Translations under genes and position numbers: made by a program
Notes under the pieces: generated by a model
What the model saw: the letters and a program-made list of their open reading frames with translations, nothing else
Told to the model about the DNA's origin: nothing
The model's database searches: none
Virus record (IMG/VR): IMGVR_UViG_3300042860_003432
Source of the DNA: an uncultured virus (IMG/VR IMGVR_UViG_3300042860_003432)
Taxonomy: Duplodnaviria > Heunggongvirae > Uroviricota > Caudoviricetes
Reading direction: 5' to 3' (one strand)
DNA: 64,000 nucleotides
In this document: piece by piece, positions 1 to 64,000 of the stretch
Numbering within the stretch: position 1 is the stretch's first letter
Layout of the letters: every line of letters starts with the position of its first letter

Positions 1-164
1 CCTTGTTTATTGGTAAGCATCATTTTACAAAATGCGCGCTCAACGTCTGTTCCATTGAACAGCTTATCCATATAAATTTGAGCTAGTAATTCTTCACATC
101 TTTTTTCCGCTTCTGTTTTTATAACAGACTCAAAATTTGAATCATCGTTGGCATTTTTCGTCAT
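1..164 (-). CDS. hypothetical protein, partial (runs off window start)
   Basis: ATG at 164 overlaps the stop of the 161..439 ORF (ATGA); frame MTKNANDDSNF... is open to position 1. Confidence 0.55.
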   Translation of the reverse strand, partial: MTKNANDDSNFESVIKTEAEKRCEELLAQIYMDKLFNGTDVERAFCKMMLTNKQ

Positions 165-439
165 GTTTTTATTTGCTTCTCCAAATATTTTTTTAGTTTG
201 AGCATGCTATTTTTGCTCAAAATAACTTCATCGCCATATGGTCTGCCGTATTTAATAATATGCCAAATACACTTTAGACGATATTTCCAAGGTGTATCTG
301 AAGCATATCCTCGTTGCCAAAATGAAACATACCACACGCCAAGTTCATCATCATCTCTCTCAAAATGAAGTTCGTGTGTATGACAATCGCAAGTGATGTG
401 TAGTTCGTTTTCTTTATTCATTTCAGGCAGTCGTTTCAT
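161..439 (-). CDS. hypothetical phage protein
   Basis: 92-aa ORF coupled to neighbours; CxCH motif. Confidence 0.6.
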   Translation of the reverse strand: MKRLPEMNKENELHITCDCHTHELHFERDDDELGVWYVSFWQRGYASDTPWKYRLKCIWHIIKYGRPYGDEVILSKNSMLKLKKYLEKQIKT

Positions 440-773
440 CTTCTTCGTCTTTTTCTTGACGAATAAAGAGCATATATTCTTTTTCGTCCTTGATTTTGTC
501 GAACTTCATTCCGTTGTAGCCAAAACTTTCAGTCAATGAAGTAAGTTCATGATCGCGTGGAACAATCTCGTATGCCGATCCTTGACCCGGTCGGGGAGCA
601 TTATCATCATAATCTTCATCCACACTCAATTTGTTTGAGTTTTCATATGCCCACTTGGCGATTTCTTCTCCAGTTTTGCCCTGTAGCTCTGGGAAGTTTT
701 CCAAATCAATAACATAATCGTCAAATCCACAATATGTGACAAATGACTCAGCATACATTAGACGCATTTTCAT
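423..773 (-). CDS. hypothetical protein, paralog of 775..1152
   Basis: Start reassigned to ATG at 773 (MKMRLMYAESF...); N-terminus aligns with the neighbouring ORF. Confidence 0.7.
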   Translation of the reverse strand: MKMRLMYAESFVTYCGFDDYVIDLENFPELQGKTGEEIAKWAYENSNKLSVDEDYDDNAPRPGQGSAYEIVPRDHELTSLTESFGYNGMKFDKIKDEKEYMLFIRQEKDEEDETTA

Positions 774-774
774 A

Positions 775-1152
775 TTATTTCTCTTCGTCCTCATCCTCGT
801 CTTCGTCAAGTTCTTCATCTTCATCTTCATCAGACTCTTCGTCTTCGTCGTCATCCTCGTCATCGTCACCAAGATACTCAAACCAGTTTTCGCTGTCTGT
901 GGTCTTCTCACTCTGAATGCCACCTTCGGTCAATGTGTCAGCAAGAATAGCAAGATTGCTGTCATATGGAACAATCTCCAGTTTTCCACCTTCGTATTTT
1001 ACAGACAAGTTTTCCGAGTTCTCGACCACCCACTGAGTCACATACTCATAGTCCAAGTTTTCCAGTTCTGGAAAATTATCTGTATCAATCGTGTATTTGT
1101 CGTATCGCAGAAAAGTCCGAAAGGACTCGCAGTATTGAACGTCCATTTTCAT
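775..1152 (-). CDS. hypothetical protein with acidic C-terminal tail
   Basis: 125-aa ORF with a D/E-rich tail; TTGACA-N16-TAGCGT promoter upstream. Confidence 0.7.
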   Translation of the reverse strand: MKMDVQYCESFRTFLRYDKYTIDTDNFPELENLDYEYVTQWVVENSENLSVKYEGGKLEIVPYDSNLAILADTLTEGGIQSEKTTDSENWFEYLGDDDEDDDEDEESDEDEDEELDEDEDEDEEK

Positions 1153-1228
1153 AAATTTTTATGTATTCTGTATATACGCTACACATTTTTTATGGTTTGT
1201 CAAACACTTTGTTACTATTTATAATATT

Positions 1229-1882
1229 ATGGAAAATGTATCTTGGATAATGGATTCTATCAAAACTGGCGCTCCAGCACTTGTTGGATTTCTCGTCAAA
1301 TACCTATGGGATTATTACAATAGCAGAAAGCAGTTGAAGCAGGAAAGAATACGCAAACTTGAAGATTTGAAGAGTATGCTTGAAGAAAGTAAGAATCTTT
1401 TTGTGATGCAGAACAAGTTGCTTCGTAGATTGTCAAATGAAGTATGCGAACGTATAAAATGCGACGCCACATACAATACAAGAGGATATGAGCATTTTCT
1501 TTCTCAAAATTATGATAATATGACCGATGTTGAAAGAGATACTCACTCAGTCATACGTGGCACAACCACCAACTCTATCAATATTGTAAATCAAGAGTTG
1601 GAGAAATGGATACAAGCGGACAGAGAGTTCAAGATAAATAGCGTAAAGGAATTACGCACTATTGATTTTGGCAGTGAGTTTGCCAAACAACTAAATCAAC
1701 TTGAACTACATCTAAACTTATGGCGAGACAAGTATAATGTATGGATGAACAACGAAAAACATTGTGTTGTATATCTTGATGATGAAATAGAACACGGTGT
1801 TGGTTTTCCAAAAGGCATAGAAGATATGGTAAATAAGGCATTATCTATACTAAGCAGTAAAGCCAAGTATAGTATCAAGTAA
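1229..1882 (+). CDS. hypothetical protein with N-terminal hydrophobic segment and coiled coil
   Basis: 217-aa ORF; TATTTATA motif just upstream. Confidence 0.7.
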   Translation: MENVSWIMDSIKTGAPALVGFLVKYLWDYYNSRKQLKQERIRKLEDLKSMLEESKNLFVMQNKLLRRLSNEVCERIKCDATYNTRGYEHFLSQNYDNMTDVERDTHSVIRGTTTNSINIVNQELEKWIQADREFKINSVKELRTIDFGSEFAKQLNQLELHLNLWRDKYNVWMNNEKHCVVYLDDEIEHGVGFPKGIEDMVNKALSILSSKAKYSIK

Positions 1883-2738
1883 GATTATTCATCTCACTCT
1901 CGTTGATTGATATAGTACCAGCGTCTCTTAGATTTACGTGATGCATACTATCGTATATCTCAACGACGCCATTTTCAATAACCATATAGTGATTACTGTC
2001 TGTATCTAAAGCATAATTTACGCTGAGTGGGTTCTTGAACTTGCGTTTATAGTATTCTGTGATTGGGCCTTGATATATGCCGCCGCCTTTTTGCTGCACA
2101 AGTATATGCGGCACTCTATGTCTGCTATGTCCAACGATTTGATTTATATTCTTGATAGGAGAAAATGAATCCCAATCAACCCAGTTTATGCCACCGTATC
2201 TTTGCATACCACCTCTGTCCCATCCTGCACTAAACAGCATAGCATTTTCTCCATTTTTTGCTCGTTCTATGTCTTCGGCTACTGCTTCTGACAGCACTTC
2301 ATCTACAAACTCAAGTGAGTATTCTCTATCTGCATCCATAGCATCCGCCCACACTTGCCATATAGGCTTGGTCAATCCCGCGTGGCTAAAAAGAAAGTTT
2401 TGCTCAATATGATATACTTTGAATCTGCTTTTATCTTCGTCAGTAAGTATCTTGTTTATTTGAATGTTTTTGCTGGTAGAATATCCACTACAGCGAAAGT
2501 TGATATTGTCTTTGTAGATGTATGAAGTATCGTGATTGCCAGTTAGAGCAATAATTTTGTCATTATACAACACTTTATCACGCAGCCAATTGGCAGTGTC
2601 AATGGCCTCGTAATCACTATCACCCCACGCATCAAAATAGTCACCCAGTAAAATACACTTGTCGTGTTTTACATTTTCTATTAGGTGCTGTACCCTTCTG
2701 TATCTATGATGTATGTCACTAAGTACCAGTATTCTCAT
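1875..2738 (-). CDS. calcineurin-like metallophosphoesterase
   Basis: Motifs SDIH, GDYFD, GNHD, SHAG, GHS. Confidence 0.9.
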   Translation of the reverse strand: MRILVLSDIHHRYRRVQHLIENVKHDKCILLGDYFDAWGDSDYEAIDTANWLRDKVLYNDKIIALTGNHDTSYIYKDNINFRCSGYSTSKNIQINKILTDEDKSRFKVYHIEQNFLFSHAGLTKPIWQVWADAMDADREYSLEFVDEVLSEAVAEDIERAKNGENAMLFSAGWDRGGMQRYGGINWVDWDSFSPIKNINQIVGHSRHRVPHILVQQKGGGIYQGPITEYYKRKFKNPLSVNYALDTDSNHYMVIENGVVEIYDSMHHVNLRDAGTISINESEMNNLT

Positions 2739-2768
2739 AAAAACAATATAGGGGGTACCTAAATTTTG

Positions 2769-3137
2769 TCAAGAACGTTTCTTCTTTATATAATCGCTGT
2801 TTATGAAATCTTCTGGATTCATTGCTGCTTTCTTTTGATTGCAACTATGACAGCATACAGCAAAGTTAGATGGACTAAATGGGTCACCTCCACCTGACTT
2901 GGGCATATAATGATCTACCGTGGCTTGTTCTCCACGTTTGGTAGATTTCATCTTTAGATTTGTTTTACCGCAATAAGAACAAATCAAACAGCCCTTGATT
3001 TTTATTTCTTGTTTGAGAAAAGCGGCTCGGGCTCTATTCCATCGCTTACTCTCCATACTGGAATATACTTTGTTCAGTAATACCAGATGTGCATAACTTT
3101 TTATATGCACATCTTCCATATGGATAGTATGTTTCAT
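2769..3137 (-). CDS. HNH endonuclease
   Basis: CSYCG ... TVDHYMPKSGGG ... N ... CCHSCNQKK. Confidence 0.85.
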   Translation of the reverse strand: MKHTIHMEDVHIKSYAHLVLLNKVYSSMESKRWNRARAAFLKQEIKIKGCLICSYCGKTNLKMKSTKRGEQATVDHYMPKSGGGDPFSPSNFAVCCHSCNQKKAAMNPEDFINSDYIKKKRS

Positions 3138-3452
3138 TTACCCAACCCGTGACGTTGGACCAGCCCAACCATAACCTTCATCTCCTTTATCCATCTGGTC
3201 GCAAAGCAGTTGCTTCTTCTTAGGAGTGTTGTCAGGCTTGGTTGCTTCCCAAGTAATCTTGATGCTGTTCATATGCTTTTCTGGCATATACGCCACACGA
3301 ATACCATTTGTGGCAAACGTATGGGCAAAATCTTGCAGCGTCATTTTCTTCAGTTGTTCAATATCAAACTTGCCGCCAGATTCAACGATGGAATTTCCCA
3401 TCATATGATAAAAATCATCTTTACAAAGTTGTTTTCTAATATCGTTATTCAT
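3138..3452 (-). CDS. hypothetical protein
   Basis: ORF in the coupled run; start probably MNNDIRK at 3452. Confidence 0.55.
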   Translation of the reverse strand: MNNDIRKQLCKDDFYHMMGNSIVESGGKFDIEQLKKMTLQDFAHTFATNGIRVAYMPEKHMNSIKITWEATKPDNTPKKKQLLCDQMDKGDEGYGWAGPTSRVG

Positions 3453-3456
3453 AAAA

Positions 3457-4203
3457 TTATGCCCAGAAGAAGTTTCTGTTTTCAACAATCCATACAAGCC
3501 ACTTGGTGTCAAGTTCTTCTAGTTCTTTTTCAAGACGATTGACTTCACCATATGCTTCTTCATATGTAGCAGATGCGTTGATAGACATTTCCGCACTTGG
3601 ATATGATGCTTCTATCTTTTTTTCATATTCGCCGCGATCAAACTTGATATAATCATAACACTCTCTAAGTTCTTTCTCAAACTTGGCGTGAATCTCACTT
3701 GAGTTGATATAATCAACAGTCTCAAAGCAGTTTTCCTGCTCTACAAAATGTAGCACCATCGTAAAATTTACGTGTGGAATGAGCCATACTTTATCTGTCC
3801 AAGTATTTGGAATATCCTTGTTCAGCCAACGTTGTTTAGGAAACATAGTACATTCTATGTTTCTATAAAACCAATCGTGCATTCGACGATACGTAAAGCG
3901 AACAAGTATCTTGTTTCGTATAAAATACTGAACTGGATACTTCTTTCGTAGATACTTGTTTACTTCGCTGTCGCTGCGAAAAAGTTCTCTAACATCGCTG
4001 GTATGCGGCTTTAGATACCAGAAATACCATAGATGTCTATCCTTATATGGCAACTTCTTGTAATCTTCCAATGTGTCGCAACATACATATTCGTATAGTA
4101 TATCGTCCATACTCTCTAGAACATTTACAATCTTGTCCTTTAGCGTAGGCTTGTATTCGCCGTCTGGCATTTTGATTGCCTGCATTCTTTGTTGAAAACT
4201 CAT
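3457..4203 (-). CDS. hypothetical protein
   Basis: 248-aa ORF overlapping the upstream stop (ATGA). Confidence 0.7.
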   Translation of the reverse strand: MSFQQRMQAIKMPDGEYKPTLKDKIVNVLESMDDILYEYVCCDTLEDYKKLPYKDRHLWYFWYLKPHTSDVRELFRSDSEVNKYLRKKYPVQYFIRNKILVRFTYRRMHDWFYRNIECTMFPKQRWLNKDIPNTWTDKVWLIPHVNFTMVLHFVEQENCFETVDYINSSEIHAKFEKELRECYDYIKFDRGEYEKKIEASYPSAEMSINASATYEEAYGEVNRLEKELEELDTKWLVWIVENRNFFWA

Positions 4204-5048
4204 AAGTCATTTACTTTGTGCGGGTTGATAAACTTGACGCCGCTGTATTTGTTGTTCTCTACAAGATTGTTATAGTTGTAGCGACCAGACAAATGAGCAG
4301 CAATCATATTTTTAGCACGAATACCTTGGCAGAAATTATATGCTTCGTCAAGAGTAAAATGCGTAGGATCATCTCTATCTTTAGCATCAAGAAAAGTACA
4401 ATCCATTATAATATCCTTCACATCCATCAATTCGGTAGTATCACCGATTTGATAAGCATCAAGGCAATAAGCAAACAGATTAGCACGATAAGTTTCGTTG
4501 AGTTTATCGCTGGTAACTCCTCTGCGAATAAAAGAAGGAATGTCCAATCCTTGATACTCTTTCTTTAGTCGAGTACGGTTCTCGTAAATGACATAACCAA
4601 GTGTGCTTTTGTTCTTTTGATGCTTCATATCAACCGCACGCAAAAACTGCTTGTTGCCAAGATCAAGTTCAAATCCAGATGAAATAGGCACAAACTTCAG
4701 ATCATAACGCAACCAGTTGCCAGCACGAAGTTTGCAAAACTGAATAAGGTCGTTCATCAAATAGTTGTCTTCTGGATAATATACCGTAAGAGGTTTGTTA
4801 TTATCCATTGTATCAACATTGCGACTCATACCTCTGCCAGCATTTCGGCAACCAATAATACTTGGCAATCCAAGAGTATGATCACCGTGATCGTGGGAAA
4901 TGAAAATCTTATCAATACCAGCAAGAAAGTTGCCAATGCTTGTAGCAGCACCCTCGCCGCAATCAAACATAAGATTGCGAGTTTTGTCGTGACACCAGTT
5001 GCTATATAGTGCCTTGCTAAAAACAGAAATGTTGAGACCGTTATTCAC
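4200..5048 (-). CDS. MBL-fold metallo-hydrolase, RNase Z/BN-like
   Basis: FDCGEG, ISHDHGDHTLGL (HxHxDH), MKH...GY, DCTFL, AHLSGRY motifs typical of the tRNase Z family. Confidence 0.8.
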   Translation of the reverse strand: MNNGLNISVFSKALYSNWCHDKTRNLMFDCGEGAATSIGNFLAGIDKIFISHDHGDHTLGLPSIIGCRNAGRGMSRNVDTMDNNKPLTVYYPEDNYLMNDLIQFCKLRAGNWLRYDLKFVPISSGFELDLGNKQFLRAVDMKHQKNKSTLGYVIYENRTRLKKEYQGLDIPSFIRRGVTSDKLNETYRANLFAYCLDAYQIGDTTELMDVKDIIMDCTFLDAKDRDDPTHFTLDEAYNFCQGIRAKNMIAAHLSGRYNYNNLVENNKYSGVKFINPHKVNDL

Positions 5049-5080
5049 AGCCTATACATTGATCTAGTTTTTATAGAATG

Positions 5081-5797
5081 TCAAGAGATTTTCGCAACTT
5101 CTACGCAAGATAATCTAACTCTATTATTATAAAACGGAAAATACACATAGAAATTATCAGGTAATGAAATTCCACTTGCCCAAGGAACGGTTCCACTTCC
5201 AGATGGCAATGATGCCCAACCTGTATCATCTGTTACCAATTTTGAATGCAAGTCGTTCAAAGAGGTACCGGCTGAAGCAGTTAATTTTTTATATGAAATT
5301 GCCACGTTTTGGGAAGCAGACCCAGAATTTTGCAAAACAAGTTTTAACCCGTAAAATGCTGTATTTGTTGTTGCGTTATTGGTCTCTATGGAAGTTGTTG
5401 TTCCGGTGCCGGATGTTGGTGCGTATATGCCAGCGGAACCAGATGATGCACCGGCAAACATATGAGTTACACTTGATACGGTTTGACCGGCTCGCGCTGT
5501 GCTTGCCATACTAGACGTAGTCACGGTCATAGCACCTATAAAATTGGTACCGCTTGTTCCAGGAAAATCGCTTCCATCGGACTTAAGTCCAAAATAAATT
5601 CTATCAGAATTTGACAGCACGCTGACAGTTTCGAACGTAACGGATCCACTGTCTCCAGTCTCACTCGTGTAATTGAATAGCATACCTACTCTAACTTGAT
5701 TCCACGTTCCTAAGTTTAAAGGACGAACGAAAGATTCTCTTACTCCCAACAAAAGTAAATTTTCGGTATTTGAAGATTGATATATTATTTTTGCCAT
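5081..5797 (-). CDS. Ser/Thr/Gly-rich hypothetical protein, probably virion structural
   Basis: 238 aa, beta-rich S/T/G composition. Confidence 0.55.
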   Translation of the reverse strand: MAKIIYQSSNTENLLLLGVRESFVRPLNLGTWNQVRVGMLFNYTSETGDSGSVTFETVSVLSNSDRIYFGLKSDGSDFPGTSGTNFIGAMTVTTSSMASTARAGQTVSSVTHMFAGASSGSAGIYAPTSGTGTTTSIETNNATTNTAFYGLKLVLQNSGSASQNVAISYKKLTASAGTSLNDLHSKLVTDDTGWASLPSGSGTVPWASGISLPDNFYVYFPFYNNRVRLSCVEVAKIS

Positions 5798-5815
5798 ATA
5801 TGTCCTTAATCGTTG

Positions 5816-6670
5816 TTAAAATATTGATCCGCTGTCTCTCCATATTCCACTACCGCTTGTCAGCGTTGTTATGGTTCCAACCGAATACGACTCAAAATTA
5901 TCGCTTCCGGTTGGATAAAATGACGCAGTAATAACCCCATCGCCTCCCCATATTCCACTTCCGCTAGATAACAACGTAATATCTCCCAGAGAATATTCTT
6001 CAAAATCGTCCGATGCTGTTGTATCAACGGTAGTGCTACTAGGTGTTACAGTGGATGTCAGTGTAGGAGTTGGAGAGGGTGTGGTGCTTATTGAGAGAGT
6101 CACAGATGGCGTCACCGTTGGCGTCGGCGTTGTTGTTGCCGTTACTGTTGGAGTTACGGTAGAGGTTAGTGTCGGAGTCACAGATGGCGTCACCGTTGGC
6201 GTCGGCGTTGTTGTTGCCGTTACTGTTGGCGTTACGGTAGAGGTTAGCGTCGGGGTTGGAGAAGGGGTAGTGCTTATTGAAGGAGTGATAGATGGTGTTA
6301 TACTAGGGGTCGGTGTTACGGTGGGCGTTGGAGTTGGAGACCTACCTATCAATTCTTCCGTTTTCAACGATTTATACGCCAAAAACTTCCAACCTACTGC
6401 GTTATTTCCCTCGCCCTGCTTTATCCATAGTTCATATGGTTCTGAAAATACGATATCGTTATTTTGTATAGTAGGAAACCAAGTTTCATTTTGATATGCC
6501 AAAGCAAAACTACGTTTTCTTACGTCTATTTTTTGCCTATCACTACCTCGTATAAGATAAAATCTATCATTACCTTCACGATAAAAGTATGTACCAGGAA
6601 AAGCAGAAATAACTTTTTCTGGATTGGCAAAATCTAACTCAACTTGTAACGTCAAAGGCAAAAATCTCAT
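5816..6670 (-). CDS. protein with mucin-like Pro/Thr/Ser linker and duplicated C-terminal motif, probably virion-associated
   Basis: ~100-aa PTPTVTPS repeats; SDxFExYSxGxITxLxSGSGIW occurs twice; ATATTTATT upstream. Confidence 0.7.
   Translation of the reverse strand: MRFLPLTLQVELDFANPEKVISAFPGTYFYREGNDRFYLIRGSDRQKIDVRKRSFALAYQNETWFPTIQNNDIVFSEPYELWIKQGEGNNAVGWKFLAYKSLKTEELIGRSPTPTPTVTPTPSITPSITPSISTTPSPTPTLTSTVTPTVTATTTPTPTVTPSVTPTLTSTVTPTVTATTTPTPTVTPSVTLSISTTPSPTPTLTSTVTPSSTTVDTTASDDFEEYSLGDITLLSSGSGIWGGDGVITASFYPTGSDNFESYSVGTITTLTSGSGIWRDSGSIF
6097..6247. repeat. near-perfect 78-bp-period tandem duplication inside the Pro/Thr linker
   Basis: gagtcacagatggcgtcaccgttggcgtcggcgttgttgttgccgttactgttgg starts at 6097 and again at 6175. 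Confidence 0.9.
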
Positions 6671-6711
6671 ATATAATAAATATTAGATTGTTACACCTTT
6701 GAGTTATTATA

Positions 6712-7017
6712 TTATTGCTGTGAAGGCGTGGTCAAGTTCTCTATTTCTTTTATGACCTCGTTGAGTACCTTTTTGCGACTATTGATGACAGCGTCGTATT
6801 TCTTCATCTTCTTCAACTTTACGCCAAGTATCTTATCAAACTTATCTTTTTGCTTTTTATAAACCTGAAAAATCTTGTCTTTTTCGGTATTATAATCAGA
6901 TATTTCTTCTTCTACCTTCTTCTTCCACTCATTGAGCAAATACATCTTCTTTTCATCAGTTATTTGATCGTTTGGCGTCGCCTTGATTTCGTCTTGTATA
7001 ACATTTTCTGTGCTCAT
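6712..7017 (-). CDS. hypothetical coiled-coil protein
   Basis: 101-aa K/E-rich ORF. Confidence 0.6.
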   Translation of the reverse strand: MSTENVIQDEIKATPNDQITDEKKMYLLNEWKKKVEEEISDYNTEKDKIFQVYKKQKDKFDKILGVKLKKMKKYDAVINSRKKVLNEVIKEIENLTTPSQQ

Positions 7018-7640
7018 GGTTGGTTTTCGTTTTGAACTTGTATCTTGATGTCGTTTAATTCTTCTTCAGATAGTTGTATGTTTTCTGGCGATATTTCATT
7101 TGGCTGCGGCGTTCCATCTTCTTCGCCATCTTCAACTGCTGTATCAAGTTCTTTTATCTTAAATGTCTTTTTACAACCAAACGGATTATTTACATATAAA
7201 AAGTAGCAGTTATAGCACAATAGTTCAAGATTGTCTCGCAGTTTGTTTTTTCTGTTGCCGTCTATATAGTTCAGCAATAATGGCGTGGCATTATCTATTC
7301 TGCGTGTATCAAAATTACACTTATTACATTTTTCTTCTATGCGATTAGAACGTATTAATCTTACTTTGAGCCTGTTTGTGCTATAGTTTGGATGTTTGTT
7401 GGCTAATATTTGAGCAAGTGGATACTTTCCGCTGTCTTCATTTTTGATGGCTTTGCTTATTCCTTTACCAGCCATATTGGCAACTCTGCCATATACTCCA
7501 TACATTTTGGCATATTTTCTATATGTCATGAACGAAACGCCCAACTTGCGGGCACATTCGGCTTCTGTCTTGCTTATGCTTTGTGCCGCAAGAACTTCGC
7601 TTTCAAGCAGCATTTTTCTTGGTCTTCCTTTTATTAGCAT
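7014..7640 (-). CDS. HTH plus degenerate HNH-like (homing endonuclease-type) protein
   Basis: ECARKLGVSF HTH; CNKC ... IDGNRKNKLRDNLELLCYNC, with the catalytic His positions apparently altered. Confidence 0.6.
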   Translation of the reverse strand: MLIKGRPRKMLLESEVLAAQSISKTEAECARKLGVSFMTYRKYAKMYGVYGRVANMAGKGISKAIKNEDSGKYPLAQILANKHPNYSTNRLKVRLIRSNRIEEKCNKCNFDTRRIDNATPLLLNYIDGNRKNKLRDNLELLCYNCYFLYVNNPFGCKKTFKIKELDTAVEDGEEDGTPQPNEISPENIQLSEEELNDIKIQVQNENQP

Positions 7641-7643
7641 ATA

Positions 7644-7922
7644 TTATACAACCTTTTTATTGTTTGCTTTTGAAATGATAGTATCTGTTGGATTTACTAC
7701 AGCGACAAAGTCGCCAAGGTGTTTTTTATTTACAAGAAAACTTTCATTCTTTGTCCATATGAAAATATAGTTGTCTTGTTCGTGATAGCAGCATTGCTTG
7801 AATACTTGTGTGCCTACATCCTTGATATGTAGATAAAGCGTTTCACTAAAGTCTTCTGGTGTTATATGACTTCCCCAATCTGATTGTAGTTGTAACGCTT
7901 GTTTTTTTGTCATTTGTCCCAC
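7644..7922 (-). CDS. hypothetical protein
   Basis: ORF track, coupled gene run. Confidence 0.55.
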   Translation of the reverse strand: MGQMTKKQALQLQSDWGSHITPEDFSETLYLHIKDVGTQVFKQCCYHEQDNYIFIWTKNESFLVNKKHLGDFVAVVNPTDTIISKANNKKVV

Positions 7923-8269
7923 TCCGACATTCCCATATCATCAACAGCCAAATCGTTTCCGGTTTGTGCCTTGTAGTTTTTTCGCAAATCTTGTGCCAAT
8001 GAGTATTGAGCCGCATTGTTTAGACACAGATAGGCATTCACAAACTTTTCCGTCTTTGCTTTCTTGCTTTTTCTAATTACAAGCATGGCACCAATATTGA
8101 AATTGTCTGTCTTCTCCATTTCTTGTTCAATGGCTCGTGTGCCCGCTTCGATGATTTGAACTTCTTCTGTATCAAATGCATTAGTATCCAATGATACTGT
8201 TTGTACCCAGTCCGGGCCTTCAACATAGTATGTTACATTCTTTGTTTTAGAACTCATTTCATTATTCAT
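7910..8269 (-). CDS. hypothetical protein
   Basis: ORF with ATATTTATA immediately upstream. Confidence 0.6.
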   Translation of the reverse strand: MNNEMSSKTKNVTYYVEGPDWVQTVSLDTNAFDTEEVQIIEAGTRAIEQEMEKTDNFNIGAMLVIRKSKKAKTEKFVNAYLCLNNAAQYSLAQDLRKNYKAQTGNDLAVDDMGMSEWDK

Positions 8270-8278
8270 ATATAAATA

Positions 8279-9958
8279 TCAGTTAAAATCTGTTCCTATT
8301 GAAACATCGCCATCATTTATTGTGTCGAGTGCTTGTAGTTTTATTTTTACTTTTTCGCATACTTCTTCTTCGACGGTGTTGGCAACAAACACTATTTTTT
8401 GTAGTGCCTTTGTCTTACCACCTTCACGCCATACTCTACCAAGTGCCTGGCGTAAGTCAACAGCAGAAGGTGTTGGAGACAATAAAGCTATTCTTGGATA
8501 GTTTCCATTTAGATCGTGCAGAGATAAGCCAGCACCGCCAGCCTTTACATTGATTATAATAACTCTTTTTTTATCTGCTTGGAAGTCGGCAATGTTTCTA
8601 TCACGCTCTTCGCCCTTGTTTTCTCCCCATACAACGCAGTTTGTATCCAATCTCTTGCTAAGTGCTCGCACAGTTTCGCTGAAGTTTACAAATATTGCCA
8701 CACTCATGCCATCTTCTATCGCATCCTCTGCCATTTCAACAAACAACGGAACCTTGATAAGTTCTGCCTGCTGTCTGGCACGCAGCATTATTGTCATAGC
8801 ATTTAGTTTATATTCTTTGGTATTCTTACATACAGCCTTTAGATATGCGAGTTCTTTGTCCATTTCCTCGTATATCTTCTTTAGTTCTTTCTCTGATTGT
8901 TCATCTATGTTATATGCTTCAGCAAGCACATCGCAGTCGGGAAATCCTTTGATGTCTTCACGGCGTATTCTTACGCCACGTTCCAAAAACAAATCAGCGT
9001 GTAGTTTTCTCAATACATCCTTGTCTCCATTGAACTCCCAACCAAATCTACCTTTTTCACAACCGTGTTCACGCAAAAATGTTGTCCATTTGCCGTTCTT
9101 GTATATTCCTGTAATAAGTCCTACAGTTTTTAGTTCTATAGGATTGATGGCATTAGTGGCACTACAACATAGTATCTTATATCCTTGCTTGTATGCTGCA
9201 ATAGCAATTTCGGAGTTGATAGTGCCGTGTCCTTTTAGACGATGACTTTCATCAAATATGATAAGAGTATTCTTGGCTATGTTCCATTGAAAATACTCTC
9301 GGTTGCTTGTGCGGCTGACTGGCTTCCAACAACCAATCTCCTTATATTTCCCCGTCTTTACCGACTCATAGTTGAGTATAAACTCTGGCTTCAATCCATA
9401 ATGCTTGGTAATAACTTTTTGCCACGAAGATATAACTGCCTTGGGACATACCACTGCGATTTTCATACCAAGCTCTCTTGCCACAGCAACCGCAGCATAT
9501 GTTTTTCCTGCACCAGTATCACTGCCATCAAGTGCTGCTCCGTGAACCTTGATCGCCGCACACAACTTGCCTACGATGGGAACTTGAAACTCTCTTAGCC
9601 CCGTCGTCTGCTTAACCTGATAATCTTCAAGATTGCTCTGTGTAGGAATATCAACCTTCTTAGCAGGATTATCTTGCCCAAAATCTTGCCGAAAATCTGA
9701 CTTATAAGTCTGCCATTCATATAATGCCCATTGATTGAGTTTGTTTTTTCCGATGCTATATCCCTGTGCCTTCAACTTTACTTTATTATTGTTCCAAAAT
9801 ACAAAAAACCCCTCAAGATAATCTTGAGGTATAACCCACCAGCGAACCCACTTTTGACCATACTTAGTGTATGTCTTGTTGGGTTCTGACCAGTTGATGA
9901 ATAGTTTTTTGTCAGTTCCCATGAACGTCTTTGCTGCGAATAAATCTGTCCGCTTCAA
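8279..9958 (-). CDS. superfamily 2 (SNF2-like) helicase
   Basis: DTGAGKT, DESH, SAT, GGAGLSL, QALGRVWR motifs; exact start uncertain. Confidence 0.9.
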   Translation of the reverse strand: MKRTDLFAAKTFMGTDKKLFINWSEPNKTYTKYGQKWVRWWVIPQDYLEGFFVFWNNNKVKLKAQGYSIGKNKLNQWALYEWQTYKSDFRQDFGQDNPAKKVDIPTQSNLEDYQVKQTTGLREFQVPIVGKLCAAIKVHGAALDGSDTGAGKTYAAVAVARELGMKIAVVCPKAVISSWQKVITKHYGLKPEFILNYESVKTGKYKEIGCWKPVSRTSNREYFQWNIAKNTLIIFDESHRLKGHGTINSEIAIAAYKQGYKILCCSATNAINPIELKTVGLITGIYKNGKWTTFLREHGCEKGRFGWEFNGDKDVLRKLHADLFLERGVRIRREDIKGFPDCDVLAEAYNIDEQSEKELKKIYEEMDKELAYLKAVCKNTKEYKLNAMTIMLRARQQAELIKVPLFVEMAEDAIEDGMSVAIFVNFSETVRALSKRLDTNCVVWGENKGEERDRNIADFQADKKRVIIINVKAGGAGLSLHDLNGNYPRIALLSPTPSAVDLRQALGRVWREGGKTKALQKIVFVANTVEEEVCEKVKIKLQALDTINDGDVSIGTDFN

Positions 9959-10229
9959 AGATATTGCATTTTACAGGACTAGAGTCCTTACGAATAACGC
10001 CAATATTGAAATATTGTTCCATCATTTCGTAAAATGCTCTGCCAGTAGGTTCGTCGGCAGAATGACCAACACTTTCAGCATTGTTCATATATTGAGCACG
10101 AGTGTGCTTAAACTGACGCTGACACATTACTTCCAAATGCTTAATAACGCCAGGTATGCTTTCAAATAGCATTACTGGATTTTTACCGTTTTGTTTGACG
10201 GTACTATCTACGATATAATATTTTGACAT
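9912..10229 (-). CDS. hypothetical protein
   Basis: 105-aa ORF. Confidence 0.6.
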   Translation of the reverse strand: MSKYYIVDSTVKQNGKNPVMLFESIPGVIKHLEVMCQRQFKHTRAQYMNNAESVGHSADEPTGRAFYEMMEQYFNIGVIRKDSSPVKCNIFEADRFIRSKDVHGN

Positions 10230-10251
10230 ATGACCTTTGTATAAGTTGTTT

Positions 10252-10407
10252 TTAGCCTAATCTCAAATCGCCTGTAATCTTGATAAGATGACTGGCATCA
10301 TTCTTGAGCCAAATATCACCATTTGCGTCAACGTCTATTAGATTGAGATCAACAGCCTGCTGAACAGTGATAGGATTGTTTTGATAATAGATTTGTCCGG
10401 TGTACAT
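10252..10407 (-). CDS. small hypothetical protein (51 aa, not in ORF track)
   Basis: MYTGQIYYQNNPITVQQAVDLNLIDVDANGDIWLKNDASHLIKITGDLRLG*; ATACTTAT motif upstream. Confidence 0.55.
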   Translation of the reverse strand: MYTGQIYYQNNPITVQQAVDLNLIDVDANGDIWLKNDASHLIKITGDLRLG

Positions 10408-10495
10408 AATGTGATATATATGGTTGTATATATAAGTATAAGCTTGAAACCATAATGAACGTTGATAATGTGTTTGTCAACATATATTTATATAC

Positions 10496-10897
10496 ATGGC
10501 TCTATTAAAGAAAATACTAGAACAGCAAGGTGCTGATATAGAAAATAAAGTGGCGGCGTTTGAACGCACGCTGCAATCGTTATATCCAGAGTTGGATAAA
10601 GTAGGTATGTATTATGATCGTAGTAATGGCAGTTTGTTTCTTAGCGACCTTTATGTAAAAGAAGAGCACAGAGGAACTGGAGTGGGCACAAAAGTAATGA
10701 ATAGCATTATAAAGTTTGCTGATACTGAAAACTTGCCTATGGTGCTAATACCAGAGCCGGATGATGACAATATCTCACCAAAAAAGTTGATGGATTTTTA
10801 TAAGAAGTTTGGATTTATAATAAACAAAGGCAAACGTATGGATTATACATTCAGTATGCCTTTCGCTACAACGATGTATAGAATGCCAAGAAGTTGA
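10496..10897 (+). CDS. GNAT family N-acetyltransferase
   Basis: LYVKEEHRGTGVGT motif A and FYKKFGF motif B. Confidence 0.9.
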   Translation: MALLKKILEQQGADIENKVAAFERTLQSLYPELDKVGMYYDRSNGSLFLSDLYVKEEHRGTGVGTKVMNSIIKFADTENLPMVLIPEPDDDNISPKKLMDFYKKFGFIINKGKRMDYTFSMPFATTMYRMPRS

Positions 10898-10898
10898 T

Positions 10899-12014
10899 TT
10901 ACTTCTTTTTGGTTGTTAGTCTACCGTATTCCGCCAGTTTCTTGTCTATATACTTCTCGACGGTTTTGTCTGCTACTTCAACAACTTCTCCACTCTTGTT
11001 GGTCTTGTATTTTGTGTTCCATTCTTGCAGGCTCTTTTTTACCTGACCATATGTTTCGCCAGAGTTTTCCTTGAGGTCTTGTATGGCGTTTACCATATTG
11101 TCATTACTTGTTTCAGCAATGTTATGTTTGTATAATACAAAACCAATAGCAGCAGCGGCTCCAACCAATCCAACAGTCAATACCATCCAAGGCTGAATAT
11201 ACATTATTGCTACTGCTACAAATGCAAGCACAAATGATATAACTGCCAATCCACCCTTACCAACCGGAGAATACACCGCACCAGCCATTGCTATTGCTGC
11301 TCCTATGCCACACCATATCATTATTTCACGTTTGGTCTTTTCAAGTTTCTCAGCACTTTCGCGTCTTTCTTTTTCAGCAGTAATAGCAGCGGCGGATGAA
11401 GCAAGTGCTTCGCTGTTTGCTTGATTTACTTTTTCTTGTGCTACTGTTATTTGTTTGGCAGCAGTTTCTTTGATTTCTTCTTTTTGTACTTGAAGTTGTT
11501 TTACTTCTTGCTTTGCTTCTTCTGTAGTTTTTACTAATACTCCCTTTTCCGCCAACAACTTTTTGTTTTCTTCCTGTAGACGCTTTATTTCATCCTTGTT
11601 ATCTTTATCAAACGCATCAATATATTCTTGTAGTTTTTTTGGACCATTCAATATTTCGTCGATAGTTGGAGATTTACCAAGAGCCGCAAAACCAAGCCCA
11701 GTTTCGCGCTTTGAATACTCAAATGCACCAACCTTTGGAAAAAAAGCATATGCTTGATTTATGGAATATAACGAGTTTGCCGCACTCTGTATCTGCTTTT
11801 CTTGAGCGGTTATAACACTGTCTTTTGCGGCTGATATGCGTTCTTGAACTTCAATCAAATCCTTGTTGTATTTGTCTTTTAGTTCTTTTAATTGCGACTC
11901 TGCTTGTGCTTTTTTGACATACTTATCTTCCAAGTCTTTTTGTGTCATTGCCACATATGATTGGCAACCAGTAAGCATTACTAGCATCGTAAACAATAAA
12001 ACCATTACTTTCAT
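10899..12014 (-). CDS. lipoprotein with long coiled coil and C-terminal transmembrane segments
   Basis: Lipobox LTG-C at residue 17; heptad K/E/Q-rich region; ~3 hydrophobic helices near the C-terminus. Confidence 0.7.
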   Translation of the reverse strand: MKVMVLLFTMLVMLTGCQSYVAMTQKDLEDKYVKKAQAESQLKELKDKYNKDLIEVQERISAAKDSVITAQEKQIQSAANSLYSINQAYAFFPKVGAFEYSKRETGLGFAALGKSPTIDEILNGPKKLQEYIDAFDKDNKDEIKRLQEENKKLLAEKGVLVKTTEEAKQEVKQLQVQKEEIKETAAKQITVAQEKVNQANSEALASSAAAITAEKERRESAEKLEKTKREIMIWCGIGAAIAMAGAVYSPVGKGGLAVISFVLAFVAVAIMYIQPWMVLTVGLVGAAAAIGFVLYKHNIAETSNDNMVNAIQDLKENSGETYGQVKKSLQEWNTKYKTNKSGEVVEVADKTVEKYIDKKLAEYGRLTTKKK

Positions 12015-12015
12015 A

Positions 12016-12723
12016 TTATTGCAGTGTTAGGTCGCCTTGAAACTTTACACCCAAAACTTTTTCTACGAGTTTTAGTGCGGCATTTTGATTTCCAGCATTC
12101 ACGAGATTGTCAAACTGCTGTTTTTCAGCGTCAGTTGCTTTCTCAAAAAACTTGAACACTTCCATTATACCGGCATTATTGGCATAAATCGCTTCGGTTA
12201 CTTTCGCATTTCGTATATTTGGAAATATTTTCGGAAGCATTCTTTCAAGTTCTGCGAAAGTATTATAATGATACCAAACTTCAGCTTCTTCTTCTCTCCA
12301 TCCACCTTCGTGATATGTTATAAACAATACTATTTTTTTATCTTTCGGATCAATGTATACCTCCGCCGTATGGCTATCTTCCCCACTACGATTGGTGCCT
12401 TTGTAATATTGTTCCCATCCTCCTCTAGATGGTCCCCAGCCAACATGGCTTCCCCACTCAAACCCAAACTTTCTCATAGCTTCTTGTTGTTCTTTAGTCC
12501 AATCATTGTCTGGATTCGAATCGGTTGATACTTTCTTTTTCGCTTCTTTCATCGCGGGCGTTTCCTTCTTATTATGCTTGTCAGTATCAAATGCATTTAT
12601 TGTCCAGCGACCAGACATATCGCTAGTAATTCCAGCGTGAGGTTCTTTTATCTTTGAACCTCCTTCGTTTATTGCTTCCTGTATCAGAAAGCAATAATGG
12701 TCGATTGGATCATAGTTTACCAT
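12016..12723 (-). CDS. hypothetical protein
   Basis: 235-aa ORF. Confidence 0.65.
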   Translation of the reverse strand: MVNYDPIDHYCFLIQEAINEGGSKIKEPHAGITSDMSGRWTINAFDTDKHNKKETPAMKEAKKKVSTDSNPDNDWTKEQQEAMRKFGFEWGSHVGWGPSRGGWEQYYKGTNRSGEDSHTAEVYIDPKDKKIVLFITYHEGGWREEEAEVWYHYNTFAELERMLPKIFPNIRNAKVTEAIYANNAGIMEVFKFFEKATDAEKQQFDNLVNAGNQNAALKLVEKVLGVKFQGDLTLQ

Positions 12724-13769
12724 TTTTCACTTATAGCCGCCTGTATCTGGCTGGCAAAATGATTGAGTGGATCTGCTGTATGAGTGACTGGAGGAGTTTT
12801 GGTCACAGCAACAGTGTTTTTATTGTTGATTACCTTGGTTTCTGGGGCAGTCAGGTTGGTTGGCTTCAGATTGGTAGCAGCACCTTTGCCAAGACCAGAA
12901 GTTTTTAAAGTAGTTTGCGCTGGTTCTTGGGCTGGAGCAGCTAGCGTGATGCTAACTACACTTGGTTCTCCCAAATCATCCATATCGCCCATATCACCAC
13001 ATTCTTCAAGACCAGCAGCCTTGAGTTTGCTATAGTACTTTGGATCTTCTGCCAAATGATCCATAGCAATCTTCTTTGCTAGTGCTTCATCTTGAGTATG
13101 TTCTTTTTCAACTGCCATACCCATTTCCAGTTCTTTAGGGTCAACGTTTTCCATAATTTTTCCTTGTTTGTCTGATTTAAAATACATATCCAAGTCGCTA
13201 TAATACTTGGGATTGGTTTGTAGATTTTTGATTACGATTGGGCGAGCAACATCCTTACTTGGATATTCCATATGTTTCATTTCCCAACGCAGCCCCGCCA
13301 TAATTTCATCTGAATCAAATCTGTCATCTTTCAGGTCATCTTGAGTGATTGTATCATATAATGAACTACCAATCACAGTATTGCCCTGCATGTATGTGTA
13401 TCTACGGCTTGCTGGATAATCTTTTAGGCGGCGTGATGTTTGATTGCTTGAGAACGTGCCTGCCCAGTTTGTTGGTGCTACAGCACCTCCGGCCATTGCT
13501 CCGCCGCCATATCCAGCAGATTGACCAACGTAATATTCTATCAATGATATATCCGGTTCGGTCGGTTTCAAGTCTTGTATTCGTACCATCAAGCCGTCGT
13601 TTGTATCATCAAGTTTCACCAAGCAGTTTTCACCATTTATCTGTACTACCTTACCTGTTCTTTGGTGCCAATCCAAATCATCCGGCGTATTGATTTCAAC
13701 GTAGTCGCCAACTTTTATTGTGTTTTCAGTATCATCCATAAAGCATTCCTTTTTTGATTGTTGGCTCAT
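12717..13769 (-). CDS. hypothetical phage protein with KOW/SH3-like N-terminus and DUF5661-like motif
   Basis: IKVGDYVEI...GKVVQI; ELEMGMAVEKEHT...KIAMDHLAEDPKYYSKL plus a degenerate copy; start may be 13739. Confidence 0.65.
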   Translation of the reverse strand: MSQQSKKECFMDDTENTIKVGDYVEINTPDDLDWHQRTGKVVQINGENCLVKLDDTNDGLMVRIQDLKPTEPDISLIEYYVGQSAGYGGGAMAGGAVAPTNWAGTFSSNQTSRRLKDYPASRRYTYMQGNTVIGSSLYDTITQDDLKDDRFDSDEIMAGLRWEMKHMEYPSKDVARPIVIKNLQTNPKYYSDLDMYFKSDKQGKIMENVDPKELEMGMAVEKEHTQDEALAKKIAMDHLAEDPKYYSKLKAAGLEECGDMGDMDDLGEPSVVSITLAAPAQEPAQTTLKTSGLGKGAATNLKPTNLTAPETKVINNKNTVAVTKTPPVTHTADPLNHFASQIQAAISEKW

Positions 13770-14025
13770 TACGCACTCCCATTTTTCCTTTTAGCATATT
13801 GAGTGCTGCTCTTGGATTCATCTTGCCAAAATTCACGCCAAGAATACCGTGTTCATTACAAAATTTTTCCAGTTCCTTTACATCTTCAGAATTATATTCC
13901 ATAGTGGCTGGTTCAGATGAACGATTCTTCAGCATATTTGTAATATCTGATAAAGATACTTCGTCCTTTGCTTTACCAGATGGTCTAAGCATAGATGTAT
14001 TTAGCATTGGCCAAGATTCGTTCAT
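13732..14025 (-). CDS. hypothetical protein
   Basis: Start reassigned to MNESW at 14025, after ATATTTATA. Confidence 0.55.
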   Translation of the reverse strand: MNESWPMLNTSMLRPSGKAKDEVSLSDITNMLKNRSSEPATMEYNSEDVKELEKFCNEHGILGVNFGKMNPRAALNMLKGKMGVRNEPTIKKGMLYG

Positions 14026-14068
14026 ATATATGGTCTTATATAAATATAATCCAACAGCACTAATACGA

Positions 14069-14494
14069 TTATTTATAACTGCCAAGACCCAACTTCTTCT
14101 TTTCGTCGTCTGTTAGTATATTTTTGATGAAATGTTTGGTGTATCTGCCAGAAAGTATGTTTGCCTCATCTTCTATCTCGCCGCCGATCTCTTGTTGTGG
14201 ACCAGATATTCTGCCATCAACATCCTGCTTCATATGAGCCAGTTCATGTGCAATTGTTCTACAATAATCTACAAGATGTCGCCCGCCCGCTATACTACTT
14301 ACTGTTTTATCTTTTGGACTATATGCCCCAGTAGTAATAGGTTCATTTGGATTAGGTCCAAGCAATCTGATAGTAATAGGTGTATCATCCAATCCAAGTT
14401 GCTCAACGGCATATTTTACATACTTGGCAATAAGACGTTGACTATCTTCGTCTATTTTAGGGCATCCTTTGACTATTACTAATTTGGCGTTCAT
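14069..14494 (-). CDS. zincin-like metallopeptidase
   Basis: RTIAHELAHMKQ (HExxH) with downstream EDEAN. Confidence 0.75.
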   Translation of the reverse strand: MNAKLVIVKGCPKIDEDSQRLIAKYVKYAVEQLGLDDTPITIRLLGPNPNEPITTGAYSPKDKTVSSIAGGRHLVDYCRTIAHELAHMKQDVDGRISGPQQEIGGEIEDEANILSGRYTKHFIKNILTDDEKKKLGLGSYK

Positions 14495-14539
14495 ATATAC
14501 AATATAAGTATAATAAAGATAAATAAAGATTATTACATA

Positions 14540-14567
14540 TTGACATTTTTTTAGGTGCCCCTAAAAT
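14540..14567 (+). promoter_or_regulatory. sigma70-type promoter
   Basis: TTGACA-N16-TAAAAT upstream of guaC. Confidence 0.7.
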
Positions 14568-14586
14568 AGGTGACCTAAAATAAATT

Positions 14587-15666
14587 ATGCAAAAAACACA
14601 ATATCTATCATATCAGGACGTTTTTCTAAAGCCGCACTACTCAAAGTATCATTCTCGTTCAGACGCAGATGTTTCTGTAGAATTTGGACCAAAGAAGTTC
14701 AAGTTGCCTGTTACTCCCGCTAATATGAAATGCACCATTGATGCCAAGACGGCAAAATGGATGAGTGAAAATGACTATTTTTATGTAATGCATCGCTTCA
14801 ATATCAACCATCACGACACTCCTAATACTGATAATATCAACTTCATTGAAAAAGCCAACGAAGAGAACTGGAAGAATATCAGCATCAGTCTTGGCGTAAA
14901 GCAAGAAGATATGGATCTGGTTGAGCATTGTATCAAAAAGAATCTTCGTGTTGATTATATCACTATTGATATTGCTCACGCACACAGCGTGCGAATGAAG
15001 GAAATGCTTGCTTATATTATGCGAATGTATCGCAGTAGTATTTGCTCGGTTGAAAAGCCTTTTATTATTGCGGGAAATGTGGCAACGCCAGCAGCGGTCG
15101 TTGATCTTGAAAATTGGGGAGCAGACAGCGTGAAGGTTGGCATTGCTCAAGGCGATGCCTGCACTACATATGGTCAGACTGGATTTGGTATGCCAATGTT
15201 CACTTGCATGCTAGAATGTTCTGCTGCTGCCAGAAAGCCGTTGGTCGCTGATGGTGGAATTAGAATGAATGGAGATATTGCCAAGGCGATTCGTTCTGGC
15301 GGTCAGATGGTTATGGTCGGTAGTGTGTTTGCTGCTTGCGTTGATTCGCCAGCCGAAACTATCCAAAAGGTTGTAAGAATGAACGAACTCAAAGAAACAA
15401 TGAAGGTCAGTCCAAAAGGAGTTCTTGAACAAAGTCTAGATGAAATGCTTGCCAAGAAAAAGTATAAGCAGTATTACGGCTCTGCTTCTGCCATTAACAA
15501 GGGATCAAATACTCACGTCGAGGGAAGATTGGTTACGCTCGAATGTAATGGAGTTACATACGAACAGAAACTCAAGGAAATGACCGAAAGCCTACAAAGC
15601 AGTATGTCATATGCCGGTGGAGACATTCGCCTCGCTGATTGGGGAGTTATCTACCACAAACACTAA
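14587..15666 (+). CDS. guaC: GMP reductase (IMPDH/GMPR family)
   Basis: PANMKCTID, YVMHRF, ITIDIAHAHS, IAGNVATP, KVGIAQGDACTT, ADGGIR, YYGSAS, HVEG motifs. Confidence 0.9.
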   Translation: MQKTQYLSYQDVFLKPHYSKYHSRSDADVSVEFGPKKFKLPVTPANMKCTIDAKTAKWMSENDYFYVMHRFNINHHDTPNTDNINFIEKANEENWKNISISLGVKQEDMDLVEHCIKKNLRVDYITIDIAHAHSVRMKEMLAYIMRMYRSSICSVEKPFIIAGNVATPAAVVDLENWGADSVKVGIAQGDACTTYGQTGFGMPMFTCMLECSAAARKPLVADGGIRMNGDIAKAIRSGGQMVMVGSVFAACVDSPAETIQKVVRMNELKETMKVSPKGVLEQSLDEMLAKKKYKQYYGSASAINKGSNTHVEGRLVTLECNGVTYEQKLKEMTESLQSSMSYAGGDIRLADWGVIYHKH

Positions 15667-15724
15667 AGCAACTTACGGAGAAAATCCAAGTGATTTACTC
15701 CCTCATACTTGCTCAAATAATAAC

Positions 15725-15758
15725 AAAACGCCGCTACAACAGCGGCGTTTTCTTTTTT
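15725..15758. terminator. intrinsic (probably bidirectional) terminator
   Basis: aaaacgccgct-acaac-agcggcgtttt followed by a T-run, between convergent genes. Confidence 0.8.
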
Positions 15759-15825
15759 CAATAGTTCCGATAGTTCCAGATACTTGGCATCACGGAACAA
15801 TTCAAGATAATCTACACACTTATCA

Positions 15826-15987
15826 TCAACGCTCATCTTCTTCTATATGAGTGTCTTTTTGTTTAGGCTTATTCTTTCCTTTTTTCTTGGGACGAAATTT
15901 TTCAAACTTTTCAGTTTCAATTTCGTCGAGTTCTTCTACGTCAATGTTTGAATAATCTTCTTTGTATCTATAATTATTTTTGCTCAT
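15826..15987 (-). CDS. small charged hypothetical protein (53 aa, not in ORF track)
   Basis: MSKNNYRYKEDYSNIDVEELDEIETEKFEKFRPKKKG...; ATATTTATA upstream. Confidence 0.5.
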   Translation of the reverse strand: MSKNNYRYKEDYSNIDVEELDEIETEKFEKFRPKKKGKNKPKQKDTHIEEDER

Positions 15988-16051
15988 GTTATTCTGCAAT
16001 AAACTTTACAAATATAAATATAAGGCAAAAAATAAAACAATTAACTATAAA

Positions 16052-16705
16052 TTATAGTTTTACAATTAGAGTTTTGGAATAAGGATGAACTGTACCAGAA
16101 TCATCCACAACACAAAGTCCTTTCATTCCACTTTCTTCATACTCATATATTTCACCATGAAAATTTCCCATATAAACTTCAACTTTTTCCATGTTGAGTT
16201 CTCCGGTTTTATTTTCCGCAAAAAACTTTTTAACGGTTGTTGCTTTTTTTAGAGTGAATTTTTGAAATGTTGGTTTGGATGGTTTATCTGTTGAACCAAA
16301 TCCGCCGTCACCCCGTTGAGTATTATCAAGCCCAGTCGTTTCAACAAAATCAACAGGATTATAAAACTCAAATATAATCTGGGCAATCTTGTCTCCAATA
16401 ACGACGTTGACATCTTCTTGACCAAGATTGATAAGAATAACTCCAATTTCTCCGCGATAATCTTCATCAATAACACCGGCCATAACATCTATTCCCTTTT
16501 TGTATGCGAGACCGCTTCTTGGTGCAATTCTACCATACATTCCAGACCAAATAGACATCGATAGTCCCGTCTTGAACAGTTTTCTCTCGTTGGGCTTTAA
16601 AGTATGAGATTCTGTGGTATACAGGTCATATCCCGCCGCTCCAGTACTTCCCCGTGTGGGAATTATTGCTTTGCTTTCTAGTTTTGTAATAGATACTTTT
16701 TTCAT
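16052..16705 (-). CDS. dut: trimeric dUTPase with C-terminal extension
   Basis: AAGYDL, RIAPRSGLA, GVIDEDYRGEI, KIAQII, RGDGGFGST motifs. Confidence 0.95.
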   Translation of the reverse strand: MKKVSITKLESKAIIPTRGSTGAAGYDLYTTESHTLKPNERKLFKTGLSMSIWSGMYGRIAPRSGLAYKKGIDVMAGVIDEDYRGEIGVILINLGQEDVNVVIGDKIAQIIFEFYNPVDFVETTGLDNTQRGDGGFGSTDKPSKPTFQKFTLKKATTVKKFFAENKTGELNMEKVEVYMGNFHGEIYEYEESGMKGLCVVDDSGTVHPYSKTLIVKL

Positions 16706-16711
16706 AAAATT

Positions 16712-17020
16712 TTAATATACACTAACTACCAAATCTGTATGTGTCAATCCATAATCACCTTTCCAGCCTTCCTCACTAACTCCAAATATTATATGTTCTT
16801 CGGTACCTTCTACTCTGTATATCACCATATTTGGATGTTCTTCTGATGTTACTTTCTTGTATTTCACAAACTTAGCTATTTCTGGGTCCAATAAAAAATC
16901 ATCAAACAACTTAGTAATCTGGTCTAATGGAGTTTTTCTTACAATAATAACTCCGCGACCATTTCCACCAAGGTTTCGAACATATTCGACTGCAAATATA
17001 AAAAGATTTCTAGGGTTCAT
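16712..17020 (-). CDS. hypothetical protein
   Basis: ORF track; start probably MNPRN. Confidence 0.5.
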   Translation of the reverse strand: MNPRNLFIFAVEYVRNLGGNGRGVIIVRKTPLDQITKLFDDFLLDPEIAKFVKYKKVTSEEHPNMVIYRVEGTEEHIIFGVSEEGWKGDYGLTHTDLVVSVY

Positions 17021-17621
17021 AATTAAATTTATCAAACATATACTTTTCAGTTTTATATATTATTTCTTTTGATTTATCTGATATTGTGCGATTATATTCT
17101 TGCATGTTTTTACTTTTTAACAATTTTGGATCGGTGTTAATAATGCATAATAAATGCTGAAATCTTTTTTCTGCAAATTCTTCCTCTGCGAGTGTCAAAG
17201 CTTTATGCAAATCTCCGAAAAGATTTTCTGTTTTGCCAATAAAATTCATCTTTATATTTGAATTGTATAACGGGTCATCTCCAGTATATCTGGATACGAG
17301 TTTAGAATAATGCCCCATCCAAAAAGGACCATATTCTTGGACCCAAGTATCGAAATCCGGGCATGTTCTTTCCATCAAACTCAATCTGTCTTGTTTGCTC
17401 CATTGCCAGAAAGATGGCCACCAAGTATACGGATGACGAACAAAGCAAAAATTGTATGTATTTTCGCTTTCAATCATTTGATGAAGAAATAAATGACCAT
17501 TTTGTGGAGAGTTGTACCTTTTTTTAGCCAATTTCAATCTAAACAAAAGATTTTGCACAACAGTGCCTCCACACTTGGGTATATGAATAAAACTTGATTT
17601 ATTTAACAAAAGATTGCTCAT
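17010..17621 (-). CDS. sulfotransferase family 2-like protein
   Basis: FIHIPKCGGT (5'-PSB loop), FVRHPY..W.S, FIGKTENL. Confidence 0.8.
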   Translation of the reverse strand: MSNLLLNKSSFIHIPKCGGTVVQNLLFRLKLAKKRYNSPQNGHLFLHQMIESENTYNFCFVRHPYTWWPSFWQWSKQDRLSLMERTCPDFDTWVQEYGPFWMGHYSKLVSRYTGDDPLYNSNIKMNFIGKTENLFGDLHKALTLAEEEFAEKRFQHLLCIINTDPKLLKSKNMQEYNRTISDKSKEIIYKTEKYMFDKFNYEP

Positions 17622-18802
17622 AGTTTAATAAGCGAGGGTGTAATGTCTCTTAATTCTCCATTTGTTTTTAGTTTAAATATTCCAAGCATCATTTCGGAAT
17701 CTGGCTCATACCCATCCGATATGATTGTGCCAAGATTTTGTATGATGCTCATATTTTCCATAGGACTATTGGCTATAAAATCCTTCTGTGAAAAATACAA
17801 TAGCATATTGTTTTTGTTTTGCTCAATATAATCGTGATTGAATATGCGAGTTCGTAAATCTACATTAGAATTTGGCTGTTCTCTGGCTATATATCGTTCT
17901 GCCAATATAGAGTTGTCGATATAGATGTGTGTGGCATATGGCTCTATATGATAAATAAAGTTTTCATCAGTAACATCTGTAACTACAAATCCAATATTCA
18001 GTTTCTTTGATATGATTGGATGTTGATATTGATTATTCTGAATCCAACTCTGCCACTTTCTCATATAATATCTGGCAGAACGATTTCGCATAGCGTGAAA
18101 CTTTGGATCTTGTGTTTGCTTTTCGACGCCATCTTGAAACTGCCCACCTCTACAAGTAAAATGATATACAAGAGCATCCCACGATTGTATCATTTTACAT
18201 CCACTCAATATCATTCTCTGGAATATATCAGAGTCTTCATAATATGAATGCAGCGTTTCATCGTGCATACCAATATCTGTCAATGTCTTTTTGTATGTCA
18301 GCCACGGTGCAAATATTCCGTTGGTAATAACATCCTTGTTTTTGACATTCAAGTTATCAACATAAGCATCAAACTCACTCTTCTTGAAATCTTCAGGATA
18401 CATTCCAAAATGCTCTACTATCTTTTCTTTTCCCGCTGGATGTAATGGCGGTTCTATTCTCGTCGCAGCCACAACCGTATCCGCCTTTAGATGCTTTATT
18501 AGATTAATATCAAATCCCTTGCCCATATACATATCAGCGTGGAACATGCACACAACATCCGAAGTAGATTGTTCTATGCAGCGATTATATCCATAAGCAA
18601 TACCTTTATACTCACCTGTAGTATTTTTTGTATATTTTACTTCGGGAGCATTATACTTCAGCCATTCTTCGGTTCCATCATTGTCGGCATCTATATACAC
18701 AACTATTTCATACTGAAGTATAGAGTTTTCCTTAATAGATTGTACAGAACCCTTCAAATATCTAAGGTTGTTTTTTGTTGGCAGGCAGTATGATATTTTC
18801 AT
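17618..18802 (-). CDS. GT2-like glycosyltransferase
   Basis: ISYCLPTKN, DADNDGT, FHADM, EDSD, YHF motifs. Confidence 0.85.
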   Translation of the reverse strand: MKISYCLPTKNNLRYLKGSVQSIKENSILQYEIVVYIDADNDGTEEWLKYNAPEVKYTKNTTGEYKGIAYGYNRCIEQSTSDVVCMFHADMYMGKGFDINLIKHLKADTVVAATRIEPPLHPAGKEKIVEHFGMYPEDFKKSEFDAYVDNLNVKNKDVITNGIFAPWLTYKKTLTDIGMHDETLHSYYEDSDIFQRMILSGCKMIQSWDALVYHFTCRGGQFQDGVEKQTQDPKFHAMRNRSARYYMRKWQSWIQNNQYQHPIISKKLNIGFVVTDVTDENFIYHIEPYATHIYIDNSILAERYIAREQPNSNVDLRTRIFNHDYIEQNKNNMLLYFSQKDFIANSPMENMSIIQNLGTIISDGYEPDSEMMLGIFKLKTNGELRDITPSLIKL

Positions 18803-18984
18803 GTTTTTCCGTGTTCTATTCCGACTATGTCAAGTAGTTGTTGTTCTTTTTCAGTCATTTCGTTGTATACTCTATACAACTCTTTTCGTGTCTTGTTGGC
18901 AAGTAATCCATCCTTCTCGCCTTCATCAATGCAGCGTTGTAGTTTATAATACAACTCAAAATATTTTTTAGCAGCCTCTGTCAT
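18799..18984 (-). CDS. small hypothetical protein
   Basis: 61-aa coupled ORF starting MTEAAKKY. Confidence 0.5.
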   Translation of the reverse strand: MTEAAKKYFELYYKLQRCIDEGEKDGLLANKTRKELYRVYNEMTEKEQQLLDIVGIEHGKT

Positions 18985-19277
18985 AATTTTTCATTTACTA
19001 TAGTTGCTTCAAATTCTTCAATATAGCACCATTCACCATCCCACCGTTCTTCTCCAACGGCATAACCAATGTTCTGTTCGCCAACATTATCTTCACATAC
19101 CCGAACTCCTCTAACAAATAGACCTGCCTCCTTTATTGCCGTTTGCCATTGCTCTAATGTAATGCGATACAAATCATTCGGCGGATTGGAATAATAATCA
19201 TATACTTCGGTTCCTGCTTTGAACCAAGTATCATGTTTGGCGATCAATTTTACATATTTTTTAGCAGCCTCTGTCAT
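18981..19277 (-). CDS. hypothetical protein
   Basis: 98-aa coupled ORF starting MTEAAKKY. Confidence 0.55.
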   Translation of the reverse strand: MTEAAKKYVKLIAKHDTWFKAGTEVYDYYSNPPNDLYRITLEQWQTAIKEAGLFVRGVRVCEDNVGEQNIGYAVGEERWDGEWCYIEEFEATIVNEKL

Positions 19278-20151
19278 ATAATTCTGGATTGTTATTATAG
19301 CGAGTTCGCATTTGTTCTGACACTTTTATGAAACCAACTTCATCATATGATGGCGGTTCTCCCCATAATGTCAACCAAGTTTTAAAGTTTTTCTGTTCGC
19401 TTAACTTTTGTCTATCGGATGTACCAACCAGTTTGTCGTGCTGTCCAAGAAAATGACTACTACGTGCTCCAAAATGCCATACAAGTGCTTTTGAAGTAAC
19501 CACAAAGTCGTATCCTTTTATCTGCATCAATACATTCTGCATCATATCCTCATACGATGTAGGAGCAAATCGAGCATCGTTATTTATGAAATACTTGGTT
19601 CGCATCATATATGATACGCCTTCTACTTTTCTAAAACCAGATGGGTTTGGCGATTGTACGAAATGATCGGCCCAATATAGAAACTCCTCTTTTAGAAAAT
19701 CGTGATGATATACACCAAAACCACCATTTACGGGGGCAAACATTGTTCCAACCCTATCTTCGTTGTTGAATATGTTGGGCTCAAGACGCCAAGCACAAGC
19801 AACTAACGGTTTTTCTGTGCTTGAAACAAGATCAAGTAATGGCTTATCGTAATGGCGGCTAATATAAAAATCACTATGAATGAGGCTAAAGTATTCTGTT
19901 TTGACTTGCTTGATTGCTTCATTTACACCTCCTCCTATACCTTTTGGGACTTGGTTATATTCTACAATGGAAGTTATGTCACCCTGATGTTTCAACCATT
20001 CTGCGGTTTCTTCATCATTTTCAACATATACCAAAATTGGTTGTTTTTTATAAAAAGCATTTTCTCGTATGGACTCCACCGCGAGCTTGAGATATGGAAG
20101 TGAGCGAAAAGTATTAATCAGCCAAGAGAACTTTATATCATTATTATTCAT
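19261..20151 (-). CDS. GT2-like glycosyltransferase (paralog of 17618..18802)
   Basis: LIHSDF, RLEP, SYED, LVWHFG motifs. Confidence 0.8.
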   Translation of the reverse strand: MNNNDIKFSWLINTFRSLPYLKLAVESIRENAFYKKQPILVYVENDEETAEWLKHQGDITSIVEYNQVPKGIGGGVNEAIKQVKTEYFSLIHSDFYISRHYDKPLLDLVSSTEKPLVACAWRLEPNIFNNEDRVGTMFAPVNGGFGVYHHDFLKEEFLYWADHFVQSPNPSGFRKVEGVSYMMRTKYFINNDARFAPTSYEDMMQNVLMQIKGYDFVVTSKALVWHFGARSSHFLGQHDKLVGTSDRQKLSEQKNFKTWLTLWGEPPSYDEVGFIKVSEQMRTRYNNNPELYDRGC

Positions 20152-20929
20152 ATTTTTCAGCTTCTGCTCTAAGAGCCATATAATCGTTGTACATATTTGT
20201 TTTTACAAAGAAATTCTTCATTCCAGTTTCAGCAAGGCGGCAATATGTTGGAATATCCAGTCCAGCTACACCTCTTTTTACTGTAAGAGAATTGTGATGT
20301 AGAATACAGGCTCTATCAACTACACCAATCTTATATCCAAGTTTTTTAGCAGTCAGAGCAAACAGCCAATCTGGTCCCCATCCGTACATAAGGTCCGAAT
20401 CTATATTTCCAACCGCTTCAATCAATCTACGAGAAATAAGAGGGCACTGAAAATCGGAATATACAACTTGTCTTATTTCCTTAGAACATCTGCTATGCAT
20501 TCCTTTCCAATGACATTGTTGATTTGGTTCTATGTTATAGAAAGATGGAGCAACAATATCATACTTTATTTCTAGACTTCCCCACTTTCCGGCGAATATC
20601 TCATCGAACATTTCTTCTCTTAGCGTTCTTACAAACTCATATGGATGAATTGTAAGGTCATTGCTAAGAAACAATAAAGAATCATATTGCGGATTTTCTT
20701 TTACAAACTCCATCGAGGCATTCAATCCGCCTCCAAAATATACATTTGTTTCCAACTGAAATGAAGTATATTTGCTTCTACCTTCAGGTTTAGATGCGTT
20801 ATCTAATACAAACAACTCATAATCGTCTCTTTCATACGGCTTTAGAGACTCATACAGCATATCTGTATAGTCTGGTAAGTTGTGATTTAGAATGATTGCG
20901 GCGGTTTTACCCATAACTGGTTCCTCCAT
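20144..20929 (-). CDS. GT2-like glycosyltransferase
   Basis: IILNHN, VLDNAS, NVYFGGGLN, FLSND, GWGPD. Confidence 0.8.
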   Translation of the reverse strand: MEEPVMGKTAAIILNHNLPDYTDMLYESLKPYERDDYELFVLDNASKPEGRSKYTSFQLETNVYFGGGLNASMEFVKENPQYDSLLFLSNDLTIHPYEFVRTLREEMFDEIFAGKWGSLEIKYDIVAPSFYNIEPNQQCHWKGMHSRCSKEIRQVVYSDFQCPLISRRLIEAVGNIDSDLMYGWGPDWLFALTAKKLGYKIGVVDRACILHHNSLTVKRGVAGLDIPTYCRLAETGMKNFFVKTNMYNDYMALRAEAEKYE

Positions 20930-21332
20930 TGAATATTTTCATTTTGATACTTTTGCCAGACATCTCGGCGGGTTCTATAAAGAACTTCTTGTCTGGTTGC
21001 GTAATGCTAAAAAACAGCTCAAGTTCTTCTTCGTCATCCGCAAACATCATAAACGATTCTTCTGTTCCACTTTCTCTGCATTTGAACAGGTTGTATTTCG
21101 TAGTTGCTACAGTAGTATATCCTTCTCTATGCTTCATTGCCTCGGATATAATCATAAATTCGGCTGCAATGATTGCTGCTACTTGTATAGTTGTTACAAT
21201 ATTAGTGCGCCAAGTGTCATTCAGTATAGCGTCCTTTATATAGAATAAAGACATACCCATTAGCGGCAGACCAATGATGGAAAATATAACCATCAAATAA
21301 AAATACAAACTTTTCTTTGGTTTAGAAGTCAT
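20907..21332 (-). CDS. membrane hypothetical protein
   Basis: Two N-terminal hydrophobic helices; TTGACA-N16-TATGAT upstream. Confidence 0.6.
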   Translation of the reverse strand: MTSKPKKSLYFYLMVIFSIIGLPLMGMSLFYIKDAILNDTWRTNIVTTIQVAAIIAAEFMIISEAMKHREGYTTVATTKYNLFKCRESGTEESFMMFADDEEELELFFSITQPDKKFFIEPAEMSGKSIKMKIFNGGTSYG

Positions 21333-21380
21333 ACGATATTTAAATCATAGCTAATTATGCCATATTGTCAATCTATAGTA

Positions 21381-22259
21381 TTATATGGATTTTATTATAT
21401 CTATGATTTGTTGAGCACGAGTTTCTGCACGATGATGTACATTTACTTTGCTGTATATTCTTTCTGCCATAGTTTCACGAACATATTCGTTATTTAACAA
21501 ATACTCTATTTTTTCAACAGCTTCTTTTGGAGTAGAATAATACATTATATCTTTACCATCTACAAATAGGTCATATATCCCCGTGGATGTAGATATTCTA
21601 TTTGTAACTACGGCAAGTTTGCAGCCGCCCGCCTCAAATAATCTACGAGTTACTTCGTCGTATCTGGCATACTGAAACGCAACTGTGCCAGAATTATAAA
21701 ATGATGTATTTTCTTGAGCAGGTATTTTTTTGTTTATGAACTTATCACCAAGCGCAGATTGAACATAATCCACACCGGGTCTATCTCCACAAGTTGTGAT
21801 ACATACGTTCTTTCTGGGAATTTCTTCTTTATATTTAAATAAAAACTCATCTCCCCAGTGGTTGAGCCAATGAACGTGTTTAAATCCCATCTCCTTATAT
21901 CTTGCACAACATCTCGCGTCCGGTGTATATATCGCATCCGCTATTTTTGCTCGCTCAAATCCCTGACCAAATGTCTGTGGCTCGTCTCCCATATCAAGTA
22001 TCAGTTTTGTTTTACTAATAGTCTTTAGTTTATTTAGAGAACTATCGAGAGAAGGCGATGTCCAAGGCCAAAAAACGCTTACGAAGTCATATTTTTCTAT
22101 ATTTGGATACAATCTATCCAAATTACAGTTAGCGGCATCAAACTTATATACATCTACGTTATGTCCCAATCGCTTGAAGGCAAATGAAAGTCCGAGAGGA
22201 CAGTTCCAATACTCCTCTGGTTGATTTTCATCTCCGTGCCACAACATTGCTATGTTCAT
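21381..22259 (-). CDS. GT-B glycosyltransferase (CgeB-like)
   Basis: RRLFEAGGC..., LFVDGKDIMYY, KIEYLL...RETMA. Confidence 0.8.
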   Translation of the reverse strand: MNIAMLWHGDENQPEEYWNCPLGLSFAFKRLGHNVDVYKFDAANCNLDRLYPNIEKYDFVSVFWPWTSPSLDSSLNKLKTISKTKLILDMGDEPQTFGQGFERAKIADAIYTPDARCCARYKEMGFKHVHWLNHWGDEFLFKYKEEIPRKNVCITTCGDRPGVDYVQSALGDKFINKKIPAQENTSFYNSGTVAFQYARYDEVTRRLFEAGGCKLAVVTNRISTSTGIYDLFVDGKDIMYYSTPKEAVEKIEYLLNNEYVRETMAERIYSKVNVHHRAETRAQQIIDIIKSI

Positions 22260-23080
22260 AGTTTTTCAAGTATCTTATCCACCGCCTGAAATATAGTGTA
22301 TTTTTGACGAAATCCAAGATTTCTTATCTTTTCGCAATCCATAAAGAAGTTCGGTGCTTGAACTATTTGATGAAACTCTGGTACATCAACGTATGTTATT
22401 TTACTTGTAGATCCGGTTTTTTTGATTGCATAATCAATGATTTCGACAAGTTTAATGCTTTCTTCTGTACCTATGTTATATATTTCATTCAATTTTCCAC
22501 TGTAAGTCACCAAGTTTATCGCAGCGCATACATCTTCAACGTGCATGAAGTTTCTGTAATTGTCACCTTTGTATATGCTTACTGGCTCGTTTCTGACAAT
22601 GTTTCCGATAAGATATTCCAATGCGTTTTTCTTTTTTCCTGCACCAACATCTCCGCCAATTACATTACACAAACGTAATATTCTATAATTTCTGTGGAAT
22701 GTGCGGCAAAACGACTCTGTTAAGTCTTCTGCTGTTTTTTTGGTGATTGAATAAAATCCTTTGGGATTACACGGGTCTCCTTCCTTGGCTGGGCGATATT
22801 TGGTGTATCCCTCGCCATATACAAACCAGCTACTTACAAAGTTGAACGTGCCTTGAACGTTTGGCAATACATCCATTAGCTTATTGAGATTGGTATTGAT
22901 ATCCTTATGAAGATCATCAAAGACATGATAATTGTGAGTTGTGCTAATAAGATACAGCACATCTTTCAAATTCTCGGACCAATTTTCGTCGCGAGGCATT
23001 ATTATGCTTTTTTGCGGATATAGTTTGGCAAAATTGCTGCCAACAAATCCAGAGCCGCCGAATATTGTTAGTTCGTCCAT
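22256..23080 (-). CDS. NAD-dependent epimerase/dehydratase
   Basis: GGSGFVG, SSWFVYG, YSITK (YxxxK), RNFMHVED. Confidence 0.9.
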   Translation of the reverse strand: MDELTIFGGSGFVGSNFAKLYPQKSIIMPRDENWSENLKDVLYLISTTHNYHVFDDLHKDINTNLNKLMDVLPNVQGTFNFVSSWFVYGEGYTKYRPAKEGDPCNPKGFYSITKKTAEDLTESFCRTFHRNYRILRLCNVIGGDVGAGKKKNALEYLIGNIVRNEPVSIYKGDNYRNFMHVEDVCAAINLVTYSGKLNEIYNIGTEESIKLVEIIDYAIKKTGSTSKITYVDVPEFHQIVQAPNFFMDCEKIRNLGFRQKYTIFQAVDKILEKL

Positions 23081-24378
23081 GTTGATAATACGGTTTCAAT
23101 ATGATTTAGATTATCCGAAGATATTGTTGGAGCACAGCCTAAAAAGAATACAAGATCAAGAACTTTGTTTGATTCTGGATATTTCTTATAATCGTCGAGA
23201 TGCTTGTATCCATTATGCACAAGCAAGTTTCCAGCAAAATAGTTTCTTGTCTGAACACCGTTCTTTTCCAAGAACGTAACGAGCGTTTCTTTTTGCTTTT
23301 TATCTCTGCAAATAATAGGCACGCCAAAAGGAACCCAATCTGTTTCAGCAAATGTGTTTGGAAAATTCAAACCATCGACATACTTCTTCAATGCAGATTG
23401 TATTGCGTCTTTATTAGATTGTCTTGTCTTACAGATATAATCAAGTTTCTTTAACTGCTCTAGTCCTATAGCGCCTTGGAGGTCCAGCGGTTTCAAGTTC
23501 CAGCCGATTCTATTAAACACATATTTATGATCAATGATAAGCTCTGGGAACTCTGGTAACCAGTTTGAAAATCTCTTATTACACGAACCGTTACACAACA
23601 AGTTGGCTGCTCCCACGCAATAGCAATCTCTACCCCAAGTAGCAAAACTTCTGGCCAAATCAACAATTTCCTGTATATCCGAGGATACCATTCCACCTTC
23701 AAGTGTTGTTATTTCGTGTGCTGGATAAAAAGAACAACTGGATACTACGGCATATTCGTTCAAATATTTCCCTCGCCACTTAGAACCAAGAGAATCGCAA
23801 TTATCCAACAAAAGTTTAAGGTTATGCTTTTTGGTAATAGCGAGCATTTCATCCATGTCAGGAGGATTCCCCAATACTGGACTCAAAAATACTGCTCTGG
23901 TTTTTTCATTTATCTTTTCTTCGATCTTTACCAAATCAAAGTTCAATGTAGACCATTCAATGTCTATAAACACAGGCTTTAGATTATTGTGTACAATTGC
24001 AGATACAGTAGTTGGAAATCCTACCGCAGAAACAATGATTTCATCGCCATCTTTCCATCCAAAATACTCTTTGCACGCAGCAATCAATAGTAAGTTGGCA
24101 CTTGATCCGCTATTGCAAAAGAACGAAAACTTATTATTGATATGTCTTCCAAACTCTCGCTCAAATCTTGCACAAGTTTCTCCGGACGAAGACCATTTGC
24201 CAAAAAGCAAAGTTTCTATCGCAGCAACAAGTTCTGTTTCATCAAAGTATGGGCCAGAATAATACACTCTCTTTTTGTCTTTCGCCACAAGATTGTGGGC
24301 AAATTTGGGAACAACCCCGTGTTTTTGTTGCATGCTAGCAACAAATTCTTGTATGTCTTTAGTATAGTCTGAATTCAT
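23068..24378 (-). CDS. rfbH: CDP-4-keto-6-deoxyglucose 3-dehydrase (RfbH/DdhC-like, DegT family)
   Basis: NSGSSANLL, GFPTT, DNCDSLGS, SFYPAH (His at the usual Lys), GRDCYC..C Fe-S motif, QTRNYFAGNL. Confidence 0.85.
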   Translation of the reverse strand: MNSDYTKDIQEFVASMQQKHGVVPKFAHNLVAKDKKRVYYSGPYFDETELVAAIETLLFGKWSSSGETCARFEREFGRHINNKFSFFCNSGSSANLLLIAACKEYFGWKDGDEIIVSAVGFPTTVSAIVHNNLKPVFIDIEWSTLNFDLVKIEEKINEKTRAVFLSPVLGNPPDMDEMLAITKKHNLKLLLDNCDSLGSKWRGKYLNEYAVVSSCSFYPAHEITTLEGGMVSSDIQEIVDLARSFATWGRDCYCVGAANLLCNGSCNKRFSNWLPEFPELIIDHKYVFNRIGWNLKPLDLQGAIGLEQLKKLDYICKTRQSNKDAIQSALKKYVDGLNFPNTFAETDWVPFGVPIICRDKKQKETLVTFLEKNGVQTRNYFAGNLLVHNGYKHLDDYKKYPESNKVLDLVFFLGCAPTISSDNLNHIETVLSTWTN

Positions 24379-24383
24379 AACTT

Positions 24384-25100
24384 TTATGGTAAAGATTTAT
24401 TGTTTTCAAAGTCCGCCGGGGCGTCGCTCATATATATATGCGAAGGATACAAATCACTGTGGTGACTTTTTGGATGAGAACTGTGGAAAGAGAATGGATT
24501 AAATTCCGGCGATTCTCCTATCCAAAATTCATAATAAAATCTGTCAAATATTTGAGGAGGTGTTCTCAACGTTCTTGCGTATTGGGATGTCGTCCACCAC
24601 ATATTACCAGAAAAATGAGGAGATACACGTTTGCTGCAATTTATTCCCGCACAATTATATTTACCAGAGCGGAGAATAGTAGCACAATCTTTGTATCTGG
24701 TTATATAAAAATAGTTTAGAAGATTTCTCCAATCCGTTTCTTGTGGCCGAGACTGCGTCGTTCCTTTGGTATGCACATAAAGAATTAAAGAATCATTTGT
24801 TTTTGAAAAATCCGACGCTCCTTTTATTCCATTATATACCGTATTATATTTCTCTAGATTACCATTCGGGTTTAAAAACTCTCCAACGTTGCTGGGGGTT
24901 GTAATTTTTACAACCACCTTCGGTTTGTTTAAAATAATCTGCCGATACTCTTCTATTTCGGCGTCTCCGCCGATTAAATACGCATAAATTTGTTCACATT
25001 CATCATACAACCCAGACTTATGCATTAATTCAAACTGTTCTGTTACAACTTCTCTCCAATTATTAATCAAATAGCAATGATAGAATACGTTAATTTTCAT
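24384..25100 (-). CDS. putative glycosyltransferase-associated protein
   Basis: FYHC, LYVHTKG, HFSGNMWW, E.WIG motifs; sits inside the glycan cluster. Confidence 0.55.
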   Translation of the reverse strand: MKINVFYHCYLINNWREVVTEQFELMHKSGLYDECEQIYAYLIGGDAEIEEYRQIILNKPKVVVKITTPSNVGEFLNPNGNLEKYNTVYNGIKGASDFSKTNDSLILYVHTKGTTQSRPQETDWRNLLNYFYITRYKDCATILRSGKYNCAGINCSKRVSPHFSGNMWWTTSQYARTLRTPPQIFDRFYYEFWIGESPEFNPFSFHSSHPKSHHSDLYPSHIYMSDAPADFENNKSLP

Positions 25101-25821
25101 AGTTTTGTAATTTTTTAAATATATTTTCCCAATTTACGACGGGGCTCATGAAATCCGGTTCACAGTGTGTTGAATAACCCGGTATTGGATTGATCAGAGT
25201 TTTTCCCGTTGATGTAAGTTCATAAAACTTATCAAAGTCTCTCGTTAGACCGCCCGCAACATCGCAGTACTTTACGTGAATAGCAAAGTCCCGTTTGAAT
25301 GTTTTACCCAAACAAGCATATGTGTTTGTTGTATTAGGAATCGTTTTCCAGTGAACACTTGGCGTAAGTCCTACTTTTGACATAAGGTCTTCGTACATCT
25401 CAAAAAAATATTTATCGTTATGATCGTATAATGTTATATAGTCTACGTCAATATATTTAAATCCCTCTCTCAATATTTTTGGCCAACCTATATTATGTAG
25501 ATAATCATCTTCAACAAAATATAAAATATCATAGTCCGAGAAGTCGGATGCTTTGACTGTATCTAATAAGTTCAAAAAGCTTTTGGCATCATTTCCACCT
25601 TGCTTTTCATATAACTTGAACTTTCCTTTATACTTGTCGTTCTCCAAGAAATGCCCACTCCCCGTCAAAGTACCGTCAAAGCATATGTTTAGTTCACAGT
25701 CTGTATCAAGCGTATTGATAAAACTGTTGAAACAACCTTCTCTAGTAAACCAGCTTGGTCTGGCCTTATTGGCTGAGTTACTGGAGAACTTACAATGTCT
25801 GGCAAATATCCTTATTTTCAT
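25090..25821 (-). CDS. GT-A fold glycosyltransferase-like protein
   Basis: YFVEDDYLH, LYDH.DKY, PIPGYSTH. Confidence 0.7.
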   Translation of the reverse strand: MKIRIFARHCKFSSNSANKARPSWFTREGCFNSFINTLDTDCELNICFDGTLTGSGHFLENDKYKGKFKLYEKQGGNDAKSFLNLLDTVKASDFSDYDILYFVEDDYLHNIGWPKILREGFKYIDVDYITLYDHNDKYFFEMYEDLMSKVGLTPSVHWKTIPNTTNTYACLGKTFKRDFAIHVKYCDVAGGLTRDFDKFYELTSTGKTLINPIPGYSTHCEPDFMSPVVNWENIFKKLQNYEN

Positions 25822-27176
25822 ACTCGCTCAAATATTACAAAATTATTTTTGATCCACGAGACTGTTGACGCCATTCTGGCTTTTATAGACTCTTCCTTTA
25901 ACACAGCAAAACCTTTTTTCTCAAATATGGAAACGACTTCATTTATATTCTTTTCATTGAAATGCCCCCACCCTCCTTGACCACGGTATGCCCAGCTTAT
26001 GAAGAGATATTTATCGCAGTGTCTAACGATATTATCTATTGCGGCGTCTTCAAATTCGGCAGGTATATGCTCCAGTACTTCTATACACATCACAGTTCCT
26101 TTTTTGTTGAGGTCAAAAGGAGCCCCCAAATTATAGTCGAGAATATTTTTATATTCCAGATTTGAATGACTTGACGCATGCGGTTCAACTCCAATTAGTT
26201 CTAGTCCTTGTGTTCTTTCCGATATATATTTCAGAAAATAGCCAGTAGCGCAACCAAAATCCATTATTATTTTTTGATTTTTGTCTTTTAAGAATGTTAA
26301 CAAATAGTCCATTAACCCAGTATCCAAGTTTTCTGAATGATTTTCTGAACTATCGTTCCAGTTCCATGAACCTTTATCTAATATTTTTATACCCATAGCA
26401 CCATCGTCGGTGACGGAAAATTGCTTTAAATAAGGCTCAACGACCTCATACTCTCGGTTATCACCGAATATGACATCCTTTCCTCTAAAAGGTTTTTCAA
26501 ATTCTTCATGTACCAAAGCAATCCAGTTTTTATCTCTATTGTGACTCCATGCGGTAACTTTTTTTAACATCGCTTGCTTACTTCTTACCCACGAATAGTG
26601 ATGAATAAATGGCTTGCCGTCCAGCATACAATTTCTGGCTCTTTTCGGGCAGGCGTCGAATATACCAGATCGTTCGTGTTCATGAAATATTAAAGAATCA
26701 TCTCGTACCAAAGGTCCGTTTTTGACTAGAACAATTGAATCCTCCGTGTGCTTGGTTCTATACTTGAAATCTCTAAAATAAAAATAGTTGGCTATTTTAT
26801 AACCATCCAACATATTCCCACCTGCTTTTTGTTGAGAAAACCATTCAACGAATTTATCCGACTCAATTATTTCGTCAGTGTCCAACAACAAAAAATAATC
26901 AACATCCGATGATGCCAGCTCAAATCCAAGTTTTCTGGAAGCATTACAATGCCATCTAGAAGTCATTGATGGTTCATATGAAAATTCGACGAACTGAACT
27001 CCCGTATTTTCTCGAATGGATCGGCTTAATAGGTCTTTATTTTCTGGTGTTCCGTCGTGAAACCGATCACAGTATGGCACAATTATCTCCGATGAAAATG
27101 ATCTTACACCGTCTATACACGGTTTAAGATACATGTAGTCATTTGTACAGTAATTTATTATAGTTGCTATTTTCAT
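25818..27176 (-). CDS. GT2-like glycosyltransferase fused to class I SAM methyltransferase
   Basis: LLDTDE and HHYSWVR in the N-half; MDFGCATG and EVLEHI in the C-half. Confidence 0.8.
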   Translation of the reverse strand: MKIATIINYCTNDYMYLKPCIDGVRSFSSEIIVPYCDRFHDGTPENKDLLSRSIRENTGVQFVEFSYEPSMTSRWHCNASRKLGFELASSDVDYFLLLDTDEIIESDKFVEWFSQQKAGGNMLDGYKIANYFYFRDFKYRTKHTEDSIVLVKNGPLVRDDSLIFHEHERSGIFDACPKRARNCMLDGKPFIHHYSWVRSKQAMLKKVTAWSHNRDKNWIALVHEEFEKPFRGKDVIFGDNREYEVVEPYLKQFSVTDDGAMGIKILDKGSWNWNDSSENHSENLDTGLMDYLLTFLKDKNQKIIMDFGCATGYFLKYISERTQGLELIGVEPHASSHSNLEYKNILDYNLGAPFDLNKKGTVMCIEVLEHIPAEFEDAAIDNIVRHCDKYLFISWAYRGQGGWGHFNEKNINEVVSIFEKKGFAVLKEESIKARMASTVSWIKNNFVIFERV

Positions 27177-27180
27177 TATA

Positions 27181-27615
27181 TTATATGTTTATGTCGTCTA
27201 CACATACACCATGTATTTTGTGTGTATATCTATATGTTCTCATAAAAGTTTTATCAGGTAATACCAATATTCCACTGGAGGTATAATAATTTGGATATGC
27301 CCAAATAATTCCTTTGGACGTTAACGTGTATTTATCTTGGTCGTGCCAAAAACAATGCATTCCTATATCTCTTAATTTTTCCAATGCTTCTATGTTTTTG
27401 GCGTGGCACCATAAGTGCGATTCGTTCTGTTTTAAAAAAGACTCTTCAATTTTATATTGAGGAAAATCGTGCCCCAAAAACCAAACTCCATCAACTAATC
27501 TTACATCTATTTCTACATCAATACCCTTTGATATAACCAATTCAATTTGATCAGGTGTATTTTCCACACTGTGGTCTGGACCGTACAAATTTCCTCGGTG
27601 ACTTACTATAATCAT
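27181..27615 (-). CDS. PLC/GDPD-like phosphodiesterase (short)
   Basis: SHRGN, EN, DVEIDV, LGHD, WCHAKN. Confidence 0.75.
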   Translation of the reverse strand: MIIVSHRGNLYGPDHSVENTPDQIELVISKGIDVEIDVRLVDGVWFLGHDFPQYKIEESFLKQNESHLWCHAKNIEALEKLRDIGMHCFWHDQDKYTLTSKGIIWAYPNYYTSSGILVLPDKTFMRTYRYTHKIHGVCVDDINI

Positions 27616-27616
27616 A

Positions 27617-28984
27617 TTACTTTTTCAGATACAAGTCCAGGTCTTCTGGCGTACCCAGACCCCACATTTTGTCAACAGTGTATGTTTTAAAAATTTTTCC
27701 ATCAGCAATTGCTTCGTTATATACCGGACAAATATAAAACTCGTTGTTCACTCTTAGGTTTTTGGATATCATATTTTCGGCATACTTTACATAGTCTTGA
27801 CCCTTAGACCAGTAGTATATTCCCACCGAAGCCTTGTCCGATATTGGATTTTTTTCAGCAACCTCCGTTATGACTCCCATTTCATCTGTTTTACAAAAAG
27901 ACCATTTTGGGTGTGTGGAAGTGAATGTCAGAATACCACCGTCGATACCGTCGGCTTCCATACTATACATAAATTTGGAAGACTCCCATTCAACATATTG
28001 ATCCGAATTCGCAATCAAAAGTGGCTGTTCATTATCTATATACTCCTTTGCCAGCAAAGTTGTACAGGCGGCACCCTCAGTAACAGAGTCTATTTGTATT
28101 ATTTTACAACCCGGTGCAACATTGTTTAATACCGTTTCCAGACTATATCTGGAATAGTGTTCTTTCAATACCAAAAATATATAATTGGCTTCTATGTTTA
28201 TGTTTTCAACCACCAACTGTATCATCGGCTTTCCTTCAACGTCAATAAGTGGTTTTGGGAATGTATATCCAGCCTTCTCAAATCTGCTCCCTCTACCGGC
28301 CATAGGAACTAAAATATTCAGTTTATTATTTTTCCATTTCATAGAATTTTCTTTTTTGTTTAAAAAGTTATACGCGAACGAAATTATAGAATTGTCGTTT
28401 AAATCTTTTGGGCTACTAACTGGAAATAGCCTTGCTCCAGATGCTTCGGCGGCGGATCTTCCCACATAAGAGTCTTCAACTATTATAGTATTTTTTGGAG
28501 ATACGTTTGCTATTATCATCGCACGCAAAAAAATTTCAGGGCTTGGTTTTGAGTGAGAAACATCCTCGTTTGATAGAAAAAAATCCACGTATGGGATAAG
28601 TCCAAGTTTCAATAACGAAATGTTTACTGTCTGTCTGATAGAGTTGGAGCAGACGGCAATAGTATAACCAAGTTCTTTCAACTGTTTGAACTTATCTACA
28701 AGACTATCATTTTTTTCTACTGCACTCAACATTTCATACGTGAACAGTTGTTTATTTTTCCATACCTGCTCGTGAACATGCTCAGGTAATTGCTTATCTT
28801 TTTTCAGAAAATCCAATTTTGTCTTGGTACTCAATCCATCATATTTGAAGAGATGTTCTTTTCTGGATATGATATATCTATAATCTATTTGAGCCAACGC
28901 CTTATTCAAAGCATTATAATGAATTTCCTTGGCGTCTAACAACACGCCATCCAAATCAAATATAATTAAACGAGATGGTATCAT
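27617..28984 (-). CDS. HAD phosphatase fused to sugar-phosphate nucleotidyltransferase-like domain
   Basis: FDLDGVL, KPSPEIF, VEDS; then PMAGRGSRF..PKPLI, TEGAACT, ANSDQ, AEK, LGTPEDL. Confidence 0.9.
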   Translation of the reverse strand: MIPSRLIIFDLDGVLLDAKEIHYNALNKALAQIDYRYIISRKEHLFKYDGLSTKTKLDFLKKDKQLPEHVHEQVWKNKQLFTYEMLSAVEKNDSLVDKFKQLKELGYTIAVCSNSIRQTVNISLLKLGLIPYVDFFLSNEDVSHSKPSPEIFLRAMIIANVSPKNTIIVEDSYVGRSAAEASGARLFPVSSPKDLNDNSIISFAYNFLNKKENSMKWKNNKLNILVPMAGRGSRFEKAGYTFPKPLIDVEGKPMIQLVVENINIEANYIFLVLKEHYSRYSLETVLNNVAPGCKIIQIDSVTEGAACTTLLAKEYIDNEQPLLIANSDQYVEWESSKFMYSMEADGIDGGILTFTSTHPKWSFCKTDEMGVITEVAEKNPISDKASVGIYYWSKGQDYVKYAENMISKNLRVNNEFYICPVYNEAIADGKIFKTYTVDKMWGLGTPEDLDLYLKK

Positions 28985-29802
28985 TAATATACTTCAAATC
29001 CCCCGTAATTTATTTCTTTTTGCCAATCAGTTCTATCAAAATTCAACTTTACAGATTTTCCGTCTACGATTTGTATTGGATACCCAACGTCCTTCATTAT
29101 AATATCAAGTAAATCTTTTTTCTCTCTTGGAATAGCTACGTGATCACACGGATATTCATTGTTTATTCGGACCAGTATATAATCCAACGACAAAATTTTA
29201 TTGAGCAATGTTTCTGAACTCTGCCCAAAACAATTCAACCACTGGTTTTCGACTTCAATAAACATAATAGGTCTAGAATTTTGAATAAGTTTTTCGGCAC
29301 CTTCCAATAAAAATATCTCAGATCCTTGTACATCTATTTTCAAGAATGATACACCCGAACTTATAACTTCGTCAATTTTTATCATTTGTACTACATCCCC
29401 GCCACCACCAATTTTAGTTGCTCCTATATTAATTCCTTGAGGTCTATCTACGTCAACATAGTCCATTTGAATCATTTTGTTCTCATTCCCTAACGCCACA
29501 TTGAAACAAAATACATTTCGTAGGTCGTTGATGAATACATTACCACATAGCTGTTGATATATTACTCTCAATGGTTCAAATGCCAAAACTTTTCCGGCGG
29601 GTCCAACCATTTTTGCCATCGTTACTGCATGATATCCCAAGTTTGCTCCGCAATCCAAACAAATATCTCCGGGTTTTATTACGTTTTTGGCTACATTATA
29701 AAAATGTGGCTCAAAATCTCCATTGTTCATCAATGCCTGCCCCAGTGCGTCGTTTGGCAATATCAAAAACTTACCGTGTCTGGCTTCTATTATGTTTGGC
29801 AT
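28984..29802 (-). CDS. FkbM family methyltransferase
   Basis: LDCGANLGYH, AFEP, LKIDVQGSE. Confidence 0.9.
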   Translation of the reverse strand: MPNIIEARHGKFLILPNDALGQALMNNGDFEPHFYNVAKNVIKPGDICLDCGANLGYHAVTMAKMVGPAGKVLAFEPLRVIYQQLCGNVFINDLRNVFCFNVALGNENKMIQMDYVDVDRPQGINIGATKIGGGGDVVQMIKIDEVISSGVSFLKIDVQGSEIFLLEGAEKLIQNSRPIMFIEVENQWLNCFGQSSETLLNKILSLDYILVRINNEYPCDHVAIPREKKDLLDIIMKDVGYPIQIVDGKSVKLNFDRTDWQKEINYGGFEVY

Positions 29803-29803
29803 A

Positions 29804-30748
29804 TTATTTTATGAATACTTCTTCAAATTGCTTCATCACGTTGGATGGAGAAAATTTTAATGAATAACAATCCCAGTCTATATCTTTAACATACTCTTTG
29901 TCAATTTGTAATAAGTATGAAGTTAGTTCTTGTTCGTTTTTATATTTCAACGCCTTTTCACCAAGCATATGCAAGTGCGCTTTCATATACCACCCATATC
30001 CACCGTCATATGTAAGTACTGGTTTGTTGAAAGAAGAAAATTCCGCGACCGCCAACCCGAACGTTTCGCCGTCACTTCGAGCGTGTATCATGGCATCGCA
30101 CGTATTTATAAACTCACTTTTATACATCAAATTTGGATTGAATGGTAAAAATTTTACTTTTGGGTGAGAAACAAATGGTTTAGTATTCAAAAATACGGCA
30201 TATAAATCGTTTCTTTTTTCAATCGCAGTTATCAATGCTCGGTGCGCGATTTGTAAATCAAATTGATTGTATCCACCCAATCTTCCCAATACGAAAGCAT
30301 TTTTTGGTATTCCAAGTTCGTCGTGCAGACTTTCGTTTGTTTTTGGTAGATTTATTATATGCGGAACCCATAATGGCTGATTAAACATTTTTGCTAACCA
30401 TTCGCTTACGCCAGCGTATACATTGCCATGTGGTTCTGTCATACTGAATATACAGTGGATTGCGGTTTTACAATTTGATGGGGTAGTTCCTTCATTTTTT
30501 CCGCCCGCCTTTATCATATAAAACAGATCTATTTTTTCACGTTCTACCAGAATTGGAATCTCACTTTCATTTTCATATAGATGATAGTTCAACCCATCAA
30601 ACTTTTCCATTGGGCAAGTTGATTTTGATCTAGAACTCATTATGATTGGGTTATGACCAAGGCAGTCTCTTATTCCCATATAATAGTCGTATGGCACTGT
30701 ACCACAGCCTCGGTGATCAAGTTGTTCTACATGTATTGCTATTTTCAT
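29804..30748 (-). CDS. GT-B glycosyltransferase
   Basis: Start reassigned to MKIAIH at 30748; HARSDGETFGLAVAEF. Confidence 0.85.
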   Translation of the reverse strand: MKIAIHVEQLDHRGCGTVPYDYYMGIRDCLGHNPIIMSSRSKSTCPMEKFDGLNYHLYENESEIPILVEREKIDLFYMIKAGGKNEGTTPSNCKTAIHCIFSMTEPHGNVYAGVSEWLAKMFNQPLWVPHIINLPKTNESLHDELGIPKNAFVLGRLGGYNQFDLQIAHRALITAIEKRNDLYAVFLNTKPFVSHPKVKFLPFNPNLMYKSEFINTCDAMIHARSDGETFGLAVAEFSSFNKPVLTYDGGYGWYMKAHLHMLGEKALKYKNEQELTSYLLQIDKEYVKDIDWDCYSLKFSPSNVMKQFEEVFIK

Positions 30749-31482
30749 TAGGTCATTCTTCGTAGAGTATAAATCTCCTTGGATAAATCCTTGAAGTTTC
30801 TCCAACAATCCCACTTTGCACTTATAAATTTACCAGAAACACCGTCACTTTCATCGGAAATTAACCATTCGACCAACTGCATAGCCGGTTCGGGGTCATC
30901 TCCGCTTTCGCTTTGACGCTTGGCTTTTTCGTATTCCTGAATACCAATTATTTCTTGCCCAGCATTTATTGGACCATCAACGATTCCGGTCTTTATAGCG
31001 CCGGGAGCTATTGCGTTAATATCCAAGGTTGGCTCTTCCAAAGCCATCGTTTCCACCAATCTAACTACGGCAGTTTTTGCTACTGCGTATGCAGAAAAAT
31101 ATGCTCTGCCATTTCCAGCACCACCTCCAGCCATGCATACTATCTTTTGACGTTTGTTGGTACACATCAATGGATAAAATTCTTTCAAAACATTATATGT
31201 TCCATCCAAGTTTATTCTTATTGTTTGTGACCAATTTTCTGGATTTGTCTTTGACACCTTTCCCAATTCACCCTGCGTCCCCGCACACGTAATGATTGCA
31301 TCAAAATAAACATCGCAATCAAGAAAGTAGTTAGACCATCCACGTACTTCTTCTATATTTGACACATCGCAAGGATATTTTGAAGAACGAGAAAGACCAT
31401 AGACATTGTGTCCATTTTTCTCAAATCTATCGGACAGCATCTTTCCAATACCAAAAGTATTACCTGTTATTAGAATGTTCAT
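30748..31482 (-). CDS. SDR family oxidoreductase
   Basis: Start MNILITGNTFGIG at 31482; YAVAK (YxxxK); NAIAPG. Confidence 0.9.
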   Translation of the reverse strand: MNILITGNTFGIGKMLSDRFEKNGHNVYGLSRSSKYPCDVSNIEEVRGWSNYFLDCDVYFDAIITCAGTQGELGKVSKTNPENWSQTIRINLDGTYNVLKEFYPLMCTNKRQKIVCMAGGGAGNGRAYFSAYAVAKTAVVRLVETMALEEPTLDINAIAPGAIKTGIVDGPINAGQEIIGIQEYEKAKRQSESGDDPEPAMQLVEWLISDESDGVSGKFISAKWDCWRNFKDLSKEIYTLRRMT

Positions 31483-32203
31483 CGTTCGATTTCTTGATTG
31501 ATGGGATGAGAGACAGTCCAAGATTGTATTTTTGATCCAATTGAATGAGGTTATGTATTTCTCTTCCAAGTGTGTCGTTGGTATATGGACCACCGGCTTT
31601 TAGATAAGACAACTTACCTATGCGTTTGTCTGTTTGCAATCCTGCGGTTATATCTGACGAATTTGCTCCCACCGCCTTTGCAACTTTATCTATTTCATTT
31701 ATAAATGCAATAGACATTGCCAAATATGAATTCAATGCGTGTTTTACCATTTCAGCAGATTCCAAACTCATCCAAATTATATTAGAAGACAATGGACGAA
31801 ACAATTCGGTAAGTACATCTTTTGAGAATCTATCACATCCAACAACAATTCGTTCTGGGTTCAGAAAATCATTTATTGCTCTACCTCGCCTTAGATTTTC
31901 TGGAGAACAGGCAATTCTGATATCTGTATATACGTTCTCTAGCATTCTGCACGTTCCAACTGGAACTTGGGTAGATATCAAAGCAATAGCATTATTTTTG
32001 GCAAATGGAAGTACTCTTCCCAACCATTCAAATATGATTCTTGAATCTGGCTTTCCGTCCTTATCGACCGGTGTATCATAGCAAACCCAAATAACGTCAC
32101 TATCTCCAACCTTAGAATCATCAACATTTACTTGATGAAATTGTTCCATACAAGCGGCAGTTATATATGCCAAATGTCCGTGTCCTATTACTGATATTTT
32201 CAT
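31460..32203 (-). CDS. UDP-glucose/GDP-mannose dehydrogenase-like, lacking the C-terminal domain
   Basis: IGHGHL, DTPVD, STQVPVGT, SPENLRRG, AEMVKHALN, FINEI, DKRIG. Confidence 0.8.
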   Translation of the reverse strand: MKISVIGHGHLAYITAACMEQFHQVNVDDSKVGDSDVIWVCYDTPVDKDGKPDSRIIFEWLGRVLPFAKNNAIALISTQVPVGTCRMLENVYTDIRIACSPENLRRGRAINDFLNPERIVVGCDRFSKDVLTELFRPLSSNIIWMSLESAEMVKHALNSYLAMSIAFINEIDKVAKAVGANSSDITAGLQTDKRIGKLSYLKAGGPYTNDTLGREIHNLIQLDQKYNLGLSLIPSIKKSNDEHSNNR

Positions 32204-32206
32204 AAT

Positions 32207-32890
32207 TTATCCTTGTCCCATGTTAGCTTGTTTGGACCAGTTTTGGTTATAAAACAGGTTTTGCGCACGTTGCCTGTCTATTGTTTTGTCATGAATAATA
32301 GACCATTCAACTTCTTTAGGAAGCATAGTTACATACTCAGCACCAATCACAGTCTCGTGTAGCGGTTTTTGCCATTGTACCTTTAGGCTATTTTTATATA
32401 TACGAGATTGATAATCACCGTGATTCCAGTTTACTATTGGCTCATTACCAAAATATTCTGGTAGTGTACTAAGATGCCATCCCCACATAGCTGCATCTTG
32501 TGAAGTAGCTCCTCTTACAATATTTACTCTTGGAACTCTGTACAATTCAACTTTTGGATTAGACATTATCAATTCTTGCATATTATACAACAGTTCAGGC
32601 CACAGATATTCATCCGCGTCCAACTGGACTATATAATCTCCTACACAACGTTTACTTCCATAGTTTTTATGTTCGGAAAAGTTTTTATTTAGTGCATGTT
32701 GAATTATACTAAAGCCATAGTTTTTAGCTTTTTCCAGTATCTTTTTAGTACCTTCGTTATCAGAAAAATCATCAAGAATGACAACTTCGTCGTTCGGAGC
32801 ATTAAAATCGATGTGAGTCTTGAGCTTCTCGATTAGTTCAAGAAGCTCAAGTGTCTCATTTTTACACGTAACCAAATAACTTATTTTCAC
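32207..32890 (-). CDS. GT2 glycosyltransferase
   Basis: LDDFSD, LDADE, PRVN, DYQSRI, LHE. Confidence 0.85.
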   Translation of the reverse strand: MKISYLVTCKNETLELLELIEKLKTHIDFNAPNDEVVILDDFSDNEGTKKILEKAKNYGFSIIQHALNKNFSEHKNYGSKRCVGDYIVQLDADEYLWPELLYNMQELIMSNPKVELYRVPRVNIVRGATSQDAAMWGWHLSTLPEYFGNEPIVNWNHGDYQSRIYKNSLKVQWQKPLHETVIGAEYVTMLPKEVEWSIIHDKTIDRQRAQNLFYNQNWSKQANMGQG

Positions 32891-34185
32891 GACGTTGTCG
32901 GAGTTATTTTTTTGAATTTTGGAAGCGTAATTCCTACCTTCTTCTCAAACACGGGGAGATGTTTGTCTAAGACATCTACCAATACTTTTCCAGCAGCTTC
33001 AAGACTAAACTTTTCTGCATTTTGAACACGCAGTTTTTCGGCGTTTGGAATATAATTGATATAGTTTGTGTATATATCTTCCAATTTCTGTGCAGCAACG
33101 CTGTAGTTTGCATTAAACCACTGACCTTCTTTTACCAGCCATTCGTTGCACGCACTCGGAGGTACGTTGACCATTGTACCGGGTAACAAGTTTGCAAGAT
33201 TATCTGGAAGAAAATCTACGTGACCGCTCCAATTAGTAGTAAGTAGTGGTTTTCCGCTTAGAGTTGCCTCTAGCAACGGTCTTCCGAAACCTTCTCCGTG
33301 AGTAAGACTGACGTGAGCTTTTACCTTTGGATGGTTATACAAACGATTCAATTCAGTCGGAGCCAGTTCGCCGTGTATAATATATATATTTGGAAGAGTT
33401 CCAGACAGTGGGGCACGAATGTCATTTATTTTCTTAAGTATTTCGGTTTTATCTATTTTGGAGAATGTTGCTCCGCTAGTCTTGAGAATTAACGCGGGTG
33501 CATTTTTCTTGTTTTTAAATACTTCGCTGAAGATCTTGATCAACATTCCGACATCTTTTCTATCTGCACCTAGGTCGCCTTGGATCCAATGTCCTACGAA
33601 TAGATAGCAGAATGTTTCTGGGATCGCATTTAGCGCAGAATCTATTTCTTCGGACGGTTCATTAGTTTTTTTGTAAATACTTGTATCTACTCCTTCAAAT
33701 ACAACTTCAATAGGTTTATTGAGTTGAATCTTGTCCGTCATTCCCGTTCTTTCATCTCTACGGTCGTATGCAGTTTTTACAAATACTTCCTTAGAAAAGT
33801 TTGAAGGAACAATATTCAAGTTCATTCTATTCAGACCTTCAACCCATTCTGGCTTTGGTACAGTACTTTCAATACCTGCCGTAACGCCAATATTATATTT
33901 TCCGCGTGGCTGGAACTCGTTGGGAATAGATACTTGAACAAATAATTCAGGCTGTGCGGTTAAGTTGGTAGTTAGTATTCTGCTCTTTATTTCTTTGACC
34001 ATAGGACGACTTTCGTCATCCAACATCGTATTGGGACACACTCCCCATCGCATTGGTACGATCTTAACGTCAAACTTATCATACTTTATGATGTCTGCCG
34101 CAATTGCAAATGTATGGTCGCCATATCCAGAGCGAGATGCTATTGGACCTTGTATGACACATACTGGTTTAATTTCGTTGCTCAT
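32887..34185 (-). CDS. GT4-like glycosyltransferase
   Basis: SRSGYG, RKDVG, HGEGFGRPLLEA, TNWSGH. Confidence 0.85.
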   Translation of the reverse strand: MSNEIKPVCVIQGPIASRSGYGDHTFAIAADIIKYDKFDVKIVPMRWGVCPNTMLDDESRPMVKEIKSRILTTNLTAQPELFVQVSIPNEFQPRGKYNIGVTAGIESTVPKPEWVEGLNRMNLNIVPSNFSKEVFVKTAYDRRDERTGMTDKIQLNKPIEVVFEGVDTSIYKKTNEPSEEIDSALNAIPETFCYLFVGHWIQGDLGADRKDVGMLIKIFSEVFKNKKNAPALILKTSGATFSKIDKTEILKKINDIRAPLSGTLPNIYIIHGELAPTELNRLYNHPKVKAHVSLTHGEGFGRPLLEATLSGKPLLTTNWSGHVDFLPDNLANLLPGTMVNVPPSACNEWLVKEGQWFNANYSVAAQKLEDIYTNYINYIPNAEKLRVQNAEKFSLEAAGKVLVDVLDKHLPVFEKKVGITLPKFKKITPTTS

Positions 34186-34204
34186 TTATATAACCTTTTT
34201 TTTA

Positions 34205-34396
34205 TTATGGTGCTGTACCGGGTGTGTTTTGACCTTCTTGTTCTTGAATAATCGCTTCCATCTCGGACTTAACATCGTTGATGCGATCCTTGAAGTCAGT
34301 CATAACAACTCGCTTTTCCATTTCGATTTCACGAAGTTGCTTGGCAAGTTCGTAGATTTTTGTCTTTGCTTCTTCTTTAGTCAATGCTTTAGCCAT
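34205..34396 (-). CDS. small coiled-coil hypothetical protein
   Basis: 63-aa ORF. Confidence 0.55.
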   Translation of the reverse strand: MAKALTKEEAKTKIYELAKQLREIEMEKRVVMTDFKDRINDVKSEMEAIIQEQEGQNTPGTAP

Positions 34397-34404
34397 AATA
34401 TTAT

Positions 34405-35883
34405 TTATTTGTTATATTTTTTTAGTACTTCATCTTTGTTAATCTTTGGAATCGGAAATCCAAGACTGTTGTTTGGCATATTGTGCCCAACATATTCGTC
34501 GTGACGATGAAGATTAAATCTTTCGCGACCTTTCCAGTTTGCCATCATATTTTCTAAGCCAGATGCCATTTTTTCACACATGCTTTCTGCACTTAGTCCA
34601 CCAACTCCGCACATCCATTCTCTACCTTCCAGTGCATACTCAAGGCGCTTTTCCTTGCTGGTCAAATACCAATACATAAATGCTTCAGCACAATCTTCCC
34701 ACTTGGCATAATCGGCAAGAATATATGGAGTAGGAATACTACCTTGCATCATTCTTGCACCCGGAAAGATTGGTGTAACCCATCTACCGTGTTTCTTATA
34801 TCTACCATCGGCATTAGTTCCCCATCCATTTTCAAATTGGACAGGATTTCCGGCATCGTCTGTAAATCCGCACTGGTCCTGAAGTCCTCCCGTAACCGTG
34901 ACGATGATTGGAGTACCCGCCATTACACTCTCCGCAGTGGCAATACCAAATCCCTCGTTGTCGGAAAGATTTACCGTCACATCTGCCATGTTGTAAAGTT
35001 GATTCATTCTTTCTGGCAGAACCTTTTCAACACTGAACACTACATCATAATTCGGGCAAAATGCCTGCTTACACGCGGGCAAATCAGTGCCTGCTTCATC
35101 TACTGGGTGTGTATGTAGAAACAATACGCACTTTGCTGCTTCTTCTTTTGGTAGATTGTCGCAGAATGCTCTGTAGGCAAGCATTATTGTACTGGTTTGC
35201 TTACGACGAATATTTCTATTGTTATAGAATATTACAAACTTATAGTCCTTCTTGAAATACTGTCTACGTATTAGTTGCAGTTCACTTAGTTCAGCATCTG
35301 TGGTCAACGGTCTAAACATCTTGCGATTGATGCCGTGCGGTACATACGATACAGTTGTAGGATTATTTAGTGTAGTTCCAAGAATATTCTTTACGATATT
35401 TTCTGTCTGCTTGCTGATACAACCAATCCAATCGCACGATTCATAATATGGACGATTATACATAGGATATGGAAGATCGTCCCAGATGCTATAGAACCCG
35501 ATTGGAATCTTCTGACGCAATTCACGCTCGATTTGATATAACCAGATCCAAAAACGCGGATCAGTAAAATGAAGCAGCGCATCAGGCTTTTCCATCTTAA
35601 TAACTTCGTTTAGAAGATTGGCGTCGCCATAACCATCAACCGGATATAGGCGAACGTATGCGTCGTCTATGCCAGCAACTTGGTTGGTGGCTTGGTCAAG
35701 ATTCATTATCTTGCCTTTTTCAGGATGCGTAACGCTACCTGCCATTTGTACCCAGTTGTATTTGCCTGCCAAGCCTGTAACAAACTCTCTTGCCATTGTA
35801 GCAATACCAGAATGCATTCTCAGGTCATCGCAAAGCAGTATAATCTTCTTTCTGTCCTTCTGAGGAATATAACTATTTACCAT
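34405..35883 (-). CDS. GT4-like glycosyltransferase
   Basis: HSGIAT, VPHGIN, RNIRRK, NEGFGIATAESVMAGTP; TTGACA-N16-CATAAT upstream. Confidence 0.9.
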   Translation of the reverse strand: MVNSYIPQKDRKKIILLCDDLRMHSGIATMAREFVTGLAGKYNWVQMAGSVTHPEKGKIMNLDQATNQVAGIDDAYVRLYPVDGYGDANLLNEVIKMEKPDALLHFTDPRFWIWLYQIERELRQKIPIGFYSIWDDLPYPMYNRPYYESCDWIGCISKQTENIVKNILGTTLNNPTTVSYVPHGINRKMFRPLTTDAELSELQLIRRQYFKKDYKFVIFYNNRNIRRKQTSTIMLAYRAFCDNLPKEEAAKCVLFLHTHPVDEAGTDLPACKQAFCPNYDVVFSVEKVLPERMNQLYNMADVTVNLSDNEGFGIATAESVMAGTPIIVTVTGGLQDQCGFTDDAGNPVQFENGWGTNADGRYKKHGRWVTPIFPGARMMQGSIPTPYILADYAKWEDCAEAFMYWYLTSKEKRLEYALEGREWMCGVGGLSAESMCEKMASGLENMMANWKGRERFNLHRHDEYVGHNMPNNSLGFPIPKINKDEVLKKYNK

Positions 35884-35928
35884 ATATAACCTTGTATTAT
35901 GTTTTAAATCTGCGTTATGTCAAATTAT

Positions 35929-36138
35929 TTAAAATGCAGAACCGCTGATTTGTAAAGAATTTTCTTCGTTGAGCTTCTTTCTGAACTCTGGATCGTTGAT
36001 ATAAAGATATACACAACGATTTACGAGTTTTTGCAGCGTCATTCCACTTGATACACCTGCTTCCTTGAACGCAGTATATTTGTCCTTGAACAGGTGTACA
36101 GAAGTGAATGATGTTTCGTGGCTAGTTTTTAGTTTCAT
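35929..36138 (-). CDS. small hypothetical protein (possible ribbon-helix-helix DNA binder)
   Basis: TSVHL beta strand followed by two helices. Confidence 0.45.
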   Translation of the reverse strand: MKLKTSHETSFTSVHLFKDKYTAFKEAGVSSGMTLQKLVNRCVYLYINDPEFRKKLNEENSLQISGSAF

Positions 36139-36207
36139 ATATATGATTGTTAGATTTCTCTATATACATATATATGAAACTAGGTTTTCCGTATATATAA
36201 AAAACTA

Positions 36208-37218
36208 TTAGCCTTCTTTTCCGTTACAATATAGTTCGCCTTTATCGTTCTTGAGTGTCTTGAAGATGCAATATTTACAGTTTTTGCGGCCTTTGCCAGG
36301 ATTCTTTAGAAACACAGCGTCTTTATTATATTCGCCGTTGTCATCAAAACCATTTTTTATAAAGTCAAGAAAAGCAGATTCTACTTCTTTCATGTTCATC
36401 TTTCCATCTGGCGGCGATATACGTTGAATACGCTGCTGCGGAAACTCAGCATCTTCAAGCAACTTACGCTTGACTACAAAGAACTCAACTTCTATATCAG
36501 ACATAGGCACCTTGAATACCTGATGATAAAATCTCTTATATAGCAGTAGTTGGTCTATCTTTGTTCTATCTGCCTTTTGATATTTGTTCCAGCCCAGACG
36601 ACTTGTCTTGAAATCTAAAATAAGTATCTTGTTGGTCGTTTTATCCTTGAACACAATATCCAGAAAGCCTTTGTATGTTATAGTATTGTTCTTTAGCGGT
36701 ATTTCAAGCGGCAGTTCTATTCCCACTACCTCATACTTCTTTGACGGAAAATGTTTGCTGCGTATGGCATAACTGGTTACGTGGTCAAGAATAGTTCTGC
36801 CATCTGACTTGAACTCTGCTACTTGAGATGGTGTGGTCAAGCCAAGTTCTTCTATATCTTCGGCAGACAATGTAGATACTTGCTCGTCTGTTGCCAGTTT
36901 GAGTTGTTTTAGTTCTTCATCAAACGCTGATATGAACTTGGCATAACAATCAAACTCATCGGCAGCAGAAGAGCCTACATTATATAACAATCTAAGATAT
37001 TCTTGTAATGCTTCGTGAATGCCCGTTCCAAACGCAGTATTGATATTGGCTTCATACGGAGCAAGTTTGTCTATATACGACAACTTCCATTGCTGCGGGC
37101 ACTTTAGCCACATAGCATATTGAGAAAAACTTACGGTCTTGTTCTTCTTTTTTTCTTCAGTTGGAGTTACAGTAGGCACTTCTGCTACTGGTTCGGCGTA
37201 AAAATCATTTATAGACAT
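36208..37218 (-). CDS. PD-(D/E)XK nuclease, RecB/Cas4-like
   Basis: SFSQ...CP..W, GTGIH, GFLD, DFKT, QLLLY, CKYC...C; TTGACA-N16-TATACT upstream. Confidence 0.85.
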   Translation of the reverse strand: MSINDFYAEPVAEVPTVTPTEEKKKNKTVSFSQYAMWLKCPQQWKLSYIDKLAPYEANINTAFGTGIHEALQEYLRLLYNVGSSAADEFDCYAKFISAFDEELKQLKLATDEQVSTLSAEDIEELGLTTPSQVAEFKSDGRTILDHVTSYAIRSKHFPSKKYEVVGIELPLEIPLKNNTITYKGFLDIVFKDKTTNKILILDFKTSRLGWNKYQKADRTKIDQLLLYKRFYHQVFKVPMSDIEVEFFVVKRKLLEDAEFPQQRIQRISPPDGKMNMKEVESAFLDFIKNGFDDNGEYNKDAVFLKNPGKGRKNCKYCIFKTLKNDKGELYCNGKEG

Positions 37219-37299
37219 AAAATCAGTATATATCAAGTATTGTTGATGTCAATTGTAAAGAGTTTATATTTATTTAGATAAACAAAAAATATATCATAT

Positions 37300-37758
37300 A
37301 TGGATAACAAAACATTCACACACGTTCTACAGAAAAAGGGAGTATTACGTACTTTTTCAGTGGCAAAGGTTGTAAAGAAAAAAGACATAGATGAGTTGAA
37401 AAGTTTAATTAAAAGTATTGCGGCAAATGATGCAGAGTATAATCAGATGCTAAAGGAAGAAATGGCTAAACTATCCGACATGCATAGCGATAAAAATCCA
37501 ATACCTGGCATCATATACAACAATGATGAGTTGTCGGCACGCAGAAACTTGATATATACCATCGCAAACAAGTTCTCAAAAAATATCAAGAGCATGAACT
37601 TTGATAAGGGAGAACTTGCTTTCTTGATTTCTTCTATCGTAGCCAAACTTGAGTTAGAGCACGAAGATTTTATCAAACTAAGTGAAGAACTTGATAATGA
37701 ACTTGGTGAAGATGACGATGAAGATCAAGAAGAAGATGGTGATGAATACAAATACTAA
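37300..37758 (+). CDS. hypothetical protein with acidic tail
   Basis: 152-aa ORF; ATATTTATT upstream. Confidence 0.65.
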   Translation: MDNKTFTHVLQKKGVLRTFSVAKVVKKKDIDELKSLIKSIAANDAEYNQMLKEEMAKLSDMHSDKNPIPGIIYNNDELSARRNLIYTIANKFSKNIKSMNFDKGELAFLISSIVAKLELEHEDFIKLSEELDNELGEDDDEDQEEDGDEYKY

Positions 37759-38372
37759 AACTTTTGTATCCAGATCTTCATAAACTTTTCTACGTGTTCA
37801 TTCAGTTTTGGATTCAGTAATAGTTCCTCGGTTGTCATCTTGCCTTCATCTTCCCATTCTATGCGATGCTGTGCGGCGCTTCTGATTCTTGGATTGTTGG
37901 CTTCTTCGTGTTCGTTGGCGGGCAATACAAACTTCTTTACGCCATCAACAATGCTATACTTGCTGATATGACACAGCACTCCTTTGGTTTCTTTCTTCAA
38001 GAAGTATAGTTCATCTTTTTCATATACATCATATCGCACATCCGTAACGATATAAAAGTCATAGTCTGATTCATCAATCGTTTTCTTGGCAAGATCAATC
38101 CAGTATCTACCATCTGTGCGTCTGCGTTGAGCATCGCCATACCATACAAGCATAGGACGAATAAGAATCTTTTCTTCAGGATCTTGTGTAAAAGCAGATA
38201 TGCCAAGATTTTCCAATAAAAACTTATCGCAATGCTGCTTTAGCGGGTCGGCAAATGCGACCTTCTTGACGCTATAACCAGCCTGCTGTAATTTCATTTC
38301 TACAATAGAAGCAAATGTATCTTTACCGCTGCGGGCTGCGCCTCCAACTCCTATAACATTTTTAGTAGACAT
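37755..38372 (-). CDS. deoxynucleoside monophosphate kinase-like P-loop protein
   Basis: Start MSTKN at 38372; GGAARSGKDT, AFADPLK, TDVRY. Confidence 0.8.
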   Translation of the reverse strand: MSTKNVIGVGGAARSGKDTFASIVEMKLQQAGYSVKKVAFADPLKQHCDKFLLENLGISAFTQDPEEKILIRPMLVWYGDAQRRRTDGRYWIDLAKKTIDESDYDFYIVTDVRYDVYEKDELYFLKKETKGVLCHISKYSIVDGVKKFVLPANEHEEANNPRIRSAAQHRIEWEDEGKMTTEELLLNPKLNEHVEKFMKIWIQKF

Positions 38373-38376
38373 ATGT

Positions 38377-38811
38377 TTATTCCCATTTACGGTGATCTTC
38401 TGCCACCCACTCCCAACCATCATATTCAGCAATATGCCATTTTACATCGTCGGGCACTTCAACGATTTTTATTTTACAACTGCTTCCGCTTGCTGCCTCT
38501 GACCCAAGTTCTTCAATCGCCTCAATCAAAAACTTATTGGTTCTGTCATCTGTAAACCCGTCGCCTATGCGATAATCATGTGGATTTTTTTGCTCTTGAG
38601 GATTTGGTATAGAAAACGCAAGATTGTCGCGGCTATATTTTCCATGGTCAGTCAGATCATATGCAGGAACAAGTTTGCTCCTGAGCGTGGGTTCAGTAGT
38701 ATATTCATACTTGAAGAAATAACAACTTATGCCTGCTTTTTCGCAGTATAGTTTTAGTGCTTCAGGTGATAGACCAAACCCTCCATAAGATGCGTTGATG
38801 GCTACTTTCAT
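38377..38811 (-). CDS. hypothetical phage protein
   Basis: KVAIN.SYGGFGLS ... IVEVPDDV.W.I.EYDG.EWVAE.H. Confidence 0.7.
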   Translation of the reverse strand: MKVAINASYGGFGLSPEALKLYCEKAGISCYFFKYEYTTEPTLRSKLVPAYDLTDHGKYSRDNLAFSIPNPQEQKNPHDYRIGDGFTDDRTNKFLIEAIEELGSEAASGSSCKIKIVEVPDDVKWHIAEYDGWEWVAEDHRKWE

Positions 38812-38814
38812 ATG

Positions 38815-39285
38815 TTATGCCTCCATTAGTTCTTTGATTTGCTTTTCGTTATATCCGTATTTGCCAACAATGCCAACAATATCGGCCTTTGTCAAGATGG
38901 ATATATACTCAAGCACATTTCTTTCGCTGTCTTGAAAATGGTTGGAGAGCAAACTAAGCAAGGCAGGATTATACTTCTCACTCTTGCTCTTGATATATGG
39001 ATAAAATGCCTTACGCTTTGGCACAAAAGCAATCAGCACCTTATAAAACTCTTTGGGAGATAATACGCCGCTATATTTCTGTACGTGATTCAATGTATCA
39101 ATAAGTTCGGGTTGCATGCTTAGAAAACGGCACACCATAAAGTTGGACCAACTCTTTTTGTCGGCGTCGGTAAGTTTGTCAAAATAATCAATGTCCTGCT
39201 TTTCGCGGACATGATTGATATGATCAAACAATCCCTTGGGCTTTGTTATAGCAGCACCAGTTTCTGTTGCTTTTTTTCTTGGCAT
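38815..39285 (-). CDS. T4 gp62-like clamp loader small subunit
   Basis: LFDHIN ... FMVCRFLSM ... FY..L...VPKRK.F.PYIK pattern; start MPRKK at 39285. Confidence 0.65.
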   Translation of the reverse strand: MPRKKATETGAAITKPKGLFDHINHVREKQDIDYFDKLTDADKKSWSNFMVCRFLSMQPELIDTLNHVQKYSGVLSPKEFYKVLIAFVPKRKAFYPYIKSKSEKYNPALLSLLSNHFQDSERNVLEYISILTKADIVGIVGKYGYNEKQIKELMEA

Positions 39286-39286
39286 T

Positions 39287-39496
39287 TTACGATTTAGTCC
39301 AGACACGCTTATCGTATTGTACAAAGGTTGTCAATCCAAAGCCATTCTTGGCATTGGACCATACACCAGCATCATTTTTTGACGATGTAATCTTTGTGAA
39401 TACAGCAGAAGTTGATTCTACAGGCTTAGTCAAGTAAAACTTGCTGCCAATAGCCAACTTGCCAAACTCAATCTGCTTTGTTGTTTCGTCGCTCAT
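39287..39496 (-). CDS. small hypothetical protein
   Basis: Start probably MSDET. Confidence 0.5.
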   Translation of the reverse strand: MSDETTKQIEFGKLAIGSKFYLTKPVESTSAVFTKITSSKNDAGVWSNAKNGFGLTTFVQYDKRVWTKS

Positions 39497-39812
39497 TTTT
39501 GTTTTCCTCTTTTGGTAGTTCAACAGATTCTTTGTCTTTGGATAAAAGACGCTGAACGTGCTGTTCTAATCTATGAAATCGTGATTGATATTCTGTATGT
39601 TTGCCTGATAGTTTATCCACCTTACTGGTTTGACGCTTTAGATTGTCAAATATTATTCTTAGTGTTTCTGTGATGGCGTTGCCATTTTCAACTATAGTAG
39701 TTTTATTTGTCTTATCCATCTTCTTTATCATAAGATAAAACTTATAACAAGAATACGCCAGACACAACTCAATTATGAATATCGCAGCCAGAAGTATATA
39801 AAAAAAGGTCAT
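39468..39812 (-). CDS. membrane-anchored coiled-coil protein
   Basis: N-terminal TM helix plus heptad repeats. Confidence 0.6.
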   Translation of the reverse strand: MTFFYILLAAIFIIELCLAYSCYKFYLMIKKMDKTNKTTIVENGNAITETLRIIFDNLKRQTSKVDKLSGKHTEYQSRFHRLEQHVQRLLSKDKESVELPKEENKNERRNNKAD

Positions 39813-39853
39813 AAATAAATACCCCGATAATATAGATCAGGGTATAGTTGTTG

Positions 39854-40513
39854 TCAAGATGCTATTTCTTGTCTTACTTCGGTGACATTATCCAAGAAAT
39901 GTATCCAACTTGGATGATGTGCGATTTGTATGGTTGAACTTACTGGCACAGCCCTTGGTGCCTTTGGCTTGCGAATAAGTTTTAGCCCAGCCTGTTCTGG
40001 CGTTTTATCACCTTTCTTGCTGTTGATTTCTTTATGACACCATACCATATTCTCAAACGTATTCTTGCCGCCCTTGGTACGAGGAATAACGTGGTCAATG
40101 TTGCCATCTTTCCAAGAAATCTGACGACCTGTATATTGACATACTCCACCATCACGTTTACGAATGCTTTCTTTGGTCGGACGAGGAGTAACTACAGGCA
40201 TCTTGCTATAGTTTGGCTGAATAATGACACGCGGAGCCCGAATAGTCATATTAGAGGTATGTATAGCAAGATCATAATCTCTTATAGGCAGATTCTTCCA
40301 AGTTTCCCAATCAACTGGCTGTACATATTCTGGATTATCCCAATCTACGCTGCCATTTTCATCCACACGAAAGTTCATATCTATGGCAAGAGCAGGCGGA
40401 TTATTACCATCAACTCCACCCAGCATAGAAATAAGAGCCTCCTTGACAGTCTTTGTATTCAAAGCCTGCCATAAGTTATTTAGGCACAATACTGGTTGGG
40501 AGATAACATTCAT
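39854..40513 (-). CDS. HNH endonuclease
   Basis: RDGGVCQYTG, IDHVIPRTKGG, N...IN..KG.KTPEQAG. Confidence 0.9.
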   Translation of the reverse strand: MNVISQPVLCLNNLWQALNTKTVKEALISMLGGVDGNNPPALAIDMNFRVDENGSVDWDNPEYVQPVDWETWKNLPIRDYDLAIHTSNMTIRAPRVIIQPNYSKMPVVTPRPTKESIRKRDGGVCQYTGRQISWKDGNIDHVIPRTKGGKNTFENMVWCHKEINSKKGDKTPEQAGLKLIRKPKAPRAVPVSSTIQIAHHPSWIHFLDNVTEVRQEIAS

Positions 40514-40565
40514 AATATATCCTTTCAGATATAACTATGACTACAATAATATAAAAAGTCAAGCC

Positions 40566-40769
40566 TTATTTCTTGATAGGTATAACTTTTTCAATCCTGA
40601 AGTATGGGTCAAAGTCAATCTCCATATCATCATCAAATAATACAACAGTTCTATTAACCTTTTGTATTACGGCGGTTACTTTCATTTTTTTACCTGTTGA
40701 AGATATTACAACATCTCCAACTTCAAGACGCTTGGCGATTTTGTCTGTATGTGCTGTTTTTGTCATCAT
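40566..40769 (-). CDS. small beta-barrel hypothetical protein
   Basis: AKRLEVGDVV; ATATTTATT upstream. Confidence 0.5.
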   Translation of the reverse strand: MMTKTAHTDKIAKRLEVGDVVISSTGKKMKVTAVIQKVNRTVVLFDDDMEIDFDPYFRIEKVIPIKK

Positions 40770-40778
40770 AAATAAATA

Positions 40779-40970
40779 TTAGTATTTTGTAGCAAGATGC
40801 CAATATCCGCAATAACTACATTTGTATGGTATTCTATCACTACGATACTCTGTCAGTATTCTTTTAGCATCACGAATAGCATCGTTGCGAGATTCATAGT
40901 TTGTTTTAGTTTCGCAGGAAAGTTTGTGATGATCATTTAAGAACTTGGTATAAGATTTTCTTGTAGTCAT
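40779..40970 (-). CDS. small zinc-ribbon protein
   Basis: YKCSYCGYWHL. Confidence 0.55.
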   Translation of the reverse strand: MTTRKSYTKFLNDHHKLSCETKTNYESRNDAIRDAKRILTEYRSDRIPYKCSYCGYWHLATKY

Positions 40971-42048
40971 CTGCTGTTATTGGCTTACCGTCAAGCACTT
41001 TGAATACAATCGCAGATCTGCCTGTGCTGCCATGTGCTTGTAATATTTCTGCGGCAGCAAACTTGCGTGGCATTTTAGAACGAGCGGCGGCAAAAGCAAA
41101 CAGTGCGTTCATTATGGTATGAACTTCTTTCATCGCATCGCATATGCGTGAAATATGCCCGATTGCCATATTTGCTATTTCGTAGTCAAACTTATGCGTA
41201 AGATAATCAAAGAACTCAGTATAGCCAGTAGGTTCGTGAGATAGTGTATGACGGTCCATAAACCAATCAATATATACATCAATTACCTTTTCTATGCTTG
41301 AGATTTCACTCTTGGCGCGATGCAGATACAAGTATTGAGCACTCTTGATCTTTAGAATATCCTGTTCGTCGTTGTAATACAGGCATATGCCCTCAAAGTC
41401 CCGCATATCAACCACTGCCTTCTGTAATTCGTCGATGGAGTTATAATTATAAAACTTTGGGCGGCGAAAGTTATAGTTTCTGGCAATATGGTTTAGTGAG
41501 TGCTGGTCTACAAGCGAATAGTCATCGTGTACAATTGCGGCAATAAGAACCATATCGGGCTCTTTGCCATAATCTAATACAATACGATTGGTAGGAGATA
41601 GCCACTCAAAGATATAAGAATGCTGAGTGGTGTCTTGCTTTTCAAGATATGATATAAACTTGGCATACTTATTTAGCAATACATCTATTTCGTGTGCGTT
41701 TTCTTGCCTACGAGCATCTGTCGTTCCTCTTGTACGAATAACAGTATGCCCCTTATATCTTGAGAATATAAGCGTAGAACCGTCCAACTTCTCAATCATT
41801 CTTGAACCAACGAGAGAAGACGGTGTGGGTGATATGTCAGGCTTTTCACCAAGGTTAAAAAACTTCTTGAAACTCAGTGAAACGGGATTTCCTTCCTTAT
41901 CCCACAGTGAAGATCTAAAGATAAGATTCTGCTTGTTCCAAGTCGCTCCGATATGAATAGGTTGAATCAAATAGCACTCGTGCTCACCAACGAGATGCTG
42001 GTGAACCATAAAAGAGTTTCTATCTATAGACTGTATGTCTATTTTCAT
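40933..42048 (-). CDS. T4 Rnl1-like RNA ligase
   Basis: KKFFNLGE, EKLDGS (motif I), FEW.SP.NRIV, EG, KIKS..Y; TTGACA-N16-TATGCT upstream. Confidence 0.85.
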   Translation of the reverse strand: MKIDIQSIDRNSFMVHQHLVGEHECYLIQPIHIGATWNKQNLIFRSSLWDKEGNPVSLSFKKFFNLGEKPDISPTPSSLVGSRMIEKLDGSTLIFSRYKGHTVIRTRGTTDARRQENAHEIDVLLNKYAKFISYLEKQDTTQHSYIFEWLSPTNRIVLDYGKEPDMVLIAAIVHDDYSLVDQHSLNHIARNYNFRRPKFYNYNSIDELQKAVVDMRDFEGICLYYNDEQDILKIKSAQYLYLHRAKSEISSIEKVIDVYIDWFMDRHTLSHEPTGYTEFFDYLTHKFDYEIANMAIGHISRICDAMKEVHTIMNALFAFAAARSKMPRKFAAAEILQAHGSTGRSAIVFKVLDGKPITADDYKKILYQVLK

Positions 42049-42083
42049 AGAACAAGCATACTATGGATATACTAAGTGTCAAT

Positions 42084-42114
42084 AAAAAATCCCCCAAAAT
42101 AACTTGGGGGATTT
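42084..42114 (-). terminator. intrinsic terminator
   Basis: aaaaaatcccccaa-aataac-ttgggggatttt. Confidence 0.75.
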
Positions 42115-42137
42115 TGATATATCAATATTCTACAATA

Positions 42138-42353
42138 TTACTTGGTAAGAATACGGCGCAAAGCAGCAACTGCTCTACCATCAAGGCGAACCTTGTTCAT
42201 CTTCTTGGTGACGGGATTGATACCAGTCACACTAAGATGCATAATCTCATCCTTTACACCCTTTACAGGGCGAGTAAAAGAAAGAGAATACTTTCCGTTC
42301 TTGACGAATGTATTGATTTTGCGGCCATTCTTTGTCTTGGTTGTCTTAGTCAT
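42138..42353 (-). CDS. small basic hypothetical protein
   Basis: 71-aa K/R-rich ORF followed by a terminator. Confidence 0.6.
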   Translation of the reverse strand: MTKTTKTKNGRKINTFVKNGKYSLSFTRPVKGVKDEIMHLSVTGINPVTKKMNKVRLDGRAVAALRRILTK

Positions 42354-42414
42354 ATGCGTATATTTTTTGTTTTTTATTATTCTTATGTTGAATAAGATAA
42401 ATACAGTATGTAGA

Positions 42415-43374
42415 TTACTCGCAGATTGTCAATAAACTTTCGCGTGAAATCTTATTTATAGCAAGTTCTTTCATCTTGAACTCAAAGTCGAGATGTAGAT
42501 TGCCTTTGTAGTTGGCATAAATAGACGGCATCATAGTAGGAAAGTCGGCGTGAGCACGCGGATTTTTGCCGGGCAATGATTCGCTGAAATGAAACAACGG
42601 AATAACTCCAGTTGGCCAAGTTGATAGTGCTGTATCAAACGCAAACTCTTCGCTGGTTGAGTCTGGATTACACATATGGTGCAGATTATCAAATGTAATT
42701 GGAATACCCAGTCGCTTGTATGTGTTTTCATATAATGCCATTACACTCCAACTCTTTAGTTTGTCTTCGTTCTCCAACACTAAACGACTACGCACACCGT
42801 CGCTCATATTATGATATACTTTCTGGAATCTATCTGTTGTTTCGGCATAGTTACCATTGTTATAACAGTTCATATGAATATTAATCGGTGCTTCGTATGA
42901 ACGAGGTAAATTAAGCATATCCATAATCATGGCGTGTTGATCCAAGTCTCGTATAGAGTTTTCAACAACTTTTGGATTTGGACTGGCAGGTACAACAAAC
43001 TGGTCAGGATGCATGCTACAACGAATGTTATTGTCCTGTATGATCTTAGCGGCTGCTCTGAATTCCGAGTATATTTCTTCGGCGTTATAAAAATCATCCA
43101 CAGTAAACTCCAGATCTGGGTGCGTCATCAATGGAAAAACATTACTACCAATGCGGTAATTCCAGTTATTAACCGCACACTCTCCAAGAACAGCACGAAT
43201 AGTCTTAATATTATTCAATGAACGATCAGCAAGCACTTTCATAGCAACCTTGCTACCCAACTTCTTATATTGGGCATATGTCATTACATTGAACTTGATT
43301 TTATGCTCTTGTAGTCCTGTATGGATACAGCATAGCGATGGAGTAATATTAGATGGTAAAATCATAGCATACAT
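42415..43374 (-). CDS. uvsE: UV damage endonuclease
   Basis: YRIGSN.FP, SMHPDQF, INIH, RLVLENED, FDNLHH, FHFSES, RAHAD, EFKMKE. Confidence 0.9.
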   Translation of the reverse strand: MYAMILPSNITPSLCCIHTGLQEHKIKFNVMTYAQYKKLGSKVAMKVLADRSLNNIKTIRAVLGECAVNNWNYRIGSNVFPLMTHPDLEFTVDDFYNAEEIYSEFRAAAKIIQDNNIRCSMHPDQFVVPASPNPKVVENSIRDLDQHAMIMDMLNLPRSYEAPINIHMNCYNNGNYAETTDRFQKVYHNMSDGVRSRLVLENEDKLKSWSVMALYENTYKRLGIPITFDNLHHMCNPDSTSEEFAFDTALSTWPTGVIPLFHFSESLPGKNPRAHADFPTMMPSIYANYKGNLHLDFEFKMKELAINKISRESLLTICE

Positions 43375-43405
43375 ATTATACGGTAAAATGCTGTTGTCAA
43401 ATCAA

Positions 43406-43432
43406 TAAAAAAGAGCCTCGTGTGAGGCTCTT
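43406..43432 (-). terminator. intrinsic terminator
   Basis: aaaaaagagcctc-gtgt-gaggctctt. Confidence 0.75.
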
Positions 43433-43458
43433 GATTATAACCAGTTTATGATATGTTA

Positions 43459-44175
43459 TTAAAACTTGACGGTAACAAATCCACCAAGCCAACTATTGTT
43501 GGTTGTGACAGAGTTGTTGAGGTAGTTATGGCGATAGCCAGCACCAACAACAACATTCTTGGCTTCATACACCAAGTCCAGTTTACCAGTTAGGTAATAA
43601 TACGAATCCTTGACTGGGCCACCACGGCGCTCTGGTAGAGCATCCTTGGCACCAACCCATCCAAGAGTAGCAGCAGGAACCAGCTTGAATCCCTTGGCGA
43701 GCAGGAAGAGGTTGATTGGCTGGCTGAGAGAGCCTTCAGCAAACACCTGACGCAGATTCAGGTCATATCCTGCTGCTACGGTTGGGCTCAAAAAAGCATC
43801 GTAAGCCAGAGATCCGAACACTTCAACACTATAATTTGTTTCGCCCTTTGCTGGTGCAGCCTTGGGGTAAAAATATCCCACGCCACCAACCTTGAGTGTA
43901 GTTGCCTTGTCAATAGTATATCCTTGAGTCAAGGCCACATCAAGTTCACGAACGGTTGTATTTAGATTATCAAAATCCCATAGACCGACGACACTCAAGC
44001 TGGTCTTAGATGGTAGATTGACGGTGACTTCGGAAGTACCTACATTGGTTCCTCCAGCTACACCACGAAATACATAGTCACTCTCAAATCCAGCAGTAGC
44101 CGATACTGTCTGGGAGAAAGAAACTGATGTGATCGCAATCAATCCTACGATTAGTTTAGTAATATATTTCTTCAT
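43459..44175 (-). CDS. outer-membrane beta-barrel protein (TorF/TIGR02001-like)
   Basis: Sec signal peptide, ESDYVFRG, alternating beta-strand pattern, C-terminal Phe. Confidence 0.75.
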   Translation of the reverse strand: MKKYITKLIVGLIAITSVSFSQTVSATAGFESDYVFRGVAGGTNVGTSEVTVNLPSKTSLSVVGLWDFDNLNTTVRELDVALTQGYTIDKATTLKVGGVGYFYPKAAPAKGETNYSVEVFGSLAYDAFLSPTVAAGYDLNLRQVFAEGSLSQPINLFLLAKGFKLVPAATLGWVGAKDALPERRGGPVKDSYYYLTGKLDLVYEAKNVVVGAGYRHNYLNNSVTTNNSWLGGFVTVKF

Positions 44176-44265
44176 ATTTATTTTATATTTAGTTATTATT
44201 CTTCACGGTTTTCGCAAAGTACCGATAACTATATGATATAAAATCTTTTATGTCAATATATAAAA

Positions 44266-44646
44266 TGGTGGACGTGAGGGGAGTTGAACCCCTGTGCTGT
44301 ATAATATAACTACAACCATATACATGCTTATCTCTTATAATCCGACTAAGTTTGGTAGAGCACCACTTAGAAGTTGAGGACTCGTGTTTCTCGCTGTTGT
44401 TACGACCCTCGTCCTTACAACAGCAAGCAGATGGTCGAGCGTTTTATTCTATATATCTGCGTCAATAGATAAAACGGGTAGCAACTTAGGCTACAGCAAC
44501 TTCGCTCTTACGGCTTACGCTTAGGAACGATGTCTTAGCAAGATTTCTCTTAGCATTTATTTTTTCCAACGGGTATTATACAGAGACATTAGACTCTGTG
44601 CATGCGGACTGCATCTACACTATATAGTAGAATCCAGAACACGCCC
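44266..44646 (-). ncRNA. ssrA: tmRNA
   Basis: 5' GGGCGUG pairs with 3' CACGUCC-A-CCA including G3:U70; T-arm GGGGUUCAACUCCCC; tag frame 44554..44486 encodes AKRNLAKTSFLSVSRKSEVAVA*. Confidence 0.93.
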
Positions 44647-44660
44647 ATAATAAAAAATAG

Positions 44661-44838
44661 AAAACGTGTAGGGGCTAGGTGTTTGGGCACCGGCACCGGA
44701 AATACATTCGGGTATTTCATCCTATCCCAACAACTTCGGCTATTTAGACAAGAATAAAACTTGATGCCTACTATGATGTTATGTGAGAATAGTCGCAAGT
44801 TTTACAAACAACGACTCTTTTAACTACCCTACACGCTT
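44661..44838 (-). ncRNA. candidate structured ncRNA (~175 nt), family unknown
   Basis: Closing stem CGTGTAGGG/CCCTACACG, internal hairpins, lies between promoter+boxA and the tmRNA. Confidence 0.55.
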
Positions 44839-44848
44839 CTAAAAGTGA

Positions 44849-44858
44849 TTCAAAGAAC
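44849..44858 (-). promoter_or_regulatory. boxA-like antitermination motif
   Basis: GTTCTTTGAA directly downstream of a TTGACA promoter. Confidence 0.55.
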
Positions 44859-44973
44859 GACAACTATAATTATCTAGATATATGGTCTTGTCAATACTTT
44901 TTATTTCAGGAAATTTTTATAAAAATTATATTCTGGTTGACATATACAATACTTAGAATAATATTTTATTTTT

Positions 44974-45327
44974 ATGTATAAACTATTTCTTGATGATGTA
45001 AGAGAACCAGAACAAGTGACTTGGGTAAAACTACCAGATGGTCCTTGGGAAATTGTGCGTAATTATGATCAATTCGTTGAGCATATCTCAAAGAATGGCA
45101 TTCCATCGTTTGTTGCCTTTGATCACGACCTTGCAGAAGAGCATTATGGTGCCAATCCAAGAAGTGAATTCAAAGAGAAAACGGGATATCATTGTGCCAA
45201 GTGGCTGATTGAAAAGTGTATGAATGAAGACACAAACTTTCCACACTATGTTGTTCATAGCATGAACCCAGTAGGAAAGATGAATATTACCAGTTTGGTT
45301 GAAAACTTCAAGAACACCATCAAGTGA
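44974..45327 (+). CDS. cyclic-phosphate-processing receiver-like domain protein
   Basis: LFLDDVR, FDHDL, KTGY.CAKWL, VHSMNPVG; TTGACA-N16-TAATAT upstream. Confidence 0.8.
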   Translation: MYKLFLDDVREPEQVTWVKLPDGPWEIVRNYDQFVEHISKNGIPSFVAFDHDLAEEHYGANPRSEFKEKTGYHCAKWLIEKCMNEDTNFPHYVVHSMNPVGKMNITSLVENFKNTIK

Positions 45328-45974
45328 AAAAGATCAGCCTTAAAAGTGCAGACCAAAAGATGTGGTTTGTTTCCGATCTGCACCTTGGTCATAACAAGCC
45401 ATTCATTCTTGGCCCAAGAAACTATTCCAATATAAATGAAGCATACGAACATACGCACAAAATGTTGGACGAACATATCGGACCAAATGACATTGTGTTT
45501 AATCTCGGTGATGTTGTGATTGGTGCATTTGATAATTCTCTAGCGTATGCCAAAAGAATTGTGCATATTCCGTGCAAACATCAGTATTTTATTTGGGGAA
45601 ATCATAATGCCGGAATTCAACAGATATACGACGATTATAGAAAAGAACTAGGTTTATTGGCGGATGATATTGAAATGTATCCTCTCACAATTCCAAACAC
45701 AAACTTTACTTTTCTAGGACATTATGCAGAAATAAGTATAGACACCAAAAAAGTTGTTCTTACCCATTATCCAATTGCTTCGTGGCACGGCATAAGTAAA
45801 GGTGCTTATAATATCCACGGTCATTGTCATAGAAATTTAAAGGAAGATCTTTCTCTTGCTAGACTTGATGTTGGTTGGGAATGGAAGAGACGCCCCGTGG
45901 AATGGAGCGAAATTGTAGAAGAATTAAGTCCAAGAAAAACGATTCCTCCAGATCATCATGGTAAAGATGAATAA
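45324..45974 (+). CDS. calcineurin-like metallophosphoesterase
   Basis: SDLHLGH, LGD, GNH, THYP, HGHCH, DVG. Confidence 0.9.
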   Translation: MKKISLKSADQKMWFVSDLHLGHNKPFILGPRNYSNINEAYEHTHKMLDEHIGPNDIVFNLGDVVIGAFDNSLAYAKRIVHIPCKHQYFIWGNHNAGIQQIYDDYRKELGLLADDIEMYPLTIPNTNFTFLGHYAEISIDTKKVVLTHYPIASWHGISKGAYNIHGHCHRNLKEDLSLARLDVGWEWKRRPVEWSEIVEELSPRKTIPPDHHGKDE

Positions 45975-45979
45975 AATTT

Positions 45980-46462
45980 ATGAAAAAACTAATACACAAG
46001 GATGGCAATCTACTTACTGCAACAGACGTTGAAGTAATTGCTCATCAAGCCAACTGCCAAAACATATTTGGCGCAGGTATTGCTAAGAGTATAAAAGAAA
46101 TGTATCCCAAGGCATATCACGCAGATAGTATGGCATACAAGGATGGCAAAGCAGTGCTTGGAAGTTATAGTTTTTGTCATATGAATGGCAATCCTTTCAA
46201 GAAGATATTCAACCTATATGGGCAAAACTTGTATGGCTCAAAAACCAGAATGACAAACTACAATGCGTTGTATGATTCTCTTGAAGGAATGAAAAACTAT
46301 CTAGTAGAGAATGATGAAGATTTACCAGTTCCAAATATTGGATTTCCATATCTTATGGGATGTGGCCTTGGAGGCGGCGATTGGAGAATAGTAGAAAGAT
46401 TGATTGAAGTTGCCTTTCACAATTATGAAGGTGATATAATAATCTATAAATTCAAAGGATAA
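45980..46462 (+). CDS. macro domain protein (ADP-ribose binding/hydrolase)
   Basis: GNLL, IAHQANC, GAGIA, NLYGQ, P..MGCGLGGGDW. Confidence 0.9.
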   Translation: MKKLIHKDGNLLTATDVEVIAHQANCQNIFGAGIAKSIKEMYPKAYHADSMAYKDGKAVLGSYSFCHMNGNPFKKIFNLYGQNLYGSKTRMTNYNALYDSLEGMKNYLVENDEDLPVPNIGFPYLMGCGLGGGDWRIVERLIEVAFHNYEGDIIIYKFKG

Positions 46463-46463
46463 T

Positions 46464-46497
46464 AAAAAAGCCCCGAGAAATCGGGGCTTTTGTTTTT
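46464..46497. terminator. bidirectional intrinsic terminator
   Basis: aaaaagccccga-gaaa-tcggggcttttgttttt between convergent genes. Confidence 0.85.
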
Positions 46498-46512
46498 AGT
46501 AAATTTACTTAT

Positions 46513-47199
46513 TTACCAAGTAACAGTTACCATTCCTGCACCACCGGTTCCCTCGGTTTTGACAGGAGTACTGCTTTCTCCGGAGTATCCGCCGCCACCA
46601 CCGCCGCCCGGCAAATCACCATCGGTTGCGGTGATGAGTCTTGAACATGGACCTGCATCGTAATATGCAGCATTTCCACCGTTTCCGCCGCCCGCTGCTG
46701 CTCCAGATGCACCAAGAGATCCGGTTGGAGAGTGACCAAATTGGGAGAAAGATGCACCCGTGTCCAATCCATCTCCTGCGGCGATTCCATTTCCTAGCCC
46801 GCCAGCCGCTGATCCGCCGCCAGCAGCGCCATAATTTCCATATGCGCCCAAGAATGTTCCTCCTGTTCCTCCTGTGTATTTTGTACTTCCGGTGTTAAAT
46901 GCCGTTTGACCGGTAATTGTTCCGTCGGATCTTCCTCCAGCAGCCTGAAGACGAATTACGCTGGCAGATATAAAATTGGATACTCCACCATTTCCAAGAC
47001 CATCGGAGTTTGGTACACCGACATTTATTGTGTACGATCCAGATGGAACCGTAAACGCTATTGTTGCATAAGAAGCACCGGATCCCCCAGTACCGTTAGT
47101 ATTTCCGTTTCCACCGGCTCCCCAGCACGAAGCAGTAACGTTTCTCAGAGATTCTGTGACGGCTAATGTTCCGGATGTATAGTATGTTGTTGTAGGCAT
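46513..47199 (-). CDS. glycine-rich protein (tail-fibre-associated type)
   Basis: WGAGG, GGSGA, GGGGGG, GAGMVTVTW motifs. Confidence 0.7.
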   Translation of the reverse strand: MPTTTYYTSGTLAVTESLRNVTASCWGAGGNGNTNGTGGSGASYATIAFTVPSGSYTINVGVPNSDGLGNGGVSNFISASVIRLQAAGGRSDGTITGQTAFNTGSTKYTGGTGGTFLGAYGNYGAAGGGSAAGGLGNGIAAGDGLDTGASFSQFGHSPTGSLGASGAAAGGGNGGNAAYYDAGPCSRLITATDGDLPGGGGGGGYSGESSTPVKTEGTGGAGMVTVTW

Positions 47200-47286
47200 A
47201 ATTTATGATATGATTATTGTTCAGTTATAATTATAATATAGTTTCAATAAAACTTAACTTTTGTCGTATATACGAAATATTCTACT

Positions 47287-47694
47287 TTATGGTAAGTTTT
47301 TGTCTGAAATATCTAACGGAGTTGGCGTGACTTCTGGGGATGGAGGTGGGTTTGCCCACGGAGGAGGTAAATACGCAATTGGAGGATTTATCATGTTTTC
47401 TATTTGCTGATTAATATCCGCTTGCATCTGACTTAACTTATCTGGCCCTATAGATTCTTCGACCCACTCTTGAACCATAGCTTCTGTGAGTTGTTCGTAT
47501 GGTATAAATGGACGACTGCCGGAAACGAATGGAGCAATTGTTTGTGCACCGAATGTTTGGTGGCTATAGCTACTAGATACAACCTCTCGTGTTCCAGTAT
47601 AGTACCAATGTACTACATATACAACGTTTTCTAATCCATTTTGTTGTGTATATGTTTGCAGTGTAGGAAATGTCCAAGCGTATGTGGTTGCCAT
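47287..47694 (-). CDS. phage protein, probably tail-fibre associated
   Basis: TYAW..., VVHW, FIPYEQLTE..V.EWV, C-terminal Pro-rich. Confidence 0.65.
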   Translation of the reverse strand: MATTYAWTFPTLQTYTQQNGLENVVYVVHWYYTGTREVVSSSYSHQTFGAQTIAPFVSGSRPFIPYEQLTEAMVQEWVEESIGPDKLSQMQADINQQIENMINPPIAYLPPPWANPPPSPEVTPTPLDISDKNLP

Positions 47695-47724
47695 AAGTTT
47701 AATTTTTTAAGTTTTATATAATAA

Positions 47725-48579
47725 CTAAAACTTCTTATTTCTAAAGCGTTTTGCTGCTTGTCCCTGAAACTTTCTTATGTCTGTTCCTGCGTTCGTTTTT
47801 AGGAACTCTATGATCTTTTTCAATACTTGCATAAGCATTTTGACATCTTCTTTGGCATCGTGCCATCCATCAATCTTTACTCCAAGTGCTTGACCTAACT
47901 TACCAAGGCTTGAGCTATAGCTTTTGTATTTTGTTTTAGCGAGCAGTCCATCAAGCACTTGTTTGGCTTCTGGATTTGTTTCTAATGCTTGTAATGCTGG
48001 GATGAAGAAGAATCTGGATATATTCACTGTATCCAACACAGGATATCTCTTCATTGGCGGCAAGCCGTGTAGTTTTCTTCTCGCCGCAATAACTTTCATA
48101 TCAAATGTAGCGTTGTGTGCTAGTATCACAACATTCTGATATCTATCTAAAAACTTCTCAAACTCAATTAGTGCTTCTTTTTCATCAAGCTTTTCTGCGT
48201 TTGGTACATCATAGCCAGTCATCTTTAGTGCGTCTCGTGGATGTAGATCTGGCTTACCATACTTCTTTTCTCTGCGTGCCATTTCTTTACCAAGATGTTT
48301 TGCTTCAGCACTATTTGGATCATTCAATGCGTTGTTCAATGCAGGTCCAATGTTTATCTTTTTGCTAAACTCGCCGATTTCATTAAATGTTGAACCATCA
48401 TATACCATAGCAGCAATATGTGTTACTTGAATATATGATGTGTTTGGTTCTAAGCCAACGGTTTCTGTGTCAAACAATACTATTGTTTTACCGTCAAACT
48501 GCAAAAACTTTTCTAATACTTCACTTATATTGAAGGAATATAGCTTGGCTTCTTTTAGTATGTCTTTGAGTTTGATCAT
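47725..48579 (-). CDS. DEDDh 3'-5' exonuclease
   Basis: FDTETVGL, AHNATFD, LDT, HDAKEDV; start MIKLKDILKE at 48579. Confidence 0.9.
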   Translation of the reverse strand: MIKLKDILKEAKLYSFNISEVLEKFLQFDGKTIVLFDTETVGLEPNTSYIQVTHIAAMVYDGSTFNEIGEFSKKINIGPALNNALNDPNSAEAKHLGKEMARREKKYGKPDLHPRDALKMTGYDVPNAEKLDEKEALIEFEKFLDRYQNVVILAHNATFDMKVIAARRKLHGLPPMKRYPVLDTVNISRFFFIPALQALETNPEAKQVLDGLLAKTKYKSYSSSLGKLGQALGVKIDGWHDAKEDVKMLMQVLKKIIEFLKTNAGTDIRKFQGQAAKRFRNKKF

Positions 48580-48600
48580 ATCTATAAATATAAAGATATA

Positions 48601-48629
48601 AAAAAAGAGGGTGGAGAAATCCACCCTCT
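48601..48629 (-). terminator. intrinsic terminator
   Basis: aaaaaagagggtgga-gaaa-tccaccctct. Confidence 0.75.
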
Positions 48630-48850
48630 ACTGGTTTTCTTTTTTATTGGCTTATTTTGAGTAATCTTGGTCGAAAATAATGACCAAGCCCAAAACTGCC
48701 CAACATACAACGGCTGCTACCATGATATGTTTCTCCTATCTTAGAGCCACAGACCCATAGGTTTGGTGGCTGTTATAACTGAGCATATAACTATATACCC
48801 GATATTATAATAAATCGCTAAAATAGCAAGTATATTTTACTTTTTATAAA

Positions 48851-50350
48851 CTAACCTATGACTGAAAGCTTGAGGTTTCGTATCAACACATCATTCTTGA
48901 AGTTTACAAGTTTGAGTTGAAGTTCGAACTTATCGCCGTTTGGTATAACTTCTTTCATCTTTCCAAGATGTCCAACAGTCATAGTAAATGAGTGTGTAAT
49001 GGTTTTGTTTGTTGTACTCGGATCTCCATCCATTATCTTTACTCGACCAATATACTTTCCATTTACATATGCTTTGATGGCACATTTTCCAACGTGAAAT
49101 ACTGGTCCTGTTTCTATTTCCAATAATGATGTTCCGCCGTCTATTGCCTTACTAATCAAATCTTTTAACGTATTTTGCGGGCGAACATACAAAGATAACC
49201 CTTCACGTACTGTAGCATATTGATTTATTGGAGCAGATACACTGGCGTAGTTTGTTGATACGCTTGTGGGAACAGTCAAATTATTATCGGATGGTACAGC
49301 ATATGATACTGTGTTCATCTTTGTCATAATATCTTTGATTGTTACAGTAACAGGAGAACCATCAATGTCTGGGAATGTATATACTTGTTGACCCCACGGA
49401 CCATCAAGATCTGGCATTGGATTTCTGTATAGTGAGAATATGCGATCTATATTTCCGTGATGCATAAAGAATATAGGATCATTTGCCGCATATCTTAGAG
49501 TTCCCATATTACGATTCTTACCATAACGAGTACCTACCCAATCGTGGCCATCATTGTGTGGTCCAGATTCCACCAACCCTTGGCCAGTTGCTCTATCTGT
49601 AACAGGCTTCCCGCCAAATTGTTCCCAAGGGGTTGTAAGAACAAGATTGATATATTCTGGACTCATATAGTTTTTGCACTCTTGAACGTGAGCTTTTGAA
49701 TCTTGTGAAACTTCGTTGTTTGGATCCATTTTGCTCTTTTGTATTGTTGGTCCACGATTTCCGTCAAACAATGCAATGTTGTCAAATCCAAGATTATCGG
49801 CGTTTACCATATTCTCTTGAGTAAGATCATATCCAAACAGCGGACTCGCCAAACCTCTTGCTTCACGTTCTTTTGTGTTTGGTATTTCTTGATGTGCACA
49901 CCAATCCCAGAATGGATATGCAAAGGGTACACCGTTGTATCCCAACTTATCCAAACAGTTTGCGAGTATTCTTTCTAAGAAGAAAATATAGCCACGATGC
50001 CAAGGTAGAAAATGCCAACCCCAATGTACTTGAGGGTTTGCTGCATCCGAAGCTGTGCAGTGTTTCATATGAATATTTGCATATGATTCCCATTGGGTAG
50101 GTGTTCCCATAGGAAGAGTATTTCGCATATAGTCAACTGCTTTACACAGCGTTCTTACTTCTTCGTCGGTAAGATCATAAAAGCTTTTGCGAACTCTGTT
50201 TGGTTCTTTTCCAAATACAAAAGGTTTTGCGTTTGGATCACACAGTTCAACGGGCTTATTTATTCCACCCGGTTGAGCCGAATTCAATGTAGCTACACTG
50301 GTCAACCCGATGGCACCAGTACCAATAAATTTTCTTCTTGATATTTTCAT
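48851..50350 (-). CDS. Tat-exported tyrosinase/polyphenol oxidase (type-3 copper)
   Basis: SRRKFI twin-Arg signal; CuA H...QVHWGWHFLPWHRGY; PFWDW; CuB PHNDGH...DPIFFMHHGNIDRI; C-terminal beta domain. Confidence 0.9.
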   Translation of the reverse strand: MKISRRKFIGTGAIGLTSVATLNSAQPGGINKPVELCDPNAKPFVFGKEPNRVRKSFYDLTDEEVRTLCKAVDYMRNTLPMGTPTQWESYANIHMKHCTASDAANPQVHWGWHFLPWHRGYIFFLERILANCLDKLGYNGVPFAYPFWDWCAHQEIPNTKEREARGLASPLFGYDLTQENMVNADNLGFDNIALFDGNRGPTIQKSKMDPNNEVSQDSKAHVQECKNYMSPEYINLVLTTPWEQFGGKPVTDRATGQGLVESGPHNDGHDWVGTRYGKNRNMGTLRYAANDPIFFMHHGNIDRIFSLYRNPMPDLDGPWGQQVYTFPDIDGSPVTVTIKDIMTKMNTVSYAVPSDNNLTVPTSVSTNYASVSAPINQYATVREGLSLYVRPQNTLKDLISKAIDGGTSLLEIETGPVFHVGKCAIKAYVNGKYIGRVKIMDGDPSTTNKTITHSFTMTVGHLGKMKEVIPNGDKFELQLKLVNFKNDVLIRNLKLSVIG

Positions 50351-50387
50351 AACCTATATAACTATAACTATAAAAAATAACAAAATA

Positions 50388-50996
50388 TCATCTAACTACT
50401 AAACTTGTAGTTTCACTTTTTACAAGTCCAGCAGTATTGCGTGCTTCTACTTTATAGTTTCCTGAATCAGCAGTTGTAATATTGGCTAGTTTTAGGCTTG
50501 CATTTGTTTTTCCCGCTAAAACTACATTATTTTTATACCAAGTAAATCTCAACGGTCCAGTTGCAGCAGCATCAACATTTGCTTTTATAGTAATATCATC
50601 GCCAACATATGCATCTGCTTGCAAACTATATAAATCACCTTCAAGCAACCAAAAGTTTCTGCTTATTCTGGTTAGTTTCCATTGCGAACCCATTTTTCGC
50701 GTTCTAAAAGCATCATCCGATTGTAGTATAATAACACCGTTTTCTCCAACAATATTTATTGTACCATCCGATAATGCTGTGCCATATATTTCTGTGCCTG
50801 TGCCAAATACATTAGTTCTTTCAAATGGCACAACAAATCTAACCGTTGAGTTATTTGGCGTCTGCATCGCAATCAAATAACCAGAATCTCTGTTTGTTAT
50901 TTTATATTCGGTGCTTGTGCTTATGGTTTTTACATCCAAAGCATATGATGTAAGAGCAACTGTCAAGAATGTCAGTAATAGAAATATCTTTTTCAT
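50388..50996 (-). CDS. secreted protein with C-terminal immunoglobulin domain
   Basis: Signal peptide; FTWYKN...L.L.NIT.ADSGNY.V.A.N..G. Confidence 0.8.
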   Translation of the reverse strand: MKKIFLLLTFLTVALTSYALDVKTISTSTEYKITNRDSGYLIAMQTPNNSTVRFVVPFERTNVFGTGTEIYGTALSDGTINIVGENGVIILQSDDAFRTRKMGSQWKLTRISRNFWLLEGDLYSLQADAYVGDDITIKANVDAAATGPLRFTWYKNNVVLAGKTNASLKLANITTADSGNYKVEARNTAGLVKSETTSLVVR

Positions 50997-51113
50997 ATAC
51001 CGTATAAATATAATATATACGGTATGAAAATATTATAAACCGTTGATTAGTTTCTAATCATACTGATTTTCACGCCACTAATATATGGCGTGAATAATCA
51101 AACCTCAATAATT

Positions 51114-51449
51114 TTATCCGCGAATAATTTGGATTCTAACCTGATTAGGAGCAACTGGCGTAACAACAACAATAGCAAGAGGATCGCTATCAGCAGTGCC
51201 CCAGTTATTGGTTGCACGAAGCTTGTATGTGCCAGCATCTGTTAGAGCAATGGCATTGAATACAAGATTTGCACCAGTAGCAACTTGAACATCATTCTTG
51301 AACCACGCAAATGTGATTGGAGTTGTGCCCTGTGCTTCACCAGCAAGTGTGATTTTTGTGCCAGTATATTCTGTTGATTGTGTTTGAGCAAACAAACTCG
51401 TAGCTGAAACTAACAACGCTAAAATGCCTGAGACTAGTAGTTTTTTCAT
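51114..51449 (-). CDS. secreted single immunoglobulin-domain protein
   Basis: Signal peptide; GT.PITFAWFKN...DAGTY..RATNNWG. Confidence 0.8.
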   Translation of the reverse strand: MKKLLVSGILALLVSATSLFAQTQSTEYTGTKITLAGEAQGTTPITFAWFKNDVQVATGANLVFNAIALTDAGTYKLRATNNWGTADSDPLAIVVVTPVAPNQVRIQIIRG

Positions 51450-51697
51450 AATTTATGGATTTTATCTTTCAACCATAAATATCTTCGTATATATGAAAAA
51501 CGTATATATAAAAACTCATTGGAAAAATTCACCAGCGATGTATTACACCAGCAATAATAAACATATTGGTGACGATGTAAAAAAGTACAATGAGCGTGCG
51601 AACAAATGCAACTTTATCTGCTTCACAATTATCTTCACTTGCTTTTTCACCAAGTGATTTTGCCCATATTCTCCAAAATGATTTTAGCATAAATTAT

Positions 51698-51784
51698 TGG
51701 TGGGCATACTCGGACTTGAACCGAGACTCGCGTTACGCGAAACTCATTTTAAGTGAGTTGTGGCTACCATTACACCATATGCCC
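51698..51784 (-). tRNA. tRNA-Leu(UAA)
   Basis: Cloverleaf, anticodon arm ACTCA-CTTAAAA-TGAGT, long V arm, CCA. Confidence 0.92.
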
Positions 51785-51794
51785 GTATATTAAA

Positions 51795-52370
51795 TTAAAC
51801 TCTTCCCTTAGTAAAACCTTTTGGTATTGGGTCGCTTTTGGGAACTAACTTACTTATTTTTCCATCAGTAATCCAATGCTTTCCATAAGATGGATTATTT
51901 TTTCCATCCACTTTTCCTTTTCTCGACTCGCTAATTTTTTTCTTGGTTTCTTCTTTGTGCTTTCTTCCTTTCCAACCGTTACCACCGATACTCATTTTAT
52001 ATAAGTGAAGTCTTGCTCTGTTTTTTTCTGCAAACTCTTCTCTCCACACAGGATCATTTTCTCTTAACCATTTTATTTTTTTTCTCGCGAAATCTATATC
52101 TCCGACTCCCCCCAAACTAACATTATACGTATCGTCTCTTGCTATAAATTCTTGATCTACAATGTCCGCTTCTTTTTGCCACATTTCTTTTTCGGAAGAA
52201 CATTCTGTTATTATTTCTTTCTTAAAGAAATCTCTTCCATATTTTTTAATGGCACGCATAATTAGCACTCCGGAACCAAGATAAGAATCTTCTTTGTTTA
52301 GAGTTTTGTGTGCTCCTATATAAATTTTATTATTAATCGTGTTGGTAATTTTGTATATGATGTAATGCAT
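51795..52370 (-). CDS. GIY-YIG homing endonuclease (Seg-like, NUMOD3)
   Basis: IIYKITN..N.KIYIG, YLGSG, E..., YN, KGRKHKEETKKKISES; free-standing between tRNA genes. Confidence 0.9.
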   Translation of the reverse strand: MHYIIYKITNTINNKIYIGAHKTLNKEDSYLGSGVLIMRAIKKYGRDFFKKEIITECSSEKEMWQKEADIVDQEFIARDDTYNVSLGGVGDIDFARKKIKWLRENDPVWREEFAEKNRARLHLYKMSIGGNGWKGRKHKEETKKKISESRKGKVDGKNNPSYGKHWITDGKISKLVPKSDPIPKGFTKGRV

Positions 52371-52427
52371 ATACAAATAAATATAGTCCAAGTCGGAAAA
52401 AACAATGAACTCGGACTTATTATATGA

Positions 52428-52439
52428 TGTTAAAGAACA
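52428..52439 (-). promoter_or_regulatory. boxA-like antitermination motif
   Basis: TGTTCTTTAACA, one mismatch to E. coli rrn boxA TGCTCTTTAACA. Confidence 0.6.
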
Positions 52440-52446
52440 AAGTTAT

Positions 52447-52530
52447 TGGTAGCCAGAGCGGGGATCGAACCCGCAACCCTTTCGGGAGCAGTTTTTGAGA
52501 CTGCCGTGTATACCATTCCACCATCTGGCC
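52447..52530 (-). tRNA. tRNA-Leu(CAA)
   Basis: GCAGT-CTCAAAA-ACTGC anticodon arm, V arm, TTCGA, CCA. Confidence 0.92.
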
Positions 52531-52536
52531 AAAAAA

Positions 52537-52613
52537 TGGTAGTCGCGAAGGGACTCGAACCCCTGACCCTCTCGGTGTAAACGAGATGCTCTAACCAACT
52601 GAGCTACACGACC
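52537..52613 (-). tRNA. tRNA-Val(UAC)
   Basis: TCTCG-TTTACAC-CGAGA, canonical D and T arms, CCA. Confidence 0.95.
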
Positions 52614-52619
52614 ATAATT

Positions 52620-52708
52620 TGGTGGGCGAGACAGGACTCGAACCTGCACAGAATTTAATCTAATGGCTTCTAAGACCATCGCGTATTAGCCAATTCCGCC
52701 ACTCGCCC
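52620..52708 (-). tRNA. tRNA-Leu(UAG)
   Basis: ATGGT-CTTAGAA-GCCAT, V arm, TTCGA, CCA. Confidence 0.92.
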
Positions 52709-52710
52709 AA

Positions 52711-52754
52711 TTCAAAGAACACCTATACTCTACACACTTTATTTATTTCGTCAA
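52711..52754 (-). promoter_or_regulatory. sigma70-type promoter plus boxA-like motif for the tRNA operon
   Basis: TTGACG-N16-TAGAGT followed by TGTTCTTTGAA directly before tRNA-Leu(UAG). Confidence 0.65.
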
Positions 52755-53087
52755 GAACTTTCTGCGATAAACTGCATATCCCAATCCAATCATTCCTGCA
52801 AACAATGCATATGTAGACGGTTCAGGTACAGCAGGACCGCAATAATCTTTATCATAACCACCTCCACCGCCATAATATGGACGCTTGTATTTATCGTCAT
52901 CATCGTCATCATCTTCATCGTCATCATCCCAATCATAACTGCTGCTCATACTAATCATCTGCACAGGGTCTGTATATGACGGCTGAAATGTGCTCATAAT
53001 ATCATAATTACCAAAATCTACAACAGAGTCATTGGCAAAAATGCCGCTAACAAACATAGTAAAGATAAACAATAGTTTCTTATTCAT
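52743..53087 (-). CDS. PEP-CTERM sorting domain protein
   Basis: Signal peptide, poly-Asp tract, C-terminal VPEPSTYALFAGMIGLGYAVYRRK. Confidence 0.9.
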   Translation of the reverse strand: MNKKLLFIFTMFVSGIFANDSVVDFGNYDIMSTFQPSYTDPVQMISMSSSYDWDDDDEDDDDDDDKYKRPYYGGGGGYDKDYCGPAVPEPSTYALFAGMIGLGYAVYRRKFLTK

Positions 53088-53153
53088 ATGCTATAACTAT
53101 ACAGGTTTTTATGCTATACTCAAGCATAAAATCTATAATAAGTAATAATACGG

Positions 53154-53600
53154 TTATATCTTATAATCTTCGTGCTGTATGCTTTTTAGATTATTGTATA
53201 TGTAATGTACCCAATAATCAAGTTCGTGTGATTCATCTACTTTCAGATGATAATCAGTTGGTTGTGTAAATAACTTTGTTGTATCAGTAAAATCTCTAAC
53301 TGGTTTTCTTGCCATTAATATTACATAAGCATCTTTGGCGCCAAATGCCTCTCGTGCTGCTGCCGTAGGGCATACAAAATCTGCTATGGCATATACACCT
53401 GTTCTATTTACTATATCACATAATACTCCCATTCTTCTGGCGTGTTCTATTCTATCAGCTACATCAAACGTAAGGTCTTTATTTATTTTAGTTCTTATTT
53501 CGTCGGCGTTGAAATGAACAGCGTTCAATATTTTTGATAACGCAGTAGATAATGTTGTTTTACCCGAACCAGGCAAACCCATAACAAGTATCTTTTTCAT
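53154..53600 (-). CDS. adenylyl-sulfate kinase-like P-loop protein
   Basis: GLPGSGKTT, NADEIR, DR..HARR, DFVCPT...R. Confidence 0.75.
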   Translation of the reverse strand: MKKILVMGLPGSGKTTLSTALSKILNAVHFNADEIRTKINKDLTFDVADRIEHARRMGVLCDIVNRTGVYAIADFVCPTAAAREAFGAKDAYVILMARKPVRDFTDTTKLFTQPTDYHLKVDESHELDYWVHYIYNNLKSIQHEDYKI

Positions 53601-53656
53601 AACTACGGTTAGTGTTAATATTTATGTAAATTTTTACAGATTAAAAAACCAGTTCA

Positions 53657-54169
53657 TCAAACTTTACAATTTGTAAACAATTTTTTTTCTTTTACGTGCT
53701 CAACTGGGCATTCGTAAAAATATCTTATTCTGTTTTTAAATCTATCTCTTTTTGAAACTTTTTTCCAATATTCGGAAGAGCTTGTAGTTACTATAAGAGC
53801 CGTAGTCATAGTGTCATTTAATATAACATATGCATACGGTTTTGGATCAGCATTATCGAATGTATGACATACGTCAACTATGATTGTTTTATAAGGAAAA
53901 TCTTTTAGACCAGAAAATTTTAAAGATTTTCTATGTTTTACTTCTATTCTTTTACTTCCATTCAATTCATCAACAATTTCGAGATCTCCGTCGTCTGCAT
54001 ATTCTGCCATTTTCTCTACGCTTGGCCTTTCCTTGACTTCGAATATATTTACTTTTTTTCCTAATGAACGAAGCCAATCGGCGACGACTTCTACGGATTT
54101 TTTGCTTTCTCTCAAATCGGAGATAAAATTGGGATCTTCCTTTTCATACTTGGAAAAACTATATTTCAT
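53657..54169 (-). CDS. putative PD-(D/E)XK-fold protein
   Basis: DDGDL...RIEVKH; start moved to 54169 because the longer ORF overlaps a tRNA. Confidence 0.55.
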   Translation of the reverse strand: MKYSFSKYEKEDPNFISDLRESKKSVEVVADWLRSLGKKVNIFEVKERPSVEKMAEYADDGDLEIVDELNGSKRIEVKHRKSLKFSGLKDFPYKTIIVDVCHTFDNADPKPYAYVILNDTMTTALIVTTSSSEYWKKVSKRDRFKNRIRYFYECPVEHVKEKKLFTNCKV

Positions 54170-54173
54170 ATAA

Positions 54174-54248
54174 TGGTAGTGGGTGCGGCGTTTGAATCCG
54201 CTATCTTGGCTTATGAGACCAGCATTATACCACATTAATTAACCCACC
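54174..54248 (-). tRNA. tRNA with CAU anticodon (Met or Ile2), atypical and possibly degenerate
   Basis: Acceptor GGTGGGT/ACCCACT-A-CCA, loop CTCATAA; weak D arm and mismatched T stem. Confidence 0.7.
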
Positions 54249-54257
54249 CTAACAATT

Positions 54258-54351
54258 TGGTAGTCCCAGAGGGAATCGAACCCCCGCTCGGCACTAATCA
54301 GGTGCGCACAGTTTATAAGGCTGTCGGTGCTTCCAGTTACACTATGGGACC
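54258..54351 (-). tRNA. tRNA with UAU anticodon (nominally Ile) and long variable arm
   Basis: GGTCCCA/TGGGACT-A-CCA; ACAGC-CTTATAA-ACTGT; V-arm hairpin GCAC-CTGATTA-GTGC; TTCGA. Confidence 0.8.
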
Positions 54352-54401
54352 AAATCAACTAACAATGGCTAGTATGGATATTTTCTATCAGAAGTCAATA
54401 A

Positions 54402-55394
54402 CTATTTTTCAATTAAGTTTTGTTTGAATATTTTCCAGCAATTTTCCCAAGTCCAATATGAACCATTCATCGCGACTATATCACGGTTTAGTTTTAGCGA
54501 TTTGTTGATACAATCTTCAAGATTATCTCCCATATATCCAGTCAACCCATCTTGAACAATATCTATTGGACCAGAAACGGGATATGCGGCTATTGGCGTG
54601 CCTAAACTCATTGCTTCTATCAAAACTATACCAAATGTGTCTGTTTTGCTGGGAAAACAAAATACATCTGCGTTTATATATTCATTTGCTAAATCTTTTC
54701 CGGTTTTGTATCCAAGGAACTTTACATTTTTATATTTTTTCTCTAAATGTTTTCTATATGGACCATCACCAACCAAGCGAACTTCATATTTGTCTTGTAG
54801 AACACACAAGTCATCCAGATTTTTTTCAAGGGATATTCTGCCAACATATAACACAACAGGAACTTCATTATTTTTTCTTTGAGTTGTTGGCGTCAGCAGA
54901 TTCTTATCAACTCCTCTTGTCCATATAACCATCTCAACGTCAAAATTGTTTTTACTCAGTTCATTCATCATTGACTTGGTAGTAACCAATACTCTACCAG
55001 AATGTTTATGAAACCATCTTACATAAGAATATGTGATACACTTTGGTATTTTATACATTTCATTCACATACTCTGGAAACTTTGTATGATATGAAGTGTT
55101 GTATTTGTATTTCTTACTATCACAATATAGTTTGGCAAAAAGTCCAAGCGGGCCTTCTGTAGAAATATGAATATAATCTGGATTGTATTCTTCTATCTTT
55201 TTTCCTAATCCAAATGGCAGGCTCATTTTTACTTCCGGATATCTTGGCATACTAAAATGCTTATACATTTCCGGTGAAATAAAGCATACCGTATGTCCAT
55301 CATTTTCCGCCTGTATCTTTATATTCTTGTATGTAGTTACAACGCCATTTATTTGCGTGAAAAGATTATCCGTTACTATTAGTATCTTTTTCAT
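54402..55394 (-). CDS. GT4 glycosyltransferase, Agt-like (diacylglycerol glycosyltransferase)
   Basis: ILIVTD...QINGVVTT, HISTEGPLG, TSYHTKFPEY, WTRGVD, YVGRIS.EKN, PSKTDTFG.V.IEA, AAYPVSGP. Confidence 0.8.
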   Translation of the reverse strand: MKKILIVTDNLFTQINGVVTTYKNIKIQAENDGHTVCFISPEMYKHFSMPRYPEVKMSLPFGLGKKIEEYNPDYIHISTEGPLGLFAKLYCDSKKYKYNTSYHTKFPEYVNEMYKIPKCITYSYVRWFHKHSGRVLVTTKSMMNELSKNNFDVEMVIWTRGVDKNLLTPTTQRKNNEVPVVLYVGRISLEKNLDDLCVLQDKYEVRLVGDGPYRKHLEKKYKNVKFLGYKTGKDLANEYINADVFCFPSKTDTFGIVLIEAMSLGTPIAAYPVSGPIDIVQDGLTGYMGDNLEDCINKSLKLNRDIVAMNGSYWTWENCWKIFKQNLIEK

Positions 55395-56133
55395 TGTAGT
55401 GTATCAACTCAAATGTTCCATTGTGATGCTCTACTATGGCGGTCAATGATTCTACCCAATCGCCGCAGTTCATATAATGAACATCATTTATATGTTTCAT
55501 TTCTGGATGATGTATATGACCGCATATTACGCCAACATATCCTTTTCTTTTACAATGATTAGATATATTAGTCTCAAACTTGAATATAAAATCAACGGCC
55601 TTTTTGACGCGATGCTTCAAAAACTTGCTGAAACTCCAATAACCAAATCCAAGTTTATGTCTTATCCAGTTATATTTTGTATTTAGGGCAAGAATAAAAT
55701 CATAACTTTTGTCTCCAAGAAAACTAAGCCACGGAGCCAATCTTGTTATACCATCAAATAAATCTCCGTGAACAACAAGATATTTTTCACCATATACACT
55801 AATATGTTCTATTTCATTACATAACTTGATGTTTCCTACTTCAAGTTCATATGGCAGCATCAATCTGAAAAACTCATCGTGATTGCCAATAACATATACT
55901 ATTTTGGTATCATTACGATGTAGTTTCAACAATCTTCTGATTACTTCAGAATGGCTGTTTTTCCATTTTGACCTGTTTTGTTGAAACTTCCAACCATCTA
56001 TGACATCACCGACGAGATAAAGAGTCTCGCAACTGTTACATTTTAGAAAATTTTCTACCTCTTTCGCCTTGCTATTTTTAGAACCGAGATGTAGGTCGGA
56101 TATAAAAATAGAGCGATATTTAGGTAGTTTCAT
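55366..56133 (-). CDS. PlcP-like metallophosphoesterase (LpxH/UDP-2,3-diacylglucosamine hydrolase superfamily)
   Basis: YRSIFISDLHLG, LYLVGDVIDGW, GNHDE, HGDLFD, YWSFS...K.RVK.AV, ICGHIH, NCGDWVES.TA.VE. Confidence 0.8.
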   Translation of the reverse strand: MKLPKYRSIFISDLHLGSKNSKAKEVENFLKCNSCETLYLVGDVIDGWKFQQNRSKWKNSHSEVIRRLLKLHRNDTKIVYVIGNHDEFFRLMLPYELEVGNIKLCNEIEHISVYGEKYLVVHGDLFDGITRLAPWLSFLGDKSYDFILALNTKYNWIRHKLGFGYWSFSKFLKHRVKKAVDFIFKFETNISNHCKRKGYVGVICGHIHHPEMKHINDVHYMNCGDWVESLTAIVEHHNGTFELIHYNEKDTNSNG

Positions 56134-56385
56134 TTAGTCCGCTTTATCTCCAAACATGAACTTGTTGGCAATAACATCTATGTTATGAAATGCTATGCTA
56201 ACCTTATCTATAATCCAAGGATCTAACTTTACAGTTTCACTTGCCATAATCTCTTTTATACGCTTACACTTTTCTTCTATGGCAGTTAGTTGATATTCAA
56301 TCATATCCTGCTGGCGTTCTGGATTTAATGTTACCATTTCATCCATTACTTCTTTGATAAGGTCTTTGAGTTCTGATTTTTTCAT
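56134..56385 (-). CDS. hypothetical protein
   Basis: Start MKKSELKDLIKE at 56385 after TATATTTATT. Confidence 0.6.
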   Translation of the reverse strand: MKKSELKDLIKEVMDEMVTLNPERQQDMIEYQLTAIEEKCKRIKEIMASETVKLDPWIIDKVSIAFHNIDVIANKFMFGDKAD

Positions 56386-56411
56386 ATAATAATAAATATA
56401 TACACATAAAC

Positions 56412-56438
56412 AAAAACCCAGCATTTACGCTGGGTTTT
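56412..56438 (-). terminator. intrinsic terminator
   Basis: aaaaacccagc-attta-cgctgggtttt downstream of the FHA-like gene. Confidence 0.7.
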
Positions 56439-56463
56439 CGTGAGTTGATATATATTAACTATA

Positions 56464-58428
56464 TCAAGGCTTTGGAGGCAGGAATGTGCCTGTACCAGCA
56501 TTGACTGGATATACTCCACTCAAGTTGGTAGCAAAACTCAATGCACTCAAATCTGTTACTCCCTTGGCATTGAACGTAAGTGCCGAGGTCTTTAGCAGAT
56601 TGGATAGTGTAATATTTCCGCCAGCAGTTAGTGTTAGAGCACCAACCAACGAGTTTGTAGAAGCGGCAGAAGTATTGAAAATATCTCCACCACTTACAAC
56701 GCTGGTAGTTCCACCGTTCAATGAACCAATGTTTGTACTATTGAGTTCATTTAGGTTGATTGCTCCAGTGCCAGCAGCGACTGACACCAATCCAAAGTTG
56801 TTGTTTGGTTGAGTCAGGCTAACTTCAGCATTATTGGTATTGACGACCAAGTTTCCACGAACATCCATAGAAGTTGTAGGAACTTGAGTAACTGCTGCTC
56901 CAGCAATACCTGTGGTAGAAACGGTAAGGTTTCCGCCAACATTAGTCGTACCAAGCGAAGTAGCACGAGCCTGTGTCAGTACCGCATCAGTTGTAGCAGT
57001 TAGTGTAACATTTCCGAGGTTGTTTAGACCGGCGGGATCGTTAAGATTTACATTTGTCGCAGTAAGATTGCTTGCGCCAGCAGTAACGCGGCTAGTAGCG
57101 AGCAATTGCACAATGTCATTCTTACTTGTGGCAACCAGATTGCCAGTTACAGCAACACGGTTTAGGTTGAGTGTAGCGTCCTCAACGATAGTAGCATTAC
57201 CACGAACATCAAGGCTTACTGGACCAAAACTATGCTTTGCACGAGCAATATTGACATCACCAGTTGTAACAAATGATGTCGGACCGTACACGAACTGCTT
57301 TTCTGCTGTATCAACTACAGTAGGAGCGGTAAATGTAGTATTACCAGAACTTCCCAAGGCAACGCCAGTCAAGGCGATGCGGGACAGTGCCGTTACAGTT
57401 GTATCACCAGTTCCGCTGTTAGTAACATTGGCAAGAGTAACCGCACCACCACCAAGAGTGATGTTGCCAGCCGCCATTACATTATAGTTTGTAGAAGCGG
57501 CGGTACTTGCAGCAACAATGTTATTGCCACTAACCGTAACATTTGTGCTGGTCAAGCGTGGAAGCGAAACATCCTTACCAGAGACAGTCAGGTTTGTTAC
57601 GTTGAGCGTACCAGTACCTTGTGTGACAGCACCAGCGGTCAAAGCGCCAGTAGCATTGATGGTGATATTTCCAGTAGAAGTAATAAAGCCGTTAGGAGCA
57701 ATGATTACATTTCCGCCGGAAGTATTGATGTCGGTCTTGCCATTTAGCACAGCAGGAGCAGCAAAACTGGAACCCAGAACGGCATTACCGCCGTATGTAT
57801 TGACTACAAGATTTCCAGTAACAATGGCACCTCCAATGTTTGTGTTACGAGAAGCAATGGTAATGTTCTCCGAAACTGCCTGCAACACCGCGCCATCAGT
57901 AACGGTTACTCCATTTGTGAGAACGCTCGTGGGCAGGTTGTCTTGGCTGGGCAACTTTGCGTTGGTATTCCAGTATCCAAGAGAAACAGTAGGATCGTCA
58001 ACGGTGCTGACGTATAATCCAGCAACATTGATGGTGCTAGTACCACCGATAAGTACGCCGTTTGGATTTAGAATGAACACTCGTCCATTCGACTCGATGG
58101 CACCGTTGATGGTGCTGGCTGCTCCACCGGAGACGATATTCAGCACAGACGAGTTGGTTGCAGGCAATGTGTATTCAATGCGCTGACCGGCGTCAATCGT
58201 GTTCGTTCCACTGCCAAAAGCCTGCCAGTTAAGCACAGCCTTGTTTGGTGCAGAAATGCTCAGTGTGTTTGCAGTTCCATTTACTAAAACACCCGCTGTC
58301 GTTTGTAGATTGGTGGCGTCGATGCTCGGAAGAGCAAAGACATGCGCCACGGCGAATACAAACACCATCAACGAAGACAATGTCTTCGTCCACAGCGAGT
58401 TATTATGTGTATTTTTATTGTATTTCAT
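56464..58428 (-). CDS. filamentous-haemagglutinin-like beta-helical exoprotein (TPS N-terminal domain)
   Basis: Signal peptide; AVLNWQAF, SVLNIVSGG..S.ING.IESNGRVFILNPNGVLIG; T/N/G/V-rich repeats. Confidence 0.85.
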   Translation of the reverse strand: MKYNKNTHNNSLWTKTLSSLMVFVFAVAHVFALPSIDATNLQTTAGVLVNGTANTLSISAPNKAVLNWQAFGSGTNTIDAGQRIEYTLPATNSSVLNIVSGGAASTINGAIESNGRVFILNPNGVLIGGTSTINVAGLYVSTVDDPTVSLGYWNTNAKLPSQDNLPTSVLTNGVTVTDGAVLQAVSENITIASRNTNIGGAIVTGNLVVNTYGGNAVLGSSFAAPAVLNGKTDINTSGGNVIIAPNGFITSTGNITINATGALTAGAVTQGTGTLNVTNLTVSGKDVSLPRLTSTNVTVSGNNIVAASTAASTNYNVMAAGNITLGGGAVTLANVTNSGTGDTTVTALSRIALTGVALGSSGNTTFTAPTVVDTAEKQFVYGPTSFVTTGDVNIARAKHSFGPVSLDVRGNATIVEDATLNLNRVAVTGNLVATSKNDIVQLLATSRVTAGASNLTATNVNLNDPAGLNNLGNVTLTATTDAVLTQARATSLGTTNVGGNLTVSTTGIAGAAVTQVPTTSMDVRGNLVVNTNNAEVSLTQPNNNFGLVSVAAGTGAINLNELNSTNIGSLNGGTTSVVSGGDIFNTSAASTNSLVGALTLTAGGNITLSNLLKTSALTFNAKGVTDLSALSFATNLSGVYPVNAGTGTFLPPKP

Positions 58429-58563
58429 ATGTATTTTGTTTTTTATTATGCAGTTGTTTAACTGATAGTAAGAGCCAATAAATATACACGTATATACGAC
58501 CGCGTCAAGTAAAAACTTCTTATATATATTTTTATATATACGATTTGATATATATTATCACTT

Positions 58564-58989
58564 ATGTACACATATAAATGCCGCATCAACAAAGTTTTAG
58601 ACGGTGACACCGTTGAAATAGATTTGGACTTGGGTTTCAATACAACCCTAGCTAACCAAAAAGTAAGATTGCTTGGTATAGACGCACCAGAATCTCGTAC
58701 AACAAACAAAGAAGAAAAAGTGCGTGGTGCTCTTTCTAAAAAGAAACTACAAGAAAAACTACCTGTAGGTTGTTCTGTAAAGATTATTACTCACAAGAAT
58801 GATAATAACGACGACAAGTTTGGCCGCATACTTGGCGAGTTTATTCTTGATGATGGCACCAATCTAAACAAGTGGATGATAGAGAATAACTATGCTGTAC
58901 CTTATCTTGGTGAAAATAAGGAACTGGTGCAAGAAGCACATCAAATCAATAAGAAGAAACTTATTGAGCGTGGCGAGTTGACTGCTTAA
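58564..58989 (+). CDS. thermonuclease (SNase-like) family protein
   Basis: KVLDGDT, RLLGIDAPESR, DKFGRILG, N..MI....A. Confidence 0.9.
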   Translation: MYTYKCRINKVLDGDTVEIDLDLGFNTTLANQKVRLLGIDAPESRTTNKEEKVRGALSKKKLQEKLPVGCSVKIITHKNDNNDDKFGRILGEFILDDGTNLNKWMIENNYAVPYLGENKELVQEAHQINKKKLIERGELTA

Positions 58990-59666
58990 TTGTCCAACTC
59001 TCTTGGGTCAAATACATTCCAGCCATCTGGCTTTCTTGTATCGCCAAACTTACGATTATACATCCAATATAGTTTGGTGATTATTTCTGGCCATACAAAC
59101 ACTTTTGCGTTTGTGCCAATCAAATTTAGTGTATTCTTATCAAAATATCTGCCACGAATAATGATTGGACCGCCATCTTTGTTTTTACAGTTGATAAAAG
59201 TAAATCTGCGTGTCTTTGGACGATCTTGCTGGTCATAGATGCTATAATCACCAAGTAGTATGTCATTGAATACACAACTACTAAAAGTAACATCGTGTAC
59301 GCCGCCTTTTATACCAATATCACACACTTCATTTAGAGCATATGGCGATTTGATTGTTTGACGCACGCCATCATTTATAAATGTGCAATCTGTAAAAGCA
59401 ACATTGCCGCCACGAACCATATCAAATGCTCGTGCAGTTCCATTTTTGAATATACAGTACTTATATTCAAGACCAAAAGTTAGTGATGCTTTACCACCCC
59501 ATCTAGTGTCTTGACCATCTATAGTACAGTTATTTACAGCACTATCATCATTTTGACTAAAGCAGAAAACAGATAGTCCATCGGTTCTGTTGTCTGGTGT
59601 GTTTGGGTTGAACGTGTTTGATTTATCAAACGTTTGATTTTCTATTACGATATTTGTTGTAGCCAT
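58986..59666 (-). CDS. hypothetical protein with beta-helix-like repeats
   Basis: NCTID, YCIFKN, DCTF, SCVF, INC repeats; ATATTTATA upstream. Confidence 0.6.
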   Translation of the reverse strand: MATTNIVIENQTFDKSNTFNPNTPDNRTDGLSVFCFSQNDDSAVNNCTIDGQDTRWGGKASLTFGLEYKYCIFKNGTARAFDMVRGGNVAFTDCTFINDGVRQTIKSPYALNEVCDIGIKGGVHDVTFSSCVFNDILLGDYSIYDQQDRPKTRRFTFINCKNKDGGPIIIRGRYFDKNTLNLIGTNAKVFVWPEIITKLYWMYNRKFGDTRKPDGWNVFDPRELDN

Positions 59667-59707
59667 AATGGCTATAAATATCGTTTTTGAGGAAAAATTT
59701 ACACGGC

Positions 59708-59959
59708 TTAGTTTGTAGGCGTGCTACTCGGTGTTACGGTAGGGGTAACCGTTGGAATTAATGTGTCACGCTCTGCTTTTCTTACGTTTACTATAAATAA
59801 ATCTCTGACTTGAGTCATTATTAATCCAGCCGCAGTTGCTAATGGATATACATAAGTTGATCTATTTTCTTGGGTATTTTCATAACCTCCAAGCTTATCC
59901 AACAAGTGACTCATATTCCATGAAGATGATACTGCTGATATAAATTCTTGTGGTGTCAT
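59708..59959 (-). CDS. hypothetical protein with Pro/Thr tail
   Basis: Ends PTVTPTVTPSSTPTN; ATATTTATA upstream. Confidence 0.55.
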   Translation of the reverse strand: MTPQEFISAVSSSWNMSHLLDKLGGYENTQENRSTYVYPLATAAGLIMTQVRDLFIVNVRKAERDTLIPTVTPTVTPSSTPTN

Positions 59960-60012
59960 AATGTATATAAATATAATGAATATTATATAAATACGTTTTT
60001 ATTATATAAAAT

Positions 60013-60102
60013 TGGCGGAAGAGGTGAGATTCGAACTCACGGTGACATTACTGCCACGACGGTTTTCAAGACCGTTGCCTTAAACCACTCAGCCACTCTT
60101 CC
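60013..60102 (-). tRNA. tRNA-Ser(UGA)
   Basis: ACGGT-CTTGAAA-ACCGT, long V arm, G73, CCA. Confidence 0.95.
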
Positions 60103-60113
60103 ATAAAATATTT

Positions 60114-60205
60114 TGGCGGTGAGTATAGGATTTGAACCTATGGTAGAATTTTACTCCTACAACGCTTTAGCAAAGCGCCGCTATAGACCACTCAGCCAAC
60201 TCACC
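60114..60205 (-). tRNA. tRNA-Ser(GCU)
   Basis: GCGCT-TTGCTAA-AGCGT, long V arm, G73, CCA. Confidence 0.95.
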
Positions 60206-60267
60206 ATATAACAAAAGAACCCTACGATATAAGTAGGGTTCTGTCAAGATTATAAATTTATTATATC

Positions 60268-60654
60268 TTATTTAGAAATGCTTACTTCTGGAGCATCTAA
60301 TGGTGTAGGTGCGGTTGTATAGCCAGGCTTTTTTGTTTCTCTTGCTCTACAACAATCGGCACATTTACAGGTAGTTGAACTGCCGCCGCCAACAAAAAAT
60401 CCATATTCATGTTTTTCTGTGTTGGCAAATATACCAAACTCTTTTCTGCCACCAAGCAACAACAATCCGCATAGCAAAATAACAAGCAGTAGTATTACCA
60501 CAGGAGTAATCTTTGTTTTGCATTTGCCTGTGCAGCAATCTGGTTCGGATACAAACAATGATACAATAAATGCCCATATTGCCAAAATAGCATTACGAAC
60601 TGCACGAACAACACTACCAATCAATCCTAGTATATAGTTTATTATAGTTTTCAT
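60268..60654 (-). CDS. membrane protein with Cys clusters
   Basis: Two hydrophobic segments; DCCTGKC and TCKCADCC. Confidence 0.6.
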   Translation of the reverse strand: MKTIINYILGLIGSVVRAVRNAILAIWAFIVSLFVSEPDCCTGKCKTKITPVVILLLVILLCGLLLLGGRKEFGIFANTEKHEYGFFVGGGSSTTCKCADCCRARETKKPGYTTAPTPLDAPEVSISK

Positions 60655-60696
60655 ATGTGTAAAAAGTTATATAATATATAAATATGGATATAAAAA

Positions 60697-60864
60697 CTAT
60701 TTATCTAGCCTTGTGTATCTAGAATATACAGACTCTAGTACAGAGTTCTGTTTCAAGAACTTATCTGCCATCTTGGAAATTTTTTTATGACATACTCCGT
60801 CATAAAATGCGTCAGATATTTCTTTCGCAGTTATTGGCTTTATAGACTTTTTCTTTTTTGGCAT
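60697..60864 (-). CDS. small basic hypothetical protein (55 aa, not in ORF track)
   Basis: MPKKKKSIKPITAKEISDAFYDG... Confidence 0.4.
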   Translation of the reverse strand: MPKKKKSIKPITAKEISDAFYDGVCHKKISKMADKFLKQNSVLESVYSRYTRLDK

Positions 60865-60915
60865 ATGTTTATTTGTATATATTACATATTGCAGATATTA
60901 TGCCAATTATAAAAA

Positions 60916-60993
60916 TGGTACAGGTGGTGAGATTTGAACTCACAATCTTTCCGCCCCAAACGGAACGCGATAACCAGATTACGCTACACCTGT
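60916..60993 (-). tRNA. tRNA-Pro(UGG)
   Basis: TTCCG-TTTGGGG-CGGAA; acceptor ACAGGTG/CACCTGT-A-CCA. Confidence 0.9.
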
Positions 60994-61047
60994 ATAAGTG
61001 GTGTAATCAAATACACTAGTTATATCTATTACACCACGATATAACTA

Positions 61048-61278
61048 TTACTTACTCTCTACAAATCGATAGAGTTTTTCAGCAATTTGCATTGCTTCCT
61101 CTACGCGATTGTCTGGTGCAATCGGTAATGCTCCCTTGTTGGTTTTTTCAGCCTCGTATCGCAGCGCTTCTTGAGAGAAGTGATAACGACCATCAGCCAT
61201 TTCAAGTGCCTTGTTAAGCACTTCCCAACGGATTTCATAACCGCTTTTACCTGTCTTTTGTGTATTCGACTTATTCAT
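61048..61278 (-). CDS. hypothetical phage protein
   Basis: SGYEIR.EVL..A ... AEKLY.FV. Confidence 0.65.
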   Translation of the reverse strand: MNKSNTQKTGKSGYEIRWEVLNKALEMADGRYHFSQEALRYEAEKTNKGALPIAPDNRVEEAMQIAEKLYRFVESK

Positions 61279-61360
61279 TGTGTGTGTATGAAATGATTTG
61301 CGTTATTGCATCTCATTTCACCGCACATATTGAAGTAAAAATCTATTTTGTCAAGTATAT

Positions 61361-61670
61361 AAAAAAGACTTGTCGTTAGTATCGTATGCGACGCCACGAA
61401 GGGACTGCCCTAGTTATGTGTGAAAATATTGGGAGGAATAATGATTACCTCCATTCCAACTCCGATATTTCAGTTATTCAGTCAGATGATACCGTCGCAT
61501 CATAATGGTTCGCAATGTCATATGTTATTCTACATACAAACCATACCTCTGGTAGCTTCGGTTGGCCAACCTAGGCTTCAGCATAGTACCTTACTTACTA
61601 CTCGGAGCAGAAACTTACCTATACTCTTCGTATAGATAATGCGTTAGTCCCATTTGATAAGACTTTTTCC
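61361..61670 (-). ncRNA. candidate large structured ncRNA (~310 nt), family unknown
   Basis: Nested long-range stems, at least five hairpins and a loop-loop complement; directly follows tRNA-Ala. Confidence 0.6.
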
Positions 61671-61680
61671 GCCACAAAAA

Positions 61681-61756
61681 TGGTGGACCCAACAGGGTTC
61701 GAACCTGCGACCTTCTGCTTGCAAAGCAGCTTCTCTACCAACTGAGATATGAGCCC
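61681..61756 (-). tRNA. tRNA-Ala(UGC)
   Basis: G3:U70, CTGCT-TTGCAA-GCAG anticodon arm, TTCGA, CCA. Confidence 0.95.
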
Positions 61757-61760
61757 ATTA

Positions 61761-61806
61761 TTTGAAAGAACGAGAATAACTATGTACTAGTTTAATAGAA
61801 AGTCAA
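61761..61806 (-). promoter_or_regulatory. sigma70-type promoter plus boxA-like motif
   Basis: TTGACT-N16-CATAGT followed by GTTCTTTCAAA before tRNA-Ala. Confidence 0.6.
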
Positions 61807-61839
61807 CAACATTCTATCATTTTATATATATTTATAATT

Positions 61840-62271
61840 GTGAAACTATATCTACTAGCTAAAAAAATATTAGAAAATGATTATAAAGGAACGCATAAAG
61901 CTCCAAGTAAATCAAACGGCTCTCCTTTACACGACCTTACGCAGATATATCCAGATGACATATACTCAAATAAAGCAGTAGCATATTATGGCGATAGAGC
62001 AACAGATTATAGTGACCAGTTGTCTATTAGCATAATGCATAATACCAAAGATAAACCAGACGCTAAAGTAAAGATATATCGTGCAGTTCCTTCAAATATA
62101 CAAGGAGATATAAATGCGAGTGATTGGGTGACTATCAATAAGCAATATGCAGTTACTCACGGCGAAAGAACACTTGGTGGAGATTATAAAATAATAACCA
62201 AAGTTGTGCCAGCAAAGCATCTATATACAGACGCTAATAGTATTCACGAGTTTGGATATGACCCAAGTTAA
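61840..62271 (+). CDS. hypothetical phage protein
   Basis: GTG start after ATATTTATA; HKAP...PLHDL...YPDDIY, IYRAVP, DWVT...YA..HG, HEFGYDP. Confidence 0.7.
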   Translation: MKLYLLAKKILENDYKGTHKAPSKSNGSPLHDLTQIYPDDIYSNKAVAYYGDRATDYSDQLSISIMHNTKDKPDAKVKIYRAVPSNIQGDINASDWVTINKQYAVTHGERTLGGDYKIITKVVPAKHLYTDANSIHEFGYDPS

Positions 62272-62272
62272 A

Positions 62273-62347
62273 TGGTGGTAGAGGTGGATCCTGACACCAC
62301 AACCTGTCCGTTATCAACAGACTGCTCTTCCTTTGAGCTACTCTACC
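62273..62347 (-). tRNA. tRNA-Ile(GAU), non-canonical T loop
   Basis: GTCTG-TTGATAA-CGGAC; T arm GTGGTGTCAGGATCCAC lacks TTC; CCA. Confidence 0.8.
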
Positions 62348-62380
62348 ATAAAAACTATTTATAATTCATATATATGAAAT

Positions 62381-63139
62381 ATGAATAAAGAAAATGTTAT
62401 AGTACACACGGTGTGGGTTGGTGACAGTTTAAGCTTAATGGAACAACTCACAATAAAATTATTGCAGCTACACGGTCACGAAGTACATCTTTGGTGTTAT
62501 GACAAAATAAAAAATGTACCAGACAAAACAATCTTACGAGACGCGGCGGATATAATGCCCAAAAGTTCAATTTTCTCATTTCAAGGAGAATATTTACCAT
62601 ATATTCCAAACGGGGGTATAGGTTCATTAAGTCATTGGTCTGATCAGTTTCAATGTAAGCTTCTTGCTATGGAAGGTGGAATATATTCCCAATTGGATGT
62701 AGCTTATTTGGCACCAATTAATTATAACCCAGAATATCTATTTGTTGATATTTTGGATGCAAGAAAAACATTAAGCACTTTCTTGATGAAATGTCCAAAA
62801 GGTTCTTCATTTGCGATTGAAGCATACAAAGAATTATCCATGAAAATAAATTATTTAACAATGCCATATCTACATTGGGATTGTTCTATGAATTTGTGTA
62901 TGGACATACTGGTAAACAGAACAAATATAACCACAAAGAAATGTCGAGAATGTTTTTTGCATCAAAAACATTATTTGGACCTTGGATGTAAAAAAACTGG
63001 CCCATTTTTTGGACCTTTCGAATTTCCGAAGGATTTATTGGCAATACACTGGTCGAATGCGACATTGAATGTATATAAAAATCATCCTATACCAAATTCA
63101 TTTTACGAATCACTATTGAGATTCGTTGGACTAGTTTAG
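62381..63139 (+). CDS. glycosyltransferase (GT32/capsular polysaccharide synthesis-like)
   Basis: VWVG..LS.ME.L, GHEVHLWCY, DA..I.P, SD.F..KLL...GG.Y..LD. Confidence 0.75.
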   Translation: MNKENVIVHTVWVGDSLSLMEQLTIKLLQLHGHEVHLWCYDKIKNVPDKTILRDAADIMPKSSIFSFQGEYLPYIPNGGIGSLSHWSDQFQCKLLAMEGGIYSQLDVAYLAPINYNPEYLFVDILDARKTLSTFLMKCPKGSSFAIEAYKELSMKINYLTMPYLHWDCSMNLCMDILVNRTNITTKKCRECFLHQKHYLDLGCKKTGPFFGPFEFPKDLLAIHWSNATLNVYKNHPIPNSFYESLLRFVGLV

Positions 63140-63313
63140 ATCAAGATCAGTAAAATCATTGAGTATACCTTCATATCGCTTATCTTGCTTGTATATTTCA
63201 AGTATACGTTGATGCTCATAATCACTGGTTGGTATCCATTTAGGCGGTTCACCTTTTAGGAATATAACCGTGTATGCTCTATGTTTATCTACTGCTCTGC
63301 GTATTATTATCAT
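63131..63313 (-). CDS. small hypothetical protein
   Basis: 60-aa ORF. Confidence 0.5.
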   Translation of the reverse strand: MIIIRRAVDKHRAYTVIFLKGEPPKWIPTSDYEHQRILEIYKQDKRYEGILNDFTDLDLN

Positions 63314-63327
63314 ATGAATATATATAG

Positions 63328-63401
63328 TGGCTGTTCCTCATGGATTCGAACCATGACAAAGCGAGTCAAAGTCGCTTGTGCTACCATTACACCAAGGAAC
63401 A
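63328..63401 (-). tRNA. tRNA-Gln(UUG)
   Basis: U1:A72, AGCGA-CTTTGAC-TCGCT, G73, CCA. Confidence 0.93.
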
Positions 63402-63410
63402 ATAATAAAC

Positions 63411-63486
63411 TGGTAGCCCCAGTGGGTCACGATCCCACCTCTCCGCTTTGAAAGAGCGGCGAACTCAACCATTATTCTATGGGGCC
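63411..63486 (-). tRNA. tRNA-Glu(UUC), atypical T loop
   Basis: CCGCT-CTTTCAA-AGCGG; T loop ATCGTGA; CCA. Confidence 0.85.
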
Positions 63487-63490
63487 AAAT

Positions 63491-63565
63491 TGGTAGGAGT
63501 ACTAGGAATTTAACCTAGATTACAACGTCCGTAGCGTTGCGTGTTATACATTACACTATACTCCC
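63491..63565 (-). tRNA. tRNA-Arg(ACG), atypical T loop
   Basis: CAACG-CTACGGA-CGTTG; T loop TTAAATT; CCA. Confidence 0.85.
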
Positions 63566-63648
63566 ATAAATTGGTCCCTTCACTACCATAGGAGATCGCC
63601 ACGGTTGGTAGGACAGCGGATCAGGCTGGTGGCTTCTTCATATGAAGT

Positions 63649-63735
63649 TGGTGGTGCCGATTGGACTCGAACCAATGTAGACCGTTAGGTCGGGAAATTT
63701 ACAGTCTCCTGCAATTGCCACTATGCGACGACACC
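63649..63735 (-). tRNA. tRNA-Tyr(GUA)
   Basis: GGAGA-CTGTAAA-TTTCC, V arm, TTCGA, CCA. Confidence 0.93.
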
Positions 63736-63745
63736 ATTAAAATTT

Positions 63746-63822
63746 TGGCGGGGTGCATCGGATTTGCACCGACTATCTATAGATTGACAATCTATCGCTT
63801 GTGCTTCATAAGCTCCCACCCC
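63746..63822 (-). tRNA. tRNA-Asp(GUC), atypical D and T loops
   Basis: ATAGA-TTGTCAA-TCTAT; T loop TGCAAAT; G73; CCA. Confidence 0.8.
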
Positions 63823-64000
63823 ATAAATGAATTACCAGTGTGGGGCTCTCACCCACCATACACTATTTTTCTCCGTTATGGCCCGAACATATCGTGCACT
63901 CTGTTCTTGGAACATTACCCGCTTCTTTTGCCTTGGCTCACGTTTAGCGAATAATGTCCGGCTTATCGGGCGTCGTACCTGTCACTCGGTCTTGCAGAAA

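What the first reader, a model, noticed from the sequence alone, without database searches (positions are those of the whole stretch)
43459..58428. Kit of host-envelope proteins using several different host export routes
Seen, interleaved with phage tRNAs and several preceded by the recurrent ATA(T/G)TTAT motif: an OM beta-barrel (Sec/Bam, 43459), a Tat substrate (48851), two secreted Ig-domain proteins (50388, 51114), a PEP-CTERM protein (exosortase route, 52743) and an FHA-like TPS-domain exoprotein (56464). No exosortase or TpsB is visible in the window, so host machinery is probably used. Inference: a coordinated programme that resurfaces the infected cell (superinfection exclusion, aggregation toward new hosts, grazer avoidance or nutrient uptake). 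Together with PlcP-Agt and the glycan island, this is my best candidate for an undescribed system.
Basis: partly seen in the sequence, partly recalled or inferred. Interest (0 to 1): 0.8.

Follow-up and report, generated by a model that had tools for sequence, protein, structure and literature searches.

The report
Phage genes for exported envelope proteins
A giant lake phage carries six separate genes for proteins that the infected bacterium must export by its own machinery; they look like a late-expressed set of independently gained surface genes, not one built-in system.

Summary
All six genes exist at the stated coordinates and carry the stated signatures: a 12-stranded outer-membrane porin, a Tat-signal tyrosinase, two secreted Ig-domain proteins, a PEP-CTERM protein and a TPS-domain exoprotein. 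No TpsB, Omp85, exosortase or TatC was found in five related phage records, two of them complete. The closest cellular relatives are Verrucomicrobiota, mostly Opitutaceae, whose genomes hold TpsB and exosortases.

The ATA(T/G)TTAT motif is real and orientation-specific. In a complete relative it precedes tail sheath, tail tube and portal genes, so it is probably the late promoter. All six genes belong to this promoter class.

The genes are not one module. They are interleaved with unrelated genes and are gained and lost singly among relatives.

The most striking member is the orphan TpsA. It occurs in 26 viral loci and behaves as an allelic cassette: 68-80% nucleotide identity inside 97-100% identical flanks, with dN/dS 0.14.

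Functions are inferred, not shown. My verdict is a new variant of a known kind, phage-borne envelope genes, of moderate interest.

The parts
43459..44175 (-). 238-aa outer-membrane beta-barrel porin (TorF/Gcw_chp-like, 12 strands) with an N-terminal leader and a C-terminal Phe
   Evidence: PF09694 25.1 bits. AF2 pLDDT 83, 12 strands. Foldseek NanC/PcoB/KdgM. The nearest named ESM Atlas cluster is a Verrucomicrobiota TorF porin, alongside many viral clusters. 17 of 61 Opitutaceae-family genomes hold a homologue at 23-34% identity. An RNA-library contig with 0 differences covers 43723-44058.
44225..44232 (-). Promoter-like motif ATAGTTAT, 57 nt upstream of the porin start
48851..50350 (-). 499-aa pre-pro-tyrosinase: twin-arginine leader, type-3 copper core and a C-terminal extension
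   Evidence: PF00264 119.9 bits. RR-x-F and the copper histidines are invariant in 9 of 9 phage homologues. PDB matches include the V. spinosum core tyrosinase 8bbq, E 1.5e-11. The three-part layout matches vsTyr (PMC10526336, passages read). 15 viral loci hold a homologue.
50358..50371 (-). Two overlapping ATAGTTAT motifs, 21 and 15 nt upstream of the tyrosinase start
50388..50996 (-). 202-aa secreted two-domain protein: leader, unnamed beta-sandwich repeat domain (residues 18-122) and an Ig domain (residues 125-202)
   Evidence: Pfam Ig_3, I-set and Ig_2. AF2 pLDDT 88.9. The N-domain matches the phage Pa223 capsid-spike distal domain, Z 13.5. The N-domain has 73 relatives, up to 21 copies in one protein. 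5 of 6 fetched homologues keep a leader.
51004..51011 (-). Motif ATATTTAT, 15 nt upstream of the Ig202 start
51114..51449 (-). 111-aa secreted single Ig-domain protein, a paralogue of the Ig domain of Ig202 (37% identity)
   Evidence: Ig_2 38.4 bits. Paralogy. An RNA-library contig with 1 difference covers 51108-51315.
51475..51482 (-). Motif ATATTTAT, 33 nt upstream of the Ig111 start
52743..53087 (-). 114-aa PEP-CTERM protein: leader, poly-Asp stretch, Gly/Tyr-rich stretch, PEP motif, transmembrane helix, RRK
   Evidence: PF07589 22.1 bits and TIGR02595 21.9 bits. Sequence read.
53093..53100 (-). Motif ATAGTTAT, 13 nt upstream of the PEP-CTERM gene start
54402..56133 (-). Overlapping PlcP-like metallophosphoesterase (55366-56133) and GT4 glycosyltransferase (54402-55394). 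They lie inside the finding's range but carry no export signal and no motif.
   Evidence: Pfam and NCBIfam. PlcP is 42-52% identical to a homologue found in 52 of 61 Opitutaceae-family genomes and 42-50% identical to Alphaproteobacteria. GC is 33%.
56134..56424 (-). Small conserved ORF directly downstream of the TPS gene; part of the conserved hyp226-TPS-hyp96 synteny
56464..58428 (-). 654-aa orphan TpsA-type exoprotein: extended leader, TPS domain with NPNG motif, beta-helix repeats (DUF5649). It behaves as an allelic cassette.
   Evidence: PF05860 60.8 bits. PDB HxuA/HMW1/EtpA. 33-41% identity to Opitutae TpsA N-termini. 26 viral loci. Identity drops to 68-80% exactly over the ORF, with dN/dS 0.14. 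RNA-library contigs from two studies cover parts of it.
58478..58485 (-). Motif ATATTTAT, 57 nt upstream of the TPS start
58986..59666 (-). 226-aa conserved ORF upstream of the TPS gene; no leader and no family match; motif 15 nt upstream
   Evidence: 76-78% identical in relatives whose TPS is only 38-39% identical. No Pfam or NCBIfam match.

Best explanation
The region is a flexible accessory stretch of a T4-like jumbo phage of about 300 kb. The phage probably infects Verrucomicrobiota, most likely an Opitutales-like lineage.

The stretch holds at least six separately promoted genes whose products must leave the cytoplasm through host machinery:
- a 12-stranded porin (Sec, then BAM);
- a pre-pro-tyrosinase (Tat);
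- two small Ig-type proteins (Sec);
- a small acidic PEP-CTERM protein (Sec, then exosortase);
- an orphan TpsA exoprotein (Sec, then the host TpsB).

Shown: the domain and signal content; the lack of the matching machinery in complete relatives; its presence in candidate hosts; a shared promoter-like motif; and gain and loss gene by gene.

Inferred: the motif tATATTTATa is the phage's late promoter. The six proteins would then be made together with virion proteins and would change the periplasm, the outer membrane and the surroundings of the cell late in infection and at lysis.

The set is a collection of independently acquired envelope genes that share a timing class. It is not one machine. 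The likeliest roles, all inferred, are as follows:
- The TpsA, Ig and PEP-CTERM proteins occupy or mask surface structures. This would prevent superinfection and stop progeny being lost on debris, or it would promote cell-cell adhesion.
- The porin adds a solute channel.
- The tyrosinase oxidises phenolic compounds in the periplasm or after release. The 61 Opitutaceae-family genomes searched had no homologue of it.
For: Domains and signals.

Phage identity: a clamp-loader A subunit, a T4-type RNA ligase, a glycan island and a tRNA block. The window is collinear with 89-154 kb of G002, a 297-kb record rated complete; 65 of 105 ORFs match.

Machinery absent from the phage: ShlB, exosortase, Omp85 and TatC gave no significant match in 5 of 5 records.

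Host link:
- 11 of 12 genome hits for the TPS family are Verrucomicrobiota, and 10 of those carry Opitut* labels.
- TpsB and three exosortases each were found in 5 of 5 such genomes.
- The porin's nearest named Atlas cluster is Verrucomicrobiota.
- The Ig domain matches giant proteins in 56 of 61 Opitutaceae-family genomes.
- Two high-GC Verrucomicrobiota contigs carry tyrosinases 47-49% identical; neighbours were scanned on both, and on one (L066) they match cellular families.

Motif:
- It is enriched and orientation-specific: 43 against 13 genes in G002 and 16 against 3 in the window. ATATTTAT ranks first of the 56 words of equal composition.
- In G002 it precedes tail sheath, tail tube, portal, a tail-spike-like gene and a baseplate hub gene.
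- It hardly overlaps a TTGACA-type promoter class: 0 genes have both in the window and 2 in G002.

Selection for export: leaders are conserved in TPS homologues, porin homologues, tyrosinase homologues and Ig202 homologues.

Functionality: dN/dS is 0.14 for the TPS alleles.

Transcription hint: RNA-library contigs with 0-1 differences lie on the porin, tmRNA, tyrosinase, Ig111 and TPS genes.

Independent histories: the presence/absence matrices.
Against: - The host call is indirect. The phage has 37.8% GC against 56-67% in the Opitutae loci, and identities to host proteins are only 23-48%.
- No spacer-like match was found with window 1-20000 in 401 Opitutales genomes.
- The donor of PlcP is ambiguous.
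- The 'late' label for the motif rests on gene identities in one relative, not on expression data. The motif also precedes tRNAs, homing endonucleases and a nucleotidase.
- The RNA evidence comes from assembled contigs of RNA libraries, so DNA carry-over is not excluded.
- Both domains of Ig202 resemble capsid spike or decoration domains, which fits a virion role.
- No function was tested.
Confidence: 0.6

Rival explanations
1. One coordinated system. The six proteins would act together as a dedicated programme that resurfaces the infected cell, would be selected as a set and would depend on each other.
For: All six share one promoter class. They lie within 15 kb. Five of them co-occur in the same order in the genus-level relative G004. 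A Gly/Tyr-rich PEP-CTERM protein lying next to a tyrosinase could be an enzyme-substrate pair (sequence).
Against: The same motif precedes virion genes and 10 other ORFs in the window. The genes are separated by tRNAs, a GIY-YIG endonuclease, an exonuclease and kinase-like genes. G002 keeps only the tyrosinase and TPS. G003 keeps the tyrosinase and weak porin-like genes. G004 and G005 lack the tyrosinase but keep the Ig and PEP-CTERM genes.
Confidence: 0.12
2. Virion-associated proteins. The Ig proteins would be capsid decoration or spike parts, and the TPS protein a beta-helical fibre with the small downstream ORF as its chaperone. The late motif would reflect a structural role.
For: The Ig202 N-domain matches the phage Pa223 capsid-spike domain (Z 13.5, rmsd 2.0 over 97 residues). 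Its Ig domain matches N4, Moo19 and RB49 Hoc capsid proteins at 25-29% identity. The motif is shared with structural genes. The TPS gene evolves like a receptor-binding protein, as an allelic cassette, and is followed by a small conserved ORF.
Against: Hydrophobic leaders are conserved in Ig202 and TPS homologues. The TPS secretion motifs, including NPNG, are invariant in 14 of 14 sequences. Differences between TPS alleles are spread evenly and the C-terminus is the most conserved part, unlike receptor-binding tips. In G002 the region lies among replication, nucleotide and tRNA genes, while the motif-preceded genes that PHROGs matched to virion parts lie at 16-23 kb and 271-293 kb. Export signals would take the proteins away from the cytoplasm, where heads and tails are assembled (established knowledge).
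Confidence: 0.15
3. Export-route decoys. The small PEP-CTERM protein and the cargo-less TpsA would be substrate mimics that saturate the host exosortase and TpsB. This would stop display of the host's own surface proteins rather than add new functions.
For: The mature PEP-CTERM protein is only about 65 residues of low-complexity acidic and Gly/Tyr sequence. The phage TpsA is 654 aa, against 1591 aa for one host neighbour, and no effector domain was detected. The machinery is the host's.
Against: The whole 654-aa TPS protein is under purifying selection (dN/dS 0.14), not only its secretion domain. No direct evidence exists.
Confidence: 0.08
4. Passenger DNA. The genes would be recently captured host fragments without function for the phage.
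For: The TPS and porin genes have higher GC (46-47%) than the window (37.8%). Gene content in this region is patchy.
Against: The ORFs are intact in all high-quality relatives. The TPS family occurs in 26 viral loci and the tyrosinase in 15. dN/dS is 0.14. Promoter motifs are conserved upstream of the G002 orthologues. RNA-library contigs cover several of the genes.
Confidence: 0.05

Closest known systems
Phage-encoded outer-membrane and exclusion proteins: lambda Lom and Bor, the PA-2 Lc porin, T5 Llp, T4 Imm and Sp (recalled, not from a call)
   Same: Phage genes whose products are exported by host pathways into the envelope of the infected or lysogenic cell. Several block receptors or superinfection, and Lc is a porin.
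   Different: Here a lytic-type jumbo phage of a presumed Verrucomicrobiota host carries six such genes. They use Tat, TpsB and exosortase routes as well as Sec and BAM. All six lie in the probable late promoter class. No function has been shown.
Two-partner secretion exoproteins (TpsA: FHA/FhaB, HMW1, HxuA, EtpA)
   Same: Leader plus a TPS domain with an NPNG motif and a beta-helical body. The protein passes the Pfam and NCBIfam cut-offs and matches HxuA, HMW1 and EtpA in the PDB.
   Different: No tpsB partner gene was found in the window or in complete relatives. The protein is short (654 aa) and no effector domain was detected. It is encoded by a phage and conserved in 26 viral loci. Its alleles are exchanged as a cassette.
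Verrucomicrobium spinosum pre-pro-tyrosinase, vsTyr (PMC10526336, passages read; PDB 8bbq)
   Same: A Tat leader, a type-3 copper core and a C-terminal extension in one chain without a caddie protein.
   Different: The sequence match is distant (E 1.5e-11 to the core). The gene is phage-borne and conserved across a jumbo-phage clade. It was not found in 61 Opitutaceae-family genomes. The inhibitory role of the extension was not tested here.
PEP-CTERM/exosortase sorting (family names from Pfam and NCBIfam; biology recalled)
   Same: A C-terminal PEP motif, a transmembrane helix and a basic cluster, plus an N-terminal leader.
   Different: The gene sits in a phage with no exosortase. The mature part is a tiny acidic, Gly/Tyr-rich peptide. 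My one search for PEP-CTERM together with 'phage' and 'Verrucomicrobia' listed 4 papers, none on the subject by title and abstract start; I opened none.
KdgM/NanC-type 12-stranded monomeric porins and TorF-family putative porins
   Same: A predicted 12-strand barrel of similar size, a leader and a terminal Phe. It passes the Pfam Gcw_chp cut-off, marginally.
   Different: Sequence identity to solved porins is 8-14%. It misses the NCBIfam TorF cut-off. The substrate is unknown.

Membership tests
TpsA exoprotein (two-partner secretion, type Vb) | N-terminal Sec leader | tested here: met
   A hydrophobic stretch at residues 15-33 follows a polar extension. It is conserved in 14 of 14 aligned homologues. 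I used my own crude heuristic, not a trained predictor.
TpsA exoprotein (two-partner secretion, type Vb) | TPS domain with the conserved NPNG-type motif | tested here: met
   PF05860 60.8 bits (cut-off 33.5) and TIGR01901 60.2 bits (cut-off 29.1). L120, N121, P122 and G124 are invariant. PDB matches are HxuA, HMW1 and EtpA.
TpsA exoprotein (two-partner secretion, type Vb) | Cognate TpsB (Omp85/ShlB) transporter encoded with it | tested here: not met
   No ShlB or Omp85 match over the cut-off in G001-G005, including two complete genomes. Candidate host genomes have TpsB in 5 of 5, adjacent to tpsA in L024.
TpsA exoprotein (two-partner secretion, type Vb) | Secretion across the outer membrane through TpsB | not testable with these tools
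   Needs expression and fractionation in a host.
PEP-CTERM protein | C-terminal PEP motif, transmembrane helix and basic cluster at the very end, plus an N-terminal leader | tested here: met
   PF07589 22.1 bits (cut-off 20.7) and TIGR02595 21.9 bits (cut-off 16) at residues 86-110 of 114. Leader.
PEP-CTERM protein | Exosortase in the same genome | tested here: not met
   PF09721 gave 0 matches in 5 phage records. It gave 3 matches in each of 5 Opitutae genomes.
Tat-exported tyrosinase (vsTyr-like pre-pro-enzyme) | Twin-arginine motif before a mildly hydrophobic stretch | tested here: met
   SRRKFIGTGAIGL at residues 4-16. R5 and F8 are invariant, and RR is kept in 9 of 9 sequences.
Tat-exported tyrosinase (vsTyr-like pre-pro-enzyme) | Type-3 copper centre with six histidines in a tyrosinase core | tested here: met
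   PF00264 119.9 bits. H94/H97, H109, H118, H265, H269 and H297/H298 are invariant.
Tat-exported tyrosinase (vsTyr-like pre-pro-enzyme) | Inhibitory C-terminal extension with a gatekeeper residue | tested here: inconclusive
   About 150 residues follow the core and are alignable among the phage homologues. Homology to the vsTyr extension and the gatekeeper residue were not examined.
Outer-membrane beta-barrel porin (TorF/Gcw_chp; KdgM/NanC fold) | Family profile match | tested here: inconclusive
   Pfam 25.1 bits against cut-off 24: passes. NCBIfam TIGR02001 17.6 bits against 47.15: fails.
Outer-membrane beta-barrel porin (TorF/Gcw_chp; KdgM/NanC fold) | Closed beta-barrel with a leader and a C-terminal aromatic residue | tested here: met
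   AF2 pLDDT 83, 12 strands. Foldseek NanC E 3.4e-7, PcoB and KdgM. F238 is kept in at least 90% of 22 sequences.
Single multi-gene system (operon-like module) | Members adjacent, co-transcribed and co-inherited | tested here: not met
   The genes are interleaved with unrelated genes and tRNAs. Each has its own upstream motif. Presence and absence vary gene by gene.
Single multi-gene system (operon-like module) | Common regulation | tested here: inconclusive
   All 6 have the motif within 60 nt upstream. The motif is generic to some 45 genes of G002, including virion genes. No expression time course exists.

The most novel reading that the evidence does not exclude
The hyp226-TPS-hyp96 unit is a phage-borne 'orphan TpsA' cassette. 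The phage makes a TpsA late in infection and has it threaded through the host's own TpsB pore, where it plugs or masks that pore. This would stop superinfection and keep progeny from adsorbing to debris, or it would glue cells together. Its alleles would be swapped between otherwise identical phages under frequency-dependent selection, to match variants of the host pore. That would be the first case of a virus using type Vb secretion. Together with the PEP-CTERM, Tat and BAM clients, it would show that phages of Verrucomicrobiota routinely load late cargo onto every host export route.
Probability: 0.2. Interest if true: 0.75.

Novelty: new variant of a known kind. Interest (0 to 1): 0.55.

Why it matters
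Phage genes that alter the host envelope are known mainly from coliphages and from lysogens. Here a lytic-type jumbo phage of a hardly studied host phylum carries clients for five export routes. These include an orphan TpsA family conserved in 26 viral contigs, a PEP-CTERM protein, and a Tat-tyrosinase not found in the 61 genomes searched of the presumed host family.

If these proteins are exported as predicted, three things follow. They give handles for host prediction, because the host must own a TpsB and an exosortase. They are candidates for exclusion or adhesion functions in lake bacteria. And they add a new kind of auxiliary function, periplasmic phenol oxidation in humic lakes.

The sharply bounded allelic replacement of the TPS gene marks it as a locus under an arms race and makes it worth an experiment.

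Tried and rejected
- T4 late promoter: TATAAATA is enriched (17 matches against 8.1 expected), but its coding-strand matches do not sit before the six genes. None of the 105 window ORFs has it within 60 nt upstream. I dropped it in favour of ATATTTAT(A).
- Pseudogenes in G004: the split TPS and porin ORFs there looked like decay. Nine genes of that locus show frame changes, so I read them as assembly errors.
- DGR-type hypermutation of TPS: rejected. The differences run along the whole 2-kb gene and dS is about 1.08.
- Porin in G002: a 237-aa ORF at the matching position, with a leader and a terminal Phe, shows no significant similarity (BLASTP E 0.48, no Pfam match). The porin profile also found nothing in G002. 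Homology is therefore not shown.
- Host by DNA match: window 1-20000 against 401 Opitutales genomes gave matches only to window 775-880, a low-complexity stretch that lies inside ORF 423-923. The ORF's product found no protein-level match in the four fetched loci. Only a third of the window was tried.
- Tyrosinase donor: I first took all 7 genome hits for mis-binned phage contigs. GC content and neighbouring genes show that at least one high-GC Verrucomicrobiota contig (L066) looks cellular.
- RNA runs: bins without cover (45.0-48.9 kb except a trace at 45.7-46.3 kb, and most of PlcP/Agt) are not evidence of silence. The very high depth at 52.86-53.5 kb is low-complexity cross-matching.
- Phage collection megablast: no match.
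- Earlier scan notes: none.
- Literature: searches on phage PEP-CTERM, phage tyrosinase, phage PlcP, phage TpsA and jumbo freshwater phages, plus term look-ups in two papers, found no description of these genes. I saw only listings and passages.

Full report
**What the window is.** The 64-kb window has 33-43% GC and most ORFs lie on the minus strand. Pfam finds a phage clamp-loader A subunit, a T4-type RNA ligase, nucleotide-metabolism genes and a long sugar-modification island at 17-36 kb. ARAGORN finds 13 tRNAs and a tmRNA. Rfam confirms the tmRNA at 90.7 bits and lists 15 tRNA matches in 42-64 kb, and nothing in 1-42 kb.

The window's own assembly is not held. The nearest record is a 60-kb IMG/VR fragment, G001. 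The window is collinear with 89-154 kb of G002, a 297-kb viral record that CheckV rates 100% complete. Of my 105 ORFs, 65 have a tblastn match there, typically at 55-85% identity. The window is therefore part of a T4-like jumbo phage of roughly 300 kb. Eighteen runs labelled 'lake water metagenome' (kind listed as 'DNA?') hold at least 97% of the sampled words of 48.8-58.5 kb; 17 of them are marked as possible sources of this DNA.

**The observation.** All six ORFs are present and each carries the claimed signature.
- The 238-aa protein at 43459-44175 just passes Pfam Gcw_chp (25.1 bits, cut-off 24) but fails the NCBIfam TorF model (17.6 against 47.15). An AlphaFold2 model built on 22 sequences has pLDDT 83 and 12 strands. 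Its best Foldseek matches are the 12-stranded porins NanC (E 3.4e-7), PcoB and KdgM. It has a leader and ends in Phe.
- The 499-aa protein at 48851-50350 is a tyrosinase (119.9 bits) that starts with SRRKFIG. In an alignment of nine phage homologues at 48-63% identity, the RR-x-F motif and the copper histidines are kept in all nine. The layout of Tat leader, core and C-terminal extension matches that described for the Verrucomicrobium spinosum enzyme (PMC10526336, passages read; PDB 8bbq, E 1.5e-11).
- The 202-aa and 111-aa proteins have leaders and Ig domains.
- The 114-aa protein passes both PEP-CTERM models.
- The 654-aa protein passes the TPS models and matches HxuA, HMW1 and EtpA in the PDB.

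**The machinery.** None of the 66 window ORFs that I scanned matched a TpsB or exosortase family. In five related records (G001-G005; G002 and G003 complete), ShlB, Omp85, exosortase and TatC gave no match over the cut-off. The single ShlB hit scored 11.7 bits, below the cut-off.

**Host and donors.**
- *TPS.* A profile of the TPS family found 12 loci among representative genomes of 185,579 species. Ten carry Opitutus, Opitutaceae, Opitutae or Opitutia labels, one is 'Verrucomicrobia bacterium' and one is Chlamydiae. They match the N-terminal 120-610 residues at 33-41% identity. Five of five such genomes hold a TpsB, adjacent and divergent to a 1591-aa TpsA in L024. The same five hold three exosortases each. 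One of them has PEP-CTERM proteins over the cut-off.
- *Porin.* Its nearest named Atlas cluster is a Verrucomicrobiota TorF porin, next to many viral clusters. Seventeen of 61 Opitutaceae-family genomes have a homologue at 23-34% identity.
- *Ig202.* Its Ig domain matches repeats in giant proteins of 56 of 61 such genomes at roughly 30-48% identity among the 150 matches listed.
- *Tyrosinase.* It was not found in those 61 genomes. Two Verrucomicrobiota MAG contigs at 62-64% GC carry homologues at 47-49% identity. Neighbours were scanned on both; only L066 gave matches, a cytochrome c/HEAT protein and an alpha/beta hydrolase, which looks cellular. Other hits carry Thermoleophilia, Solibacteraceae, Bacteroidota, Flavobacterium and Chlamydiae labels. 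Three of these have 32-35% GC and may be phage contigs binned by mistake.
- *PlcP.* It is about equally close to Opitutaceae (42-52% identity, 52 of 61 genomes) and to Alphaproteobacteria (42-50%).

The donors thus point mostly to Verrucomicrobiota but are not one lineage. The host call is weakened by the GC gap of 37.8% against 56-67%. No spacer-like DNA match turned up in the one 20-kb piece I tried.

**The motif.** ATAKTTAT occurs 34 times against 15 expected, and 0 of 100 shuffles reached 34. Within 60 nt upstream of ORF starts it is found in the coding orientation before 16 window ORFs, against 3 for its reverse complement. In G002 the figures are 43 against 13. ATATTTAT ranks first among the 56 words of equal composition (37 genes, median 4). 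The consensus is tATATTTATa.

In G002 the motif precedes genes that PHROGs matches to tail sheath, tail tube, portal, a tail-spike-like protein and a baseplate hub/lysozyme. It also precedes the orthologues of the tyrosinase, the TPS gene and the glycine-rich gene. A second class, TTGACW-N15-19-TAnnnT, precedes 7 window ORFs, among them a metallophosphoesterase, an IMPDH/GMP-reductase-family gene, a dUTPase, the RNA ligase and cREC. It never coincides with the motif in the window and does so twice in G002.

I infer that the motif is the late promoter of this phage clade. All six genes belong to this class, but so do 10 other window ORFs and the virion genes. In 13 of 43 G002 cases the motif starts 12-16 nt before the ATG. 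This leaves no room for a leader and suggests leaderless late mRNAs, which is also an inference.

**One system or a collection?** The genes are separated by tRNAs, a GIY-YIG endonuclease, a DEDD exonuclease, an APS-kinase-like gene, PlcP/Agt and others. Presence across relatives is gene by gene.

| Relative | Content |
|---|---|
| Same or near-identical strains (L003, L009; L004, L005, L008, L010) | All six genes |
| G005 | Porin, Ig202, Ig111, PEP-CTERM, TPS and PlcP/Agt; no tyrosinase in 73 kb |
| G004 (genus-level relative; many frame errors in nine genes) | TPS, PEP-CTERM, Ig111, Ig202 and porin in the same order; no tyrosinase in the record; PlcP/Agt not found in its 22-kb locus L007 |
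| G002 | Only tyrosinase (62%) and TPS (38%); an unrelated-looking 237-aa leader-bearing ORF at the porin's place |
| G003 | Tyrosinase and two weak porin-like genes; no TPS |

G002 carries other envelope genes instead: a FecR-like protein, a CHASE2-cyclase, a glycine-zipper lipoprotein and a secreted nuclease. The clade thus habitually carries exported proteins, but the set turns over. That fits independent acquisitions sharing a timing class, not a machine.

**The TPS gene.** The protein search returned 138 relatives at E <= 0.001 among the 8000 candidates scored. Most of the 120 listed are 616-689 aa with the TPS domain. A profile scan found 26 distinct IMG/VR loci. In ten of them (L080-L089) the order hyp226-TPS-hyp96 is kept, followed by the APS-kinase-like gene in nine. 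There hyp226 is 76-78% identical but TPS only 38-39%.

Between near-identical strains, nucleotide identity is 97-100% on both sides of the gene and falls to 68-80% exactly over the ORF. The amino-acid changes are spread evenly at 79% identity. dS is 1.08, dN is 0.155 and dN/dS is 0.14. This is an old, functional allele moved in by recombination, the pattern of loci under frequency-dependent selection.

The leader and the secretion motifs are invariant in 14 of 14 sequences. I read this as selection for passage through a TpsB rather than for a structural beta-helix in the particle.

**The Ig proteins.** The Ig202 model (pLDDT 88.9) has two beta domains. Residues 18-122 match the distal domain of the Pseudomonas phage Pa223 capsid spike (VIA Z 13.5, rmsd 2.0 over 97 residues, 8% identity). 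Residues 125-202 match Ig domains, among them capsid proteins of N4, Moo19 and RB49 Hoc at 25-29% identity.

The N-domain has 73 sequence relatives at E <= 0.001. It occurs up to 21 times in one 3206-aa protein and has no Pfam name. These folds keep a virion role possible. Against that, five of six fetched homologues keep a hydrophobic leader.

**Expression.** Two metatranscriptome runs from different studies hold assembled contigs on this stretch. Run X20 has pieces with 0-1 differences on the porin, tmRNA, tyrosinase, Ig111 and TPS genes. Run X19 has pieces of a related strain on the porin, tmRNA and TPS genes. These are contigs, so they show presence in an RNA library, not level, strand or start, and DNA carry-over is possible.

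**Verdict.** The motif, however, is a general and probably late promoter, and the genes do not form one co-inherited system.

The functions are inferred. I favour surface masking, exclusion or adhesion for the TpsA, Ig and PEP-CTERM proteins, a solute channel for the porin, and periplasmic or post-lysis phenol oxidation for the tyrosinase. Confidence in any single role is low.

I rate the finding as a new variant of a known kind, phage-borne envelope genes. The orphan, cassette-like TpsA family and the phage Tat-tyrosinase are the parts most worth follow-up.

My literature searches (term look-ups) found no description of phage-borne PEP-CTERM, TpsA, tyrosinase or PlcP genes. The library holds open-access papers only, and I read only listings and passages.

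Noticed in passing
window 44266-44646 (-): A phage-encoded tmRNA (Rfam 90.7 bits; ARAGORN tag peptide AKRNLAKTSFLSVSRKSEVAVA) lies between the porin gene and the cREC gene. RNA-library contigs from two studies cover it.
   Followed up: partly
window, upstream of ORF starts; G002 (L043-L057): There are two promoter-like classes that hardly overlap: TTGACW-N15-19-TAnnnT before metabolic genes, and tATATTTATa before virion and accessory genes. In 13 of 43 G002 cases the second motif starts 12-16 nt before the ATG, which suggests leaderless late mRNAs.
   Followed up: partly
window 58986-59666 (-) and 56134-56424 (-): Two ORFs without any family match flank the TPS gene and stay syntenic with it in ten related loci. 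hyp226 is 76-78% identical where TPS is only 38-39% identical. Their link to the TPS protein (modifier, chaperone, or none) is open.
   Followed up: partly
window 52743-53087 (-): The mature part of the PEP-CTERM protein is a poly-Asp run followed by a Gly/Tyr-rich stretch. This is the kind of sequence a tyrosinase could cross-link, and the tyrosinase gene lies 2.4 kb away. The two genes do not always co-occur in relatives.
   Followed up: no
window 44974-46462 (+): A plus-strand trio sits in the middle of the region: a cREC receiver-like domain, a metallophosphoesterase and a Macro/DarG-like protein (NF048014, E 5e-13). It could be a counter-defence or nucleotide-signal-degrading set.
   Followed up: no
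window 54402-56133 (-): The PlcP-like phosphoesterase overlaps a GT4 glycosyltransferase by 29 nt. Their GC is 33%, below the window mean. They are present only in the closest strains. One Opitutaceae-family genome (L072) has a GT4 gene (27% identity) next to its PlcP.
   Followed up: partly
window 10899-12014 (-): A 371-aa ORF has a lipoprotein-type leader (LTGC) and two C-terminal hydrophobic stretches. It is another likely envelope protein, outside the finding's range, with no Pfam match at the E <= 1e-4 limit used.
   Followed up: no
L047:246-4763 and L057:2943-3737 (record G002): The complete relative carries other exported or membrane proteins: a FecR-like protein, a CHASE2-adenylate/guanylate cyclase, a glycine-zipper lipoprotein and a secreted non-specific endonuclease.
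   Followed up: partly
window 51795-52391 (-): A GIY-YIG/NUMOD3 homing endonuclease lies among the tRNA genes. The sister strain has a copy only 47% identical at another site.
   Followed up: no
window 54177-54248 (-) and 63749-63822 (-): Two further Rfam tRNA matches (42 bits each) were not called by ARAGORN. The first overlaps the annotated start of the 192-aa ORF, whose true start is probably further downstream.
   Followed up: no
L007 (record G004): Nine genes of this 22-kb locus are broken by frame changes. The record probably carries assembly indel errors, so split ORFs in it should not be read as pseudogenes.
   Followed up: yes
window 56464-58428 and 43459-44175: The TPS and porin genes have 46-47% GC against 37.8% for the window. 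This is compatible with capture from a GC-rich donor and incomplete adjustment to the phage's composition.
   Followed up: partly

What the first reader, a model, noticed from the sequence alone, without database searches (positions are those of the whole stretch)
48851..50350. Tat-exported type-3 copper polyphenol oxidase in a phage
Seen: twin-arginine leader (SRRKFI), intact CuA and CuB histidine sets, and a C-terminal beta domain like the shielding domain of latent PPOs/tyrosinases. Inference: the enzyme works in the periplasm or outside the infected cell, making melanin or quinones (UV/oxidative shielding, which fits with uvsE in this window), cross-linking surface or virion proteins, or oxidising humic phenolics. 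This is not an enzyme class I associate with phages.
Basis: partly seen in the sequence, partly recalled or inferred. Interest (0 to 1): 0.8.

Follow-up and report, generated by a model that had tools for sequence, protein, structure and literature searches.

The report
Phage-borne exported latent tyrosinase
Large T4-like phages from lake water carry an intact gene for tyrosinase, the copper enzyme that turns phenols into quinones and melanin, complete with an export signal and a self-inhibiting lid; I found no description of this enzyme class in phages.

Summary
ORF 48851-50350 (-) encodes a 499-aa type-3 copper protein (Pfam Tyrosinase, E 2.7e-34). All six copper histidines, a plant-type thioether Cys (C98) and the Glu/Asn/Asp activity residues are invariant in 120 of 120 relatives. 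An SRRKFI twin-arginine leader is present, and RR is kept in 114 of 120. The predicted C-terminal beta-domain superposes, together with the core, on latent plant polyphenol oxidases (Z about 30).

It is truly phage-borne. The window is full of phage genes, and the gene with both flanks recurs in independent assemblies. Relatives lie in two CheckV-complete genomes of about 296 kb, and in a third long contig, that encode T4-type capsid and terminase. In an outgroup-rooted tree all 18 viral copies fall in one 113-row clade, sister to a Verrucomicrobiota-MAG clade. The gene is under purifying selection, and perfect-match fragments occur in two metatranscriptome libraries.

Most likely it is a latent pro-tyrosinase, kept silent by its lid in the cytoplasm, exported by the host Tat system and activated outside. 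What it does for the phage (pigment shielding, envelope cross-linking or phenol removal) is untested.

No tyrosinase homologue was found in 50,697 phage records, PHROGs or BFVD, and five literature searches found no description.

The parts
48851..50350 (-). Pro-tyrosinase gene, 499 codons plus stop (protein P0001)
   Evidence: ORF list and translation. Pfam PF00264 at 119.9 bits.
50276..50350 (-). Twin-arginine (Tat-type) leader, about residues 1-25: MKISRRKFIGTGAIGLTSVATLNSA. The cleavage site (after A20 or A25) is inferred by eye.
   Evidence: The sequence is. RR is kept in 114 of 120 relatives, and RRx[FLIVM][LIVFMA] is found in 110 of 120. Residues 1-32 have pLDDT below 50. TIGR01409 gives only 12.0 bits against a 16.7 cut-off.
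49316..50209 (-). Catalytic four-helix-bundle core, about residues 48-345
   Evidence: VIA alignment to grape and walnut PPO: Z 30, rmsd 2.4 A over 274-276 residues, 28% identity.
49997..50071 (-). CuA site: H94, C98 (thioether-type Cys four residues after the first His), H109, H118
   Evidence: All four residues are invariant in 120 of 120 relatives. H94 and C98 align with the plant 'vhctyc / vhcayc' stretch (first CuA His and its +4 Cys) of 2p3x, 5ce9 and 1bt1.
49457..49570 (-). CuB site and activity residues: E261 (waterkeeper position), H265, N266, H269, D270, L285, H297, H298
   Evidence: All are invariant in 120 of 120 relatives. The roles are taken from passages of PMC10526336.
48854..49255 (-). 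C-terminal beta-sandwich lid domain, about residues 366-499
   Evidence: Strands 368-498 in the model. Latent plant PPOs align through residue 499. There is no sequence-level match.
48986..48988 (-). Codon of F455, the candidate placeholder residue that plugs the active site
   Evidence: F455 and G435 are the only invariant lid residues (120 of 120), and H453 is kept in 119 of 120. The assignment is therefore inferred.
48606..48629 (-). Intrinsic-terminator-like hairpin (10 bp stem, 6 G-C pairs, then a T-run) that closes the transcription unit
   Evidence: the sequence is shown.
48652..48723 (-). 23-codon hydrophobic mini-ORF (MVAAVVCWAVLGLVIIFDQDYSK) between the gene and the terminator. Its status is unknown.
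   Evidence: Read. It cannot be present in L010/L012/L015, where an opposite-strand gene follows the tyrosinase after about 35 nt.
50388..50996 (-). Upstream Ig-domain protein with a Sec-type leader, 37 nt from the tyrosinase start and probably co-transcribed with it
   Evidence: Pfam Ig_3 and I-set. L083 keeps both Ig-domain genes beside a tyrosinase fragment that is 78% identical (for identity, for the flanks).

Best explanation
The gene encodes a functional, latent pro-tyrosinase that the phage makes during infection. The proposed sequence of events is as follows. (1) The protein folds and takes up two copper ions in the host cytoplasm. (2) Its C-terminal beta-domain sits over the dicopper site, with invariant F455 as the likely plug. 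This keeps it from oxidising cytoplasmic tyrosine to toxic quinones. (3) The SRRKFI twin-arginine leader sends the folded holo-enzyme through the host Tat translocase to the periplasm. (4) The lid is cut off or displaced there, or after lysis. (5) The freed enzyme hydroxylates monophenols and oxidises o-diphenols to o-quinones outside the cytoplasm. E261, N266 and D270 predict true monophenolase activity. The quinones would go on to polymerise to melanin-like material or cross-link proteins. Shown here: domain identity, ligand and motif conservation, fold, phage carriage, purifying selection. Inferred: copper loading, Tat dependence, lid removal, substrates. My leading guess for the benefit to the phage is quinone or melanin chemistry at the envelope of the infected cell (shielding or hardening it during a long latent period). 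I put that at only about 0.3, with superinfection exclusion by envelope cross-linking at about 0.25 and removal of inhibitory phenolics at about 0.2. The confidence given is for the molecular mechanism, not for the role.
For: Enzyme identity: Pfam Tyrosinase E 2.7e-34. Six His ligands, C98, E261, N266, D270, L285 and F455 are each invariant in 120 of 120 relatives.

Fold: model pLDDT 86.3. Latent plant PPOs align across core plus lid at Z 28-29.8, lid-bearing Ralstonia and Hahella tyrosinases at Z 25.4-25.7, and the V. spinosum core at Z 25.3.

Precedents: V. spinosum tyrosinase is described as a Tat-exported pre-pro-enzyme whose C-terminal domain lowers activity from 213 to 0.67 U/mg and whose modelled plug is a Phe (passages of PMC10526336). 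Asn or Asp at HisB1+1 and HisB2+1 gave the highest monophenolase activity in mutants (same paper).

Export: RR is kept in 114 of 120 relatives, and the three cellular homologues examined have it too. Residues 1-32 are disordered in the model.

Phage carriage: 13 tRNAs and a tmRNA lie in the window, with many phage replication and homing-endonuclease genes. Relatives occur on 21 IMG/VR contigs. Three of the 5 records searched (G002 and G003, both CheckV 100%, and G004) have Gp23 and terminase; the two that lack them, G001 and G005, are 18% and 25% complete fragments.

Against misassembly: the flanks recur at 98.3-99.98% identity in four other assemblies, and DNA contigs of two runs bridge both borders.

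Selection: pN is 0.25-0.32 against a saturated pS of 0.69-0.88, and gene GC 0.395 is close to window GC 0.378.

Expression hint: perfect-match contigs inside the gene occur in two metatranscriptome libraries from different studies.
Against: The curated Tat-signal HMM is below its cut-off for this protein (12.0 against 16.7 bits), and only 18 of 90 relatives match it at E <= 1. Six relatives have RK or KR in place of RR. The lid has no sequence-level homology to any known lid family. The contact of F455 with the copper site could not be measured. No enzymatic activity, copper content, export or cleavage has been tested. The RNA-library fragments could be carried-over DNA, and contigs show no strand. 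The host is unknown, so the presence of a Tat system in it is assumed. No TatA or HMA copper-chaperone homologue is encoded by the five phage records searched. Nothing distinguishes the possible biological roles.
Confidence: 0.7

Rival explanations
1. The enzyme is a catechol oxidase or an o-aminophenol oxidase that acts on one particular small molecule, for example a phage- or host-made metabolite or a siderophore-like catechol. On this view it is not a general tyrosinase or melanin maker.
For: The closest solved structures are plant catechol oxidases and aurone synthase. NCBIfam gives weak hits to the BagH/FevF o-aminophenol oxidase model, 43 bits. Substrate range cannot be read from the sequence with certainty.
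Against: The BagH/FevF hit is far below its 630-bit cut-off. N266 and D270 are the residue types at HisB1+1 and HisB2+1 that gave the highest monophenolase activity in mutants (passages of PMC10526336). The plant gatekeeper position is probably Leu (L285), not the bulky Phe of catechol oxidases (inferred from spacing). No biosynthetic partner genes sit beside it in the window or in L007/L015.
Confidence: 0.12
2. The protein is not exported. The RR motif is incidental, and the enzyme works in the cytoplasm of the infected cell or is released only by lysis.
For: The Tat HMM is below its cut-off. Lytic phages release all cell contents anyway, so a latent enzyme could simply wait for lysis.
Against: An N-terminal RR followed by a hydrophobic stretch is kept in 110-114 of 120 relatives across clades that are only 41-78% identical. 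The region is otherwise variable, which is the pattern of a functional signal. Cellular homologues and the characterised V. spinosum enzyme carry the same kind of leader.
Confidence: 0.1
3. The enzyme is packaged in, or acts on, the virion, for example by tanning or cross-linking capsid decoration proteins encoded next to it.
For: The two upstream genes hit PHROG 'Hoc-like head decoration' families.
Against: Those neighbours, like the tyrosinase, have N-terminal export leaders, and capsids assemble in the cytoplasm. The PHROG hits are to generic Ig domains. The neighbours are not kept next to the gene in G002 or G003. No TATAAATA late-promoter motif lies on the minus strand within about 5 kb upstream of the gene.
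Confidence: 0.05
4. The gene is a passenger without function, or the contig is a chimera or cellular DNA wrongly called viral.
For: The window's own assembly is not held. One relative sits on a contig binned into a Bacteroidota MAG (L016).
Against: The same junctions are found in four other assemblies and in contigs of two runs. Relatives lie inside two complete T4-like genomes. L016 carries the same phage endonuclease neighbour as L005, L007 and L009. There is strong conservation with no stop codons in 22 viral loci, and the gene's GC is ameliorated to that of the phage.
Confidence: 0.02

Closest known systems
Verrucomicrobium spinosum tyrosinase (vsTyr, PDB 8BBQ/8BBR)
   Same: Both are bacterial-type pre-pro-enzymes with a Tat leader, a caddie-independent core, an inhibitory C-terminal domain and a Phe proposed as plug (passages of PMC10526336). 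Glu waterkeeper and Asn at HisB1+1 are shared. The core superposes at Z 25.3, rmsd 2.4 A, 28% identity.
   Different: vsTyr has its thioether Cys two residues before the second CuA His (C84-H86). Here the Cys is four residues after the first His, and the -2 position is Q, P or A in 120 of 120 relatives. vsTyr has Asn at HisB2+1 where this family has Asp. Sequence similarity is low (phmmer E 1.5e-11). vsTyr is chromosomal, whereas this gene is phage-borne.
Plant polyphenol oxidases, 'type i' of PMC11803259 (grape 2P3X, walnut 5CE9, latent aurone synthase 4Z11-4Z14, apple 6ELS, tomato 6HQI)
   Same: These are the best sequence matches among single-domain solved structures (E 1e-24 to 1e-19) and the best structural matches (Z 28-30). 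The position of the thioether Cys is the same. The core and lid are arranged in the same way.
   Different: No PF12142 (PPO1_DWL) or PF12143 (KFDV) domain is detectable. A Tat leader replaces the plastid transit peptide. The plant gatekeeper Phe is probably replaced by Leu. Type i is defined as plant-only.
Lid-bearing tyrosinases of Pseudomonadota (Ralstonia TYR 7XIO, Hahella 8B74, Burkholderia thailandensis 5ZRD)
   Same: Both have a core plus C-terminal lid and are produced as zymogens (PMC9454253 passage). They align over model residues 48-499 at Z 19.7-25.7.
   Different: Identity is only 22-24%. In the metagenome search the family is separated from all other bacterial tyrosinases by a gap: 41-78% identity, then 31% or less.
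Streptomyces MelC2 / MelC1 caddie-type tyrosinases (1WX2)
   Same: The dicopper core is the same (Z about 19.5).
   Different: The NCBIfam MelC2 model scores 43.8 bits against a cut-off of 450. There is no caddie gene beside it, and a lid is present instead.

Membership tests
Type-3 copper proteins, Pfam Tyrosinase PF00264 | Match to the family HMM above the gathering score | tested here: met
   119.9 bits against 22.6, residues 85-309
Type-3 copper proteins, Pfam Tyrosinase PF00264 | Three His ligands for CuA and three for CuB | tested here: met
   H94, H109, H118 and H265, H269, H298 are invariant in 120 of 120 relatives and align to plant ligands
Type-3 copper proteins, Pfam Tyrosinase PF00264 | Binds two copper ions and oxidises phenols with O2 | not testable with these tools
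   Needs recombinant protein and an assay
Latent (lid-bearing) pro-tyrosinases / pro-PPOs | C-terminal beta-sandwich domain packed over the active-site face of the core | tested here: met
   This rests on a predicted structure only. Latent 4z13, 6els and 6hqj align over model residues 31-40 to 499, with 392-399 residues aligned and Z 29.7-29.8. Model pLDDT is 86.3.
Latent (lid-bearing) pro-tyrosinases / pro-PPOs | A lid residue (placeholder) inserted above the dicopper site | tested here: inconclusive
   F455 is invariant in 120 of 120 relatives, but model coordinates could not be read, so no distance was measured
Latent (lid-bearing) pro-tyrosinases / pro-PPOs | Activation by removal of the lid | not testable with these tools
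   Needs protease or SDS activation assays
Plant PPO type i (PMC11803259) | PF00264 followed by the PF12142 middle domain, and mostly by the PF12143 lid | tested here: not met
   Only PF00264 is found at E <= 1. The C-terminal 159 residues hit no Pfam family at E <= 10.
Plant PPO type i (PMC11803259) | Thioether Cys four residues after the first CuA His | tested here: met
   H94 and C98 align with the plant His and +4 Cys. The definition comes from a passage of the paper. The feature is not unique: 4 of 44 distant bacterial metagenome tyrosinases also have it with a long loop.
Tat (twin-arginine) substrates | S/T-R-R-x-F-L-K-like motif followed by a moderately hydrophobic stretch at the N-terminus | tested here: met
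   The leader reads SRRKFIG followed by TGAIGLTSVATL. The motif is found in 110 of 120 relatives. The consensus itself is recalled, not taken from a call.
Tat (twin-arginine) substrates | Curated Tat-signal HMM (TIGR01409) above its cut-off | tested here: not met
   12.0 bits against 16.7. Of 90 relatives, 18 match at E <= 1.
Tat (twin-arginine) substrates | Export depends on TatABC | not testable with these tools
   The host is unknown, so this needs reporter fusions
Streptomyces-type MelC2 tyrosinase with caddie | Equivalog HMM above its cut-off and an adjacent caddie gene | tested here: not met
   NF047834 gives 43.8 bits against 450. The neighbours are an Ig-domain protein and an exonuclease.
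Known phage protein families (PHROGs v4) | Match to any of the 38,880 PHROG families | tested here: not met
   0 families at E <= 1

The most novel reading that the evidence does not exclude
Most of this plant-like tyrosinase family is a phage gene family. It would have been captured once from a Verrucomicrobiota-like cell and then spread among very different T4-like lake phages. Infected cells and their lysates would then be a regular source of extracellular phenol oxidase. Viral infection would in that case contribute directly to quinone, melanin or humic chemistry and to phenol-oxidase activity in fresh water. It could also give phages a previously unrecognised way of tanning the envelope of the cell they occupy.
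Probability: 0.25. Interest if true: 0.8.

Novelty: new variant of a known kind. Interest (0 to 1): 0.66.

Why it matters
Auxiliary genes of phages are known for photosynthesis, nucleotide, sulfur and carbon metabolism. I found no description of a copper phenol oxidase made for export among them. If the enzyme is active, phage infection would place a quinone-generating enzyme in the host envelope or in the water. That bears on how virocells protect themselves, on superinfection and grazing, and on the unexplained sources of phenol-oxidase activity that control breakdown of phenolic organic matter in lakes and wetlands.

The family is also a natural experiment for enzymologists. It pairs the plant-type thioether position with Asn and Asp at the two 'activity controller' positions. 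According to the V. spinosum structure paper, no structurally characterised enzyme has that combination natively. It also has a lid with no sequence resemblance to the known lid families.

Tried and rejected
Searches and ideas that led nowhere:

1. Tat HMM: below the cut-off for this protein, and few relatives match. I therefore relied on a motif count.

2. The lid by sequence: phmmer against PDB gave only a chance hit to ribosome recycling factor at E 1.4, and Pfam gave nothing at E <= 10.

3. Host identification. The window's own assembly is not held. Relatives of the TPS-domain neighbour carry no taxon names. The protein atlas names Pseudomonadota only for distant clusters, which is no evidence of host. 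The cellular homologue contigs have 57-64% GC against about 38% for the phage, so they are unlikely hosts. The host remains unknown; only a diderm with exosortase and Tat is implied.

4. Phage-encoded helpers: no TatA (PF02416) and no HMA copper chaperone in the 5 records searched, 2 of them complete.

5. The idea that the Tyr/Gly/Asp-rich PEP-CTERM protein is the enzyme's substrate. The PEP-CTERM gene is absent from G002, G003 and G004. The PEP-CTERM protein next to the cellular homologue in L078 has only 1.9% Tyr. I dropped the idea to a passing note.

6. T4 late-promoter motif: TATAAATA is over-represented in the window (17 against 8.1 expected), but none lies on the minus strand just upstream of the gene.

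7. The 'moraphage' paper describes a different, non-T4 lineage (passages).

8. Earlier scan notes: nothing for this genome or sequence. The word search found only unrelated cellular tyrosinases.

10. RNA libraries cover only short parts of the laid stretch. The uncovered parts say nothing.

11. Plant-type Cys as a unique mark: rejected, because 4 of 44 distant bacterial sequences share it.
Full report
OBSERVATION. Pfam finds the tyrosinase central domain at residues 85-309 (119.9 bits, cut-off 22.6). The best single-domain matches among solved structures are plant polyphenol oxidases: walnut 5ce9 at E 1e-24, grape 2p3x at 4e-22, and tomato, aurone synthase and sweet potato at 1e-20 to 1e-18. 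Multi-unit mollusc hemocyanins score higher only because they repeat the domain. PHROGs has no family for the protein.

ACTIVE SITE. I aligned 120 relatives taken from a 5.8-billion-protein search. That search gave 198 hits at E <= 1e-5; the best 120 were listed and all carry PF00264. The following residues are invariant in 120 of 120: H94, H109, H118 (CuA); H265, H269, H298 (CuB); H97; C98; E261; N266; D270; L285; H297. In the C-terminal domain G435 and F455 are invariant too, and H453 is kept in 119 of 120.

C98 lies four residues after the first CuA histidine. Pairwise alignments put H94 and C98 on the plant 'vhctyc / vhcayc' stretch (the first CuA His and its +4 Cys) of grape, walnut and sweet-potato enzymes. 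Mollusc hemocyanins instead have Cys two residues before the second His, where this family has Q, P or A and never C. A PPO classification paper (PMC11803259, passages read) gives exactly this distinction: plant 'type i' has the Cys four after the first His, while mollusc, bacterial type k and fungal long PPOs have it two before the second His. The feature is plant-like but not unique. Of 44 distant bacterial metagenome tyrosinases with a recognisable CuA motif, 4 also have the +4 Cys with a long loop.

E261, N266 and D270 occupy the 'waterkeeper', HisB1+1 and HisB2+1 positions. The V. spinosum structure paper (PMC10526336, passages read) says that Asn or Asp at both controller positions gave the highest monophenolase activity in aurone-synthase mutants. 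It also says that no structurally characterised PPO natively has Asp at HisB2+1. On that basis I predict a true tyrosinase (monophenolase plus diphenolase). This is an inference.

FOLD AND LID. AlphaFold2 with the 120-sequence alignment gave mean pLDDT 86.3 and pTM 0.86. Residues 1-32 are below pLDDT 50, and an all-beta domain runs from about residue 366 to 499. Foldseek's best PDB matches are latent aurone synthase, tomato PPO and latent apple tyrosinase, over 505-526 alignment columns.

VIA-align gives these values:
- Grape and walnut cores: Z 30.0 and 29.9, rmsd 2.4 A over 274-276 residues, 28% identity.
- Latent 4z13, 6els and 6hqj: Z 29.7-29.8, aligned from model residues 31-40 through 499, 392-399 residues.
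- Ralstonia 7xio 25.7, Hahella 8b74 25.4, V. spinosum core 25.3.
- Hemocyanin units about 20; Streptomyces and Bacillus enzymes about 19.5.

So the C-terminal domain is a shielding-lid look-alike in fold and in position. By sequence it matches nothing. F455 is my candidate for the plug, by conservation and by analogy with Phe453 of vsTyr and with F513 named in the Aspergillus pro-tyrosinase mutant entries. I could not read model coordinates, so this is not shown.

EXPORT SIGNAL. Residues 4-9 are SRRKFI, followed by TGAIGLTSVATL. RR is present in 114 of 120 relatives; 6 have RK or KR, the alignment shows gaps at the RR columns in 3, and 4 sequences (P0057, P0085, P0086, P0102) show no leader at all. 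RRx[FLIVM][LIVFMA] occurs in the first 90 residues of 110 of 120. The three cellular homologues I examined have it as well. Against this, TIGR01409 scores 12.0 bits against a cut-off of 16.7, and only 18 of 90 relatives match it at E <= 1. vsTyr is described as Tat-exported. I rate Tat export at about 0.75.

IS IT A PHAGE, AND IS THE ASSEMBLY SOUND? The window holds 13 tRNA genes and a tmRNA. It also holds T4-type RNA ligase, clamp-loader, dNMP kinase, dUTPase, helicase, exonucleases and HNH and GIY-YIG homing endonucleases. The nearest held record, G001, is a 60 kb viral contig that CheckV rates 18% complete, which implies a genome of about 330 kb.

IMG/VR holds relatives at 22 loci on 21 contigs, at 42-100% identity. 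Of the 5 records searched, 3 carry Terminase_6N and the T4 Gp23 capsid protein above Pfam cut-offs: G002 (295,831 bp, CheckV 100%), G003 (297,258 bp, 100%) and G004 (108,995 bp, 60%). The two short fragments, G001 and G005, lack them. The capsid proteins are 62% identical between G002 and G003 and only about 30% identical between G004 and either. The gene therefore spans very different T4-like lineages.

The gene with both flanks recurs at 99.95% over 17.5 kb in L002, at 98.3% over 47724-51701 in L001 and L003, and at 99.98% in G001. Logan contigs of two runs, dated 2020 and 2024, bridge both borders: 47825-52000 and 48113-50717. One of them may be the source sample. At least 18 lake-water metagenome runs hold 98-100% of the sampled words of the 2 kb stretch. 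In G003-type phages the gene sits on the other side of the exonuclease / DUF7936 / Gly-rich block, so its position is not fixed.

FAMILY, ORIGIN, SELECTION. Among 185,579 species genomes the only close hit is L016, a 4.7 kb contig binned into a Bacteroidota MAG (56% identity). It carries the same phage endonuclease neighbour as L005, L007 and L009, so it is probably a mis-binned phage fragment. The other 25 hits are distant: 23-28% over long matches, or 38-42% over the roughly 50-residue CuB segment only.

A metagenome scan found 528 relatives, and of the best 80 kept, 17 have 41-78% identity and the rest 31% or less. Of those 17, 10 share flanking genes with G002, G003 or the window, 4 are too short or uninformative, and 3 (L077, L078, L080) share none. 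Those three have 57-64% GC and are flanked by pyruvate:ferredoxin oxidoreductase, sulfite reductase, PQQ dehydrogenase, thiolase, prephenate dehydrogenase and a MacB/FtsX transporter, so they are cellular. L077 encodes P0096, which NCBI names 'tyrosinase family protein' of Verrucomicrobiota MAGs under three MAG accessions.

I built a FastTree of 150 rows: the 120 relatives, 17 viral-locus proteins, 3 cellular-locus proteins and 10 distant tyrosinases as outgroup. All 18 viral-labelled rows fall in one 113-row clade (SH-like support 91, which is below the tool's star threshold of 95). That clade is sister to the 6-row Verrucomicrobiota-MAG clade, and a 19-row cellular clade is basal. This fits one old capture followed by spread among phages. 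However, 95 rows of the clade are unlabelled, the outgroup branches are long, and FastTree is the weakest of the offered methods.

Between phage copies pN is 0.25-0.32 while pS is 0.69-0.88, which is saturated. Gene GC is 0.395 against 0.378 for the window. This indicates long residence and purifying selection.

EXPRESSION AND TRANSCRIPTION UNIT. Two metatranscriptome libraries from different studies each hold a contig with no differences inside the gene (49488-49687 and 49453-49630). One of them also covers the second Ig-domain gene upstream, 51114-51449 (contig at 51108-51315). DNA carry-over cannot be excluded and contigs show no strand, so this is only a hint.

The gene starts 37 nt after an Ig-domain gene. 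It is followed by a 23-codon hydrophobic mini-ORF and a strong terminator-like hairpin at 48629-48606. No TATAAATA motif lies on the minus strand just upstream.

SURROUNDINGS. Several other proteins destined for the envelope lie nearby: two Ig-domain proteins with Sec-type leaders (50388-50996 and 51114-51449), a PEP-CTERM protein (52743-53087, above both curated cut-offs), a 654-aa TPS-domain exoprotein (56464-58428) and a Gcw_chp outer-membrane protein (43459-44175). These imply a diderm host with exosortase, two-partner secretion and, if my reading is right, Tat. The UV-damage endonuclease UvdE is real (42415-43374), but its presence does not test the photoprotection idea.

MECHANISM AND RIVALS. 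Best reading (0.7): the protein is a latent pro-tyrosinase that is copper-loaded and kept closed by its lid in the cytoplasm. It is then exported folded by the host Tat system, opened outside, and there makes o-quinones from phenols. The classification paper states the usual rationale for lids, namely protection against reactive quinones inside the cell.

What the phage gains is open. My ranking is: pigment or quinone shielding or hardening of the virocell envelope (about 0.3), cross-linking for superinfection exclusion (about 0.25), removal of inhibitory phenolics (about 0.2). Rival readings are a narrower catechol or o-aminophenol oxidase (0.12), a protein that is not exported (0.10), a virion-associated enzyme (0.05), and a passenger gene or artefact (0.02).

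COMPARISON AND NOVELTY. The protein works like vsTyr and like latent plant PPOs. It is not a member of plant type i, because PF12142 and PF12143 are absent, nor of the caddie-type MelC2 family. It forms its own well-separated subfamily.

I found no tyrosinase homologue in 50,697 GenBank phage records by tblastn at E <= 1e-3, none among 38,880 PHROG families, and no tyrosinase fold in BFVD, where all hits have TMq <= 0.18. The tool warns that records very near the window may be left out.

Five full-text searches found no paper describing a phage or viral tyrosinase (listings only were seen, apart from the passages cited):
- tyrosinase + phage + 'auxiliary metabolic': 1 unrelated paper (passages read).
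- polyphenol oxidase + viral + AMG: 6 papers, not opened.
- tyrosinase / virus-encoded / melanin / bacteriophage: 177 papers hold at least three of the four terms. The 20 listed did not concern phage-encoded tyrosinase, and the rest were not examined.
- tyrosinase + 'jumbo phage': 1 unrelated paper.
- tyrosinase + AMGs + 'viral contigs': 0 papers.

The wetland-tyrosinase review (PMC9454253) has no occurrence of 'virus' or 'phage'. Supplementary AMG tables were not searched and might list the KEGG tyrosinase entry.

LIMITS. No activity, copper, export or cleavage data exist. The host is unknown. The lid contact was not measured. The tree is FastTree only. The RNA evidence is weak.

Noticed in passing
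window 52743-53087 (-): A phage-encoded PEP-CTERM protein of 114 aa (TIGR02595 21.9 bits against 16; PF07589 22.1 against 20.7). Its short mature part is rich in Asp (18), Tyr (11) and Gly (10) out of about 95 residues. It is present in G001 and G005 but not in G002, G003 or G004. It implies a host with an exosortase.
   Followed up: partly
window 56464-58428 (-): A 654-aa protein with a two-partner-secretion (TPS / filamentous haemagglutinin N-terminal) domain and DUF5649 repeats. It sits in a stretch of raised GC (0.43 against about 0.37). More than 100 relatives of about 657 aa exist in metagenomes at 34-45% identity. It may be a recently acquired exoprotein.
   Followed up: partly
window 44266-44646 (-), and 13 tRNA genes between 51698 and 63735: A phage-borne tmRNA gene (tag peptide AKRNLAKTSFLSVSRKSEVAVA) and a scattered set of 13 tRNA genes interleaved with small ORFs and homing endonucleases.
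   Followed up: no
window 50388-50996 and 51114-51449 (-): Two Ig-domain proteins that PHROGs calls 'Hoc-like head decoration' carry Sec-type N-terminal leaders. They are therefore more likely exported proteins than capsid decorations. L083 keeps both next to a tyrosinase fragment that is 78% identical.
   Followed up: partly
window 51701-52689 and 46497-47724: The strain variants L001 and L003 do not align here by blastn. The first stretch holds the GIY-YIG homing endonuclease (51795-52391) among tRNA genes. The second holds the DUF7936 and Gly-rich genes. These are presence/absence polymorphisms either side of an almost invariant tyrosinase gene (1 synonymous difference in 1500 nt).
   Followed up: partly
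window about 19200-35900 (-): A long run of sugar-nucleotide and glycan genes: epimerase, aminotransferase, HAD hydrolase, methyltransferase, FabG-like reductase, UDP-glucose dehydrogenase-like, and three glycosyltransferases. It may serve DNA or virion glycosylation or host surface modification.
   Followed up: no
window 48652-48723 (-): A 23-codon hydrophobic mini-ORF with a GGAGA upstream, lying between the tyrosinase stop and the terminator. It cannot be present in L010/L012/L015, where an opposite-strand gene follows the tyrosinase after about 35 nt.
   Followed up: no
L078 8402-9205 (+): In a cellular (61% GC) contig, the gene directly after the tyrosinase homologue is a PEP-CTERM protein (PF07589, 29.3 bits). 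This echoes the phage window, but the protein is not Tyr-rich (1.9%).
   Followed up: partly
window 43459-44175 (-) and 42415-43374 (-): A Gcw_chp-family outer-membrane protein with a leader (PF09694, 25.1 bits) sits next to a UvdE UV-damage endonuclease (PF03851, 151.8 bits).
   Followed up: no
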